From Lama guanicoe (lineage: Eukaryota): DNA of 64,000 bases. A program made the position numbers and the translations under genes. The DNA is taken from NCBI GenBank assembly GCA_013239625.1, contig MU053347.1:2734-66733 (forward strand), given 5' to 3'. Positions 1 through 64,000 of the stretch are shown piece after piece. The notes under the pieces are model-generated. The model worked only from the letters and a program-made list of their open reading frames with translations. It was not told the DNA's origin and ran no database searches. Position 1 is the first letter of the stretch. Each line of letters begins with the position of its first letter.

Positions 1-676
1 CAATCTTTTCTTTTCCCCCCAAGTAGCTAACAAGTGTTCCATTTACTGAATAACCTTTATTTATCTCCCTGATTTGTAGTGCCTTCCATCTCTTATATTA
101 AATTATTATTGATATCAGAGCCCATATCTGGACTTCCTGTCCTATTTTCTAATCTGGCTATTCTTGAACTAGTAAAACTCTCATTATCTTATTAATTATT
201 ATATTACTAATATGATTTTTTTCACAATAAACCCCAAATGAATTTTATAACTTCTGATATTTTGGAGGTATGATCTTTTAATCTAGAATCATGTGATTAA
301 AGCATCTTTTATATCTTTCAGTAGTTTTTACTTTTATTTTTTGATAGTTCCTACTATCCTTTTGTTAGGCTATTCTTAGACATTTTACCTTGGTTGTTAC
401 TCTTGGAAAATTTTAGAATTCTTGAAGCCTCCATCTGGTCTCTTAATCAGACACTGGAGAATCCTAAACCACTGATCTGATTTGAACAAGTGAGGTGAAA
501 AGAATTGGGGGAAGCACTGTGAGCAGAAGAGACTGTGGAACCTCCAGAGTGGCACCCTGCGTTGGCTGAGATGTTCTCTGGATAAAGTTTTCTCTGAGAC
601 TACATAGTTCCCAGCTTGATTTTCAGTTTTTTCAGCATTTCACATTAGATTTTAAAAGTCTGTGGCAGGTTCTTAT

Positions 677-752
677 CCAGAAAAAGAGCACTTGCACAGA
701 GGGTTTTATGTATACGCTTTCACCAGGTGGTAAATGGAACACGCTCTTCTTC
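677..752 (-). pseudogene. ANO6: ANO6 exon 12 homologue (disabled)
   Basis: Intact AG acceptor (753-754). Reads EEERVPFTTW*KRIHKTLCASA vs ANO6 EEERIPFTAWGKCIRITLCASAVFFW. TGA at 720-722, 76 nt long (2-nt deletion), donor GT changed to AT (ATAAGA). Confidence 0.92.
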
Positions 753-2789
753 CTAATTAAAAAAACTAGTTTAGTCAAATAACGGATTACACCAATGAAA
801 TGATTTTCCTCCTAACTGGTCACTAAATCCTGAACATAATTTTAAAAAAATAATAATTTCCAGCCATAGCCTCCTTATTTGTAAATGCATGGGGTTTTTT
901 TCCTGTTTTTTTTTCTTTTCTTTTCTGTTAACGATGTCAAACACACAACAAAATATGTACAGTTTTCATTTTAATACTATTTTTTGAAAATGCACATGTG
1001 AACAGTAAACTGTTTCCCTGCCGTGGTCTGAGCACCTGGCGAGGCCAAGCTTTAAAGCTCTATTCCTTAGCTTGCCTTTGATTTCAGAAGTGATGGTAGT
1101 GACAGCCTAGAGTCTGTGCAGGACAGAAAGTATCACAGGGGTCTGCAGTTATCTGGTCTCCACTGTGTGTTTCTTCGTTGAGCTTTATGTGTTACTTAGC
1201 TGCAACTATGAAGTTTAAGTTTCCATTTTAGAATTTATATTTAGAATATTTTAAGAGATGAAATCAGTAAGACTCAATATTTACCTGGATTGTAAAACCA
1301 GATATAGTATAAAAATAGCTGTAACTAAGTACATGGCCCTTCCTATGTGCAAGGAAGTCTTCCAAGCAGATTCTGTACATTACTTCAACCCGTCCTTACC
1401 ACAGTCATGAAGAAGCAACTCTCTTATTCTTATTTTATAGGAAACTATGGCACAGAGAATTTAAGCTGTCCAAGATCACTCAGGAAGCAAGCTCCTGTGT
1501 TCAAATATGAATTTAGGCAACTTCATTCCCAAGCTCTCACTACCAAAACGCTTTAAACAATGGAGCATGCTTTTGCAAGTAAAGTAAAATGCTTAAATTA
1601 AAAAACTAAAAAAAAAAAATAAGGCAATTTTTTAAATAAGGAAGAATGATAAAGTTAAATGAGTCTTCATCTTCAATTTTTCAACAAGCATGTTCCAATG
1701 AAAATTTAAACTTATTAGCTGGCAATTTTAAATTTAAACTTGGCAGTTTAAATGACCAAAAAACTTTTCTTCAGTATTTTTTGTATGCTGCCAATATGAT
1801 AAGTTTTTGTTTTTCAGGACTCAAAAGCATTATGAACATCTAATTTTGTCTAAGTTTCAGCTTTCATCTCTGAATGTACAGTCTTTCACCAACATATGCT
1901 TTTACCCCCATCTTCAGTTTTAAACAATGGGAACTATTCATAATGGGGACTATTAGAAGCTTATTTCATTGTAAAAGACAAATGTCACTTTCTATTGGTA
2001 GCTGAACCTCATTTTTTTCCATTTATAAAAAGAGGAGTTTGACCTGCTCCCTCCCTACTTTTTCAGTGCCAACATTCTGTAGATCTGTGATTCAATTTAT
2101 TAAATCTATAATTGGAGACATTTTCAGATGCTCCTAATAAAAGCATTTTCTTTCTAAGAGTTATTCATGCTCACAACCTACTGTCCTGCTGCTGCTGACT
2201 ACAAGTACCATCAGCTCTAAATTATCTCAGCTGATGGAAAGAAGCAATATTACAGATGACTCAAAAATCATCTTTTCATAGCTCTGGAATGTTGATACAA
2301 AGATATACAGTTTTATTTTTTTAATTTTGCAGCAGGAGTGGCAGCAATAAATTTACATTTCCAATTATGTAAAATGCCTAGCACAAACACTGCTCAAACA
2401 CTGATGGCACCTCAACAAATGTTTCCCTGCTTCTTCTACCCTTTCTCTGACTTTAGGATTAGAGCCACGCTGCTCTGTGCAGATCCCAACCGGAAGGGGG
2501 AGCAGTGACCGGGACTTAGTTCAAGACAAAGGGGCACCTAGTCTACGATGAAAAGGAGGCCGCAATAATGAAGACACATGTGAAAAAATGGGAGTCAACT
2601 ATAAAAACCAATGTGTCTTTCCTTCTACATCCATGTCATAGCGGCTAATTTATATTTTGCATTTATTTTTGGTGTTATTAAAGGATAAAAATCAATGCCC
2701 CTTATACACTTATACCAGAATTCTTCTTTTCCCCCTTTTACTGATATTATGAAGGAAGGACCACACTTCTCTTCTGTGTCCACCATTCC

Positions 2790-2966
2790 AGGCAGTGCTC
2801 CTTCACCTTGGGTGCACATTAGAATAACCAGAGGAGCTTTATAAACTTCCCTATGCCAGAATGCACCCCAGGCCACTAAGTACCATCAGAGTTTCCAGTG
2901 ATGGAATCCAGGCACCAACATTTTTTAAGGTCCCCTGGTGATTCCAACATGCAGCCAAGGCTGACA
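2790..2966. mobile_element. MER5-type hAT DNA transposon (MITE)
   Basis: cagtgct..ccttgggtgcacattagaataacc..gagcttt...ggtgattccaacatgcagccaaggctga matches the MER5A consensus pattern. Confidence 0.75.
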
Positions 2967-3015
2967 AGTCCAGAAGTAAATAGACTAAAGTGCATCTAAA
3001 CAGCACCTGCTTTTC

Positions 3016-3152
3016 CTGGGTAATCTCATCTATCTCCACGTGGGGACACCGGGCCTCCTATTCTGGCCGGACTTGTCCTTCCTGCTCAACCGTGTCCCAT
3101 TTGTACTCAAGTTCTGCCTGGCGCCGCTTCCAGAACTCCAGAAGTAAGGTGA
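3016..3152 (-). pseudogene. ANO6: ANO6 exon 11 homologue (disabled)
   Basis: Intact AG acceptor (3153-3154). Reads (V)[44 protein letters not shown]. TAG at 3058-3060, 2-codon deletion relative to TVELQQEEQ, donor reads GAAAAG instead of GT. Confidence 0.95.
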
Positions 3153-3478
3153 CTAACAGAGAGAGAGAACAGCAGAATGTGCATCTTCAGTGATGACTGA
3201 TGCCTCAGAAAACTGTACTTAATATTTATTACACTTAACACTTTGGTAAATGGTTAATAAAATCACATTTTATTTATAGGCGATACTAAAGAGAAAAATG
3301 AGTTAATACTTTTTTTTTAAGAAAAAAGAAAATGTAGATAATTTATTGAACTTTTCAAAACAGACTAGCTCTCTAGCTCAGGGGAAAGTTATTTGCGTGA
3401 TGGTCAGAGGCAGGTGACTGTGTGTGATGCTGAAGTACCTGCTACCAGCACATTATGCCCATTAAAAACACAAATATC

Positions 3479-3578
3479 GGGGGGAAGGGTGGGTATAGCT
3501 CAGTGGTAGAGCACGTGCTAAGCATGTACAATGTCTTGGGTTCAAGCAACAGTACCTCCATTAAAAAAGAAAGTAAAA
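3479..3578 (+). mobile_element. tRNA-derived SINE (camelid type)
   Basis: GGGTATAGCTCAGTGGTAGAG A-box, GGTTCAA B-box, A tail; TSD AAAAACACAAATATC / AAAAACACAAGTAAC. Confidence 0.9.
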
Positions 3579-3989
3579 AAAAACACAAGTAACTGTCACA
3601 ATTTAAAAGCACTGCACGGTCCACCCTCCAACCCTTCTCCTCACATCTCTCTGTCTCTTCTGTCCGAAGGGCCTGAGGGTGGGGAAGGGGATGAGAATGC
3701 TTTAGTAGCCCCTGCATTTCTATTTTCAACCACCCCAGTCACACAAAATAAAAATAATATTCTTAAATATGGAAAACTGCCATTTTCCTCAATCTTCGGT
3801 AAAGTAATTCTTAGAAATCGTCATTCTGTTTTAAGACTCGTAACTTCAAATTGCAGACAAAAACAACATGACATGTTAATTGAAAATGTGACTTCAAGGT
3901 AAATCCACTAAGCCCTTCTTCCAGCCAGACTGTTACCCCTAGGCCCCAACTCTAGAGAAATTCCAGAATATCCACTGTTCGCTCCACCA

Positions 3990-4830
3990 TTATACCTGAG
4001 CCTCTACAATGCTCTGAGAACAAAGAGAAAAAAACACAGTCCCTGCTTCCGGGAGCTCCTAGGTGCACAGGAGTCATCGTGAAATGATGGCTGAGGAGGC
4101 ATGTTACGAGGGCTTGGATAACAGTCAGCAGAGGGTGCTCGGGACAGAGAGCTGGAACTGAAGCCAAGGCTCTCCCAGAGGAGGGAACCACTGTGCTGAG
4201 TTCTGAGATGCCCTAGAAGTGATCAGGTGAAGGTATAATGTTAAGGCCATTTCTCCCTGGGGAGCTGCACATGCAAAGGAGGGAGGCCAAAGAGAGCCAG
4301 GTCCCTTCCAGGAACTGCAAATAGTCTAGAAGTGAGCACAGGGTGTGGGAGGCAGGTGAGGCAACCAGGTGGAGAGATCACAGGTGCACATCACAAAGGA
4401 CTCTGTGTGCCTCCAAGGTAGATGAGACATGCAAACTGATCTAGAAAGAGACAAGATAGAGGCATGAAGACCTATTGGCAGGTTCATGTGAAGGCCTGCT
4501 GAGACCCCACCAGGTGGAGAGAGAAGAACACATTTCAGCAGGTGGACGGATTGGCCACAGGTGTGATGGAAGAGCAGGAAGAGATCAAAGATGCCAACCA
4601 GATTTCTGACTTTGGCAGTGTCCTAAATTATAGTGCCATTCCCTGAAATAAGAAGGGCAGGAAGAGGAGCAAGTCATGAGAGGAGACAACTGATTCAGTT
4701 CTGGCTGGGTGCCTGTGGGCTCCAGGAGAGGTGTCCAGGAGGCAAATAAAAGTCTAGAAATCGGGAGAAAGTTCTAGGCTGAGCCAAGTAGTTTTCCTGT
4801 TTCAAGAGGCTAATGGGTGTGAGTGGACAA
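3990..4830 (-). mobile_element. LINE-2 fragment
   Basis: Purine-rich diverged L2 body (gatcaaagatg..cagatttctgactttggca; ttcagttctgg). Confidence 0.55.
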
Positions 4831-4959
4831 GCTCACGAGAAGAGGTGTATAGGGGTATCTCTCACCCTTCTGCACATGGGAAGCATCTCGGAGCTTTTAA
4901 AACATAGTGCGTTCCAGCCTGGAGTGGGGCCTTTTTACTGTTTATTGTTTTTTAAATAC

Positions 4960-5078
4960 TTCTTTCCTTTTTGTGGGGGGTAGTTAGCTTTATTTATTTT
5001 AATGGAGGTACTGGGAATTGAACCCAGGACCTCTTGCATGCTAAGCATGTGCTCTAAAACTCAGCCGTACCCGCCCCA
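4960..5078 (-). mobile_element. tRNA-derived SINE (camelid type)
   Basis: Reverse complement of the same family (atggaggtactgggaattgaacccaggacctcttgcatgctaagcatg). Confidence 0.88.
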
Positions 5079-7008
5079 CCTTTTTTTGTTTTTAGACATT
5101 AGCTCTACTGAGCAGTCATGGTTGAGAATCAACCTGCAGAGAGCAGAGAGCCTTGGGGTCGAGACCAAGGAGAAGCTGCCCAGAGCCCTGCAGACCCCAC
5201 CGGGGGCAGCCGGAGACGCAGGGAGCTTCGGACGGGCTGTGAGGAACGTGAACTCAACACTCTTCAGTGACGAAGACAAAAAACATGTTTCAAGCTCCCA
5301 CTTCCCAGCAGGGTTTGTTCTGACTTTACCAGTTTTCCAGGAATACTGAGTGAGAATAGAAATTATCTGGACACAGGGATCATATTCAAATGGTGGTTCT
5401 GACCATTCTTAGCTGCGTGATTACTGATTAAGAGGTTACCCGTATGCCACGTGTAAAATGGGGGACTTAGCACCGTGCTCGTGGGCTGCTGTGAGAGTAA
5501 TGAAATGACATCTATAAAGGCCCTCCTGACTCTCAGACGTAATTGCTACTATTGTCCCCATTTGGGACACCAAGAAACAGAGGCACAGAAACCTTCAAAC
5601 ATTTGCCCAAGATGAGGGTTGGTGTCAGGAATCAAGCCAATGACTTCGTGGATCCAGAGCCCAGGATTTTCTTATGAACAACACGGCACTGCCCAGGCTG
5701 CCTGCTCCAAAGCCCGCCTCCTTTTGGCTCAGTTCCATGGCACCTGTGCTGCACAGATGCCCTCACTGCCTGCCTGCCTGCCTGCCCAATGTCTGCCTCC
5801 GGCACTCCTCCCTCCATCCCACATAGCGCTTCCGTGGGCACACCAACCCTCACGAGGCCATTGCTGTGGCTACTCAGATGTTTACACGGAAACGCAGGTG
5901 TCAGCCCCTTTTTGCTACAGGTGCTGCTGTCAGTGGAGGCAAAGTGTTCACAGTTGGTGGGGGAGGCCACATCTGGTCTCCTCCTTGGCTGGAGAGCTGG
6001 ATGGAATCCAGTTTCCCTCTGCAACTTAGACATCCAGCATGAGAGCTATGTAAGGCCATCTGGCCTCTCAACATAGAAATGATGCCCCTGCAGTTGTACT
6101 TAACATTGTAACCTCCTGGCTCCACCAGGGAGCAGAGGCCATGTCCTGTTGTCCACCAAGTTTTGTTTCCTTGCACGACAGCTACAATGGGTTAACACCA
6201 GACCAGAACATCTACAAAGCCCTCGTGTACTATATCCTGATACTTGTTGGTCACCCAAATATCTCAGATCCTCTAAGTAAACAACTAGTAAGAGGAACTG
6301 AGCTGACTCGTCTGTCAGTTCCCTGATGGCAGGACTGATTTGGCCTCTCCTGCTCTCGGGATGATCCGTTCTACTTCTGTGTGACCTTCCCTGAGTGAAA
6401 GAGACTGTTCTTTGTTTATGGGCTAGGGAGTATTTGTGGCTGTCTGACCAGAATCTTCAAAAGTAGAGCTCTTGGTGAGAATGGAAGCATGACACCCACG
6501 TCTCATGAGCTCAGCTACCCAACAGCCTCATTTAGCCAAGAATGTGGCCAACACCAGGGGCCCTCACTGTTGAGTGTTGGGTCTGGAGAGCAATGCCTCC
6601 ACCAGTGAGAAGCTGCCCCACCACTTGTGCCCTTGTCCCCATCGAGGGTGAGGTGACACATCCATGGGATGAAAGCCGTGAGGGCACTAAGTGACTGTGG
6701 ACCAAGCTGTGACTGCCCGGTCCTGTCCCCCATGTGACCCATGTTAGCCTCACATGCAGAAAATCCCTAAAGAGACCCCTGCTTGAGTGAATGGGTCACT
6801 TATAAGCCAACTGTCCTCGGGCTGCCTAAGAAGCAACACAGTGTACACAGTGAGCCACCAACTCACTGATGTCCCCAAGTCTCACAGCTCCCTAATGTGA
6901 CACCAGGGAATCCCAGCAAACAGAAGATCCTTACTTTATAATTGACTTGAGAATTCTACTGCCAACAATGCCTTCCACCTTTCACTTATGANNNNNNNNN
7001 NNNNNNNN

Positions 7009-7570
7009 AAAGAATGGCACAGCTATTAGCACCAAGACGATGGGAACGTCAACTCCCAGTAGATCTTGAGCTTCAATACACACTCTCCGAAATACAGCAG
7101 GATGCTAAATGGCACTCCCACAAGTGCCAGGACAGGTTCAAGGCTGACCATAAAAGGTCAAAGGGTGAGTGGTGGCCCAATTTCTGCGAATCCCATTACC
7201 TTCCCCAAAGCAGTTGGATTATTCCTCCCACTTATTAGCATATGAAGATACTGGGTACATAAAAACTAACAACCCCACACCTCGTGGCTGCTCTCTCTGC
7301 TGATGGAGACAGCCCACGCTATGTCTGCGGAGTGTGTATCTACTTGTACTTTAAACTGGAGCACCCAAACCCCACGCCTCATGGCCTTCTCTTGCCTTCT
7401 GAAACAGCCCACTCTGTCTGTGGAGTATATATCTCTCTGAAAAAATCTACATTTACTGAACTGTGGCTCACTTTTGAATTCGTTCCTGTGCAAACCAGGG
7501 ACCCACAACTCACGAGGTGCATCTCAGGGGCCCAAATAAGACCTGGGATACGGCCATCCTTTCCCCCACA
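7009..7570 (+). mobile_element. ERV solo LTR (ERV1-like); 5' end obscured by a small gap
   Basis: LTR-like architecture with an internal ~100-bp-period direct repeat (7274-7341 vs 7371-7436), ending in CA. Confidence 0.6.
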
Positions 7571-9871
7571 TTTTCCTATATCATACATTCCTTCCCGAAG
7601 GATCTCAACTTTTGCACTCCAAAGCAGACAGCACTCATGTGTCCTGACCTGGATCTGCTTCTGCGTTTATCATTTCTTATGTCCACTAGAACATCACATT
7701 CATGAGGACAGGGAATTGGTTCTGTTCACAAAGGAAGCACCAGCACATCACAGGTGCTGGAGAAGTATTAGCTGAATGAATGAGCTGTGGGAAGTCCTGG
7801 GAATTCCACCTGGAACTCCTAGCCACTTGGGACCCAGCTTACGCCAGGTGCTCCCTGCTACTCATGGCTGACCTCTTGCCACCACCCCCTGCTCTGCCAT
7901 CACCTGAGCCGGGATGAGCTGGGATGAGCACACAGCCCGGAGAGCATGGCGAATGGTTCATGTCATAGCAACACACTCGCCCTTTGACTGCCAGGGGTTA
8001 CTTAGGATGGACAAACTGAAAGCAGCACCATGTGCACCGCCCTACGCTACAACTCACTTGAAGCACCAGGACTGCACACAGGGGAAACGCTGGCCCTTTC
8101 CAACCTAAGGAGAGGGAATATGGATGAGAAGAGGGTCTCTGTCAACTAACAGTCTCTTTAAAACCCCAGTCTTAGAAAAGCTCTTTAAAGACACTTTTGG
8201 TATCTTCCTTGTGTTTCTGTAATCCCTCTAGATTTTGTCATTTTAATCTACGCATCAGAAATATAGATGCTCTTGAAATCTCTATTGATTTTCAATGAAG
8301 AAAATCCTCAATTTCCTTCTCTGCTAAGAAAATTACTGCACTTTATATAAAAAAAAGCAGCTTCCTTTCATGAGTTTCTATCTTCAAACACCTAATTTCA
8401 CAAGAATCAGTGAAGCAGGACATGAAAATCATGCTGTGCTTTATCACCTACAAGTGGGCAGGGATGAAATGAATGAGTACTGATCTCATGAGACGGGAAG
8501 GCTGGGGCTGCCTTATTCCTGCTACAGATGGAAGGGTCCAAATCTGTGAGGGTGAGGAAGGACCGAGAATGAGAAACCAACATTTTCTTACCCATTTCTC
8601 TTTTTTTGAGTCCGAGAAAAAACACTGTGATTTTATCAACAAAAACAAGAACATCTTCACCCTTCTAAAAGCACGCCACAACGTTACTACTACACACGAC
8701 ACTCTGTCACTGACCTAAAGGCTGATGACAGCCAAGAAATTTGCAGTGATCTTATTCTGTGCTCATCCCTTTTTGTCTTTGGAACCTCAGGAAGTTTGCC
8801 GCCTCTCCCTGAGTGTCATTTTCCTCATCCTTCAAATGGGAGTGTAACAGTCATTCATTTGCTCAGTGTCTATTCGACAACAGGAGACGGCTTATGAAAA
8901 CAAAAACAACAAAATACAGAACAGCAATTCTGATCTGTGCTGTCTTCCTCCTCCTCCCTGAACATGAACTTACCGGGCAAAATGGCATCTTTCACTAAAT
9001 CCCAAACTTAAGGAGCAGTTCTGATAAGGACGTCATCGGACTGCCGTGTAACCGAGAAATGACTTGGTGAAAAAGAATGAGTTGCCAGCAAATCCTCAAA
9101 ACCAGTTAGGGAAGAAACCCTGGGAGCTACAAGCATGGGTGGGAGTTCCTTAGTTCCCCATTTCACAAAGCCGAGAACTTTGCAGGGTCCATGAAAGACA
9201 CAGATAGCCCAGTACAACCACACCATGTTTTGGAGTACACCGAGGCCACATCGCTGCTGACCTGTATTCTTTGTGTCCTAGAGCAAGAGCCCTGGGCGGG
9301 GGTGACTGTGTTTGCGGCCGGACAAGAACTTCCTGTTCTGTCTCTTTTGCTCTCTCAATTCCTGCAATAAAACAACTGGCAGGACTCTGGTGGGGAGCAA
9401 TGCACCCACATTCTCTGGCAAACCACACACTAGGCAGCGCTAGCTGATCTGAGAGAGGACTCTTCAATGAACATATATACACCAAAGTCATGCAGAAGGC
9501 TGCCTGTGACCTTGGGAATCCAAACCAGCTTGTCCTGTTAATCAGGATATTAGACATCTAAAGAAACTGTGCACCAGATGAAGATGATGCCTTAGACAGC
9601 GTTGGTGGTTATGTCCAGCAGTGTCTAAGGACAAGTCATGCTCTGGTAGATGGGAGCATTTTGGTTGCTTTCAGAGTTTGCTACTGAAGGGCTGGGACAT
9701 TTCATTGGGCCTTGAAACTCCAGAACTCTTTACTCACAAAGGCAGACAGTTAGGTGAGCCAGCTCAGCCTTCATTCCAACTTCCTAACCAAAAGGCTGTG
9801 AGGTTGAAAATATATTTCTCAGACTCTTCTGCAACAAGGGTTCCAGAAGTGGCTTTAAAAATGCCCATCAG

Positions 9872-10111
9872 AGATTGAGATTTGCAAATATTAACTACTA
9901 TATATAAAAATAGCTTAAAAAACTAAATTTCTTCTGTATAGCACAGGGAAATATATTTAATATCTTGTAATAACCTTTAATGAAAAAGAATATGAAAAGG
10001 AATACATACATATATATGTGTATATGAATGACTGGAACATTGTGCTGTGCATCAGAAATTGACACATTTTAACTGACTATACTTCAATTAAAAAAATATA
10101 CATTTAAATAT
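9872..10111 (+). mobile_element. Very short L1 3' tail insertion with a 12-bp TSD
   Basis: L1 3'UTR motifs (ctgtatagcacaggg...aactgactatacttcaattaaaaaaa), flanked by AATGCCCATCAG at 9860-9871 and 10112-10123. Confidence 0.85.
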
Positions 10112-11399
10112 AATGCCCATCAGCAGCATCTGAGTGTCACTGAAAGCAGAAAGCCAGATGAATGGAGGCAGAGGTTGTGGGAGGAGCTATGTTATTTTGC
10201 TTGGGTGGATGCAGCCGGCATGTCAGAGATCTAGAAGGAATGCTCACAACAGCCACTCACTGATCTGCAAGTGAGTTAGGGTAACAGCTTCCTGAAATCC
10301 TCCCCACCCGTCCTGATGAGCCAGGTGTCTTGCGTTTCTCTGGATATCACTAGGCGCAGCCTGGAACTCAAAAGTAAAAATTAAAAACTGCAGTCAGGCA
10401 GTGAAGAGCCTGGCAGGACCCGTTGGACAAAATTAGGTCAGAATCAACAAAGAATGGGGAGGGGATAGAACGTGTGCTGAGGACCCTGACTTCAGGGGTG
10501 GATATTCTGTGTTGAGGACTCTGAGTCAGTATGAGTAGATGGATTGGTGTGGACTAAAGTGGTGACCATTTTTCAGATAAGTGCGTGATTTGGACTATAC
10601 TTATTTGAGGAGGGTTTTTTTCCCCTTCAACATTGATCATTTCTAGGCAGCAGAAAAATACTCTGCCACACAACATCTAAGTGCAAAAGAGATGCTACGG
10701 GATGATGGTGGTATGAAAAATTACAGCTCTGTCATTCCAAGATTTCCTTAATGAGGTTCACAGCAGTTGGTACTTAAAATTAAATAAGGTACTTATAATA
10801 AAGACATTATCATATGTATATATCCTTAAAGATACACATATGGTTGTATAAGTGGGCCTGAAATGTGTTCTGCATTCTAAAATCAGATGAAATAAAATCA
10901 GTAGCTCAATATGCCTGTCGGCTCTATAAACATGATGTAGCTAGTGATCACAGAATGCAAGATCAGTTAGGAAATTTGAGATTTGTCTTTTCCAGTGAGA
11001 AAGTTAATATTTTTTGCTTTACTTAAAAAGCATTTTTTAAATTAGTTCTGTCAGCATCCTTTGGTACACTGCATTCAGTAGATGTGTTCAGATATTCTAG
11101 ACAGTGAATCAGAGCAAAGACTGAGGTTTAGACAGTAGTTAAATGTCTCACCTGTGTGATCAGAATCCACATACTGCTATACTGAAAATCCTTAAAAGTG
11201 AGAACTTCATTAAAGCAATGAAATGAGAGGGGAAAAAATAGTCACAGACTAGTGGAAGTTTTTTAACGTGTAAAAATGACAAAGGGCTATTCATGAGCAT
11301 ATTTTTAAAAACACCTACACTTTAATAAGAAAAGCAACAAACTGACAACAGGTTGCACACTGCTCCCTGTAGGAGAAGCCATGCAGATGGACTCTTAGT

Positions 11400-14300
11400 G
11401 AATGGGGCTGGAGCTGTATAATTAGTTAGTCTTACAAGTAACTCAGTTAGAAACAAATGCAAATGGGATACACTTCTAGAATATCTGAGTAAAAATCTTG
11501 GAAAACTTACTCCTCTATGAAGCAATGACAATGGCAAAATTTGTCAAAATAAACCTCTGCAGAACTCTGAAAATTAAATCAAGGCTTCCATCAATCAGGG
11601 GAATATTTATTTGAGAAAAAAAAACAGCTAAATCTTCATAAAGATAGTGAGTTTTGTGGCATTGTAACTTGATCTATCCCTGTATCCTGACCTAAATGGT
11701 GGCCTTTAAAAGCAATAGTCTCACTATCAAGGTAGGCGCAGAAGTGATTTAAAGTTACCCAAAAATTCGCCCCCAGAGAGCTGTCAGTATTTGACCTATC
11801 ACAAACTGATGCTGTACAAACAGCCTGTCCCCAAATTGTGTGAGGAAAACAATCAGCAGTGAGTATTTAACATTACAACTGCCTGGGGCAGTGGTACCAG
11901 TAGAGGCTAACTAGACACTGACTAGGAAACTTAGAAGGAAAAATTGAGAAATGAGACCTTCTGGGGGTGAAGGTTGGGTTAAAAATCTCCAAAAAATTCT
12001 GAGAATTGTAGAAGGCCGTACACATGTGTGGCACATGGCAAGGAAAGATCTGAGAAAATCTTAAGCCTTCAACTCTGGCTGAACTTGAGGTTCTGCATAA
12101 GCAAGAACTAAAGGCTATGGAAGAGCTGCAGACTGCCTGCCGGTGCTGAGGGCATCCCTCAGCACGCAGACACACAGCCACCTGGAGCAGCTTAAAACTA
12201 TTGGCTCCAGGCATTGAAAGAAATCACTATCCAATCAGTATTACAGTGATGAGAACTAGGCTTTCTGCACACACACTGATCTCATGGCCATGCATGATAA
12301 AGAATACAGACTTTACAGAATTTGTTCAGGAAAGTAAATAAATAGCTGCAGCAGCAACAACAATGGAAGCAACGAAAAACCCTGGAGATGAGGAAAATCT
12401 GGCTTTCAGATCTGCCACATTGTAATATTTTAAATGTCCAGTTTTCAACAGAAAATTACAAGGTGTACAAAGAAACAGAAAAGTTTGGCCATAACACAGG
12501 GGAAAATGTAGTCAATAGAAACTCCCTGAGGAAGCCCAGACACTGGACTTACTAGACAAAGACATAAATAAGCAATTACACATATGTTCAATAAGCTAAC
12601 AGAAACCCTGCCTAAAGAATTAAATTATGTGGACATCTCATTGTACAGAGAATATCAATAAATAAAATTTATATTAAAAACCAACTAGAAATTCTAGAGA
12701 TACAAATATAATGACTAAAATGAAAACTTCAATAAGACATTTCTCTGTAGATATGAACTTGTTGAAGAAAAAGTCAGTTAACTTAAAACTACTGAGATTA
12801 TCCACTCTGTGGAACATAAAGAAAAAGGAATGAAATAAAAATGAACACTGTGTCAGAGATAGGTGGGACACCATCAACAATACCAATACACACATAATGG
12901 GAGCGCCAGAAGGAAGGAGAGAAAAAAGGGGGCAGAAAGAATATATAAAGAAATAATGGCTGATAACTTCCCAAATTTGATGAGAACATTAATTTGAACA
13001 TCCCAGCAGCTCAACAAACTCCACGTGGTATAAACGTAGAGACATCTAAAATAGGCACATCAGACTCAGTGTGTCAAAAGACAAGAACAAAGGATCTTGA
13101 CAGCAGAAAGAGGAAAGTGGCTCAACATATGGAAAGGCTCCTCAGTAAGACATTTGATTTCTCATCAGAAACCATGGAGACCAGAAGGCATTGGGGTGGT
13201 ATCGTCAAAGTGATATAAGGAAAAGACTGTTACCAAGTATTTTATAGCCAGCAAAATGATCTTTCAAAAAAATTAAAGGAGAAATTAAGACACCCCTACA
13301 AAAACAAAATCTGAAAGAATCCATTGCTAGCAGGCCTGCCCTACAAGAAATACAAAGGATAGTCCAGCAGGTGTAAATGAAAGGACACTCGCCTGAAAAA
13401 TAATAAGCACTACTACATGAGTAAAAAAATAAAACAGTATAAACAGAGTATTACATGTAAATGTTTTGTTCTATTTGATGTAAAGGACAACTGCATAAAA
13501 CAATACTTGTGAAACTGTGTAGATGTGCTTATAAATGCCTAAAGGTGTAATTTTTATGACAATGACAGCATGAGGAGGGGGAGTGAAAAGATTGATACCA
13601 AAGCAAAGTTTTGGTGTACTATTGTAATTAAGTTGGCATTCATGTGAACTAGATTGCTTTAAAACAAGATGTTAATTATAATCTCCAGAGCAATGGAGGA
13701 GAAGTAAGGAGGAGGAAGAGGAGGAGGAGGAGGAGAAAAAATGATAAAATAAACAACAAATTAAAATGGCACACTTGAAAATGCCTACTTTGTACAAAAA
13801 AAGTGTAGTAATAGAGGAATCAGGGGAAAAAAAGACATATAGAAAGCAGATAGCAGATGTAACTTCAACCTGATAAGAAATTACATTAATGTAAATGAAT
13901 TAAACATTCTTATCAAAATACTAAATGCAGAAATAAATGGAATAGAGAATAGATGAACAACAGAGAAAAATCAACAAAAAGAAAAGTTGGTTCTTTGAAA
14001 AGATCAAAAATATTGACAAATTTTTAGCTAGTATTAAAAAAAAAAGATCAGAGAAATGCAAATCAAAACTACAATGAGGTATCACCTCACACCAGTCAGA
14101 ATGGCCGTCATTCAAAAATCCAAAAATGACAAATGCTGGAGAGGCTGTGGAGAAAGGGGAATCCTCCTACACTGCTGGTGGGAATGCAGTTTGGTGCAGC
14201 CACTATGGAAAACAGTGTGGAGATTCCTCAAAAGACTAGGAATAGACTTACCATATGACCCAGGAATCCCACTCCTGGGCTTGTATCCAGAAGGAAATCT

Positions 14301-17300
14301 ACTTCAGGATGACACCTGCACCCCAATGTTCATAGCAGCACTATTTACAATAGCCAAAACATGGAAACAACCTAAATGTCCATCTACAGGTGACTGGTTA
14401 AAGAAGATGTGGTATATTTATACAATGGAATATTACTCAGCCATAAAAACTGACAACATAATGCCATTTGCAGCAACATGGATGCTCCTAGAGAATGTCA
14501 TTCTAAGTGAAGTAAGCCAGAAAGTGAAAGAAAAATACCATATGAGATCACTCATATGTGGAATCTAAAAAACAAAAACAAACAAACAAACAAAAACAAA
14601 GCATAAATACAGGACAGAAATAGATTCATGTACAGAGAATACAGATTTGTGGTTACCGGGGGGGCGGGGTAGAGGGTGGGAAGGAAAAGACTGGGATTTC
14701 AAAATTGTAGAATAGATAAACAAGATTACACTGTATAGCACAGGGAAATATACACAAAATGTTATGATAAATCACAGAGAAAAAAATGTGACAATGAGTG
14801 TGTATATGTCCATGAATGACTGAAAAATTGTGCTGAACACTGGAATTTGACACAACACTGTAAAATGATTATGAATCAATAAAAAATGTAAAAAAAAAAG
14901 AGAGAGAAGATTCAAATTACTAAAATGAGAAATAAAAGGAAGGATGTCACTACTGTCCTTAGAAAAATAACAAGGAATATAAGGGAATACAATGGATAAT
15001 TATATAGCCAATAAATGAGATAATCTAGATGGAATGGATAAATTCCTAGAAGGACATAAATGACTGAAGCCAATTCAAGGAGAAATAGAAAAACTCAAAT
15101 AATCCTACAGTAAGTAGTGATGAAATAGTAATCTAAAACATTCCCAGAAGGAATACTAGGCCAGTATGGCTTTGCTGGTGAATTCCATCAACTACTTAAA
15201 GAGAAAACAAAAACAAAAACAAACAAAAAAAGAAAACAATGCTTCACAAACTCGTCTAAAAATAAAGAGGTGGGAACACTTCCCAGTTCATTCAATGAGA
15301 CTAGTATCACACTGATACCAAAACCAGACAAAGGCATCACAAGAAAACTAAAGACTCTCTCTTATGAATATAAATGCAAAAATCCTCAACAGAATACAAG
15401 CAAATCCAATCCAGTAACATATAAAATAGAACACAATTAAATGGGATGTATCCAGGTATGAAAAGGCAGTTCAACATACAAAAGTCAATTCATGTAATAT
15501 GCCATATTAATAGAAAAATGGATAAAAACTAGGAATAGAAGAGAACTTCCTCAACTTGAAAGAGAACATCTATGAAAAACCTGGAGCAAAGATCATACAT
15601 AATGTTGAAAGACTGAATTATATCCTCCCACAATCAACATTGTACTAGAGGTTCTAGTCAAAGCAAGCAGACAAATAAAATAAAGCCTCTAGATTAGAAA
15701 GAAATAAATAAAACTGTTTTCATTCCAGATGACATGATATTATATATTGAAACCACAAGGAATCCACAAAGGAAAAAAGAGAGAGAAAAGAAAAAAAATC
15801 CTTTAAAAATTAATAACCCAGTCTGACCAAAATTGTAAGACATAAATCAATATATAAAAAAGTAATTATATTTCTATACAACAGCAGTGAATAATCTAAA
15901 AATAAAATGAAGGAATCATTTTCATTTACAATAGCATCAAAAAGAATAAAATACTTAGGAATATTAACAAAAATATGTGGAATACTGAGAAAAATGTCTG
16001 AAACTTGTATATAGAAAACTAAAATACTACTGATAGAAGTTAAAAATGACCTAAAATAAATGGAAAGCTCTTCTGTTTTCATGGATCAGAAGCCTTATTA
16101 TTGTTAGGATGGCCATTGTCCTCAAAATGACCTATAGATGCAATGCAATTCTGGCTTTTTGGCAGAAATGAACAAGCTGATCCTAAAACTAATATGGAAA
16201 TGCAAGATACCCAGAATGGTCAAAACAATCTTGAAAAAGAACAAAGTTTTGAAGTTTCCAAATTCAAAACTCACTAACAATACTGTAATCCATACAGTGT
16301 GGTACTTGCATAAATGACAGACAAATAGATTGAGAGAAAAGAATTGAGAGTCCATAAACAAACTCTTACATGTAGCCATTTAATTTTTGACAAAGGTGCT
16401 GTGACAATCCAATGGGGAAAAATTAATCTTTACAAAAATGATGCTGGGACGCCTGCAGAAACACCTGGAAAGATAGAAAACTGAACTTTTATCTTAACAC
16501 CATTTATGAAAGTTAACTGAAAATAAATCACAGACCTGAAACTATAAAACTTTTAGAAAATGAACAATGAGAAATTCTTCATGACTTTGGATTACAAATA
16601 CTTGTAATAAATGACACCAAAAGCACAAACAACAAAAGAAGAAAAATCAAGTAAACTGGACTTCAGTAAAATTAAAAACTTCTGTGCTTCAAAGGACTTC
16701 ATTAAGAAAGTAAGAAGACAATCCACAGGATGGATGAAATTATATCCAATATTTTCCCTGATAAGGGACTTTTATCCAGAAAAGACAAAAAGGACTTAAA
16801 ACGTGACACTGCAGACAAATACAATTAAAATTGGCAAAGAATTTGAATAGATGTTTCTCCAAAGAAGACATACAAATGGGAAATAAGCACATAAAAAGAT
16901 GTGCAACATCAGTAGGCATTAGGGAAACAGAAATCAAAAGCACAATGACATATCAATTCATACCAACTAGGATGACAAATATATATGATATATGATATAT
17001 AAATACGTATCTATAAACCTGGTAATAAAAAGTGTTGAGGATGTGCAGAAACTTGATTCCTCATACATTACTACTGGAAATATAAAATGGTGCAGTCACT
17101 TTAAAAACTACTTCAGCAATTCCTCAAAATGTTAAAAGTAGAATGCATCCCAGCAATTCCATTTTTTGATATATCCTCAAGAAAACTGAATATATGTGTT
17201 CACACAAAAACTTGTCCATGAGCATTTACAGCAGAATTATTCATCATCAGCTGACGGATGGATAAGCAATGTGGAGTATTTATAACAATGGCATATTACT

Positions 17301-17640
17301 TGAACACAAAAAGGAATTTGGGTATTGATATATGCTACACCATGGATGAGCCTAGACAATGTCACACTAAATGAAAGACGACAATCAAAAAAGGAAGCAT
17401 ACTGTATGGTTCTAATTTTATGAAATGCCCAGAAGAGGCAAATCCGTAGAGGCAGAAAGTAGAGTGGTGGCTGCTGGGGCCTAAGGGAAAGGAAGGTTAG
17501 GGACTGACTTACTAAAGGGTACTGGTTCCTTTTGGGGGTGATGGCTACAAAGCCCTGAAATTTACTTAAAACCCTAATGCACACTTTCAAAGGCTGCATT
17601 TTAAGGTATGTGAATTATATCTCCATAAAGCTGTTATTCT
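11400..17640 (+). mobile_element. Old, heavily diverged LINE-1 (L1M-type) with ORF1/ORF2 remnants and 3' end
   Basis: ORF1-like remnants (about 12450-13380, e.g. DFSSETMETRRHW), ORF2-like remnants (MTPKAQTTKEEK..KLDFSKIKNFCASKD), L1M-type 3' terminus ending aaagctgtt. Most of the endonuclease region is deleted near 13920. Confidence 0.85.
14048..14899 (+). mobile_element. Young 5'-truncated LINE-1 nested in the old L1
   Basis: Uninterrupted ORF2 C-terminal ORF 14056-14568 ([19 protein letters not shown]...), 3'UTR and polyA; probable TSD AAAAAAAAAAGA at 14036-14047 and 14890-14901. Confidence 0.92.
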
Positions 17641-17645
17641 TGAAG

Positions 17646-20600
17646 CTGAGCCCACCTATGGAGCAAATGGCACAGCACTGACTGCGGCATCCAGAAGGGA
17701 AGTAACCCACCTGCCCACCATGAAGGAGAGCAGCACCTGACCCAGGGTTGGAGGGGCACGATATTCTTGCTGATGGACACTGTGAGTAGCACAGACGAGG
17801 GGGCCAACAGAGCAAGCTGAGTTCGTGAAACAGGGTGAAGACACAAAGACCTCTCAATAAAACCATTAAGAGTGCACAGTCTCTAGGAGAACACATCTTT
17901 GTTTTTTAAATCTTTTTATACCTGTTTTATTTACTATTCCCTTTTTAATCTTTACTTTTTAAACAGTTCTATATGTTTACAGTTCTCATTTCATTTTTAA
18001 TTCTCTTGGTTTTCATCTGTTATTGATTATTCACAGGTTTCAAATATTGTGTTTTGATTTTTTCTTCTTTTTATTAAGGCTTTTAAAAGACAGCTCAACT
18101 TGACTGTTATTCTGTTTCAACTTGCTCTTCTATTATTGATTATACACTGTTTTCAAACCTTCTTTTCCTCCATTCTTTTAAAATTCTCTATATCTCTCTC
18201 ATTTTTAAGTTATATTTCCACATAGGCTTTAGATAGATAAATAAATAAACTCCATTAAGGACCACAATAGATAACTGATACACCTTAAGCCACAGGGCCA
18301 CTATGAGCTGTATGAAAAAGCAGAGGATGTATTCCCAATTAAAAGAGCAAGAGAAATCCCCTGAAAGAACGATCAATGAAATAGACATTGATGGCCTACT
18401 AGAAGATGATTTCAAAAAAAAGTGATCAAATTACTGAAGGAACTAAAAGAGATAGTGTTTAGAGACATAAAATATGTCAAAAACAAAATAGAAGCTATAA
18501 AGAAGAGCCAAGTAGAATTGGTAAATTCATTGGCTGAAATGAGATCTGACCTAAAGGCTGTAAAAATCAGGCAAGATAATGCAGAGGAACTAATAAGTGA
18601 CTTAGAAGACAGGACAACAGAAAGCACCCAATCAGAACAGCTGAGAGAAAAACAAATTTAAAACAATGAAAACAGTATAAGGAACCTACGGGATAATATA
18701 AAGCATGCCAATCTATGCAAAATAGGGGTTCTAGAATGGAAGAAAGAACAAAGGGGATGGAAAAGCTATTTAAAGAAATCATGACTGAAAACTTCCCAAA
18801 CCTAAAGAAGGAATCAGACACCCAAGAAAAGGAGGCTCAGATGTTCCCAAAAAGGAAGAGCCTAAAGAGACCCACACCAAGACACATCATAATCAAGATG
18901 GCCAGACTGAAGGATAAAGAAATGATCCTAAAGGCAGCAAGAGAAAAACAAAGAGTGAGTTACAAGAGAAGGCTCTCAGCTGATTTCTCTACAGAAACAC
19001 TACAGGCCAGAAGGGAGTGGCAAGATATTTTCAAAGTCCTGAATGAAAAAACAGATGCAGCCTAGGATATTTTCTGCAGCAAGGCTATCCTTTAGAATAG
19101 AAGTAGAGATATAGAATTTCACAGAGAAGCAAAAACTAAAAGACTTTAGCAACACTAAACCCATGCAAAAAAAAATATAGAAAGGTCTACTCTAAATAGA
19201 AAAGAAGCAGGATGCTACAGAAATGAGAACTCATAACTGGAAAGGTGATAACTACCATGAAGTACAAATACAATAAACATGAAATTGTAAAAGAAGACAT
19301 TTAAACCATTGAGTGGGAGGAGGAAGCAAGAAAATATAGAGTATTTTTCCTTTCTTCTTCTTTTTTTTTAATTTTTTGTTCTCGGTAGGATGGGTTTGAG
19401 ATCACATTACTATCTGTTTAGTACACACAGTTAGAGTAATTGGTTAACAGACTTACAAAAAAAGTGTAGCCACAAGCCAAAAACTTACAAGTGAGTCACA
19501 AAAACTAAATACAATCCAAGATAATACAAAGGAAATTTATCATACCACAAAAGGAAGAAGAAAGGAACAGGGAAGAAATACCAAATCAACTGCAAAAATA
19601 AGTTCAAAATAGCAATAAACACTCATCTATCATTCATTACTGTAAATGTTAATGGACTAAATGCTCCAGTCAAAAGGCAGAGTGGCATACAGGATAATAA
19701 AGAAAGAACCTTCAATACACTGCATACAAGGGACACACATTAGGGAGATTGACATATATAGTTTGAGAGTGAATGGATGGAAAAGGATAGTCCATGAAAA
19801 TGGAAATGCCAAAAAAGCAGGTGCAGCAGTGCTGATTTCAGACAAAATAGACTTTAAAACAAAGGCCATAAAGAAAGATAAATAAAGACATTTTGTGATT
19901 AAAGGAGCAATACAAGATGAGGATATTATAATCATTAATATATATGCACCCAACATGAACACCTAAGTACATAAAGCAACTACGAACAGAGATAAAGGGG
20001 GAAATTGATGGGAATACAATCATTGTCAGAAATTTTAACACCATATTAACATCACAAGACAGATCTTCCAGACAGAAAATAAATAAGGAAACAGAGAAAT
20101 TAAATGATACAAGAGAAAAATTAGATTTAGTGGATGATTTCAGAGCATTACAAGCCCCCAAAATAGGATATATATTATTATCAAGTGCACGTGGAACATT
20201 TTCTAAGGTTTGTCATGTACTTGGTCACAAAAGAAGACTCAACAATTTTAAGAAGATAGAAATTATCTCAAACATCTTTATTGACCACAAAGCCATTGAA
20301 ACCAGAAATCAACTAAGGAGAAACAAAGGAGAAATAAAGGAAATCATAGAGATTAAACAATATGCTATTAAAAAACCAATGGGTCAATGATGAAATCAAA
20401 GTTGAAATGAAAGAATACCTTGAGACAAATGAAAATGAAAACACAACCACACAAAACTTATGGGACACAGCAAAACAGTGCTAAGAGGAAAGGTTAGGGC
20501 GATACAGGCCTTCCTCAAAAAAGAAGAACAATATCAAATAAACAATCTAACCCACCAGATAAAATTAAGGAATACCTTGAGACATATGAAAATGAAAACA

Positions 20601-23167
20601 ACCACAAAAAACTCATGGGACAAAGCAAAAGCAGTGCTAAGAGGAAAGGTTAGGGCGATACAGGCCTTCCTCAAAAAAGAAGAACAATATCAAATAAACA
20701 ATCTAACCCACCAGATAAAAGAGCTAGAAACAGAAGAGCAAAATCACCCAAAAGTCAGCAGAAAGAAGGAAATAATAAAGATCAGGGAGGAAATAAATAA
20801 AATAGAGTTTAAAAAAATAAAGAAAATAATCAATCAAACCAAAAGCTAGATTTTTGAAAGAGTAAATAAAATCGACAAACCTCTGGCCAAACTCACAAAG
20901 AAGAAAAAAGAGAGAGCACAAATTTGCAAAATAAGAAAGGAAAATGGAGAAATTACAACAAATAACATTGAAATACAAAATATCATATGAGAATATCATG
21001 AAAAACTACATGGAAATAAATGAATAACCTAGCGGAGATGGACAAGTTTCTGGAAACATACAGTCCACCAAGACTGAATCAAGAAGAAACCGACCACTTG
21101 AACAAACCAATCAATAGGAATGAAATTGAATAAACAATAAAAAAAAAAACCTCCNNNNNNNNNNNNNNNNNNNNNNNNNNNNNNNNNNNNNNNNNNNNAT
21201 TCTACCACCAAAGAAGAACTCATACCAGTCCTTCTCAAACTCTTCCAGAAGATTGAAAAGAAGTAATATTCCCAAACTCATTCTATGAAGCCACCATCTC
21301 CTTGCTACTAAAACCAGGCAATAACACCACCAAAGAAGAGAATTACACACCAATATCACTGATGAACACAGATGCAAAAAGTCCTTTCCAAATTACTAGC
21401 AAATAGAATCCAACAGTACATAAAAAAGATTATATATTATGCTCAAATGGGGTTCATCTCAGGGGCACAAGGGTGGTTTAACAAATGCAAATCAATCAAT
21501 GTAATACTTCACATCAACAAGATAAAGGACAAAAACCACATGATCATCTCAAAAGATGCAGAAAAGCTTTTGATAAAATTCAACACCCATTTATGATAAA
21601 ATTTCTCACCAATGTGGGTATTGAGGAAACATAACTCAACATCATAAAAGCTATATATGGCAAACCTACAGCCAGCGTAGCACTCAAGGGTGAAAAACTC
21701 AAAAGCTTCCCACTAAAATCTGGGACAAGACAAGGATGCCCACTATCACTACTCCTATTCAACATAGACTTGGAAGGCCTGGATAGAGCATCAGGCAAGT
21801 AAGAAAAGTAAAAGGGGTCTAAATTGGAAAAGAAGAGGTAAAAGTGTCACTATATGCAGATGACACGATACTATATCTAGAAAACCCTAAAAGGTCCAAA
21901 CAAAAAATACTAGAGCTGATCGAAGGATTTATCAAGGTAGCAGGTTACAAGATTAATGTTCAAAAATCAGTTACATTTCTTTACACTAATGATGAATCAA
22001 CAGAAAAAGAAGTAAAGAAACAATCCCCTTTAAAATAGCACCCAAAGTAATAAAATATCTGGGAATAAATCTAACCACAGAGGATAGAGAATTATACACA
22101 GAAAATTATAAAACTTTGGTGATAGGAATTAAAAAAGACTTTAAAAAATGGAAAGGTATCCCATTCTCTTGGATTGCAAGAATCAATATTGTTAAAATGA
22201 TCACACTGCCCAAGGGAATCTACAGATTTAATGCAATCCCTATCACATTACCCAGGACATATGTCATAGAACTAGAACAAATCACAATAAAATTTATATG
22301 GAACCAACAAAGACACAGAATTTCCAGAGCATTACTGAAGAAAAAAAGAAAGAGCCTGTGGGAATAACTCTCCCAGACTTCAGAAAATACTATAAAGTTA
22401 CACTCATAAAGACAGCATGGTATTGGTTCAAAAACAGACATATAGACCAATGGAACAGAATAGAGAGCCCAGAAATGAACCACAATCTTTTGGTCAACTA
22501 ATCTTCGACAAAGGAGGCAAGAATATACAATGGAATAAAGATAGTCTCTTCAGGAAGATAAACATAAGACAAGGTTCAATAAACCTCCAAGAAGAAAATA
22601 CAGGCAAAATATCTGACATACATCTCAGAAATGTTCCCCTAAGGCAGTCAACACAAGCAATAGAAATAAAAGCAAGAATAAAAAAATGGGACCTAATGAA
22701 ACTTACAAGCTTCTGCACAGCAAAGGACACCATAAGTAAAACAAAAATACAAACTACAGAATGGGAGAACATTTTTGCAAATGAAAGTGACAAAGGCTTG
22801 ATCTCAAGAATATATATGCAGCTCATATGACTTAATAAGAAACAACCAAATAACCCAAACCGAAAATGGAAAAAAGAAACACCAAATAACCCAAACCGAA
22901 AATGGGCAGAAGACCTAAACCAGCAATTCTCCAAGGAAGACATACAAATGATCAATGGGCACAGAAAAAACGGTTCAGTATCACTAATTATCAGAGAAAT
23001 GCAAATCAAAGCTACAATGAGGTATCACCTCAAACCAGTCAGAATGCCATCATTCAAAAATCCACAAATGACAAATGCTAGAGAGGCTGTGGAGAAAGGG
23101 GAACCTTCCTCAACTGTTGGTGGAAATGAATTTTGGTCCAGCCATTTTGAAAAACAGATTGAAGATT
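17646..23167 (+). mobile_element. Near-full-length lineage-specific LINE-1 (partial 5'UTR, ORF1, ORF2), inactive, running into a gap
   Basis: ORF1 fragments about 18303-19195 (EIMTENFPNL, RPTPRHIIIKMA, RLSADFSTETLQARREW); ORF2 EN/RT fragments from about 19609 ([15 protein letters not shown]); many stops and frameshifts; internal duplications at 20413-20720 and about 22837-22905. Confidence 0.95.
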
Positions 23168-23489
23168 NNNNNNNNNNNNNNNNNNNNNNNNNNNNNNNNN
23201 NNNNNNNNNNNNNNNNNNNNNNNNNNNNNNNNNNNNNNNNNNNNNNNNNNNNNNNNNNNNNNNNNNNNNNNNNNNNNNNNNNNNNNNNNNNNNNNNNNNN
23301 NNNNNNNNNNNNNNNNNNNNNNNNNNNNNNNNNNNNNNNNNNNNNNNNNNNNNNNNNNNNNNNNNNNNNNNNNNNNNNNNNNNNNNNNNNNNNNNNNNNN
23401 NNNNNNNNNNNNNNNNNNNNNNNNNNNNNNNNNNNNNNNNNNNNNNNNNNNNTAAGTAAGCACGGTAACAAGGAATAAAGAGAAGTTAC

Positions 23490-23624
23490 CTCCAGGTAGA
23501 GTTATTTTGATTAAAATATCCATACAGAAAGCAAGTCACCCCCACGACTGCTGCCAGGAGGAGCATCTGAGTGTAATAGCCCAGCCAAGCAAAGTAGATT
23601 CCAACCTTCACCCCGTAGAATTTC
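23490..23624 (-). pseudogene. ANO6: ANO6 exon 8 homologue (TM1), acceptor mutated
   Basis: 135 nt, open frame KFYGVKVGIYFAWLGYYTQMLLLAAVVGVTCFLYGYFNQNNSTW. Donor GTAACT intact; acceptor is GG (23625-23626) rather than AG. Confidence 0.95.
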
Positions 23625-23696
23625 CCGCAGAAAGACAAAAGGTAGTTTCAGAAGACACATATAATCTCTCTGTAACTTCATCCTCATGTTAATTTC

Positions 23697-23828
23697 TTTT
23701 TCCTTTTCTTTGTGGAGGGGGCATAATTAGGTTTATTTATTTGTTTTTTAAATGGAGGCATTGGGGATAGAACCCGGGACCTTATGCATGCTAGGTATGC
23801 ACTCTACCACTGAGCTATACCCTCCCTC
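23697..23828 (-). mobile_element. tRNA-derived SINE (camelid type)
   Basis: ctctaccactgagctataccctccc; flanked by TCATGTTAATTTCT / TCATATTAATTTCT TSD-like repeats. Confidence 0.9.
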
Positions 23829-26251
23829 CATCATATTAATTTCTGATTCTAAATCAAGGGGGCTTCAAGTTTAAACCTCTGACTTCATTCACACTTAAAA
23901 CATATGCGTTTTCATAGCATCCCCCAAGTTCTACCGTGAAATAAGGAGTATTTTACGTATTATAGAAGTAGAGATAACTGGTTCACCTGCTGAAGAGAGA
24001 TAAATGAGAACAGAGCAAAGGAGGGGACGAGGCCGACTCTGGAGCAGATGCAGGGGATCATCACCACTCACTGGACAGTCTGGCACATTCAACAAATCCC
24101 CCCAAAGATCATTCTTAACAGGCTTGACAGAAATCATCAAGTGCTCAGTCATCTGCTCCTGCCTTATCTCGGGAACTTCCCTGGAGCAAATGCATCGTAA
24201 ACCGCAGATAATAAGGAAATGTCTGATAATGATAACAACTGGGAGTGCAATGTCTCTCTGGCAAAATACTTATAAAACTCATTGTGGGAACGGGAGATGG
24301 CAGGAGGGATATGACTGAGGAAGGTACTGCCCTGTATTCTTCGTATCTAACACGTCTGTTTTTCCTAGGTTTTAAAAACTCTTCAATGTTTCTCAGTTAA
24401 TCTGGAGTAGATGGAACAGGCCACGGAGGCAAGATTAGAAGAAAGGAGGCAGGCCATGAAGCGGTGCCAGGCTGGTCCTGAAAGGGAGACAGACACAGAC
24501 AGGCAGACACAGACGGTTTAGGAATGAGGCGGAACAATGAGACGGCTGCTCAGTTGTGTCTTGCTGTTGCTGATACTCCCCTCAACTGGCTCATTACTGA
24601 CTCGGCAGTGCTTGGTAAAACCTGTGGATTTCTTTAGCTCTGAGTTCTCTCTGAGGCTTCCGGCTCAGTCTGGAACTGAGATGAGCTCCATGGGCTTAGC
24701 CTAGGGGGGGATCAGCTCTGAGAACAGCCTGCAGTCCTGGGAAACATCACGCAGGAAACCCCTTGGGCTGGACCAGCGCTCACAGGGCTGCTGTGAGACC
24801 AGCTCCATCGTCAGAGACCTGGGCGTGTACCATTTCATGGGGAAAAGGGCTGGGCCCTATGCCAAATCAGATAGGAGGGGCAAATTATGTTCATTCTCAT
24901 GTGACTGGGCTTTGTGGCCTGGCTCACAGATGGCAGGCTCAGGATGGTGTCTGGCAGAGAAAACCCTGGCAATGGGTTTGAGATGTCTTGGACTCGTTCT
25001 TGTTAAGCTTTTTGTAATACATTCTTATCAACTCTCCGTTCTGAAAATGCCACATTCAAAACTGAAATAATCTTAGAAGTTGCCTTTCCAACTGCCCAAT
25101 GGTAAACACACACTACTACAGTTAGAGAGCTGCTCAGGCAGCCTCTGCCTGGATTTTTACAGTGACGGGGAGTTCATTATTTACAAAGGTTACATGTCGG
25201 TAAGAAGGTCAGACAGAATTTTTGAACCTTAAACAGATGTCTGCCCCCTAGTCCTTGCTGAAAGGCTAGGAATAATGTGGATCCTTTCAAATGTATTTTG
25301 TCTGATTGTTATCCCTCTCTGTCAAAAACACCCCGATTCTAAATATCAAATTTTCAAAATTTATCTTTGATTTCTTTTTATCAATGTTATGCCATACATT
25401 CATTGAAGAGTCAAACAGTTCTCGAACACCGATTGTAGAAAGGAGCAGTTCCCAACAACCGCCCCATTTCCTGGCCAGAGCTGAACCACGTTCAGCTCCT
25501 ACTGCTGACTCCTGGAATAATTACTCCCTATCTCTGACTAATATCCTTGTAATGCAGCCTACTGGCTTTTTCAGCTTTATGGATCACCTATTTAACTTTG
25601 TGTTTTGGAAAATGAGGATTAAGCTCTCTTTCAAACCTCATCTCATCTACAAACCCAAAACTTCATTCCTCCAACCTTTTGATACAATTACATTTTAATT
25701 TTGACAAGCTCAGTAGCCTTGCTTTACATTATTAGCTCTCTGTACAGACTGTTCACAGCTGTAGAAAGTTGCCTGCTAGGCTTACTTTTTTCTTCCCTTT
25801 GTTTTACCTGGAGTTAATAATCATCTTGGTGGTTCATAAGTTAGATTTCTGTGCACTTAACAATTCAACCCCAGACCTTCCCCTAATGAATAACTTTCTC
25901 AATACTTTCCAATACATTGTCTACAAATTTCATCTCCTTGAATAAATCTCTTCAGATCTCCTTCAATCTTGATTAACGACATGCTAGTCTTGTCACAGAC
26001 CTCAAGGGGCCACGAGTGGGAAGCAACAAAGGGAACACATGGACCAGGGGCAGGGAACAGATCAACATATTTTCCTTAGCAAAACATACTTAAAATAGTG
26101 GGACAATTGTTTTCTTTATAAACACAGACATAAAACCCAAAAGCCCATAAAGAATGATTGAACAGCCGTCAAACCCATTGCCCTGCCATCAAATTCTGTA
26201 TAACAAAACAAAAATAACAGAAGGAAAATATCATATAAATATGAATCTCAA

Positions 26252-26356
26252 GGGGGATGGGGTACACTCAGTGGCAGTGTGTGAACTCAGTATGCATAAG
26301 TTCCTGGATTCAATCTTCAGTACCTCCATTAGAAAAAAAATTAAAAAGAAAAGAAA
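26252..26356 (+). mobile_element. tRNA-derived SINE (diverged)
   Basis: ggggtacactcagtggcag...ttcctggattcaatcttcagtacctccatt followed by an A tail. Confidence 0.8.
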
Positions 26357-28101
26357 AATGTATCAACTTTAAATATTTACATATGTACAAACATCCTCTT
26401 TTAAAACTGTCTTCTACAGGATAACCGGGATTAAGGAGAAAGTGCCTCTTCATGACTGTGATCCTGCTGATAACTGAGTGAGGAAATTCGTGTATGACCT
26501 CATGAAATAAAATCCCTTATGAAATAATGATCCCAGGTGACAATCATTATTGGCTGCTATCATCAAAAAAAGAGAGTCAACTGGAAATTATGTACCTTAT
26601 GACAGGAGTACAAAACTTCACATAACAATTATTCTTGCACAAAGTTGAATCTCAATCAGATCAAGCTTTTAGGGGAGGATCAAATCACTGAGCTAAAGCA
26701 AATACATAGGATGGAGAAACAAGTCTAACACCACAGGGGAGAATGAATTCAGCCAAACAGGAAATAGAGAAACCCCTCAGGAATTTCAAGGAAAATGAGA
26801 AACAGGAAAATTTTCGATTAGAACCCACTTGAGACATATACTAGCTGCAATATCTGAACCTAGTCTGGATCCCGATTTGAACCCCAAAACAACTTAAAAG
26901 TGTATTTTTGTGACAATCAGGGAATTACTTTGTAACCCTAAATAAAAAAGGAATATTCCAATTGTATTTGAAAGAGACCTTGTCATTTCACTAATGAAAG
27001 GTTAAGCTATGTAGGATTGTCTTCAAAATGATCCCGTAGAGGGGGAGGGGAGGAGGTAGAGATGAAAGATGCAACAGCAGTGACTCTGAGTTTATAATTC
27101 TGGAGCTGGGTGACTGATACAGGCAGGCTGGCTGTGCTGTTCTCTCTACTTCTGTACATGTTTGAATCTTTCCATAAAATGTGAAACAAACAAAAAGATT
27201 TCAGTGTTTTAAATCCCTCACTTTGAAGGTTAAGAGGTTTGCCCAAGTAGGTGGGCACCTGCATGGGGCACTGAGATTAGGAAGATCAGGCACCTGGCTC
27301 CAGGCCGACCTGGGGCTACCTTGACCCTCCTCTTCTCCTAACCATCCACAGCCAGCCCATAAATGCATCCTGTCAGCTCCACTCCCCAAACGCATTCCTC
27401 CTTGGCTCCCACCATCTCCCATCTGGCCCACTCCAGGAGCCTCCTACCCTGCCTCCCTGCTTCCTGGGTCCCTGCAATTCATTCTCCAAATTATCGTTGT
27501 AAAATGTGAGTGAGAGAAAATTACTTTAGTGCCTAAACTATCATGACTGCTTCTCACTACACTTAGAGTCTACACTCCTTTCCGTGCTCCTGATGCCCTT
27601 CTAAACACCGCGTCTCATCACTCTCACCAGTGCTGGCTCCAGTATCTCCTCAAACCTGCTGAGCACATTTGTGCCTGGGAGCCAATGGACAAGCTGCCTC
27701 TATTCCTGGGGTGACTTTTCCCAGATCCCCAGAGTCCAACCTCCTTATCACCATCTCAGCTCACATGTAACCTACTCAAAGATAACTTTCTTAACTCACT
27801 TCCCCCCAAGACTCCCATCTCAACACTGTGTTATTTTCTTCATTTCAATCTGACATTGTTTCCTTATTTGCCCAATTATTTTTGTTTGCTCGGTTTTCCT
27901 TGGCCTCCCTCCCCACAGCAGCCTTGCCCAAAGAGCATAAGCTCACGGGGAGCAGCCGGCACTGCTGCTCTGAGAAGACACATGCTGAGCACGACATTAC
28001 AGTCACGTGGTGTAGTGAACCGGTGTCGAACAGCAGATACAGCAAAGCAGTGAGAATTTCTCTCTTATTATATAATTTAAGCGAAATCTAACATTTACTC
28101 C

Positions 28102-28590
28102 TGTTTAATGAAGAATTTGGTAGGTCTTTGGTCCCAGTTCCTGGATGGCAACCCTTAAAGCTTTGAAATTTCCCAAACCCTTAAAGAAATTTCCCAAGAT
28201 AGGAGTGTCTTTGCTATTCATGGTGGAAACTTGGATGGCTTGTGTTCATGAGATGACTCAGGATGGGGACTGGCCAGGCAGATACACCAACCATGTGATT
28301 AGAGGAGTGGGGCTTTGAGCTTTGTGACAAGTGAGTGACCACCAGGAGAGAAAGGGGCTCAGCGGTTAGGGCTAATGAAAAGTTTGACTTACAGTTAGGG
28401 TTTGGGTTCTCCATGTCGGTAGTGACCCAATAAATCATGTCTTTGTTATAAAGCCTCCAGCAAAAACTTGGGGCAACAAAGCTCAGAGCTCCTGTGAGCT
28501 TCCTGGTTGGTAACACTCTTGGAGAACTGTCACCTTCAGATGCCATGAGGGCAACCTTGAGCCCTTCCCACTGGAGTGCTCTCCACAACA
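28102..28590 (+). mobile_element. MER21-like LTR
   Basis: Starts TGT; ggtctttggtcccagttcctgg...gataggagtgtctt...accaaccatgtgattagagg...gagcttcctggttggtaacact resembles the MER21 family. Confidence 0.65.
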
Positions 28591-28596
28591 GCTCAC

Positions 28597-28711
28597 CTGA
28601 TGAGATCTAACGGCTGCTTCTTGTCTATGCTTCAAGGAGGATCCCATTCCCTGTACAGAAGTCCCTTTTCCCTGGGGCAGCTGAGGTCCTCTGACGGAGG
28701 CTGAAGTTGCA
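28597..28711 (-). pseudogene. ANO6: ANO6 exon 7 homologue (disabled)
   Basis: cag acceptor and GTGAGC donor intact, 115 nt. Reads CNFS-(1-nt deletion)-PSEDLSCPREKGLLYREWDPP*SIDKKQPLDLI(R); CGA>TGA at 28632-28634. Confidence 0.95.
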
Positions 28712-30289
28712 CTGGGAAGTAGAAGCAAACAGGTGAGTGTCACTATCAACACGTGTCTACATGTTCTGTTGATAAAATATGGTGCTAACACTTCATGGTC
28801 ATTTGTAAATAAGGGTCCCTCACTTGCCAGAAGGGATGGAGGTACCATATAATTTTTCATAATTCTCACCCAGGATTAATACTAACCCCTTGAGGGTCAT
28901 TTGCAAATATGGTTGGAAAGGAATGCTTGGATGTTACAGTCCTGGGGCCACCGTGGGTACCTGGGGAGAGCCTTGCAGATGCTTAATGTCTTACAACCGG
29001 CCCAGTCGTCCACAGCAAAAAAAACTAGGCCACCCAAGTGCCCAAACTTTTGCAGTGGAGGGACACCTGATGGCCCAGCCCCCTCCTTGGACCCCAGAGG
29101 AACATGGACTCTGTCTGGTTGGGGGCAGGGTCAATACTAAAACCCAGGCTTTTTTGTCCCCACAATTCAGTAGTTATTCGGTGACAGCACATGGAATATA
29201 AACAACAAAGGAACTTGACATGAGGTTATATATTTAGCTTACTCAAGAAACAAAATTTAAATCCAGTTATTCTCCTTCCCACCTGACCTACTTTCCTTTC
29301 TCCTGTACTAGAACCAGATTATTACCCACCCAGCCTTAACATGGGTCCTGACTCCACTTACCTCCCTCCCAAACACCACATGAGATGATTCCTCAGCCTG
29401 GATGTGGGACCAGCAATTACAAGAGGCTTTAGTGGAAAAGAACTGGTTGTGCGCAGATGCCAACTAAACACTGTAGAATCCTGGTGTCCCACATTAGTAA
29501 TCATGACAGCTGTTTGCAAGTGTCCCCAAAGTTCATTTAAGACTCTCACTGCTAATTTTCCTGGGACATAAATATAAAACATGTGGACTGCTGGGCTGGA
29601 CTGCTATGCTGGGTCTCTGATCCAGGAAGCTCAGTGTCTGCTCCCTGCACCCAGCTCCCTGTTCTGTTCATGCATGTGCATCAGGCAGCTGTTTAGTGTC
29701 AACTTTGATATCTTAAACAGTGCATTTCAGTATTGTCTTCATCCACAAATACGTGTACCACACAGTAGTAATGATCAATCTCAGTCTTTGCTTTCTTTGG
29801 ACTTAGAGGGTCAGATAAACGGATAGCAAAGATAACAAAGTCATAGAGTGCTATAATATAGTATTTCCTTTATTTCAAGGACAGGATTTATTTAAAGAGC
29901 TTAGATAGAACCCCCTTGCATTTATGGCATCATTAAGCATCTGAAGCTGTTATATTTTAAACACTTCATTTCATGTGAGATGTTATCAGTTAGAGAAGGG
30001 CTCCTGAATTTGAGGGGTTGCTGTCATCTCAGACGGAGTCCTTAAAAAATGTCAGCACTCTGCAGTATTGCCATCATGCCAAGAACCCAGACAGATGAAA
30101 TTTGGAAAGCCCTGTGGCTTTCTAGTGCACAGAAAGAAAATGGTATTTCAGAGGGAAAAGCCTAAATTACAGAAAATGATAAATGAAATGGTCTAACATG
30201 CAATTCCCTTACAAAGAACTAATACTTCTTTGGTTGATAATAACATCTGTCAGTAATTATGAAAAGAGCTGACAGATGCATAGTACTTA

Positions 30290-30480
30290 CTATTAGCCAG
30301 GGCTGTTCTAACATTGACACAAATTCATTAATCATCATAGCAACTCTCCGAGGTGGGTATTATTATTATCCCCATTTTACTGATGAGGAACTTGATGAAC
30401 ACAGAGGCTAAATGACTTTTACAAGGTCGAAAGCGAGAAACCAGCACAGGTGTTCCAGCCTGAATCTACGCTCTTGGCCA
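30290..30480 (-). mobile_element. MIR SINE (other MIRs near 1400-1550, 5370-5660, 35150-35320, 53520-53650, 58640-58900)
   Basis: MIR core tattattatccccattttactgatgaggaa...cacagagg. Confidence 0.75.
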
Positions 30481-30816
30481 CTTCTCTCTCTTTTTTTTTT
30501 TTTTTGGTGGGGGGGGGCATAAAAGGTAACCCTCCCCTCTCGAGTCTATGCTCTTAGCTGCTAATCGTCACTGTCTCACATGGTAACTCTGGAGGAACTA
30601 CAGTTCATTCATTCACTCATTAAACTCAGCCTTCCCGGTGCCTGGGATTCAGCAGTGAACAAGACAACATGGTTCCTGCCTTAAATGAGCTTGTCGCCTC
30701 TCGACATATTATCTTCATTTTTCCCAGGAAGAAACAAGGTCAAGAAGATTTGCCTTTTCCTGTTAACACCTGAGGAGACATGAGGTGCTTTATTTCATTT
30801 CTGCCATTTGACTTAC

Positions 30817-30933
30817 ACCATGGGGAGGGAAAGCTGCCTTGCAGATCCCGGAGCTCACAAGCCTATTAATTTCGAATTTTTTTTTAACAGTGTCCTTTAC
30901 TTGATACTTGATCTGAGAAAGGATGAAGTAAAC
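30817..30933 (-). pseudogene. ANO6: ANO6 exon 6 homologue
   Basis: AG/GT intact, 117 nt, open: VYFILSQIKYQVKDTVKKKFEINRLVSSGICKAAFPPHG vs ANO6 VYFILSRVKYQVINNVSKFGINRLVNSGIYKAAFPLHD. The conserved anoctamin FPLHD motif has decayed to FPPHG, with an extra Lys codon in an A9 run. Confidence 0.95.
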
Positions 30934-31157
30934 CTAAAAATGTTCTAAGAGAGCTTGTGGTTTATACAAGGTAACTAACCAGCCACTGTTTACTATCCTA
31001 ACAGGAATCTGTAGGCATATTTCTTTTCTTTCTCTTTTTTCCTTTTTATGGGCAGCTTTTAAAAACCAAACCAAACCAACCAAACCAAATCAATGATAAT
31101 TCAACAGCAGGTTCTAAATCACCCCAAAGACAGCAGCTAAACTCGGTTTAGACTTAC

Positions 31158-31444
31158 AATGCAGCTTCTGGTGGTTGGATTGAAGAATGTATCTCTATCC
31201 TGAATATAAAAGTCATTCACGCAGCTCTTCTCAAATAGGGCAATGAAAAACTCTTGCTCCGGTTGTTGATACTTTCATCCACTTAGAGGACTTTCATAAA
31301 ACAGCTGAAGTTATCAAAGGCTGAGGACCGGGTTTTCAGATCATTGGGCTTCAGAGGCAATATTATGTGCAGTATCTCAGCGTATGTACAGAGCACCTTC
31401 CACAGGGTGTGTACTTTTGCAAATACAAGCTTGTCATCCAAAAC
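31158..31444 (-). pseudogene. ANO6: ANO6 exon 5 homologue (disabled)
   Basis: AG and GTAAGT intact, 287 nt. VLDDKLVFAKVHTLWKVLCTYAEILHIILPLKPNDLKTRSSAFDNFSCFMKVL* (TAA 31283-31285), then a 1-nt deletion near 31263 before PEQEFFIALFEKSCVNDFYIQDRDTFFNPTTRSCI. Confidence 0.96.
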
Positions 31445-32345
31445 CTATATTGGGAGAATGAAAACACAAACCAGGAAACTATTTTCACATTTATAGTACA
31501 CAGATTTTTCTTACAATACTGGTAGTTAAAACACTTGTGCAAACACACACACATATGGCACTGGTAAAAGTGAAGATATAATAAAAATAGATTTGCAAAC
31601 CATCATACATTTTTGCCTTAAAGATAATTTCTTCATTGAAATTACTGAAACGTTATTTAAAATCGTTACACTTCATTCATAAAATAACCAATGTTTTAGA
31701 TGAAGAAAACCAAACTTGTTAATTTTTGGTCCAAATTAGTAACTAAAAATAGAAACACCAAAATATTCTTTGCAGTGGTATTGTAATGACAATTTTTTAA
31801 ATTTCTGAAACCTAGGACTATTTACATATCTGTATGAAACCTAGTTTACATATCTGTTCAATATAGTGTTAAACAGCCATTAAAAGGGATTTAAAAGAAT
31901 TATATTTATTGATATGGAATATATAATAAAAGGAGAAAGCAAAAATAATGTGAAATAATAACTTTCCTTTTTGGAAGGGAAAAATATCTTCATTTGAACA
32001 AAAAAATGTTAAGAAGGATTTTAAGATTCTTTATGTATAATTAAGGTACAGTTTATTTTGAATTCCACTGTTCTTTCATTTTCAGTTTTGGGGGGTAAAT
32101 TTTTATAATAAAAAATCTTTAAAAATATTCTTGCATAAATACAATAATAGATATATTTATGACTACATTCTCTGGCTATTAAAAAAGATCTCCTAGCTTT
32201 GGATCTGAAACATACATTCCACATTGCAGATTCTGACTGACTCACCTCCCAGCCCACAGAGAAGGCACGGCTAGGGTGACATGTTTCAAATATCATTCCA
32301 GGTAACATGCAGGCTCCCAGCCAATGGCTGCATAGGGACTGACAC

Positions 32346-32410
32346 TGATCTGGTTGCTCCCAGCTGCAGACCATCACAGATGAGGTTACATAAATAGGCT
32401 CATGTTTTCT
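32346..32410 (-). pseudogene. ANO6: ANO6 exon 4 homologue (disabled)
   Basis: ttttgacag acceptor, 65 nt. RK-(1-nt deletion)-*AYLCNLICDGLQLGATRS vs ANO6 RKRQAYESNLICHGLQLEATRS; TGA at 32400-32402; weak donor GTGTCA. Confidence 0.9.
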
Positions 32411-32991
32411 CTGTCAAAAGAAATCAGAAAATGTTAGGCTTTTACTTTCACCAAGGGAACAAGAAGTTGTTTGATTTTTTTTATGCAAAAAGTAACAACA
32501 AACCAATTTCAACCTGATGAAAAGACATTTGCTCAAAACAGCACAGTAGCAATGAAGGTGCTCTGGCTGGCAGGGGCTTGTTGGATTCCCATGAGTGCTG
32601 GACTCCTCACATGGATTTCCCTTGGCACTCCAGAAGGTCTGTGGTTGTCCCCATGGTTTTGTGGCCATATATGGCACACAAAAGTCTCTGGCTTTGCCAC
32701 AATTTCAAAGCCTTTTTTGGCTTATGAAAAGTTTTGCACTCAAATGGAGTTTTCTTGAGACCACACACTGATGTCATTTACCAGAGTTATACTCCAAATC
32801 TGACATTCTAGACTCTTAAAATCTTGCACACATTCGAATGGTTCAGGTTTGGATGTGTATTCAACTCTGGAGGCCTCGACCAAATTCGATAAAGCCACCC
32901 GGACAAGTTCAGCAAAATGCAAAGAAATTTTTCTCTCTGCAAGACTGAAATGTCTGTGAAGCTATAAAAACTTCTGCATCTACAAAATTAG

Positions 32992-33035
32992 GGAACCAAC
33001 TCATCAATAACCTAGGAACCAACTCATCAATAACT
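32992..33035. repeat. 23-bp-period tandem duplication
   Basis: GGAACCAACTCATCAATAAC occurs at 32992 and 33015. Confidence 0.9.
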
Positions 33036-33167
33036 TATCTATCCATAATGCATGGACATTTAAAAAAAATACTGCATTTACTCCTATTAAATTCTATCTG
33101 GCTTTTGCCAAATTGTGTCCTAAACTGTAAGGAAAGTATATAAATGTACAGAATTTTTGACCTTTTA

Positions 33168-33945
33168 AGAGAAAAAGGAACCCTCCTACTCGGTTGGAGG
33201 GAATGTAAATTGGTGCAGCCACTATGGAGGACAGTATAGAGCTTCCTTAAAAAACTGAAAATAGACTTCCTTGTAATCCAGCAATCCCATTCATGGGTAT
33301 ATGTCTGGAAAAAAATATAATTCAAAAAGACACATGCACCCCAATGTTCACAGCAGCACTATTTACAATAGCCAAGACACTGAAACAACCCAAATGTTCA
33401 CTGACAGATGACTAGATAAAGAAGTTGTGGTATATTATATATATATACATATATACATATATATATATACACACACACGCATATACACATGAACACACAC
33501 ACACAGTGGAATACTGCTCAGCCATAAAAGATAAATTATTGCTATTTGCAGTAACATGGATGGACCTACAGGGTATTATGCTAAGTGAAATAAGTCAGAG
33601 AAAGAAAAACAAATATTCTATGTATTAACTTATATGTATATCTAAAAAATAAAACAAATTAATGACTATAATAAAACAGAAATAGACTCACAGGTACACA
33701 GAACAGACTGGTGATTACCAATGTGGAGAAGGAGGAGAGGGGAGGCAGGAAGGGGGTAGGGGATTGACAGGTAAAAAGTGCTACGTATAAAATGAATAGG
33801 TTACAGGGCTGTATGATACAGCACAGGGAAATATAGACATTATTTTATGATGACTTTAAATGGAATATAATCTATAAAAATATTGAGCCTCTGTGTTGTA
33901 AACCTGAAACTAATATGATGTAAATTAACTACTCAATTACAAAAT
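33168..33945 (+). mobile_element. LINE-1 3' end with internal (TA)n/(CA)n microsatellite
   Basis: ORF2 C-terminal and 3'UTR homology (ccccaatgttcacagcagcactatttacaatagccaagac; acatggatggaccta). Confidence 0.9.
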
Positions 33946-35774
33946 TTTTAATCAAAGTTTTCTTTTCATATTATTTGCAATAAGTTAGAAGCCAGCACTG
34001 TCAATACAAACATAGTACAAGTCACAATTTTCCAGTAATCCCATTTAGAAAATAAAAAGGAACAAGTAATAATTATATTTATCCCAAAATATCCAATATA
34101 CTATCATTTCAAAAGTGTGATTAACACTNNNNNNNNNNNNNNNNNNNNNNNNNNNNNNNNNNNNNNNNNNNNNNNNNNNNNNNNNNNNNNNNNNNNNNNN
34201 NNNNNNNNNNNNNNNNNNNNNNNNNNNNNNNNNNNNNNNNNNNNNNNNNNNNNNNNNNNNNNNNNNNNNNNNNNNNNNNNNNNNNNNNNNNNNNNNNNNN
34301 NNNNNNNNNNNNNNNNNNNNNNNNNNNNNNNNNNNNNNNNNNNNNNNNNNNNNNNNNNNNNNNNNNNNNNNNNNNNNNNNNNNNNNNNNNNNNNNNNNNN
34401 NNNNNNNNNNNNNNNNNNNNNNNNNNNNNNNNNNNNNNNNNNNNNNNNNNNNNNNNNNNNNNNNNNNNNNNNNNNNNNNNNNNNNNNNNNNNNNNNNNNN
34501 NNNNNNNNNNNNNNNNNNNNNNNNNNNNNNNNNNNNNNNNNNNNNNNNNNNNNNNNNNNNNNNNNNNNNNNNNNNNNNNNNNNNNNNNNNNNNNNNNNNN
34601 NNNNNNNNNNNNNNNNNNNNNNNNNCCAGTAATTCTTCTAAAAATAAAATAAATAAATAAAAACCTAATTACCACCCCCCAGCAAAAAATTAATTTATTA
34701 CTTTAATTAAAAGTTTAAAAAAGATAATTTAGTGCAGGCTTATCAGGCTACAAGAGCTACAATGAATGCCCCCACCCATTAATTTAGAAGAAGTCTCACA
34801 GTATTTCCCAACATAAATGCTAAAATATAATTCAGAACACTTTCTGATGGTCAGCATGATTTTAACCAAAAAGTAGATAATTACCTCCCTGGTGTCAAAG
34901 ATCTTTCAGAGATGGGCACAGAATATTTAGTAAAAATGATTTTGCAACAACCTTTGAAAGAAATGCTGAGAAATGATCTTTTCTGTTGGAAATTAGCCTG
35001 CTTTTACATTCTGCAGTAGGTATACGTGTTTACAAACCAGGCAGGAACTGGATCATATTTTACACATACTTTAGAAACTGATTTGAATTTTACTCTCTAC
35101 CTGCAAGGCTATTTCTTAGGTAATAACATAAGCTGGCCAATATACTAAATTTTGTTTCCCTGTTTGCTTAATCCTCACAACAACTCTGTAAGCTGCTATT
35201 ATTACCCCCTTATAACAGATAAAGAGCTTGAGGCAGAAAATAATTTGGGTAACTTGGTAAATGGTGTGTCTGGGAAAGACTGCAGCCCGTCTGACGCTCA
35301 AGTCCATTCTTCTCACCAATGTCTGATACTGCTACCTACATTCAGCAATGACCGCTAATTTCATATTTAAGTGTGTCATTTCTAAAAGTGCAAAGCTATA
35401 TTAGTACTGCTGTGTAAATTATCCGTTTGAGATGTGATTGCCAAAAAAAAAAATCAGGGTTCCACTGAGGGAAGGGCGAACTGCATATGGACGGACACAA
35501 GGGGACTTTTTGAGGATACATTTGCACAATTCAAGATATAGCTAAAATCGTTGACTTGTACAATTATAATATGTGAATTTTATGGCCTGTAAATTGCACC
35601 TTAATTCAGCTATTAAATTAAGAAAGTGGGATACCAAATTAAGACTAAAACACATATACACATCACACAAAGAACAACAGGCAAATATCATTATTTACTG
35701 CACCATTTTCCTTCATGCAGCTTCCTTTCCTCACCCGTTCCTGAAAGGATGATTCATTTTTAAAATAGTCTTTT

Positions 35775-36780
35775 AATTTATTCAGCAAATAATTTTTGAC
35801 TGCCTACTATGTACCCAGGACTAGTCTAGGCACTTGGAATAGATCAATAAACAAAACAAAAGTCCTGTCCTCACGGAGCTTGGTTGGAGTCTAGCTGGGT
35901 TGGGTGGAGGAGATGAAAATTCACACAACAGAGCAGCAGAGGAGTTGGCATGTTAGGAAAGAGGAACCATGGAAAAATGAAAAAAGGGCAAGGAAAAGAG
36001 AGTGGAGGATATGAGATGAGGGTGATGTTGTATTAAATACCTGAGCAAGCCACAGTGAGGACTGAGGTTAGAACTAGGACTAGGAGGTGAGAAGTCCCAG
36101 GTGGACGGAATAACCATCACCAAAGCCAGCGCCCACCTCGCATGTTCCAGAATGGGGGCACGGCTGGAGCTGCGGACAAGGGTAAGTGCAGATCCTGTAC
36201 GGCCTTGGAGGACATTGTAAGGACTGTGGCTTTTACCCGGAGTGAAATGGGGAGGCACTGCAGAAGGACGACACAATCTAACTTAGGTTTTCAAGGCTCA
36301 CTTGACTGCCGGGTGAGAATAGTCGGGTCAAAGATGAAAGTAGGAAAGCCTCTGAGAAGGACTGTGCAGGAGGAGAGGACAGTGGCTCAGGGCAGGGAAG
36401 CAGCAGTGGAGGCAGGAGCCATGGTGAGAAGTGGCTGGGCTCCGGATATGTTTTAAAGTCAGTGTTAAACCAGATCTATTGACAAAATTCATGAGGTATG
36501 TCAGTGAAAGTCAGAATAACTCCAAGTGTTTTGACCAAAGCAGCTGGAAGGATTAAGTTTCCACTAACTGAATGGGGGAGGTTGCAGAAAGAACCAGTTT
36601 GGGGGATAGGAGGACAAAGAGCTCAGTTTTTTCACATGTTGGTTTTAAGATATCAGAGTTCCAAGTGAAGATGTCCAATCAGCAGAAGATTGTAAGAGTC
36701 CAGGGTTGGAGAGAAAAAGTCTAGCGGGAGACAGAAATGTGGGAATCATGGGTCACACAGGTGGTAGAGGAAGACATGAA
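35775..36780 (-). mobile_element. LINE-2 fragment
   Basis: attcagcaaata..tgactgcctactatgt..ggcact (L2 3' end, reversed) followed by a purine-rich L2 body. Confidence 0.7.
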
Positions 36781-36993
36781 ACCCAGGTACTCAAACATTA
36801 AGATAACCTGGCATTAACCATAGAAATTGTCCTTGAGGGCATGCCTACTAAGTGTGGATATCAGTCCTACATCCCGACCGCTCGAGTTTTAAAAAGGACC
36901 TTACAAATGAATTCGTGCAAGACACTGCCTCCAGTGGGTGGGTCCAGAGCTGGAGTGGGAGAATGGGATGGTGCACGCTACTCCCTACGGCAA

Positions 36994-36994
<1 letters not shown>

Positions 36995-37028
<34 letters not shown>

Positions 37029-37040
37029 CGCATGTGTGTG
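36995..37040. repeat. (TG)n microsatellite
   Basis: Directly visible dinucleotide run. Confidence 0.95.
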
Positions 37041-40000
37041 CGCACAGGGGGATGAGATACACCTGGCTTAAGAAAAAGAGCTAGTAAGTCTAGAAGCTGA
37101 AAGATGAAAGAACATCCAGATATGGTAGAGGGAACAGGGGAAACACTGTGTACTGTAAGACATATCCCCATAATGCCACTCCCCACCATCATTTCATCAG
37201 GAACACAGTTGGAAAGGGGGGAACTATGTAGATACGTGTGATGTACACAAACTTTCTGACTATGTAACACTGAATTTCTACATATGTAGCAAGTTAATGA
37301 TATTTATATCTGCTTCAAGTCTAATAACAAGTTTACAACAGAGGGAAAATAAAATACTGAGGACTGGTAGAAGTATCATAGAAGGCCTTTCAATGCTCAG
37401 AATGGAAGCAAAAGCACCTTCACCCCACAAAGAATGTCATTAAGAGTCAAGAATGTTTATATTTGCTTAAGAAATTGAGAGTTACAACTTCCTGCTTTAA
37501 AGAATTAACTTTAAGACAGATACCACACTATAAGCAACGTCTATACTGGTGCATTCTTAAAGCTGTTTTTAGTTCCTGCTTGTTCTGATGTACTCCAGAA
37601 ACTCTGCAAAGAAAACCTTCTATTCAAAGGCTTAAAGGAATAAAAAAAGAAATAACACTGCATTCTTTTCAGTGTTCTCTGTACTGAAAGTCACTTGCAA
37701 ATGCAGCACCCTGCCACAGGGCTACATTTTTAACAATAAAGTCCTTTGCACAATTTTTCAATTGCTATGTGACTTTGTGTCAGTCTCTCAATCAGAAGCA
37801 GAATGGAGTACCAGAAAATGACACATCATGTCTAAAACTACAGATGTGGAAGATGAACGTGCACCAGGAAACAGCTAAGTGGGAGGGTAAGGTTTACCTT
37901 TTAAGTTACCGTAAGTGAAGTTACACCTGTTTCCTGCTTCCCCTGTGATGTGAAGAACTAGTCTTTCCCAGAAAAGCTCTCATTCTGAGAACTGTCTTCT
38001 TTGAAATATTTGGAGATTCTCTTTTAAGGTTCTTTCACTTTTAAGTCTTTCCCAAACTCTACATCCCATAACAAGTGTTAAAATTATCCAATAGCCTATT
38101 GTTACAAAACATACTCTACAAAAGCTGAGGTTTCCCAGGGTTTGGATTCCAGAACTCTGCTCCCAGATAATCCTAAAGCTTTACTTTCATAACTGACTCT
38201 TCTGCCAATTCCCAGCTGCGGGCAAATTCGGCTTCTCAGACCAGGTAACTTTCTAACTCTGTCTATGAACACTCTACTGCCAGTAAAGGAATTCTCAGAC
38301 AGGAATCACACAATGCCCCTAGTGAGGGTTGCCTCATTCAAACAATCAAGATGCCATCAGCAAGCAAATATTTAAACCTACTGCAAAATTTCTGAAGACA
38401 TCTTACCAACAATATAGCTTGCATAGATGCATAGTATTTGCTCTGGAATAGTGATTTCCAATGGAAGGAACAAAGGACCACATGACCCAAGCAATTTTTT
38501 AAAACTGCACGTAACCATCCCTCTTCATGTGAGGATTTAGCCAAGCCCGTCTTACAGGCCTAGGTGTAACAGAATGACAGCACCTCTAGGAGTAGGGTGA
38601 AAAGTAGCGATGTAGACTTCTAGTGAAAGGGGGTGATGTAATAGGCCCCATCGCCCACTTACCTCCCACCACAAGACAATCTCCTCAGATCAAGAACAAA
38701 CAATTTTGGAAACAGAGGTTGTTTATGTTTTTATGGTTTTCTGGTGGAAATAATGCCCTGAGTCATGTGAAGTTGTGGCTGCAAAACTGAACAGGGGACT
38801 GGACTTTTTCACATTCAGGACACAAATAGCCCCTGGATAGCCACCTTATCTGCTCTCCCCTTTGGCTGTTCACCCCAAAAGCTGCAGGACTCTCCTGCTT
38901 GCAATGACATCCACCACTTCTCACAAATTCATGCGAAGTTCACGTCGGCATCTGGTGGTGTCATAGTCACCATGTATGTATGTAGTCCCTCCATTACTTT
39001 ATATCCCTTCTACTTTCTCTGTTGTCTTCCTAGCTACACTTGCATTCAGAGGCTGGTTACCGCACTAACATTGCCTCTGTAATCAGTCCAGGATATAGGA
39101 AGTAGAGATTAAACAGTAAACAGTCCCAGAATACTTGTCATGCCACTCTAGTGTCCCAACAAAACACTCTGGCATCCCTCATCTCACCCAAAGAACCACC
39201 GCATTACTTAGAGGTTGTAAAAGTAGAGGGATTTCTCTACTGGGAAACACTGTGGCTTGTGTTAGAGTTGTGATTTTAGTTTTTGCAACTACTTACAGGC
39301 AAAAAGACATGGCCCGCAAATTTTCTTCAAGCGTTTGGTATTTAAACTTTCATTAGATACAGAGCCGGTGGACTAACCGTAATCTATGAACATATGGTCA
39401 TATTATCAAATAATGTTCATGTCTACCTTACAGACATGTAAGAACTTGGATTACACCTGCAAGCCTCTAGGACTTTAGAATTAGATGTGAAGCATCCTGT
39501 GAGATAAAAAACCTCCTATCCAGTCACAGAACACAATTATAGACAACATGACACTAATGTCACTGAATACATTAGTATAGTCCATGTATGGTTAAGTTAC
39601 ATCTCCAATTTCTCAGAGCTGGAAAGGAGATGTCTAGAAAAGCTGGAAAAGCCCAATTACCAAAACAGCTCAAAAGTTAAAGCAGACTCCTGCACCTCCC
39701 AGTGCAGAGGGCAGAGGGGCCTTGCCCACCAACTCTCCTCCCCCAGGACGTGGCATGTGGGGAAGCAGGCAGGAGTGGGTGGCTGGGACTCGGAGGTGGA
39801 GAGGTGATGAAATCAAGAGTGGAACTGCTCTGGTCCTAGAAAAACAGAGCTGTAAAAAGCTCGGCTTCAGTTCAACCTGCTCCTTCTCCCACTTTCCCTC
39901 CCACCTACGTGACAAATAGAGCACAGTCAGGCATTTTCTGCCCATGACGGTGACTACTAGCAGGAAAGGACCAGGATAAAAGCATGTCCTATAAAAGATC

Positions 40001-41511
40001 AGTCTGATTTTAAAGACTATGTTATAAACAATGAACAGCACTGTCAGAATGGGACACTTGTGAGGCGCTCAAATAAGGAGGAGGAGGTTGAGGGTCCATT
40101 TCCAGCACTTCCATGTCTTTTATCACTCCTATTTCTGACCTTTCCTTTGCCACTTTTTGTAGCACTGCCATCACCGGCAGGTAAAGAGGCAGCAATGTGA
40201 CTTGGCCGTTTGGCTGATGGGGCTACATTTCCCAGCACTGGAATGAAAAGGCACTGGAAGAGGATCAGCTGGAAGATATGAACCGCGGTCCTGGCCTGTG
40301 CCAAACACTAACCAGGTGACCCTGGGTTAGGCTCTTAGTCTCTCTGGGCTTCCGGCTGTTTACTTATAAAAGAAGGTTTTGTCATTGCACAAATATATCC
40401 AATATGAAATGTAACATGAAACTCAAACATAATGACATCTCACCTGCTTGCCTCAGGGAACTGTACAAGCACTGAATACTATGTGAATGTAAACACAGAG
40501 TTAAGAAAACTATTGAGGTAAAGCGCTAAACTGAACATGGAGATAAAGTTTTATGGATTTTCTTGGTTTTCTTTTTTAATTGCAACACTGAATTAATAGT
40601 TATTAGCTATAATCCACACCACCACACCTGCAAATAAATAAAATAGGTAAGCACTGCCTGGATGCCTGTTATTGCCCGACGCTAAGCAGTGTGAGGGGTA
40701 TAAAGGAGGCTGAACAAGGGAGTCTTCTTCAGTTACAAGCTAAGTGAGGAGACACATTGGAAACCACCCAGGAATGGTACCAAGTCAGTACTCAAAGCCA
40801 AGATTACAGGCTACCGATCATAAACAGTGCAGGAATACAAAGAGGAGCTAGAAGTATTTGGAGTAAATAGGGAAGACTCTATGAAGGGGATGGGGCTCCA
40901 ACTAGTTCTCAGGGCAATTCTAATCTGTTTTAACTGAGGACTGGATAGGAAAAGGCTGGTGACTTCAGGTTTTTAAAAAGGAACAGGTTATCCTAGGTGG
41001 CTAAGTTACATAATGATTGGAACATATAAGGTAAGTCCAAAATGATGAAGGGTCGAGACTACTTGGCTGAGATCTGGTTGTGGTAAGTCTTTGGCTTGAC
41101 TGTAGATGTTGGAGCATCAAAACTGTAGGTTGACTGAAAGGGGGGGAGAGCATATCCAAGAATTCAGTTGAAGGAAAAATTCATGTATCAGGGATGAAAG
41201 CTGTTCATCAGAGTATCAGCAATCTGAATAGACACTTGAAACCAAAAACATACAGTTCCAGAAGCCGACAATATGTGGAGGGTGGTGAGAGAAAGATAAA
41301 TCAAAGACCATTCGAAGCCTTTGGGTATTCAAGACCGGAAGAATGATTATTGCACTGAATAAGTGGAGACGCTGCAAGAAAAAAGATTATGAAATCAGCT
41401 TAAGACATGTTGAATCTGACATATGAGCTAAGAGTAGGCGTTCTCTAAGAAGCTCAAAATTCAAAACTGAAGCACAGATCTAGAGTACAGGCTTAAGATG
41501 CAGATGGACAA

Positions 41512-42620
41512 GACATGATAAATCTCCTAAAAGAAAACACAGGCAAAACATTATCTGACATAAATCTTAGCAACGTTCTCCTAGTGAAATCTACCCAGGC
41601 AATGGAAATAAGAGAAAAAAATAAACAAAAGGGACGTAATTAAACTCATAAATTTCTTCACAGCAAAGGCAACCATAAGTAAAACAAAAGGAAACAACAA
41701 CCTACGAATGGGAGAAAATATTTGCAAATGATACGACTAACAGAGCCTTAATCTTCAGAATATATAAACAGCTCATACAACTTAATAACAAAAAAAACAA
41801 ACAACTCATTCCAAAAATAGGCAGAAGACCTAAACAAGCATTTCTCTAATGAAGACACAAATGGCCAATAGGCACATGAAAAAATGCTCGATATCACTAA
41901 TAAAATGAGAAATTCAAATCAAAACTACAATCAAGTATCAGCTCACACCAGTTAGAAAGGCCATCACTCAGAAGTTCATGAAGGATAAATGCTAGAGGGA
42001 CTGTAGAGGGAAGGGTACCCTCTTACACTGCTGGCGGGAATCCAGTTTGGTGTAGTCATTATGGAAAGCATGGAAATCCCTGAAAAAACTAAAAGTAGAA
42101 TTATCTTGTGAGCCAGCAAGCCCACATCTGGGTATATAACTGGAAAGAACTCATATGTGAAAAGATACCTGCACCCCAGTATTCATAGCACCACTGTATA
42201 CAATAGCCGAGACATGGAGGAAAGCTAAATGTAGCAACAGATGACTGGATAAAGAAGTTGTGGCATATTTATACACTGGAATACTACTCTACCATGAATA
42301 GGACAAAATAAAACCATTTGCAGCAACATGGATGGAGCTAGAGATCGTCATTCTAAGTGAAAGCAGCCAGAAACAGAAAAATACCAAATGATACCACTCA
42401 TATGTGCAATCTAAAAAAAGAGAGAAAAAGACACTGTCAACTCATATACAAAACAGAAACAGACTTGCAGGCTTAGTAAACAATCTTAAGGTTACCAGGG
42501 AAAGGGGATGGGAAGGGATAAATTTGGGAGTCCGAGATTTACAAATGTTAGCCACTATATATAAAAAGAGATTTTAAATAAAGTTTTTTCTGTATAGCAC
42601 AGAAACCTATGTTCATTATC
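41512..42620 (+). mobile_element. LINE-1 3' portion, ending at a gap
   Basis: Homologous to 22560-23160 and the L1 3'UTR (atgggagaaaatatttgcaaatga; gcagcaacatggatggagctagag). Confidence 0.9.
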
Positions 42621-42719
42621 NNNNNNNNNNNNNNNNNNNNNNNNNNNNNNNNNNNNNNNNNNNNNNNNNNNNNNNNNNNNNNNNNNNNNNNNNNNNNNAG
42701 AGCCCAATAATCCTTGTCA

Positions 42720-43530
42720 GCCACTGAGCCTTCCTCCCAGGGACATGCTGACATGACATGCGTCCTGCAAACCTGGGGCAGCAGAGACCTTCCCCAGGTC
42801 TGGCCCTGGGGGAGATGGGAACAAATCCAACTGCTCCCCTTGGGGCAGCACCCCTCCCTGCAGCCCCCGCCACCTGACCACCGCGCCTGCCTCTCAGGAA
42901 CCCACTGACTTGAAAACAAGTGATCCACGAACCTGGGGCAGCAGCAGGGAGATGGGCAGCGACCTGGCAAGCTGGTCGACTTGCCTCCATCTCCCCTATG
43001 GCCTGTCCAGGGCTCAGCCTCTGCTGCTCCAGGCACGGTCCCCAGGTCAGCCTGCTTTCAGGAGGAGGGCGCAGTGTGGTCGAAGGCAGTGGCGGGTTAT
43101 GGGGTCTGCCCATGGAAGCTCGTGGATTTGCTTCAAACACCCCAGCGCATGGCCTGGGCTTTGCCTCTGCTGCCCCAGGTTCATGGAACTCAGGTTACAG
43201 GTCAGCCTGCTCCTGGAAGGCGGGTGCTTTGCTGTCAGGGAAAGGCAGCGCCTGCGATGACGGGATTGGGGCTGCCCTGTAGGAGCGCGGCGGTTGCGAC
43301 CATTTCCCGCTGCTGCTGCAGCCATCCCAGCACACTGATCGCACCGAGCCCACCTCCCAGGAGCAGACTGACCTGTAACCTGAGTCCCACGAACCTGGGT
43401 GTTTAGAGGCCGCCCCAAGGTCAGGCCGCGGGGAAGATGGGAGCAAATCCAGGGGCTCTCATGGGGCAGCACCCATTCCATCGAATGCCCTGCGACCGCA
43501 CCACACCGCCTGCCAGGAGCAGGCCATCGT
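42720..43530. repeat. Diverged GC-rich ~160-bp tandem repeat array with an internal ~2-unit inversion
   Basis: AACCTGGGGCAGCAG recurs at about 42770 and 42930; the GGAGATGGGAACAAATCC-like block recurs at about 42811 and 43432; 42975-43308 is the same unit reverse-complemented. Confidence 0.8.
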
Positions 43531-44110
43531 CTGAGGGCCAGTCGGAGATGCTCCGGACCCGTCCGGCGCCCTCCCACCTCCCGGGGCTGTACCGCCTCTC
43601 CTAAACCCGGGTATAAGCGGTGGCAAAAACGCGGGGTTCAGGAACTACTAATACCGGGGTTACAACGAACCACAGCGGCGGCTGGGACCCGCCTCAGGGT
43701 CTTAACGGGACGCGCGGCCGGGACCTCACCTCCGCACCACTCCCTAGCCGCCCAGGCGTCACCCGTCGGCTCCCCGAGCAGCGCGCCCCCACCAGCGCCC
43801 CCTTAACTGCCCGGCAGCGGCAGCCGAGCCGCGTGCAAGCGGCGGCCCAGACCCCAGGCCATGTTCCTCTTCCAGGAGCTTGTCCAGGAGCAACCGGTTG
43901 CCGCCAGCTTCCACGCGTTCTGGGCGGATTCTGGCGTCCGCTCGTCTGTCCGTCTGTGCGTGCGCGCCCCTCCTCCTCCCGCCTGCAGCGCAAACTGCTC
44001 TGGTGTGTCTCCTGCTTTACGGGACCTGGCCACTGGGGCCGGGAGGAGCCAGGTGGTGCCCCTCCTGCTCGTCCCGCCGGGTCTCCATTCCCAGAGCCTT
44101 CACCCTGCCA
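43480..44110. promoter_or_regulatory. Orphan CpG island with a putative minus-strand first exon ending at 43730
   Basis: Dense CpG; minus-strand donor GAG|GTGAGG (GT at 43729-43728); NRF1-like TGCGTGCGCGC near 43957; palindrome GCAACCGGTTGC (43890-43901, GRHL core AACCGGTT). Confidence 0.6.
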
Positions 44111-44139
44111 CCGACTGGGTCCTGGCACTGAACTAGGAC

Positions 44140-44510
44140 CACAACTGTCCTGGACCAGGCCACACCCCGCCAGCCCCACTTCCCCTGCTCACCTACCCCT
44201 CCCTGTTACTACCCTCCCACCCCTGGCCCGGCCCAGTCTCCCACCAGACTTTGAAGACAGGGCTTCTTCTTCTCACACCGAGGTCCCTACCCTGACACTC
44301 CGTCCTGCTAGGTCCTAACCTATGGCCCCTAAACCCTCATGCCTCACCTCAAGACTCCCAACATCCTAAAACTGTCCCCCTCACCTCCCAGCCAGGTCAG
44401 TTACACTCTGACCGGGCCCCACACTCCTCAACCTATACCCCCTCACCATGGGATCCCCTTCACTCTGAGTGCACCCCTACCCTGAGCTCTCTCCCTCACC
44501 CCTCACCCTG
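44140..44510 (+). repeat. C-rich low-complexity tract with repeated CCCTCACC/CCCTAC/CCCTGA words
   Basis: Strong C skew on the plus strand with several CCCCTCACC copies. Confidence 0.55.
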
Positions 44511-45292
44511 TGGTTGGGGTGGGGAAATCCGGGCGCCAGTAATGATGACTACTGCCACCAGTGGGGGATCCAGCCTAGTGTGCACCTTCATAGTTAATGC
44601 CTGAGGCTACAGGGCGAGGCAGGCTGGACTGAAGGCGGTTCCATTTCCCGCCCTGGCACCCTGATCCCCGAACCCTGTGTCTCATCTGACCCGATGGGTC
44701 AGGGTGATCCCAGGCTGCCAGCCACTGGCCTGTGGGCCTTGGGTGGTTGATGGTCCTGATGGAGATCTGGACCCCTTGGGCGGAGGCACTGGGCATGCGG
44801 ACCTTTGGGGTGGGGGAGTTCAGAGTTTCCACTTGAGCCCAGGGGTAGACAGCAGATGGTAGGCTGTGTGCATGGGGCTGTGTGCGTGGCCTGGGCTCAG
44901 CCCAGGTGGGTGCAGGGATCTTGTTCATTCACACCAGGCCAGAGGGAAGAGGTACGGGAGCTTTAAAGCGTCAAAGTTAGGAAGCCAAGACTGGAGAGCA
45001 AAGTAGGAAGGTGCAACGTCCAGGCGACCATGGATCCCGCCACCACGCTGGTCCCTTGAATCAAGGGAGACTGGCAGTTGACTGGTGAATGAGACATCCC
45101 CTGCTGTGGTAGAGTTTACAGGCAATTGAAGGGATTTTGAAAGGTTATTTTAATCCAATAATTGTCACTTTCTCTGCGGGAGATCAGGTCCAAAGTCATG
45201 GGGAATCTGGCAGGGATCCTGCCTGAACTCCAGCCTGGGACAGTGGAGGACCCACCCAGGAATCATACTCTTAGTTCTCACCAAAAGTCACT

Positions 45293-45500
45293 GTAATAGA
45301 GAAGAACAAATCTGACTCCATATTGGATTTGTTCATTTTCCCTTAACCCTCTGCCGTGTTTTCAAGGCTTAATCTTGCTACCCTTGCTCCTTTTGTTAAA
45401 CAATGTTGCCTTTAGCCTGAAATAAACAGGAGAGCCTATTCTCAAAATTCTGACCTTTAAGGATATTAACACTTTTGCACTCCTATAAAGATAACAAATT
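45293..45500 (+). mobile_element. LTR 5' fragment
   Basis: TGTAATAGAG...tctgactccatattgg...tttaacc is typical of ERV1 LTR 5' ends. Confidence 0.5.
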
Positions 45501-45789
45501 ATTGTACTGTGTCTGTATTACTCTACTAATTCTAAAAGGATTAAAATCCTATGTTAATGTGACCCATTCATTACTCATCTATGGAGTAATTAAAGTATAT
45601 TAATCCTATATTTAAAAGAATTTAAAGCCTTCTCAGGACTCAGTTCCATGTCAGCTCCGTGGCAGCAGAGGTTCTCCAGGAGGTCGTGTCGCTTCTGAGT
45701 CAGAATCCAATAGAGGTGAGGAAGAAGTACCAGACTTGGACACTGAAGACTACAATAGAGGAGAGATTCTGTCAAGAGAAATTAAGACC

Positions 45790-46008
45790 TACATTCACAG
45801 AGAATATTTCCATATTCATGGAGAAGAAGGCTTCATTCTACTAAGATGACAGTAGTCCACGAATAGATCTAAGGATTCAAAGGATGCCTACCCAAATCCC
45901 AGGTGGTGTTTTACAGGAATTGAAAATCAATCTAAAATTCACGTGGAAAATCTAGGGGCTCAGAGTACATGAGTGAATCTTGAAAAATAAGAACAAAGTT
46001 CGAGGAAT
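45790..46008 (+). mobile_element. Ancient L1 ORF2 fragment
   Basis: Resembles ccatgttcatgg...ctaaaattcatatggaaa...atcttgaaaaagaagaacaaagttggagga of L1 ORF2. Confidence 0.6.
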
Positions 46009-46698
46009 GGAAAGTCAGATGGAACCCACGGTTAATACAAAAGCACTTAAGCTGAAGATACCTGAGATTCAACAGATGTAGAAGAAAACCTGTCATGGAA
46101 GCCAATTCTCTCCTCTCCCTTTGCCCTGTTAAGTTAGGTTGATAACAAAGCCTTTAACTTTCACCATTTAACATGGTAGTTACTTTCTGGTTGGCTCCTG
46201 TGTGTATAAATAAACCATTTCTCTTGTTCATCCCCTCTTTACTTCTGTGGGCTCTTTGGGAGGGACTCTGGATGATGGGGACCTACTCTTTTCTCACCTT
46301 CTTTAGTGATATCTTTTGTCCATGGTGAAGTGATCGTGAAAAAGAAAAGTCTCACTGGTTTTGGGTCAGAATTGGAACATGTATACCTTTGGAAACCCCC
46401 TGGAGGAACAAGGGGGTTCAATACTGCTGGGAGAATTTACTGGTTGTCTTGTCCAAATTCCTAAAAAGACGCTATTTACAAGGTTTTATTTATTTATTTA
46501 TTTTAAGATTCTTACCATAAAACAAATACCCTATCTAAACCTCTTGGATGATCAAATAGAAAGGAAAAAGGAGAATCATGTCTGGCCTAAGAACAATTCC
46601 TTAAAAAAACGGAAGGACAGAATTAGACACAGAGCAAAAATTAAAATCAATTTATACCATCAACCCTCCCACACTTTTGTACACTGTCCTCATGTAAT

Positions 46699-46713
46699 CT
46701 GCCAGATGGCGCC
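46699..46713 (+). promoter_or_regulatory. Candidate CTCF site
   Basis: CTGCCAGATGGCGCC matches the CTCF core CCRCYAGRKGGCRS with one mismatch. Confidence 0.5.
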
Positions 46714-47399
46714 CTGTAGAAGGCCTTTTGCCTGGAACTAGTGCTCATTTTCAGAGCTCGGCCAAGCGGGAGGTTGGTCCCCAGAGTCTGAGAGGTGTTA
46801 TTTGTGAAATTTTCTCTGCTGAAACCCACTGGACTGAAGGGAACTGTGCTCTGAGGGAGAGAGAGCACACCGAGCCTCTGTGGAGGCGTCTCTGAGATCA
46901 TCCCAAAGGCACACAGCTCTAACTGTGGACACGGGAATTTTTGATTGGCATCTTAGTTTGAAATCTCCTCCTGGATAGAAAGAAGCGGATTCAAGATGTT
47001 GCAATTGGTTGGGCAGGTCGGCCTCTCGAATTAGTCGATGAGGAGGACACGCAATTTTCTGCAGAAGTAGGAACACCCATCCCTGCTCTGCTGACTTCAT
47101 CTACAGAGAAACAGAGACGTGTCTCTAGGGGGAATTCAACAACCACCAACCATTCTTACTGACGTAAAAGTCCCCACTTTATTCTCCTGTCAGATCTCTG
47201 CACAAAAACTGTGGCTCAGCCCCATATATCAGACACCCATCACCCTGAACCACTCTGTGTCTGTGTCCATTACGAGCATTAAGGCCTGTGACCGTTACTG
47301 TCAAATCGTGTCCCCCTTTCAGCCCATCTGTCGCCATCATCCCAGCCCAACCTCGGTGTCTCTCTCCAGGTCAGCAGCACTCTTCCCACTGGCTTCCCA

Positions 47400-47975
47400 T
47401 CAGCTTACCTTGCCCTGCTTCCATCGCTGATTCCCCATATGTTACCGACAGCGGTCTTATTAAAGTATGAATCGGATCAAGTTGTTCCGCTTTGCAAAAT
47501 ACTCTCGTGATTTTCCATTCTATTCAGAGGGATATCCAGAGTCCCTACCAAGGCCCTGTGTGATCCGGACCCTCACCCGTCTCTGCAGCCTCAGTTCTCA
47601 CCGTTCTGTTCCAGCCCATCTTCACCGTCCCGATGGTCCCCACCAGGACAGCTGTGTTTGTAACTCCAAGTCTCATATTTACACTTCTCCCTGCCTAGGA
47701 GAATTTTCTTGTCTGTTACCTACGTGGCTTATGCTTTGCTTCATTCAGGACCTTGTTCAAATTATTTTACCCTCAGAGAGGACTTATATGGCCACATTAT
47801 TTAAAATAGTACGCACATATGTCCTATTCAATCATTTTCTCTCCTAATATGTTTTATGTTTCTTTGTGGCAATTATTAGTACTTGGCAGTACATAATATA
47901 TTTATTTGATTACTGGTTTATTGTCTATCTTTCTTACTAGATCTATATTCACGGAATCACAAATAAATGTTTTAA
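47400..47975 (+). mobile_element. LINE-2 fragment
   Basis: Pyrimidine-rich L2 3' region ending ...aataaatgttt. Confidence 0.55.
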
Positions 47976-48269
47976 ACAATAACTTTCAAACCACCTTTAA
48001 ATGAATTCTTTTATAAGGTGAGAATTTCAGAGATTTCCACGGGTTGCTTAGGGGAAAAAAGAGGAAGGATTCAGGTTGAACTCGGTTATTAAGGACCTGG
48101 GAGTTGGTTATAATTATTCATAGTAGTGTGTACCTGTTAAAATCCCAATCTCCTAAACTAGCAAAAGACTGAGCTGATTACTATGTATAAAATGTTTTTT
48201 TTAAAGTTGAATTGTTAGAGATCTCTTTTCTTCTTTGTTTTTTTTTCCTTTATTTAAAAAAGAATTTTT

Positions 48270-48345
48270 CTTATTATTTTTTTACATTGAGGTACTGGGA
48301 ACTGAACCCAGCTCGTACTCTACCACTTGAACTATACCCTCCTCT
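48270..48345 (-). mobile_element. Internally deleted tRNA-derived SINE
   Basis: gaggtactgggaactgaaccca...ctctaccacttgaactataccct. Confidence 0.7.
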
Positions 48346-50469
48346 CCAAAGACAATTATTTTTATACTTGGACAATACCATACTGAATTAAGAATTTTTT
48401 ACTCCATTTTCCCTTCAGAGAGTTTATACCGGAGGGAGAGAGTCAGAGGAAGCCCTGGGCCATCCCTTCCTTCTCAGCGGGTCACTACACAACAGAGGAG
48501 CTAGGCTGGGGCCAGGCCCAGCTCAACTTTCTGCTCTGAGGGCCGACTCAGGCCACTTCTCTAAACAGAGGCGTGTTAGAAGCAGCAGAAAGCCAACTAG
48601 CGAGCAACAAAGCCAACTAGAACAATGACAAAACCGACCCACCTGCAGTTGGACATCATCTGCTCTGAAACGAACATCTTAAAGCACTTCTTCCTATTAG
48701 TGGATTGTTTTCAAAAATATTCCCAAGGAGATGAATCTCACTCCATTTTTCTGGATTTCTTGGGCCTTCTATGACTCTAACTGCAGGTTTGATTTTCTGC
48801 ACAACGTCTGCATTGAAGCCAGGCAGAATACGTGAACAGACCCTGCAGGCCATGGCTGAGGCCTCTGGTCAAACATCCTTGTTGTGCAGAGCCTACGTTC
48901 ATGGGACCATTTTCATTACTGCTGTAATTAGTTCTTGTCCAAGTGTCCCACCGGAAATGTTTCTAGATAGAACGTGGCCTGACGCAGAAGCAGATGGTAG
49001 ACAGACTGGAAGGAAAGACGGGAATTATTTCCTCAGGTTTCAGTTTGGAAGATTTCTGATTTTCATATGGACATTAAACTGGGTCAGGCTGAAGCGCCGT
49101 TTGCTCTAAGATGGGGTGATGTACACGTGTCCCTACAACTTCTAAAAAATATGTTGAAGTTTGACGTGACACCCTAGGGGACAGACAGCTTAGAGTGACA
49201 CCTCCGTTCCAGGATGCCTGTGATCTCGGGCTCACAAAGAGGAAAAGAATACACATATCTTGCTTGTGTAGCTCTATGTGAAATTATTTTGACCCTTGAT
49301 GGATGGTGTAAGGTCAGAGATCATATAGTCTTTCTTACGTTGCAAAGATGACAATTCTTCTTGATGAGTCAGCAGACTGTTTCCGATGGCCCGGGGTCTG
49401 TGCCAGACATTAGCTGTCTAGACAAATACCACACAGCCCCCCATCCCTCAAGGAGATCACAGTGTGTCATGGAAGAGACAAATTTAAATAGGTTTTCAAA
49501 ACAATATGGTAAGACTCACTTGGCATCATATATACTATATGTTCAAAGGGGCTCTTGCACTGCCTGGGTCAGGGTTCTAGAAGGTAGGGATGGTGTCAGA
49601 GAGGAAATGCTTTCTGCACTGACAGCTGAGGATTCCAGCAAATCTCTAGACCAGGAGAGTGCGTGCTGGGCACGGGATTCTCGGCAGCTTGCGTGTCTAA
49701 TGCAGAGGTCTGGTCGTGTCTAAGAGCACTTTGCACTTAGGGAAGGAAGGTCAGTGAGGCTAGAGGCTGTGGGGAACTAACAGAAGCTGAGGCTGAAAAA
49801 AAGCAGCAACTAGGTGATGAGAAGGTGTGACGTTAAATCAGGGAGCGTGGACTTCCTCACATACGCAACGGGGAATTCTTTGGGGTTTAAAGGAGGCGAG
49901 TGACACAGATTAGTCATTAAAAGTGAGAAAAGTGGATTGTTCACTCTAAAGAACAGCACTGGGGAGACTAGCAAGGGGTGGGAATGAATGCAGTGGGGAG
50001 CGAGAGGCGGGGACTTAGTTGGGGGACATTAAGGAAGAGAATTGTAGTACTGACGGGGGTGAGGGAGTGGAAAAATAAAGGAAAACTCCCAGATGTATGT
50101 CACGGAAAACACATGGGATAGTGATGCCATTGTTTGGAGAAGTAAACCTAGTTCTGAGCGAGTGTAAATCCAAACATACAGAGCTTGAGATTTTTATGGA
50201 CTAACCAAGTGGGAATGTCTACTTGTCAATTATAAGTATATTTCTGGGACTGCAATGAAATGTCCTTGCTGGAAAAGATTTGACAGATAATCAGTGGACA
50301 GAGAGAATTTGAAGCAACGGGAATAAATGCCACCCACTGACATTTTTATCAAAGAAAAGGGAAGGAGGGCACTTCTGGTAAAGAAAATATGGCAGATCGG
50401 AAACTTGAAGACCCACTCACTAAAGACACATAAAAACGTAGGACAAAATGCCGCCAAACTTTTCTTGTT

Positions 50470-51120
50470 GTTTTTTTTTTATTTTACAGGCAACTTTATT
50501 ATGGTATGATTCCTGTATAGTAAATTACACATATTTCACATGTACTATTTGATCAATTTGATAGATGTCTACACAAAGAAAACCATCACCACAATCAAGA
50601 TAGCTAAAATTTCCATAACTCCCAAGAGAGACATTTTTCCAGTTCCCATATTTATCCCTTCCCATCCCCTTCTCTCCCTGTGAACCGTAAGTTTGTTTCT
50701 CTATGTATGTGGGTCTGTTTCTCTTTTGTAGTTAAGTTCATTTGTGTCTTTTTTTAGATTCCACATATAAGTGATATCATATGGCATTTTTCTCTTTTTC
50801 TGGCTTACTTCACTTAGAATGACTATCTGTACGTCCATCCATGTTGCTGCAAATGGCATTATTTTGTTCTTTTTAATGGCTGAGTAGTATTCATTTGTAT
50901 AAATATACTACTACATCTTTATCTAGGCAGCTGTCGATGGACACTTGGGTTGTTGCCATGTCCTGGCTATTATAAATAGTGCTGCTGTGAGCATTGAGGT
51001 GCATGTGACTTTTTGAATTAGAGTTTTCTTCTGACATATGCCCGGGAATGGGAATGCTGGATCATGAGTTAAGTCTATTTTCAGCTTTTAAAGGAAATTC
51101 CACACTGTCTTCTCTAGTGA
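50470..51120 (-). mobile_element. LINE-1 3' fragments, minus strand (old 3' end plus younger ORF2/3'UTR piece)
   Basis: Reverse complement of L1 3' sequence (ttagattccacatataagtgatatcatatgg; tccatccatgttgctgcaaatggc). Confidence 0.85.
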
Positions 51121-51317
51121 AAATGCAGCCCGTTTTGTGAAAGCAGAGCCATGGTCAGAAAGTAACGGGTATTTCTAGGGGCCAGACATGAAGCACAGTG
51201 AGTGTGGCCTGTTCAAGAATCAGAGGGCAGTCTGCCAGGGCTGGGGGAGAGTGACAAGGGAAGTGTGGTACAGGTAGGATTCAGACCTGACAGGCTAGGA
51301 TAAGGAGCCTGGACTTC

Positions 51318-51800
51318 CAGTCATCCCTTGGTAACCATGGTGCACTTGTTCCAGGACTCCCCACGACGTCATCATCCATGGATGCTGAGGCCTCTTGTAT
51401 AAAATGGCATAGGACTTGCATGGAACTTATGTGCACCCTCCCATGTAATTTTTATACATATATATATATATATACACACACATACAAACATTTTTTATTA
51501 AGTTATAGTCATTTTATAATGTTGTATCAAATTCCAGCTTAGAGCACAATTTTTCAGTTATACATGAATATACACGTACATTCGTTGTCACATCCTCTTT
51601 TGCTGTGTCCTCCTGTGTACTTTAAATCATCTCTAGATTACTCACGGTATCTATTACAACATGAGTGCTATGTAAGTAGTTGTCAGTGTATGGCAAATTC
51701 AAGTGTTGCGTTTTGAAACTTTCTGTTTTTCCATGAATATTTTCAAACCACTGTTAGTTGAATCTGCTGGATAGGGAGCCCCTAGATACGGAGAACCCCC
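51318..51800. mobile_element. MER2 (Tigger) element interrupted by a minus-strand L1 3' tail (about 51450-51608)
   Basis: cagtcatcccttggta..ttccaggac..ggatgct...tttaaatcatctctagattac...gttgaatc..gatacggag; the insert is flanked by CCTCCCATGTA / CCTCCTGTGTA. Confidence 0.75.
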
Positions 51801-52746
51801 AAGCTCTTCCTTTCCACCTCCTAAATTTCCACTGCAAGCACTGGAGTCTAAACATAGAAGAGCGCCATCTACCTGCTGGAAACGCTGAGGACTTCCTTCA
51901 GCTTATGTAGCGCAGGACAGAAGGTATAGGGACAACTAGTGGGAAAGGAGGGCCTGCCTGGAGAGGAAGGAGGAAGGACCGCAGTGGAAGCCAGCTCGTA
52001 CCCTTACTGGAGCTAGCTGATAGCAATGAGGGACGCCGAGGAACTGGAGACACGTCACATGGGGGGCGATCCTGGCCACCATGTGCAGGGTTCGCATAGC
52101 TGGGACCCAGTTTGCAAGATCAAAATAACAAGGTTGGAGAGGGGCTCCCTCAGCCCCGGGATCCTGACAACGGCCACAGCGCCGTGACTCCAGCTAATGC
52201 GGCTCCCCTAGGAAGCCAGAAAAAGGAAACTCTGAGCCAAGATATTGCATATTCCACCGCAGCCACGCGGATAACTAGATCTCTAAGCTGACAAAATGTA
52301 ACCACCAGAAACAGGAATCTCTTTTTCTCTTCATTTGGACCTTTGGACAGGGAGCCACACATCTCTGATGGGAACCATCTTTAATCCAATAGAGAGCTCA
52401 CTTTTTCAGGAATAAGCATGGAGAAAAAGAGTGGGGTGATGGTTTAAAGCGGAAGTCAAAGTGGAAGCCAATCTGAGAAATGGTAAAAACATGCATCTCA
52501 AAGAATCCGAGTTATGGCGAAAAGAAGGAGGAAGGTTAAGGAAATCTCTATCCAGCAGACTCGAAAAAACTTAGCCAATCATGTGTCCAGTTGATTTGAA
52601 AATCCTGATAAGTAAATAACTCAAAAGTGGGAAAGACATGGTATTAAATTGTGGTAGTGAGCAATGAATTCGAAGAAGTTTATACCTACAATTTCATTGT
52701 TAATATAACAAACTGAAAGCAACTGTCAAAAAGTAGTAACTGGAGG

Positions 52747-52785
<39 letters not shown>

Positions 52786-52797
52786 CACACACACACA
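52747..52797. repeat. (CA)n microsatellite
   Basis: Directly visible dinucleotide run. Confidence 0.95.
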
Positions 52798-53799
52798 ATC
52801 TGGAACAACAGAGAGGTAAAATATGCTAAATTTATCATTATTGTGGAACAGGATCTAATAGATTATTTCATTTTTGATAGTGTTATAGGAATACTGGCCC
52901 AATTACATAAAAAGTTATGAACTTAGAGATGATTTATAAAAGTTTAGAGAGAATTTTCATTAAAAGGCAATATAGCTTCCAAATCATTGAAGAGAAAATT
53001 AACAATAAAAAAATTAATCAATCCAGCTAATATGGAGTAAAAGAGACCATATTTACCATCCTAAAATAAACCACAAAATGGATACAATATATGAAGGAAT
53101 GATTTTTAAGACACGTGAAAATGATCATCCACTAGAACCTTATCCTGCCACCCCCATACCAAGGCTGCTAGGCCTCCTACTGCCATCACCAAGAATGTCC
53201 ACCAAGAGGCTACATCTCCTTCCTCTGCTCCTACTGCAGAGCCAGTCTTGAGCAGTCCTTTTCCAGGTTTTGGCAGGCAGCTCCCAGAAGTGCTCTCGTG
53301 GGCCTTGGTCCCTTTTGGCCACCAGCAAAGGAATCAAGGATGATAAGTGAGCCTCCTTCCTCATCCAAGACCTAGGAACCTATCTGACTTCTGAGCAGGG
53401 CTTCACTCGTCTGCTGTCTGGTACTCTCTGCCCGGCTTCCCGAGTCCGCGGCTTGGGCAGCCTGCACGCTGGCCACAGCCCATCAGAATGTTCCCCCGCC
53501 AAGAGGCCACGTGTGATCGTGAGCAGGGCCCCAGGCCTCTGGAGCAGAGTGGCTTGGAATGAATCCTGGCCCTGGGCGCACGAGTTCCATGCCCTTGTGT
53601 GAGTCAGTTAACATCTCTAAGCTAAATTTCCTCATCAGTAAAATGAAGACATATCAATATGGAAAAAAAAAATCAGAATCGGGGGGGAATAAATTTCTGG
53701 CGACTGAAGATTTTTTTAATTTTGAATTATACTGTGAAAGACATCATACAAATTTTACTACTTCAGAATTCTGAAGGACCGCTTCTACTGTTAAAACTA

Positions 53800-54061
53800 A
53801 TGCATGCACGTACACACAAACACACGTGCAAACACACTGACTCTGCTCCACATACTTCCCTACACACACATGTACATGGACTCATGTACCACACACACAC
53901 ATACCATACACACAACCACACACGTCCTCAGGCGCACACACAAACATACTCACAACCACATACATCCCCAGGTGCACGCGTGCACAGCCACACACACACT
54001 CACAGTCATGTACCACACAATTCCCCAGGTACGTATGTGCGCACACACACGTCATACACAC
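53800..54061. repeat. Degenerate CA-rich simple repeat
   Basis: About 260 nt of imperfect (CA)n/CACG. Confidence 0.85.
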
Positions 54062-56504
54062 CTTTGGCGTTATTCTAAATCAATTTACAATTGAGGGTCA
54101 CAGTGTCCATCGTTTTATCCGCTCAGAAGATCCTGACTTCGGAGCGTGAAGCAGCAGCCCCTCCTCTCTGGAGACGGTCTTTGCCACTTACAGTCTCAGT
54201 AGAGCCAACATAACTGCTCTGGACCTTTGGAAGTGCAGTTCCAGAGCATACCTGGGAGCTCACTTCCTATATATCTAAACATCTTAATTGCAGGAGGTTT
54301 TAAGTTCCTGCCTTTACAAATATACATTCATTATAAGTGGGAAGGCCAGGTTCAAAATTAGAATTCCCAGACTCAGGGGAGTCCTGCAGAGAAAGTGAGC
54401 ATGCGGGGAGAGCTGATTCTCAGTCTCTGATCGCTAGCCTGACCCTTTTCTTCCCAATGCTGGGTCCATCCCTTGCCACAAGTGGCCTTGGATGTGCACA
54501 GGGGGACACTCAGAACTCACGTCCGGGATCTGCTCATACCCTCCATGCAAAGAGCTGCCCTTTGGCCTCTCTGTGAATCTTGGGAATCGGAACTCCGGGG
54601 AGAGCTGGTGCAGGCACTAGAAATGGGTCAGGGGCTGCTGAGTCAGGGCATTCGGGGTCCTGGGTTTCTAGAGCACGGGATGGAGCCAATGACCATGTCC
54701 CCTTGGCCCTGCTGACTCCACCCAATGGAGGGCGTGGCCAGAAGAAGTGTCAGGGCCAGGGGGACACTCTGCAGTGCAGGACCAGGGCAGCAGGCCCCCT
54801 TGCCGGGGTCTAAGGCGTGAAGCCCTAAGGAAAGGTCTGAGGAGGCTGTAAGGTATCCTCATTCCCATTAATTAAAAAAAAAAAAGCTTACCACAGGCGT
54901 GCGTGGGAAGGGTTTTGTTATAACAAGGGAAGGCACTTGCCAAGGTCTGGCCATAGAGGGCTGGTGGGATTGCCAGGTTGATGAGGAAGCGAGAGGCCGT
55001 TAGCCTCCCCTGGGTCTAAACACTGCCTGAATTCCTCCAGGTGACACTTAAATGCAGTGAGACATGGAACCCTCTCAAGTTGTTAAAATATTCATGGTGA
55101 GCCATTCATCTCTCTACTCATTCTTGGCTATGAAAGCACGATAAACACAGGTGGGAATCTCCTCAGCCTGTTGGTTGGTTCACTGTCCAGCTGGCGCCCC
55201 CTCTTGTAGGAGCCTTTATCACATCACCCAGGGCTGACCCATCTCATGACCCATCTTTACAGTTGATTTTCCGCAGGTGGCATCACTTGCTGGTGACACG
55301 AAGGAGGCATGTTAGCCACCTCCCAAACACTGAGGCTTCTCCTGGGAGGAGCCTGCAGACCCCCAGTCCAGCCTCTGCACAATGATGCTCCTCAATGTCA
55401 CTCCCAGCTTGCTGCTCTGGCCTCTAACTCTGGCCAGAGCCTCACTGGATTGTCGATAAATGTCACCCATGCACCACGTCTAAGCTTGGGGTCCAGATGT
55501 GACCATGGTTCTTATTTTCTTCCCATCGATGGATTTTTTGATCTTCGTGTAATCATGTCAGCAGGAAGGCCAGTACCGCCCTCTTGAGGCCTCCCTGAGA
55601 AGCCTCTATCTATAACTTTCCTAGCGCCCCAGGGAATCGGGTCTGAAGCCTGGCACTCAGAAACAATGACAGCTGGAGAGACAGGAATCGACTCCTACTG
55701 TGGCATCTGCTGAGGCTCAAAGTGGCCATAAAAATGGATCCCACAGGCCCTGACGTCACTTGACTCACTGCAGGGATGCTCCCACACTGCTGCGTTCCCC
55801 CCAGAGACCGAGGGCTTTCTGCTTGTTCCCGAAGGCCCCACCCCCGAGGGGGCACTTGGTCCAGTGGAGCGTCCAGCCTGCTTCCCCGCCAGCCCTTAGG
55901 GCTTTCGTGGGGCCTGGAACATCAACTACCCTCCCCTTAGCGGCCCGTTTGTCTTTCCAGCCAACAGACCTAGGTCATAAGCACTTTAACTCACCTGAGG
56001 GTGTTTTCCTCACTTCAGGGGCAGTGAGGACTGGGCTTCTTCACACTCCAAGTCCCCCCGGTCTGGATGCAGTCTGGCTTTACCCCCAGTCCTGCAGGTC
56101 CTGGCCACACCTGCTGCTGGTCACTGAGTCTGTGCTGTGTTCTCTTCCAGGACAAGAGGTGCACTCTGACCCCACCCTGCCCCACCAGCGGTGGCAGAGG
56201 CAGCAGACACCCAGATGAGCTGGGGCCTGAGACCGTGCCCGCAAATCAGTGCCCCAGCGGCCGCTGGTGACTAGAGGAAACACGGGGCAGAAGGCAGCAT
56301 GGGAAGGGAGGAGAAGGAAGGTTCAGGATAAGGAGATGAAAGGGGGAACGGATAGCACTGTGAGGACTTGGACCATAAAAGGGAAGAGAAAAGAGAGTGA
56401 CAGCTGGAGCGGTGTTGGTGTTAAAAGTTGCAGGCAATTTTTTTTAATTTTACTAATTACCAATATAATTGACAGATTTCTTATTTTATTAAAGATTATG
56501 TGCC

Positions 56505-56725
56505 ATGTCATATAACAGGATATAGTATGTTATTATTTATTAAATAACACATAATAGAAGATATACTAGCATTTTATGTTTATTTATTAGCAGATTATAT
56601 ATAATACATATGTAGGTGTTTATATACATAATATATAATTCATCCATCTATATAATATATAACCTATAACAATTAATGTAAGATTATGATTAATATATAA
56701 TATAACAAGATTACATAACAATAAT
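56505..56725. repeat. AT-rich low-complexity tract
   Basis: Degenerate (TA)n/TAA sequence. Confidence 0.8.
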
Positions 56726-57139
56726 GAAGTAGTTTTACCCATTGTATGTCTTGGTTCATGACAAATTCTCATCTTAGGTGCCTGTCAGAGGTATTTACAT
56801 ATTAAAATTAATATTATAAGACACAGTTATGAACATATCACCCAGCATCATAACAGGAATATTGACAGTGACATACTGTGTCCTCTTTCCCTATCCTGTC
56901 CTTGGCCTCTTCTCACAGGAAGTAACCAGCATCCTGAATCCTGGCTTACCTTTCTCTTGTGTTATTTTCACACACACAATATTTAAGATCAGTTAAAACT
57001 AATGAACTGCAGGTACATGCAACTAAATGGATGAATCACACACTCAATGTTAAATTGAAAAAGTAAGCCCTAGAAGGTAGCCTATAGTGTGCTATGCTTT
57101 TAACTGTGTATATATATGTCAACTAAACTCACTAAATTA

Positions 57140-58200
57140 AGAACAACTACAGCTAGAGTCCAGGTGGGAGAGAGACAGATAAAAGGTGAGGTGAGCAGAT
57201 TTGCTGCAGGTGAGAGAGATTCTTTCCAGTAACATGTCAGTCTCTCTGAAGTAGGAGGTAAGACCATCTGCTGGGAGTCGGGGAAGAGACAGAGGGAAGC
57301 TTAGAGGTGTGCAGAGAGCAGAGAATGTTGACACCACTGAGTGATAAGTGGGGAAATGTGCTCACTAGAGAAATCCTGGAGGATTGCTAGGCAGTGGCAA
57401 CATGGTGGGCATTGATTTGTAGTCTTAGAAATCTGTGCTGGGAGAGCCTGCTGCCTGCAGGCTCAGAACAAATAGAGCTGGGTGAACCGAGATGGAAGTC
57501 GTCCTGGTGAGGAACTGGAAAGATCAAGGGTCAAGGGGGTTTTGTTTGTCATAAAGAGAGTGCTGATTGTGGATGCAGAGCTGGAAGGTGGGGAAGTGGA
57601 AGTAAGAGGAACGTGGACTGGCAGAAAAGCAGAGGAGTCAGTGCTTGATGCCCAAGTGAGGGTGAAGGAGGGCCAGGGAGGCTGGTGGAGAAGCAGCTGG
57701 ACGGCTAGAGGTGGTCACTTAAAGGAGAGAGGCTGGAACCGGGGTGGAGACACGCCCGGGTATGAGCCCGGGGCTAGGGTGAATGGGCGGTTGCTGGCTC
57801 AGGCTGACGGAGAAGAAGACTGGGTGGTGGAGGGAGAATGAACTTTGAAGTCTTGCTGGTAGTAGGTGAGGCAATACAGAGCTGGTGGTCCAGGTGCTCC
57901 TGACTGAGGCAGAGGAGCAGGGAGGCCAGGGTGGCCAGCACTGCTAGGAAAGGATCTGGGTTTTCCAGGTGCTCCCAAGAGAGGAGGAGCAATGATCTGA
58001 AGGTGGAAAGTGAGCACAAGGAGGTCAATCCAGGCACCTGATCAAACAGGGGGCTGTGAGGGGGCAAAGCGTCAACTCCAGAGATGGTTACCCAGGAAGC
58101 AGGGACCATGGGTGAAGTGAGGGGACACTCAGAGAAGAGAGGGAGAAAAGTCTTCTGGATGTAGGGGGAAGAGAGGCCCCAGGACAAAGGAATACAGAGG
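57140..58200 (-). mobile_element. LINE-2 fragment
   Basis: Purine-rich diverged L2 ORF2 body (ttctctgaagtaggagg; ggatgtaggggga). Confidence 0.5.
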
Positions 58201-60029
58201 CACAGTGATGAGGATGGACTGGCTCTATGGTGACACTGCAGGGGTGGCTGGATCTTTGTTCTGAGGGCTTAGGTTGGGGGGACTACTGGCCTCATCAGGA
58301 CCCCCCTCTCAACAGCCTGGACAGAGGCTCTCGCTCCTGAGAGCTGTGTGGCCACCATCATTCCCGGAGGGGCTCTGCTTTCATCTTCTCTTATCAGACT
58401 TTCCTGCCCAGTCCCCGATCACCAGTGAGGGATCCTGGGCCTCGCAGCTGCTTCCCGTGGAGGGACACAGGCTCCTCAGAGAAGCAGGCTGATCTTACTT
58501 TTCTCCGTAACCCAAGGCCTAGCAAAGCGCCAGCCCATGTGTGGGCCTTGTGGGATCTCGAATACTTAGCAAACTAACTCAAAGCAGTAGAATAGCAGAG
58601 CTGGAGGAAGTGACCACTGAGCTCACAGAGTTCACTGCCCACACCCCTATTCTACAGATGAGGAATCAGAAACCAAGCGGTGAAGCAGCCTTGGCCAAGG
58701 TCACGCTGCTCTTAAATGCTGGCCTGTGTCAGGCATGCCAAGTGATGAGCTGCAGTGAAGGGGCTGAGAGGGGGCTCTGGGGCCAGACAGCTTGGGTTCA
58801 AGTCCCGGCTCTGCCATTTATTAGCCGTGTGATTAATGAATGTCCTTACCTTTAAAGTGGAATTCATAGTGGTGCCAACTCATTGAATTTTCATGAACAC
58901 AGCATTCCTGCAGTAGCAGGACAGAGTTCTGTAAGGGTTTGCTGTTGCTTTGTTTACAATTATTATCACCAAGTGAACCCTGAAATGAAGAACAAAGGCA
59001 GTAAGATTTTTTATTTTAAAGGATTTTAAAATCCTCTGATGAATGTTTCATTTCATTTATTCAAGTTTGCATTTGACCCTTATTAACAACTACACAATGG
59101 ATGACTTTTGAGGCAATCTTGCTTCATGTCTTTAATTATCACTAATGACACAGGCTATTTAACAGGCAGCAGTTTCTTTTCCAGGAAGAGGGACAAAAAG
59201 TTGAAAATGACTCAGTGCCTCTCGGTCCCCAGTGAGTTGGTTCTGACCTGTCAACCCAGCTGTGGGGAAGTGCCCGCTCCCCCTGGGCTCGCTGAGCTGC
59301 CCTGCAGCCACCAAGGGGCACTGTACCCCCACACAAATCCAGTCTCTTGGTTCCTATCTTTGCTTCAGATCCCTCAAGGACTGCCCATGACCTAGGGCCC
59401 CATCTGCCCCACAAACCTTGGCTGCTGGACTCCAGGACACTATCCTGGGTCTCAACCAACCTCTGTTCCTATGACCGCCCCACTACTCTACATTTTGTCC
59501 TTCAAGTGTGGGCTCCTGTGGCTCGCCACACAGCAGGGGTCTCCCCGTCATCTACCTTGGGTAACTGCATTGTCCTGCAAGGTGCCTAGCGAACCCGTGT
59601 GGAGGCAGGAAGAATACAGAACAACAAGTGCTCAGAGGGGCTGCATTTCCCACTGCAGGGGCCCTAGAGAGCTTTCTCCCAGCTGGTTATTCACAGGCGC
59701 TGAAGCTGTGGAATCTCGATCTCACCAATTTAAAGGAATCACTAATTAGCAATCACTTCTTCAGAAGCAAAAGGAGAAAAGACTTGTGTTCCCCACCTCC
59801 AACTTTTTTCCTCCACCTTCAGATGTTTCTCATCTCTGGGCAAAGGTAGAAAGCAACTCACAAAATATTTTTCAATGTTTTTTCCCACTCTGAAGATTGC
59901 TTTCCCAGAACCGATGAAGGCTACAATGGTTTAGCTTTCCTAGACTAAGTATTCAGAGGCCTGGGGGGGAGCGGGGAGGGGAGAGGTGAGATAACTCAGC
60001 AATTTTGAAACTAACAGAGACATTAAAGG

Positions 60030-61617
60030 TTCTATTCTAAACAGAAAGGAAGCAGGACACTATAGAAACAGGAAAACCATAGTTGGAAATGCAATAACGA
60101 GTTACAAGAGAATAAACATAAAGATGTAAAAATGAAAAAGGACATCAAAATAAAGGTGGGAATGGGAGAGGGGAGCAAGAAAATATAAATTTTTTTCTTT
60201 CTTTTTTTTCTTCATTATTCTTAGGATGTGTTGGAGCCTATGTGATTATCAGTCTAAAGGAAATAGATATAGTAATGGGTTGATATATTTGAAGAATAAG
60301 GTAACCACAAATCAAAAGCATACAATAGAGTCACAAAAAAACCAAAAAGAAACAAACTCAAAATGGCTTAAAGACTTAACTATTAGACAAGACACTATAA
60401 ACTTCTAACAAGAAAACATAGGCAAAACATTATTTGACAGACATCTCAGCAATGTTTTCCTAGGGCAATCTAAGCAACCCAAGCAACAGAAATAAAAGCC
60501 AAAATAAATAAATGAGACCTAATTAAACTTATAAACTTTCGCACAGCAATAGAAACCATAAGTAAAACAAAAAGACAACCTATGGAATGGGAGAAAATAT
60601 TTGCAAAAGATGAGACTGACCATGGCTTAATTTCTAGACTATATAAATAGTTCATACAACTTAATAAGAAAAAAATAAACAACCAAATCCAAAAATGGGC
60701 AGAACAACTAAACAAGCAATTCTCCAATGAAGACACACAAATGGCCAATAGGCATATAAAAAAATGCTCAATATCGCTCAATTATCAGAGAAATGCAGCT
60801 CAAAACTACAATGTTATCATCTCACACCAGTCAGAATGGCCGTCATTCAAAAGTCCACAAACCATAAATGCCGGAGAGGCTGTGGAGAAAAGGAAATCCT
60901 CCTACATTGTTGTTGGGAATATAGTTTGGTGCAGCCACTGTGGAAAAGAGTATGGAGATTCCTCAAAAGACAAAAAAAAAAAAAATCAACTTATCACCTA
61001 ATCCAGCAATCCCACTCCTAGGCATATACCCAGAGGGAACCTTAATTCCAAAAGATACCTGCACCCCAATGTTCACAGGAGCACTGTTTACAATGGCCAA
61101 GACATAGAAGCAACCTAAATGTCCACTGACAGATGACTGGATAAAGATGTGGTATTTAGATAAAACAGAATATTACTCAGTCATAACAAAGAAGGAAATG
61201 AGGCCATTTACAGCAACTTGGATGGAACTGGAGATTATCTCACAAAGTGAAATAAGTCAGACAAAGACAAGTATCATATGATATCATTCATATGTGGAAT
61301 ATTAAAAAAATGGTACAAATGAACTTATTTATGAAACAAAAACAGACTTACAGACTTATAAACCAAACTTAGGAGTTTGGGATCAACAGATACAAATTAG
61401 TATATGTAAAACAGACAAATGACAAGGATTCACTGTAGAAAACAGGGAACAATATTCAGTATCTTGCAACCCTTAATGGAAAAGAACCTGAAAAAGAATA
61501 GGCTATGTATATATACAACTGTATCACTATGTTGTATACCTGAAACTAATAAAACAGCTGTATATCTGAAACTAACAAAACATTGTAAATCAACCACATT
61601 TCAATTTAAAAAAAAAT
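60030..61617 (+). mobile_element. LINE-1 fragment, with the inter-ORF region joined directly to the ORF2 3' part and 3'UTR
   Basis: 60030-60350 resembles 19185-19510; from about 60350 it jumps to ORF2 C-terminal sequence (NSKWLKDLTIRQDTI) and continues to polyA near 61610. Confidence 0.88.
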
Positions 61618-62084
61618 TGATAAGCTCTAAATACCTTTATTCAAAGAAAATCTTGAACTCTTCCTTCTTACAAAACTTAAAATTGGTAGCTTGAGCAGGA
61701 CCAAATTATACTGGATGTGCAGTTATATATCTTCTCCAGCACGTGGCCCATGCTACACACATATCGTGTTTTCCTACAGGTAAGAACAGCCCTGAGTGCA
61801 CAGGGAGCGAGTCCTTCTGGGACAAGGTCTCTGTGGCAGTGGCCTCCTTGTCACTGCTCCATCTCACCAGGAGGCCAGTGTTTTCAGAAGTGAGGGGACA
61901 TAGAGCTCATTCACTTCAAATTGATTTCCAGAAAATACTATGAAAAAACCAAATTCAACTGCAGTGTGGGAAACATGAGCAGGGCCCCTAAGCAGAATGA
62001 CAAGCCCAAAGTAAGATGGCCCAATGTTCAGATCAGAACCAGAACAACGACCACCTGGCCCCAGTTAAATGACCACCACCTCAC

Positions 62085-62330
62085 CTGCAATAAACTGCTC
62101 GTACTCAATGTCAGGGATGTTTCTGTTGAGGTTTGAGAGGTCAAAGGAGTCGGACCAGGGAATCCAGACCTGGTTGATGTCAGGGCTCTGCCAGTGGTAG
62201 AGGTGGCCCCAAGGGGATAGCACCAGTACCGGCTCCTCCATCTTCAGCAGGGTCTTCAGGAGGAAGGCAATGTCAGACGTTCCTACGGAGGCTGATGCCC
62301 TCTGGAGGGTTCAAGTCACACAGAAGGTAC
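62085..62330 (-). pseudogene. POFUT2: POFUT2 exon 2 homologue (frameshifted)
   Basis: ccctgtcag acceptor and GTGAGG donor intact, 246 nt. [18 protein letters not shown] then a ~5-nt deletion, then [62 protein letters not shown], vs POFUT2 [66 protein letters not shown]. Confidence 0.96.
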
Positions 62331-62597
62331 CTGACAGGGAGCAAAGGAGAGCAGGTCTTCAGGGCCAGGCCTCTGCACAGGAATCCTGGCTTAGATAGAA
62401 CAGATACAACGGGAACCCCTGCACAGCCAATGGCCTAGACTCCAGACACATTCAGCAGCTTCTGGATTGTAAAGTGGAGGCACTGCCCACCCATCTCCAT
62501 GTGGCCAATTACTTCAAGTCCGGGAACAGTTGCGGAAGACATCTTGACGTATGTCTAACACCACTAAGCACCTGACTAGCACCTGAGCACCCTTTCT

Positions 62598-63070
62598 CCA
62601 GGGGCTCTCAAACTTCTTGTTCTACAGAACCCTATACACTCTTAACAATTACTGAGAACTCCAAAAGGCTGTTATTTATGTGAGTTAAATCTATCAATAT
62701 TTCCTGTGTTAGAAGTTGAATAAGAAGTTAGAAAAAGTGTATGAATTCACTTAAAAATATTAACAATCTACTGTATGTTACCATTAATACTCTTAAACAA
62801 AATATAATTCTATTTTTCAAAACAAAAATCATTAGTGAGAAGAATAGCAGTGATTTTAATTTCTGCAAATCTCTTTTGGACTGGTGAGAGCTGAATTCTC
62901 CTATGTGCCTCTGCATTCCCTGTATTGTGATATCACAGGCCAGGGTTTCCCTGGAAAACTCCACAGGAACTAGGGAGAGCAAGAGTGTGCAAAAGGCAGG
63001 TGACATCCCGACGTTTCTATGAAAATGGTCTTGCACCTCAGGGGCCTTGGATACACTTTGTTAACTGCTG
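62598..63070. mobile_element. hAT-Charlie-type DNA transposon remnant inside the POFUT2-like intron 1
   Basis: Termini caggggctctcaaactt ... cactttgttaactgctg; AT-rich interior typical of MER/Charlie elements. Confidence 0.6.
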
Positions 63071-63727
63071 CCCTATCCTAGGCGGGACTCTTCTACACAA
63101 GAGCCAGGCAAGGGTCCTGGATTCTGTAATGAGTTACCGCCGCCACCGCACCCCTCCCTTCTCTGTGTGTTTCTCACAACCTCCATTACTGCAGATGAGG
63201 ATGTAATCCTCAGCCAGGGCCTCTAATCCCAGAAGACTGCTAACTTCAAGAGAGAGGGTCCCATCTACCATCCCTACACCCCGCATAGTTTATTTTGAGT
63301 CAAGCCCTAGATAACTCCTTATCGGCACTGACCCTTGTCTTATTCCTGAGGTTGACTGAAGGAACCAACTTCTGGATGAGGATGGAACTTTCCCTGCAGA
63401 TAAACAAGGCTGATAAACCACCCCATTCCAACATCTGATTCTGGGGCTCTTCAAAACCCGGGTAAGGCCCCGCTTCATCTAAGAGGGGTCCTCCGCCTGC
63501 CCTTCCCGGGGGGTTCTGGGAGGCCGCGGCCACCAAGGTAGACCCAGAATCGTGGCCCCAGCCCCAGGGCCTGAGGGGGAGGAAAGCTTGGGGCTGTGCC
63601 CAAGCCCTGCCCCGCCCCGCCCCAACACGCTCACCGGCACCACAGCCCTCCCCAGCCACAACCCAAACCGCGATCCCACCCCGGTTCATGTCCACCGGCC
63701 CCGCCGACGGCGCGGACGTACGTTTAC

Positions 63728-63840
63728 CATCTGTGGGACTCCGCCCCAGACAGGATGTCAGCCGCCGACAGACCAGGCGAGAACTAGTCGCCCGGCCAAG
63801 CAAGCCGCCATCCCCAGCAGCAAGCACCGCATTGTCCCTG
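63728..63840 (-). pseudogene. POFUT2: POFUT2 exon 1 homologue (signal-peptide region decayed)
   Basis: [20 protein letters not shown] matches POFUT2 [21 protein letters not shown]. TAG at 63784-63786; the LLLG signal-peptide remnant is in a different frame; donor GTAAAC at 63727. Confidence 0.88.
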
Positions 63841-63911
63841 GCAGCTACACACTTCCGGAGCCCGCTCCCCGCCCCAGAAGCGCACCCAGGCCCGCGCGGC
63901 ACGCGGCGCCT

Positions 63912-63925
63912 GTAACCATGGCAAC
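63912..63925. promoter_or_regulatory. RFX X-box motif
   Basis: GTAACCATGGCAAC is a near-palindromic match to the RFX consensus GTNRCC-AT-RGYAAC, inside a CpG island. Confidence 0.7.
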
Positions 63926-64000
63926 GCCGCGGGGCCCTCCCCTAGCGCTTGCGTTGTTCGTCCTCCTGAGTCTAGATGTGCGAGGGCAGAACATGCAGAG

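What the first reader, a model, noticed from the sequence alone, without database searches (positions are those of the whole stretch)
677..63990. Mosaic duplicon: dead ANO6 and dead POFUT2 copies, normally unlinked, arranged head-to-tail on one strand behind apparently intact promoters
Seen: intron-containing ANO6 exons 4-8, 11 and 12 and POFUT2 exons 1-2 are all on the minus strand, about 30 kb apart. Each is truncated (ANO6 lacks its 5' exons, POFUT2 lacks its 3' exons). Known: in human, ANO6 is on 12q12 and POFUT2 on 21q22.3. Inference: this is a lineage-specific segmental-duplication hub in which a promoter plus 5' exons from one gene were placed upstream of promoterless exons from another. 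That is the architecture of chimeric gene birth, seen here in a decayed or non-coding state.
Basis: partly seen in the sequence, partly recalled or inferred. Interest (0 to 1): 0.72.

Follow-up and report, generated by a model that had tools for sequence, protein, structure and literature searches.

The report
Amplified mosaic ANO6–POFUT2 pseudogene duplicon
This stretch is one decayed copy of a patchwork roughly 90 kb long, made from pieces of two unrelated genes and copied more than fifty times in a camelid-type genome, so it shows how mammalian genomes build and spread mosaic duplications and is not a working new gene.

Summary
On the minus strand, window 1-33740 is an intron-containing copy of ANO6 (exons 4-8, 11 and 12; about 83% identical to the true ANO6 locus). 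Window about 60332-64000 is the POFUT2 promoter island with exons 1-2. All the exons are broken.

- This is not a single hub. It is one member of a family of at least 55 POFUT2 pieces, 40 ANO6 exon-8 pieces and 68 copies of a CpG-island motif, 86-96% identical to the window, mostly on small contigs.
- The POFUT2 → CpG island → ANO6 order, strand and spacing recur in 22-26 contigs. Both flanks of the 497-N gap lie about 568 bp apart in 32 of 34 other contigs. The arrangement is therefore not a mis-join.
- A 26.6-kb middle block of unknown origin, with its own CpG island, separates the two gene pieces.
- The decay began at the root of the family. An in-frame TAG and two deletions in POFUT2 exon 1 are shared wherever exon 1 was read. 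The loss of ANO6 exons 9-10 is shared by every copy scored. A POFUT2 exon 2 → ANO6 exon 4/5 splice would be out of frame.

POFUT2 exon 2 diverges among copies at the intron rate. NCBI 'POFUT2-like' models place the family in Camelus and Vicugna. RNA evidence could not be obtained.

The parts
1..33740 (-). ANO6-derived block. It holds introns and pseudo-exons 4-8, 11 and 12 and is collinear with the true ANO6 locus C8676:7130002-7165208. It runs off the window start.
   Evidence: blocks at 80-85% identity; homology ends at 33740 = parent 7165208, in intron 3; the parent is ANO6.
32343..32408 (-). ANO6 pseudo-exon 4. It has a 1-bp deletion, an in-frame stop and an altered donor. The acceptor AG is kept. 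The low coordinate is approximate.
31155..31444 (-). ANO6 pseudo-exon 5, with a TAA stop and a 1-bp deletion. Both splice sites are kept.
30820..30933 (-). ANO6 pseudo-exon 6, with a 3-bp insertion. The frame is open.
28596..28718 (-). ANO6 pseudo-exon 7, with a 1-bp deletion and a TAG stop.
23492..23638 (-). ANO6 pseudo-exon 8. The frame is open, but the acceptor CAG is changed to CGG.
   Evidence: A 32-nt motif from it occurs in 40 copies plus the parent.
11161..11178 (.). Junction of a 6.1-kb deletion relative to the parent (C8676:7141055-7147133) that removed ANO6 exons 9 and 10. It is shared by the family.
   Evidence: All 39 of 39 non-self places scored align straight across it.
3007..3138 (-). 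ANO6 pseudo-exon 11, with a 6-bp deletion, a TAG stop and a destroyed donor GT.
678..752 (-). ANO6 pseudo-exon 12, with a TGA stop, a 2-bp deletion and a destroyed donor.
14047..14897 (+). Interspersed-repeat insertion absent at this spot in the parent. I call it L1-like from recall. It is 97% identical to another copy at C8676:7203035-7203880.
17645..23459 (.). 5.8-kb stretch that replaces 1.7 kb of parent intron 8. It is repeat-rich and holds two assembly gaps and a 156-bp tandem duplication.
33741..60331 (.). Middle block of unidentified origin. It has no match to the ANO6 parent or to the POFUT2 parent pieces that I held, and it is multi-copy together with both flanks.
   Evidence: boundaries; the 60.33-kb one is provisional; copies; no Pfam domain in the ORFs of 62 aa or more scanned in this block.
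43401..44000 (.). CpG-island remnant inside the middle block (GC 0.67-0.69, CpG o/e 0.65-1.02). The ATG at 43862-43860(-) reads ACG in most of the other copies.
   Evidence: Motif count is 68.
45623..45778 (-). Sequence matching a 3' exon of an NCBI Vicugna pacos POFUT2-like model (P0146 aa 115-166, 77%).
56018..59006 (-). Zone holding matches to 3' exons of NCBI camelid POFUT2-like models: 59006-58836, 57947-57837, 57343-57158 and 56245-56018.
   Evidence: P0135, P0192, P0193, P0137, P0140, P0132.
60332..64000 (-). POFUT2-derived block: promoter island, exon 1, intron 1, exon 2 and about 1.7 kb of intron 2. The duplicon continues at least 500 bp beyond the window end.
   Evidence: L009 = C1971 aligns to 60533-63880; K2P 0.22 to the parent.
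62085..62330 (-). POFUT2 pseudo-exon 2. It is 246 nt against 251 nt in the parent and in 12 of the 13 other copies, because a 5-bp deletion shifts the frame. The acceptor and the donor at 62085 are intact.
63730..63919 (-). POFUT2 exon 1 remnant. It carries the family-wide 14-bp and 11-bp deletions and an in-frame TAG, plus a private 1-bp deletion after the ATG.
63550..64000 (.). POFUT2 promoter CpG island, retained (o/e 0.80 here, 0.94 in the parent).
34129..34625 (.). 497-N assembly gap. In other copies the flanks are about 568 bp apart, so the join is real.
42621..42698 (.). 78-N assembly gap. It is bridged indirectly by the conserved CpG-island-to-ANO6-exon-8 spacing in other contigs.

Best explanation
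The window is one decaying member of a camelid-restricted family of large mosaic segmental duplications. Each unit is at least about 89 kb.

How it most likely arose:
- Three pieces came to lie together in one acceptor site, all in one orientation. The first is the POFUT2 promoter with exons 1-2 (at least 3.7 kb). The second is a 26.6-kb block of unknown origin with its own CpG island. The third is at least 54 kb of ANO6 (exons 4-17).
- The two junctions that I could map lie in or beside interspersed-repeat fragments.
- The composite then lost ANO6 exons 9-10 and the POFUT2 reading frame.
- Only afterwards was it copied en bloc, in several waves, to at least 55 places. Many of these sit at scaffold ends or on small unplaced contigs. 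This two-step history (mosaic first, amplification second) is inferred from the shared junctions and shared lesions.

What it does now:
- It encodes neither enzyme and cannot encode a POFUT2-ANO6 fusion protein.
- The copies drift at the neutral rate.
- Both CpG islands have kept much of their CpG content. I infer that they stayed unmethylated in the germline and still drive non-coding or nonsense transcripts. Those transcripts would splice from the POFUT2 exon 2 donor into novel downstream exons, as the NCBI 'POFUT2-like' gene models of camels and alpaca suggest. This step is inferred and was not shown here.
For: Origin:
- The ANO6 block is collinear with C8676 at 80-85% identity, introns included. 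C8676 is ANO6.
- The POFUT2 block aligns to C1971, with intron p-distance 0.16-0.18 and K2P 0.20-0.23. That is about the same divergence as the ANO6 block shows from its parent.

Amplification (reversed-pattern controls gave 0 hits in all three pattern searches):
- Window 62000-63000 has 39 other places at 86-96% identity; 40 of 263 candidates were scored.
- A POFUT2 exon 2 motif with up to 3 mismatches has 56 hits: 55 copies plus the parent.
- An ANO6 exon 8 motif has 41 hits: 40 copies plus the parent.
- A CpG-island motif has 68 hits.

The mosaic was made once:
- POFUT2 → ANO6 exon 8 lies on the same strand at 38.7-58.6 kb for 22 of 55 POFUT2 hits.
- POFUT2 → CpG island lies at 18.3-31.1 kb for 24 of 55.
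- CpG island → ANO6 lies at 18.5-27.5 kb for 26 of 68 (all).
- The ANO6/middle-block junction with both gap flanks is present in 34 other contigs, and in 32 of the 34 the flanks are 557-572 bp apart.
- The deletion junction for exons 9-10 is spanned by 39 of 39 non-self places.
- The 11 non-parent copies with exon 1 sequence in the alignment all share two deletions and a TAG relative to the parent.

Unit size:
- In C2810, the POFUT2 motif at 236,577 and the anoctamin Pfam positions 334-368 at 148,691 are 87.9 kb apart.

Neutral decay:
- Exon 2 pairwise divergence among the 14 copies is 0.088, against 0.086-0.110 in the flanking intron.
- Changes by codon position are 33:23:37.
- 4 of 14 copies have a broken exon 2.

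Promoters:
- CpG o/e of the POFUT2 island is 0.48-0.90 in copies (parent 0.94), against 0.15-0.32 in intron 1.
- 51% of parental CpGs are retained in the island, against 26-30% outside it.

Taxon:
- 19 proteins carry the family signature, and all are named Camelus ferus, C. dromedarius, C. bactrianus or Vicugna pacos.
- The dromedary models lie on at least 8 large scaffolds.
Against: - No RNA was examined.
- Pooled pN/pS among copies is 0.49, and 10 of 14 copies keep exon 2 open. This leaves room for weak or past constraint on some members.
- The origin of the 26.6-kb middle block is unknown. The only lead is a 139-bp match at 80% to C2563:11.986 Mb.
- The POFUT2 block's lower boundary rests on only 1.5 kb of parent sequence. 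It could move if the parent gained an insertion there.
- Only 22-26 copies could be shown linked. The remaining motif hits sit on short contigs, at contig ends or in rearranged units. There are two POFUT2/ANO6 pairs within 80 kb on opposite strands, on C837 and C4123.
- Chromosomal position and sex linkage were not tested.
- Copy numbers come from one short-contig assembly, which may collapse or split copies.
Confidence: 0.85

Rival explanations
1. The family is a young protein-coding gene family. Short secreted or ER-resident 'POFUT2-like' proteins of about 120-235 aa would be expressed from the retained promoter, and selection would have driven the amplification. The window would just be a dead member.
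For: - NCBI annotates many POFUT2-like models with several isoforms in four camelid species.
- Exon 2 is open in 10 of 14 copies.
- Pooled pN/pS is 0.49.
- The promoter CpG island is retained.
Against: - Exon 2 diverges as fast as its introns (0.088 against 0.086-0.110), with almost even changes over codon positions.
- All copies with exon 1 read share an in-frame TAG and 25 bp of deletions in the parental frame. The models therefore have to use other frames and differing N-termini and C-termini.
- Only positions 1-80 of the 326-position O-FucT domain are present, so the fragment cannot be a transferase.
Confidence: 0.08
2. The ANO6-POFUT2 adjacency is an assembly artefact: a mis-join of two repeat-rich contigs across the N gaps.
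For: Five N gaps lie in the window, two of them between the gene pieces. The contig belongs to a fragmented assembly of 55,231 contigs.
Against: - The same order, strand and spacing recur in 22-26 other contigs that differ from the window by 4-14%.
- The flanks of the 497-N gap lie 557-572 bp apart in 32 of 34 other contigs.
Confidence: 0.02
3. The family is a sex-chromosome (Y or X) ampliconic array of the kind that carries testis-expressed transposed genes. Its spread would reflect sex-linked amplification or meiotic drive.
For: - Copy number is high, there are inverted partial copies (C837, C729, C4123), and most copies sit on small unplaced contigs.
- RNA runs that hold some words of the stretch are labelled 'reproductive system'.
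Against: - NCBI models of one 90% cluster lie on at least 8 dromedary scaffolds of 3.9 to 164 Mb.
- In this genome, copies sit on four multi-megabase scaffolds as well as on small contigs: C6476 (43.4 Mb), C2129 (7.9 Mb), C5183 (3.8 Mb) and C12520 (20.5 Mb, anoctamin fragments only).
- The alpaca Y paper has no occurrence of ANO6 or POFUT and reports no transposed sequences (passages only).
Confidence: 0.05
4. The driver is the middle CpG-island block. It would be a camelid 'core duplicon' with its own transcript, and the POFUT2 and ANO6 pieces would be passengers picked up at one stage of its spread.
For: - The CpG-island motif has more hits (68) than POFUT2 (55) or ANO6 exon 8 (40).
- 32 of the 64 contigs that hold it have no POFUT2 or ANO6 hit. 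Among them is a distinct sequence subtype on contigs of 40-370 kb or more.
- The island keeps CpG o/e up to 1.0.
Against: - The three motifs have different sensitivities, so the counts are not strictly comparable.
- Many of the 32 contigs are very short, so missing flanks may reflect contig ends.
- No transcript or ORF of the block is known.
Confidence: 0.2

Closest known systems
Primate mosaic (pericentromeric or subtelomeric) segmental duplications and core duplicons. This is recalled from Bailey & Eichler 2006, which I saw only as an entry in the reference list of PMC13751797. The two-step model and core duplicons are also from recall.
   Same: - Intron-containing fragments of unlinked genes are juxtaposed into a composite.
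- The composite is then copied en bloc to many sites.
- Copies lie near scaffold ends.
- Junctions lie at interspersed repeats.
- Promoters are retained and could give fusion transcripts.
   Different: - The lineage (camelids) and the source genes (ANO6, POFUT2) differ.
- The copies are older: 4-16% apart, and about 20% from the parents.
- No sign of positive selection or of a coding fusion was found.
- Chromosomal position was not determined.
'Pseudogene-rich repetitive blocks' of alpaca chromosomes 11, 17 and 36 (PMC13751797; passages of the abstract, results section 14 and the discussion were read)
   Same: The animal family is the same, and so is the pattern: fragmented, multi-copy, gene-derived sequences in repeat-rich domains, interpreted there as segmental duplication followed by degeneration.
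   Different: - The genes reported there are NEK10, ATF5, FMN2, uS3m, ACTB and ABHD17A. The words anoctamin and fucosyltransferase occur 0 times and POFUT2 0 times.
- Those blocks are reported as absent or reduced in camels.
- This family has named members in both Camelus and Vicugna.
NCBI RefSeq gene models 'GDP-fucose protein O-fucosyltransferase 2-like' of Camelus and Vicugna
   Same: They are the annotated members of this family. They are up to 95% identical to the window's exon 2 translation and share the diagnostic substitutions (YLLCD, VCIHIAF, KMEE). Their 3' exons map into the window's middle block.
   Different: The window's own copy is frameshifted and has no such model. The models are database predictions. 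I found no paper that describes them as an amplified mosaic linked to ANO6.
CHRFAM7A-type partial-duplication fusion genes (recalled)
   Same: The 5' exons and promoter of one gene lie upstream of promoterless internal exons of another, through segmental duplication.
   Different: Here the phases do not match (phase 1 into phase 0), both parts carry stops, 26.6 kb of foreign sequence lies between them, and no fusion transcript has been shown.
Y-linked ampliconic families of transposed autosomal genes (recalled). The alpaca Y paper PMC7830431 was read as passages.
   Same: An autosome-derived fragment was amplified to dozens of copies, some of them inverted.
   Different: No evidence of sex linkage was found. 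The alpaca Y paper reports no transposed sequences and does not mention these genes.

Membership tests
Segmental duplication (operational definition recalled: at least 1 kb, at least 90% identity, not a transposon) | At least 1 kb at 90% identity or more to another place in the same genome | tested here: met
   - 3.0-3.5 kb at 92.6-94.3% to 7 other contigs.
- 4 kb at 92-94% to 4 contigs.
- 1.4 kb at 90-93% to more than 25 contigs.
Segmental duplication (operational definition recalled: at least 1 kb, at least 90% identity, not a transposon) | Made of ordinary genomic sequence (genes with their introns), not a mobile element | tested here: met
   The window is collinear with ANO6 introns and exons over 35 kb and with the POFUT2 promoter, intron 1 and exon 2. 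No Pfam mobile-element domain was found in 150 ORFs of 33.7-63.5 kb.
Mosaic duplicon amplified en bloc | Segments from two or more unlinked source loci are joined | tested here: met
   The parents are on C8676 (45.3 Mb) and C1971 (3.78 Mb). A third block has no match to either.
Mosaic duplicon amplified en bloc | The same junctions and internal lesions are present in the copies | tested here: met
   - The ANO6/middle-block junction is in 34 other contigs.
- The exon 9-10 deletion junction is in 39 of 39 places.
- The exon 1 deletions and TAG are in all 11 copies read there.
- Spacing is conserved in 22-26 contigs.
Processed (retro)pseudogene | Introns absent, cDNA-like structure | tested here: not met
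   The introns of both genes are retained and align to the parents.
Chimeric (fusion) protein-coding gene | An open reading frame continues across exons of both source genes | tested here: not met
   - POFUT2 exon 2 ends with one overhanging base.
- ANO6 exons 4 and 5 begin on a codon boundary.
- Read in the shifted frame, the parental exon 4 reaches TGA at its 7th codon.
- The window has stops or frameshifts in 5 of its 7 ANO6 exons and in POFUT2 exon 2.
Chimeric (fusion) protein-coding gene | A transcript joins exons of both source genes | not testable with these tools
None of the 22 POFUT2 and POFUT2-like proteins compared matches any ANO6 pseudo-exon of the window at E 0.001 or better.
GT68 protein O-fucosyltransferase (POFUT2) | Complete O-FucT domain (Pfam PF10250, 326 positions) | tested here: not met
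   Only positions 29-78 match in the window, at 31.0 bits against a cut-off of 31.5. Copies match positions 1-80 only. Exons 3-9 are absent.
Anoctamin / TMEM16 scramblase | Complete anoctamin membrane domain with an open frame | tested here: not met
   The window holds aa 96-333 and 395-462 of 911, with stops. Exons 9-10 are deleted family-wide.
Core duplicon (recalled concept) | The element occurs in most duplication blocks, including blocks that lack the flanking duplicons | tested here: inconclusive
   The CpG-island motif has 68 hits. 32 of its 64 contigs have no POFUT2 or ANO6 hit, but many of them are short and none could be read.
Sex-chromosome ampliconic family | Copies confined to the Y or the X | not tested
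   Only indirect evidence is available: NCBI dromedary models lie on at least 8 scaffolds. No male/female depth comparison or mapping was possible here.

The most novel reading that the evidence does not exclude
The 26.6-kb middle block, with its still CpG-rich island, is a camelid 'core duplicon'. On this reading it is a germline-active promoter element that has spread on its own, and in one lineage of its spread it picked up the POFUT2 5' end and most of ANO6. It now drives a family of more than 50 lineage-specific transcripts, some of which may be regulatory or weakly coding. That would make it the camelid counterpart of the primate core-duplicon gene families.
Probability: 0.15. Interest if true: 0.65.

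Novelty: new member of a known kind. Interest (0 to 1): 0.4.

Why it matters
Mosaic segmental duplications that carry promoters next to foreign exons are the raw material for lineage-specific genes. They are also hot spots of rearrangement and mis-assembly. They have been studied in depth mainly in primates (my recollection).

This is a well-defined non-primate case. The unit is about 90 kb and has clear parents, clear junctions and a datable history. It has at least 55 members, which amounts to a few megabases of a 2-Gb genome (my estimate). By database names it is shared by Old World and New World camelids. My four literature searches found no description of it.

It also matters in practice. 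The copies are annotated as 'POFUT2-like' genes and could mislead gene-family, GWAS and copy-number analyses in camelids. One dromedary GWAS lists POFUT2 as a candidate gene (PMC10357240, passages read). I could not tell whether that annotation refers to a family member.

As a new gene, it is most likely a dead end.

Tried and rejected
I replaced it with ORF lists.
- The Pfam O-FucT hits on C55221 first looked like the POFUT2 parent. Their DNA does not match the window at all, so they belong to another O-FucT gene. The parent is C1971.
- RNA evidence: one search listed six RNA runs holding 0.10-0.16 of the sampled words. These small shares are not evidence of expression or tissue.
- Ka/Ks: parent versus copy gives 0.18-0.33, and pooled pN/pS among copies is 0.49. 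I rejected this as evidence of constraint. The parent branch is under selection, the parental synonymous sites are CpG-rich, and exon 2 diverges at the intron rate.
- ANO6 exon 9 motif: only the parent matched. This is uninformative, because about 6 differences are expected in 36 nt at parent-copy divergence. The deletion was shown by the junction search instead.
- Source of the middle block: DNA searches score only the 40 best candidates, and all of those are copies. The motif search gave one hit on a 25.3-Mb scaffold (C2563:11,986,197). Only 200 bases could be fetched, and 139 of them align at 80%. This remains a lead only.
- TRAPPC9 lead from the GWAS paper: PF08626 has a single hit in this genome under a stricter first look. 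There is no sign that it belongs to the duplicon.
- Window 60.4-64 kb against 33.7-60.4 kb: the only similarity is between interspersed-repeat fragments. The second CpG island is therefore not a second POFUT2 promoter.
- Rfam found only two tRNA-like hits, which are probably SINEs. The tandem repeat search found nothing relevant.
- Earlier findings of this scan returned nothing.
- Alpaca Y paper: no mention of these genes.

Full report
**Where the window lies.** The window is G000:C682:2734-66733, on a contig of 296,970 bp, in a 2.05-Gb assembly of 55,231 contigs. It holds five N gaps: 6992-7008, 21155-21198, 23168-23452, 34129-34625 and 42621-42698.

**The ANO6 part.**
- I fetched 200 kb around the best anoctamin locus of the genome and compared it with the window. 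Window 100-33720 is collinear with C8676:7130002-7165186 in blocks of 80.6-84.9% identity, introns included.
- A more sensitive alignment puts the end of homology at window 33740 = C8676:7165208. That is in the intron upstream of exon 4, inside an interspersed-repeat fragment that the parent also carries.
- C8676 is ANO6. One of its exons matches PDB Anoctamin-6 chains at E 3e-39, against 2e-22 for Anoctamin-1.
- Base-level alignment to the parent shows these lesions:
  - exon 4: a 1-bp deletion and a stop
  - exon 5: a TAA stop and a 1-bp deletion
  - exon 6: a 3-bp insertion
  - exon 7: a 1-bp deletion and a TAG
  - exon 8: acceptor CAG changed to CGG
  - exon 11: a 6-bp deletion, a TAG and a lost donor
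  - exon 12: a TGA, a 2-bp deletion and a lost donor
- Exons 9 and 10 are missing because 6.1 kb of the parent (7141055-7147133) is absent between window 11161 and 11178.
- Two repeat-rich insertions relative to the parent lie at 14047-14897 and 17645-23459.

**The POFUT2 part.**
- Window 62068-62310(-) matches human POFUT2 (4ap5_A residues 45-106, E 1.3e-26) and Pfam O-FucT positions 29-78.
- The true parent is C1971, around 2,707,802-2,708,098. Its 3.3-kb locus L009 aligns to window 60533-63880. The O-FucT hits on C55221 do not match the window's DNA and belong to another gene.
- Exon 2 is 62330-62085. Its acceptor and its donor are intact, but a 5-bp deletion shifts the frame. The exon 1 remnant is about 63919-63730.
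- No remnant of exons 3-9 exists, even at E 20.
- A further 1.5 kb of the parent's intron 2 matches the window only at 60332-60531. I therefore place the lower end of the POFUT2 block at about 60.33 kb. This is provisional, because no more parent sequence could be fetched.

**The middle block.**
- Window 33741-60331 (26.6 kb) matches neither parent.
- Of 150 ORFs of 62 aa or more between 33.7 and 63.5 kb, only the POFUT2 exon has a Pfam hit.
- The block carries a CpG-island remnant at 43401-44000 (GC 0.67-0.69, o/e 0.65-1.02).
- It is not a second POFUT2 promoter. The only similarity between 60.4-64 kb and the middle block is between repeat fragments.

**It is a family, not a single locus.**
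- Window 62000-63000 has 39 other places in the genome at 86-96% identity; 40 of 263 candidates were scored.
- Window 42700-46700 aligns over 1.5 kb or more at 87-94% to 34 other contigs.
- Window 10500-11900 matches 39 other places at 88-93%.
- Motif searches allowing 3 mismatches, each with 0 hits for the reversed control, give:
  - 56 places for POFUT2 exon 2: 55 copies plus the parent
  - 41 places for ANO6 exon 8: 40 copies plus the parent
  - 68 places for the CpG island
- Most copies are on contigs of a few kb to 0.6 Mb.
- Four copies lie in the last 442 kb of the 43,364,887-bp scaffold C6476. Others lie 150-250 kb from the ends of C2129 and C5183.

**The mosaic came first and the amplification second.**
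- From the motif coordinates, an ANO6 exon 8 hit lies downstream on the same strand of 22 of the 55 POFUT2 hits, at 38.7-58.6 kb. Eleven of the 22 distances are between 44.07 and 44.91 kb; the window's is 38.7 kb.
- The CpG-island motif lies 18.3-31.1 kb downstream of 24 of the 55 POFUT2 hits.
- ANO6 exon 8 lies 18.5-27.5 kb downstream of 26 of the 68 CpG motifs.
- The unlinked hits are mostly on short contigs or at contig ends. Two POFUT2/ANO6 pairs within 80 kb are on opposite strands (C837, C4123), which points to inverted partial units.
- Both flanks of the 497-N gap, which include the ANO6/middle-block junction at 33740, occur on the same strand in 34 other contigs. In 32 of the 34 they are 557-572 bp apart, with a median of 568.
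- The junction of the exon 9-10 deletion is crossed by all 39 non-self places scored.
- The 11 non-parent copies with exon 1 sequence in the alignment all share a 14-bp and an 11-bp deletion and a GAG→TAG change in the parental frame.
- These shared junctions and lesions show a single origin.
- In other contigs the ANO6 part runs on to Pfam anoctamin positions 334-412, which correspond to aa 672-740, exon 17 by my count. In C2810 the POFUT2 motif and that exon are 87.9 kb apart, and in C837 87.2 kb. The unit is therefore at least about 89 kb. In C682 the missing distal part falls beyond the contig start.
- Copies stay homologous for at least 500 bp upstream of the window's end.

**Age (partly inference).**
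- Over 2 kb of the POFUT2 block, K2P is 0.20-0.23 between parent and copies and 0.042-0.160 (median 0.122) among the 14 copies. It is 0.054-0.067 within the window's subfamily.
- The ANO6 block is about equally far from its parent, at about 17%. This fits both pieces having been duplicated at about the same time.
- With a recalled mammalian neutral rate of about 2.2e-9 per site per year, the seeding would be some tens of millions of years old and the window's subfamily roughly 12-15 million years old. These figures are rough.
- In the protein search, 19 of 73 hits carry the family's diagnostic substitutions. All 19 are named Camelus ferus, C. dromedarius, C. bactrianus or Vicugna pacos. The 54 others carry the parental motif or a variant of it.
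- One 90% cluster mixes Camelus and Vicugna members. The dromedary models lie on at least 8 scaffolds of 3.9-164 Mb. The family therefore predates the split of camels and South American camelids and is dispersed over several chromosomes.

**Is anything still functional?**
- Exon 2 is open in 10 of 14 copies, and pooled pN/pS among copies is 0.49.
- However, its pairwise divergence (0.088) equals that of the neighbouring intron (0.086-0.110). Minimum changes by codon position are 33:23:37. The parental reading frame was already closed at the family root. I read this as neutral decay.
- A POFUT2-ANO6 fusion protein was never possible by direct splicing. Exon 2 ends with one overhanging base. ANO6 exons 4 and 5 start on codon boundaries. 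In the shifted frame, the parental exon 4 reaches TGA at the seventh codon.
- The promoter islands, by contrast, have kept their CpGs. The POFUT2 island has o/e 0.48-0.90 in copies (parent 0.94), against 0.15-0.32 in intron 1. 51% of parental CpGs are retained inside the island, against 26-30% outside.
- I infer long-term germline hypomethylation, and so probably continued promoter activity.
- NCBI POFUT2-like models from other camelid assemblies continue from exon 2 into sequences that map in the window at 59006-58836, 57947-57837, 57343-57158, 56245-56018 and 45778-45623. None of the 22 proteins compared matches an ANO6 pseudo-exon.
- I could not test transcription.

**Comparison with what is known.**
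- The structure works like the mosaic segmental duplications described in primates (recalled). It also resembles the 'pseudogene-rich repetitive blocks' just reported for alpaca chromosomes 11, 17 and 36 (PMC13751797, passages read). That paper names other genes, does not mention POFUT2, anoctamin or fucosyltransferase, and describes blocks that are absent from camels.
- The alpaca Y paper (PMC7830431, passages) mentions neither gene.
- Four full-text searches found no description of an amplified ANO6-POFUT2 unit. Supplementary files were not opened.
- I file the window as a new member of a known kind.

**Open points.** Still unresolved are the source of the middle block, the exact upstream and downstream ends of the unit, its chromosomal location, true copy number, expression, and whether the CpG-island block spreads independently (the core-duplicon reading).

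Noticed in passing
window 43401-44000; G000 contigs C4142, C6178, C243, C3491, C8194 and others: The CpG-island motif occurs 68 times, more often than the POFUT2 (55) or ANO6 (40) motifs. 32 of the 64 contigs holding it have no POFUT2 or ANO6 motif hit. A distinct sequence subtype sits on contigs without those pieces. The block may have its own amplification history.
   Followed up: partly
G000:C2563:11986146-11986283 (L061), against window 43789-43925: A mid-scaffold place on a 25.3-Mb scaffold matches the island core at only 80% over 139 bp. It may be the single-copy ancestor of the middle block. Only 200 bases could be fetched.
   Followed up: partly
window about 45290-45500, and other copies: Most copies carry about 5.5 kb more sequence than the window's subfamily (C8397, C5985, C7593, C4868, C7163) at window about 45500. 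An inverted copy of the preceding 210 bp lies about 300 bp beyond the breakpoint. This is an indel bounded by an inverted repeat, and it splits the family into two structural types.
   Followed up: partly
window 43100-43525: This is an imperfect palindrome inside the GC-rich zone next to the island. The window and its copies match themselves in reverse complement at 66-76% (query 400-825 against the opposite strand).
   Followed up: no
window 14047-14897, against C8676:7203035-7203880: An 850-bp interspersed-repeat fragment in the ANO6-derived block is 97% identical to a copy in a distant intron of the true ANO6 gene. It is far younger than the duplicon (83%), so it was inserted after the duplication by a recently active element. 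Related older fragments lie at 22564-23167, 33169-33851, 41507-42529, 50644-51119 and 60382-61371.
   Followed up: partly
L014 (G000:C7312:16952-20200), against window 60098-61245: One copy lacks the repeat fragment of about 1.15 kb that sits at the POFUT2/middle-block boundary. It joins window-equivalent 60098 directly to 61245.
   Followed up: no
window 5003-5074(-) and 23753-23824(-): Two Rfam tRNA hits (39.5 and 33.1 bits) lie in ANO6-derived introns. They are most likely tRNA-derived SINE heads and not tRNA genes. One also matches SINE-like stretches in other loci.
   Followed up: no
window 20405-20720: A 156-bp unit is duplicated in tandem (2.0 copies, 94% matches) inside the repeat-rich insertion.
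   Followed up: no
G000:C6476:42922848-43358454: Four POFUT2-type copies (three on the minus strand, one on the plus strand) cluster in the last 442 kb of a 43.36-Mb scaffold. The last copy is 6.5 kb from the scaffold end.
   Followed up: partly
G000:C764:126320-136736: Anoctamin Pfam hits here sit in very long open frames (460-872 aa), unlike the exon-sized frames of the other anoctamin loci. This is possibly an intron-poor paralogue or a processed copy.
   Followed up: no
window 63303-63941(-): A 213-aa stop-free frame runs from POFUT2 exon 1 into intron 1. Part of it (63689-63381) is 91% identical to the N-terminus of an NCBI dromedary 'uncharacterized protein' model (P0151). That model therefore appears to translate GC-rich intron sequence.
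   Followed up: no
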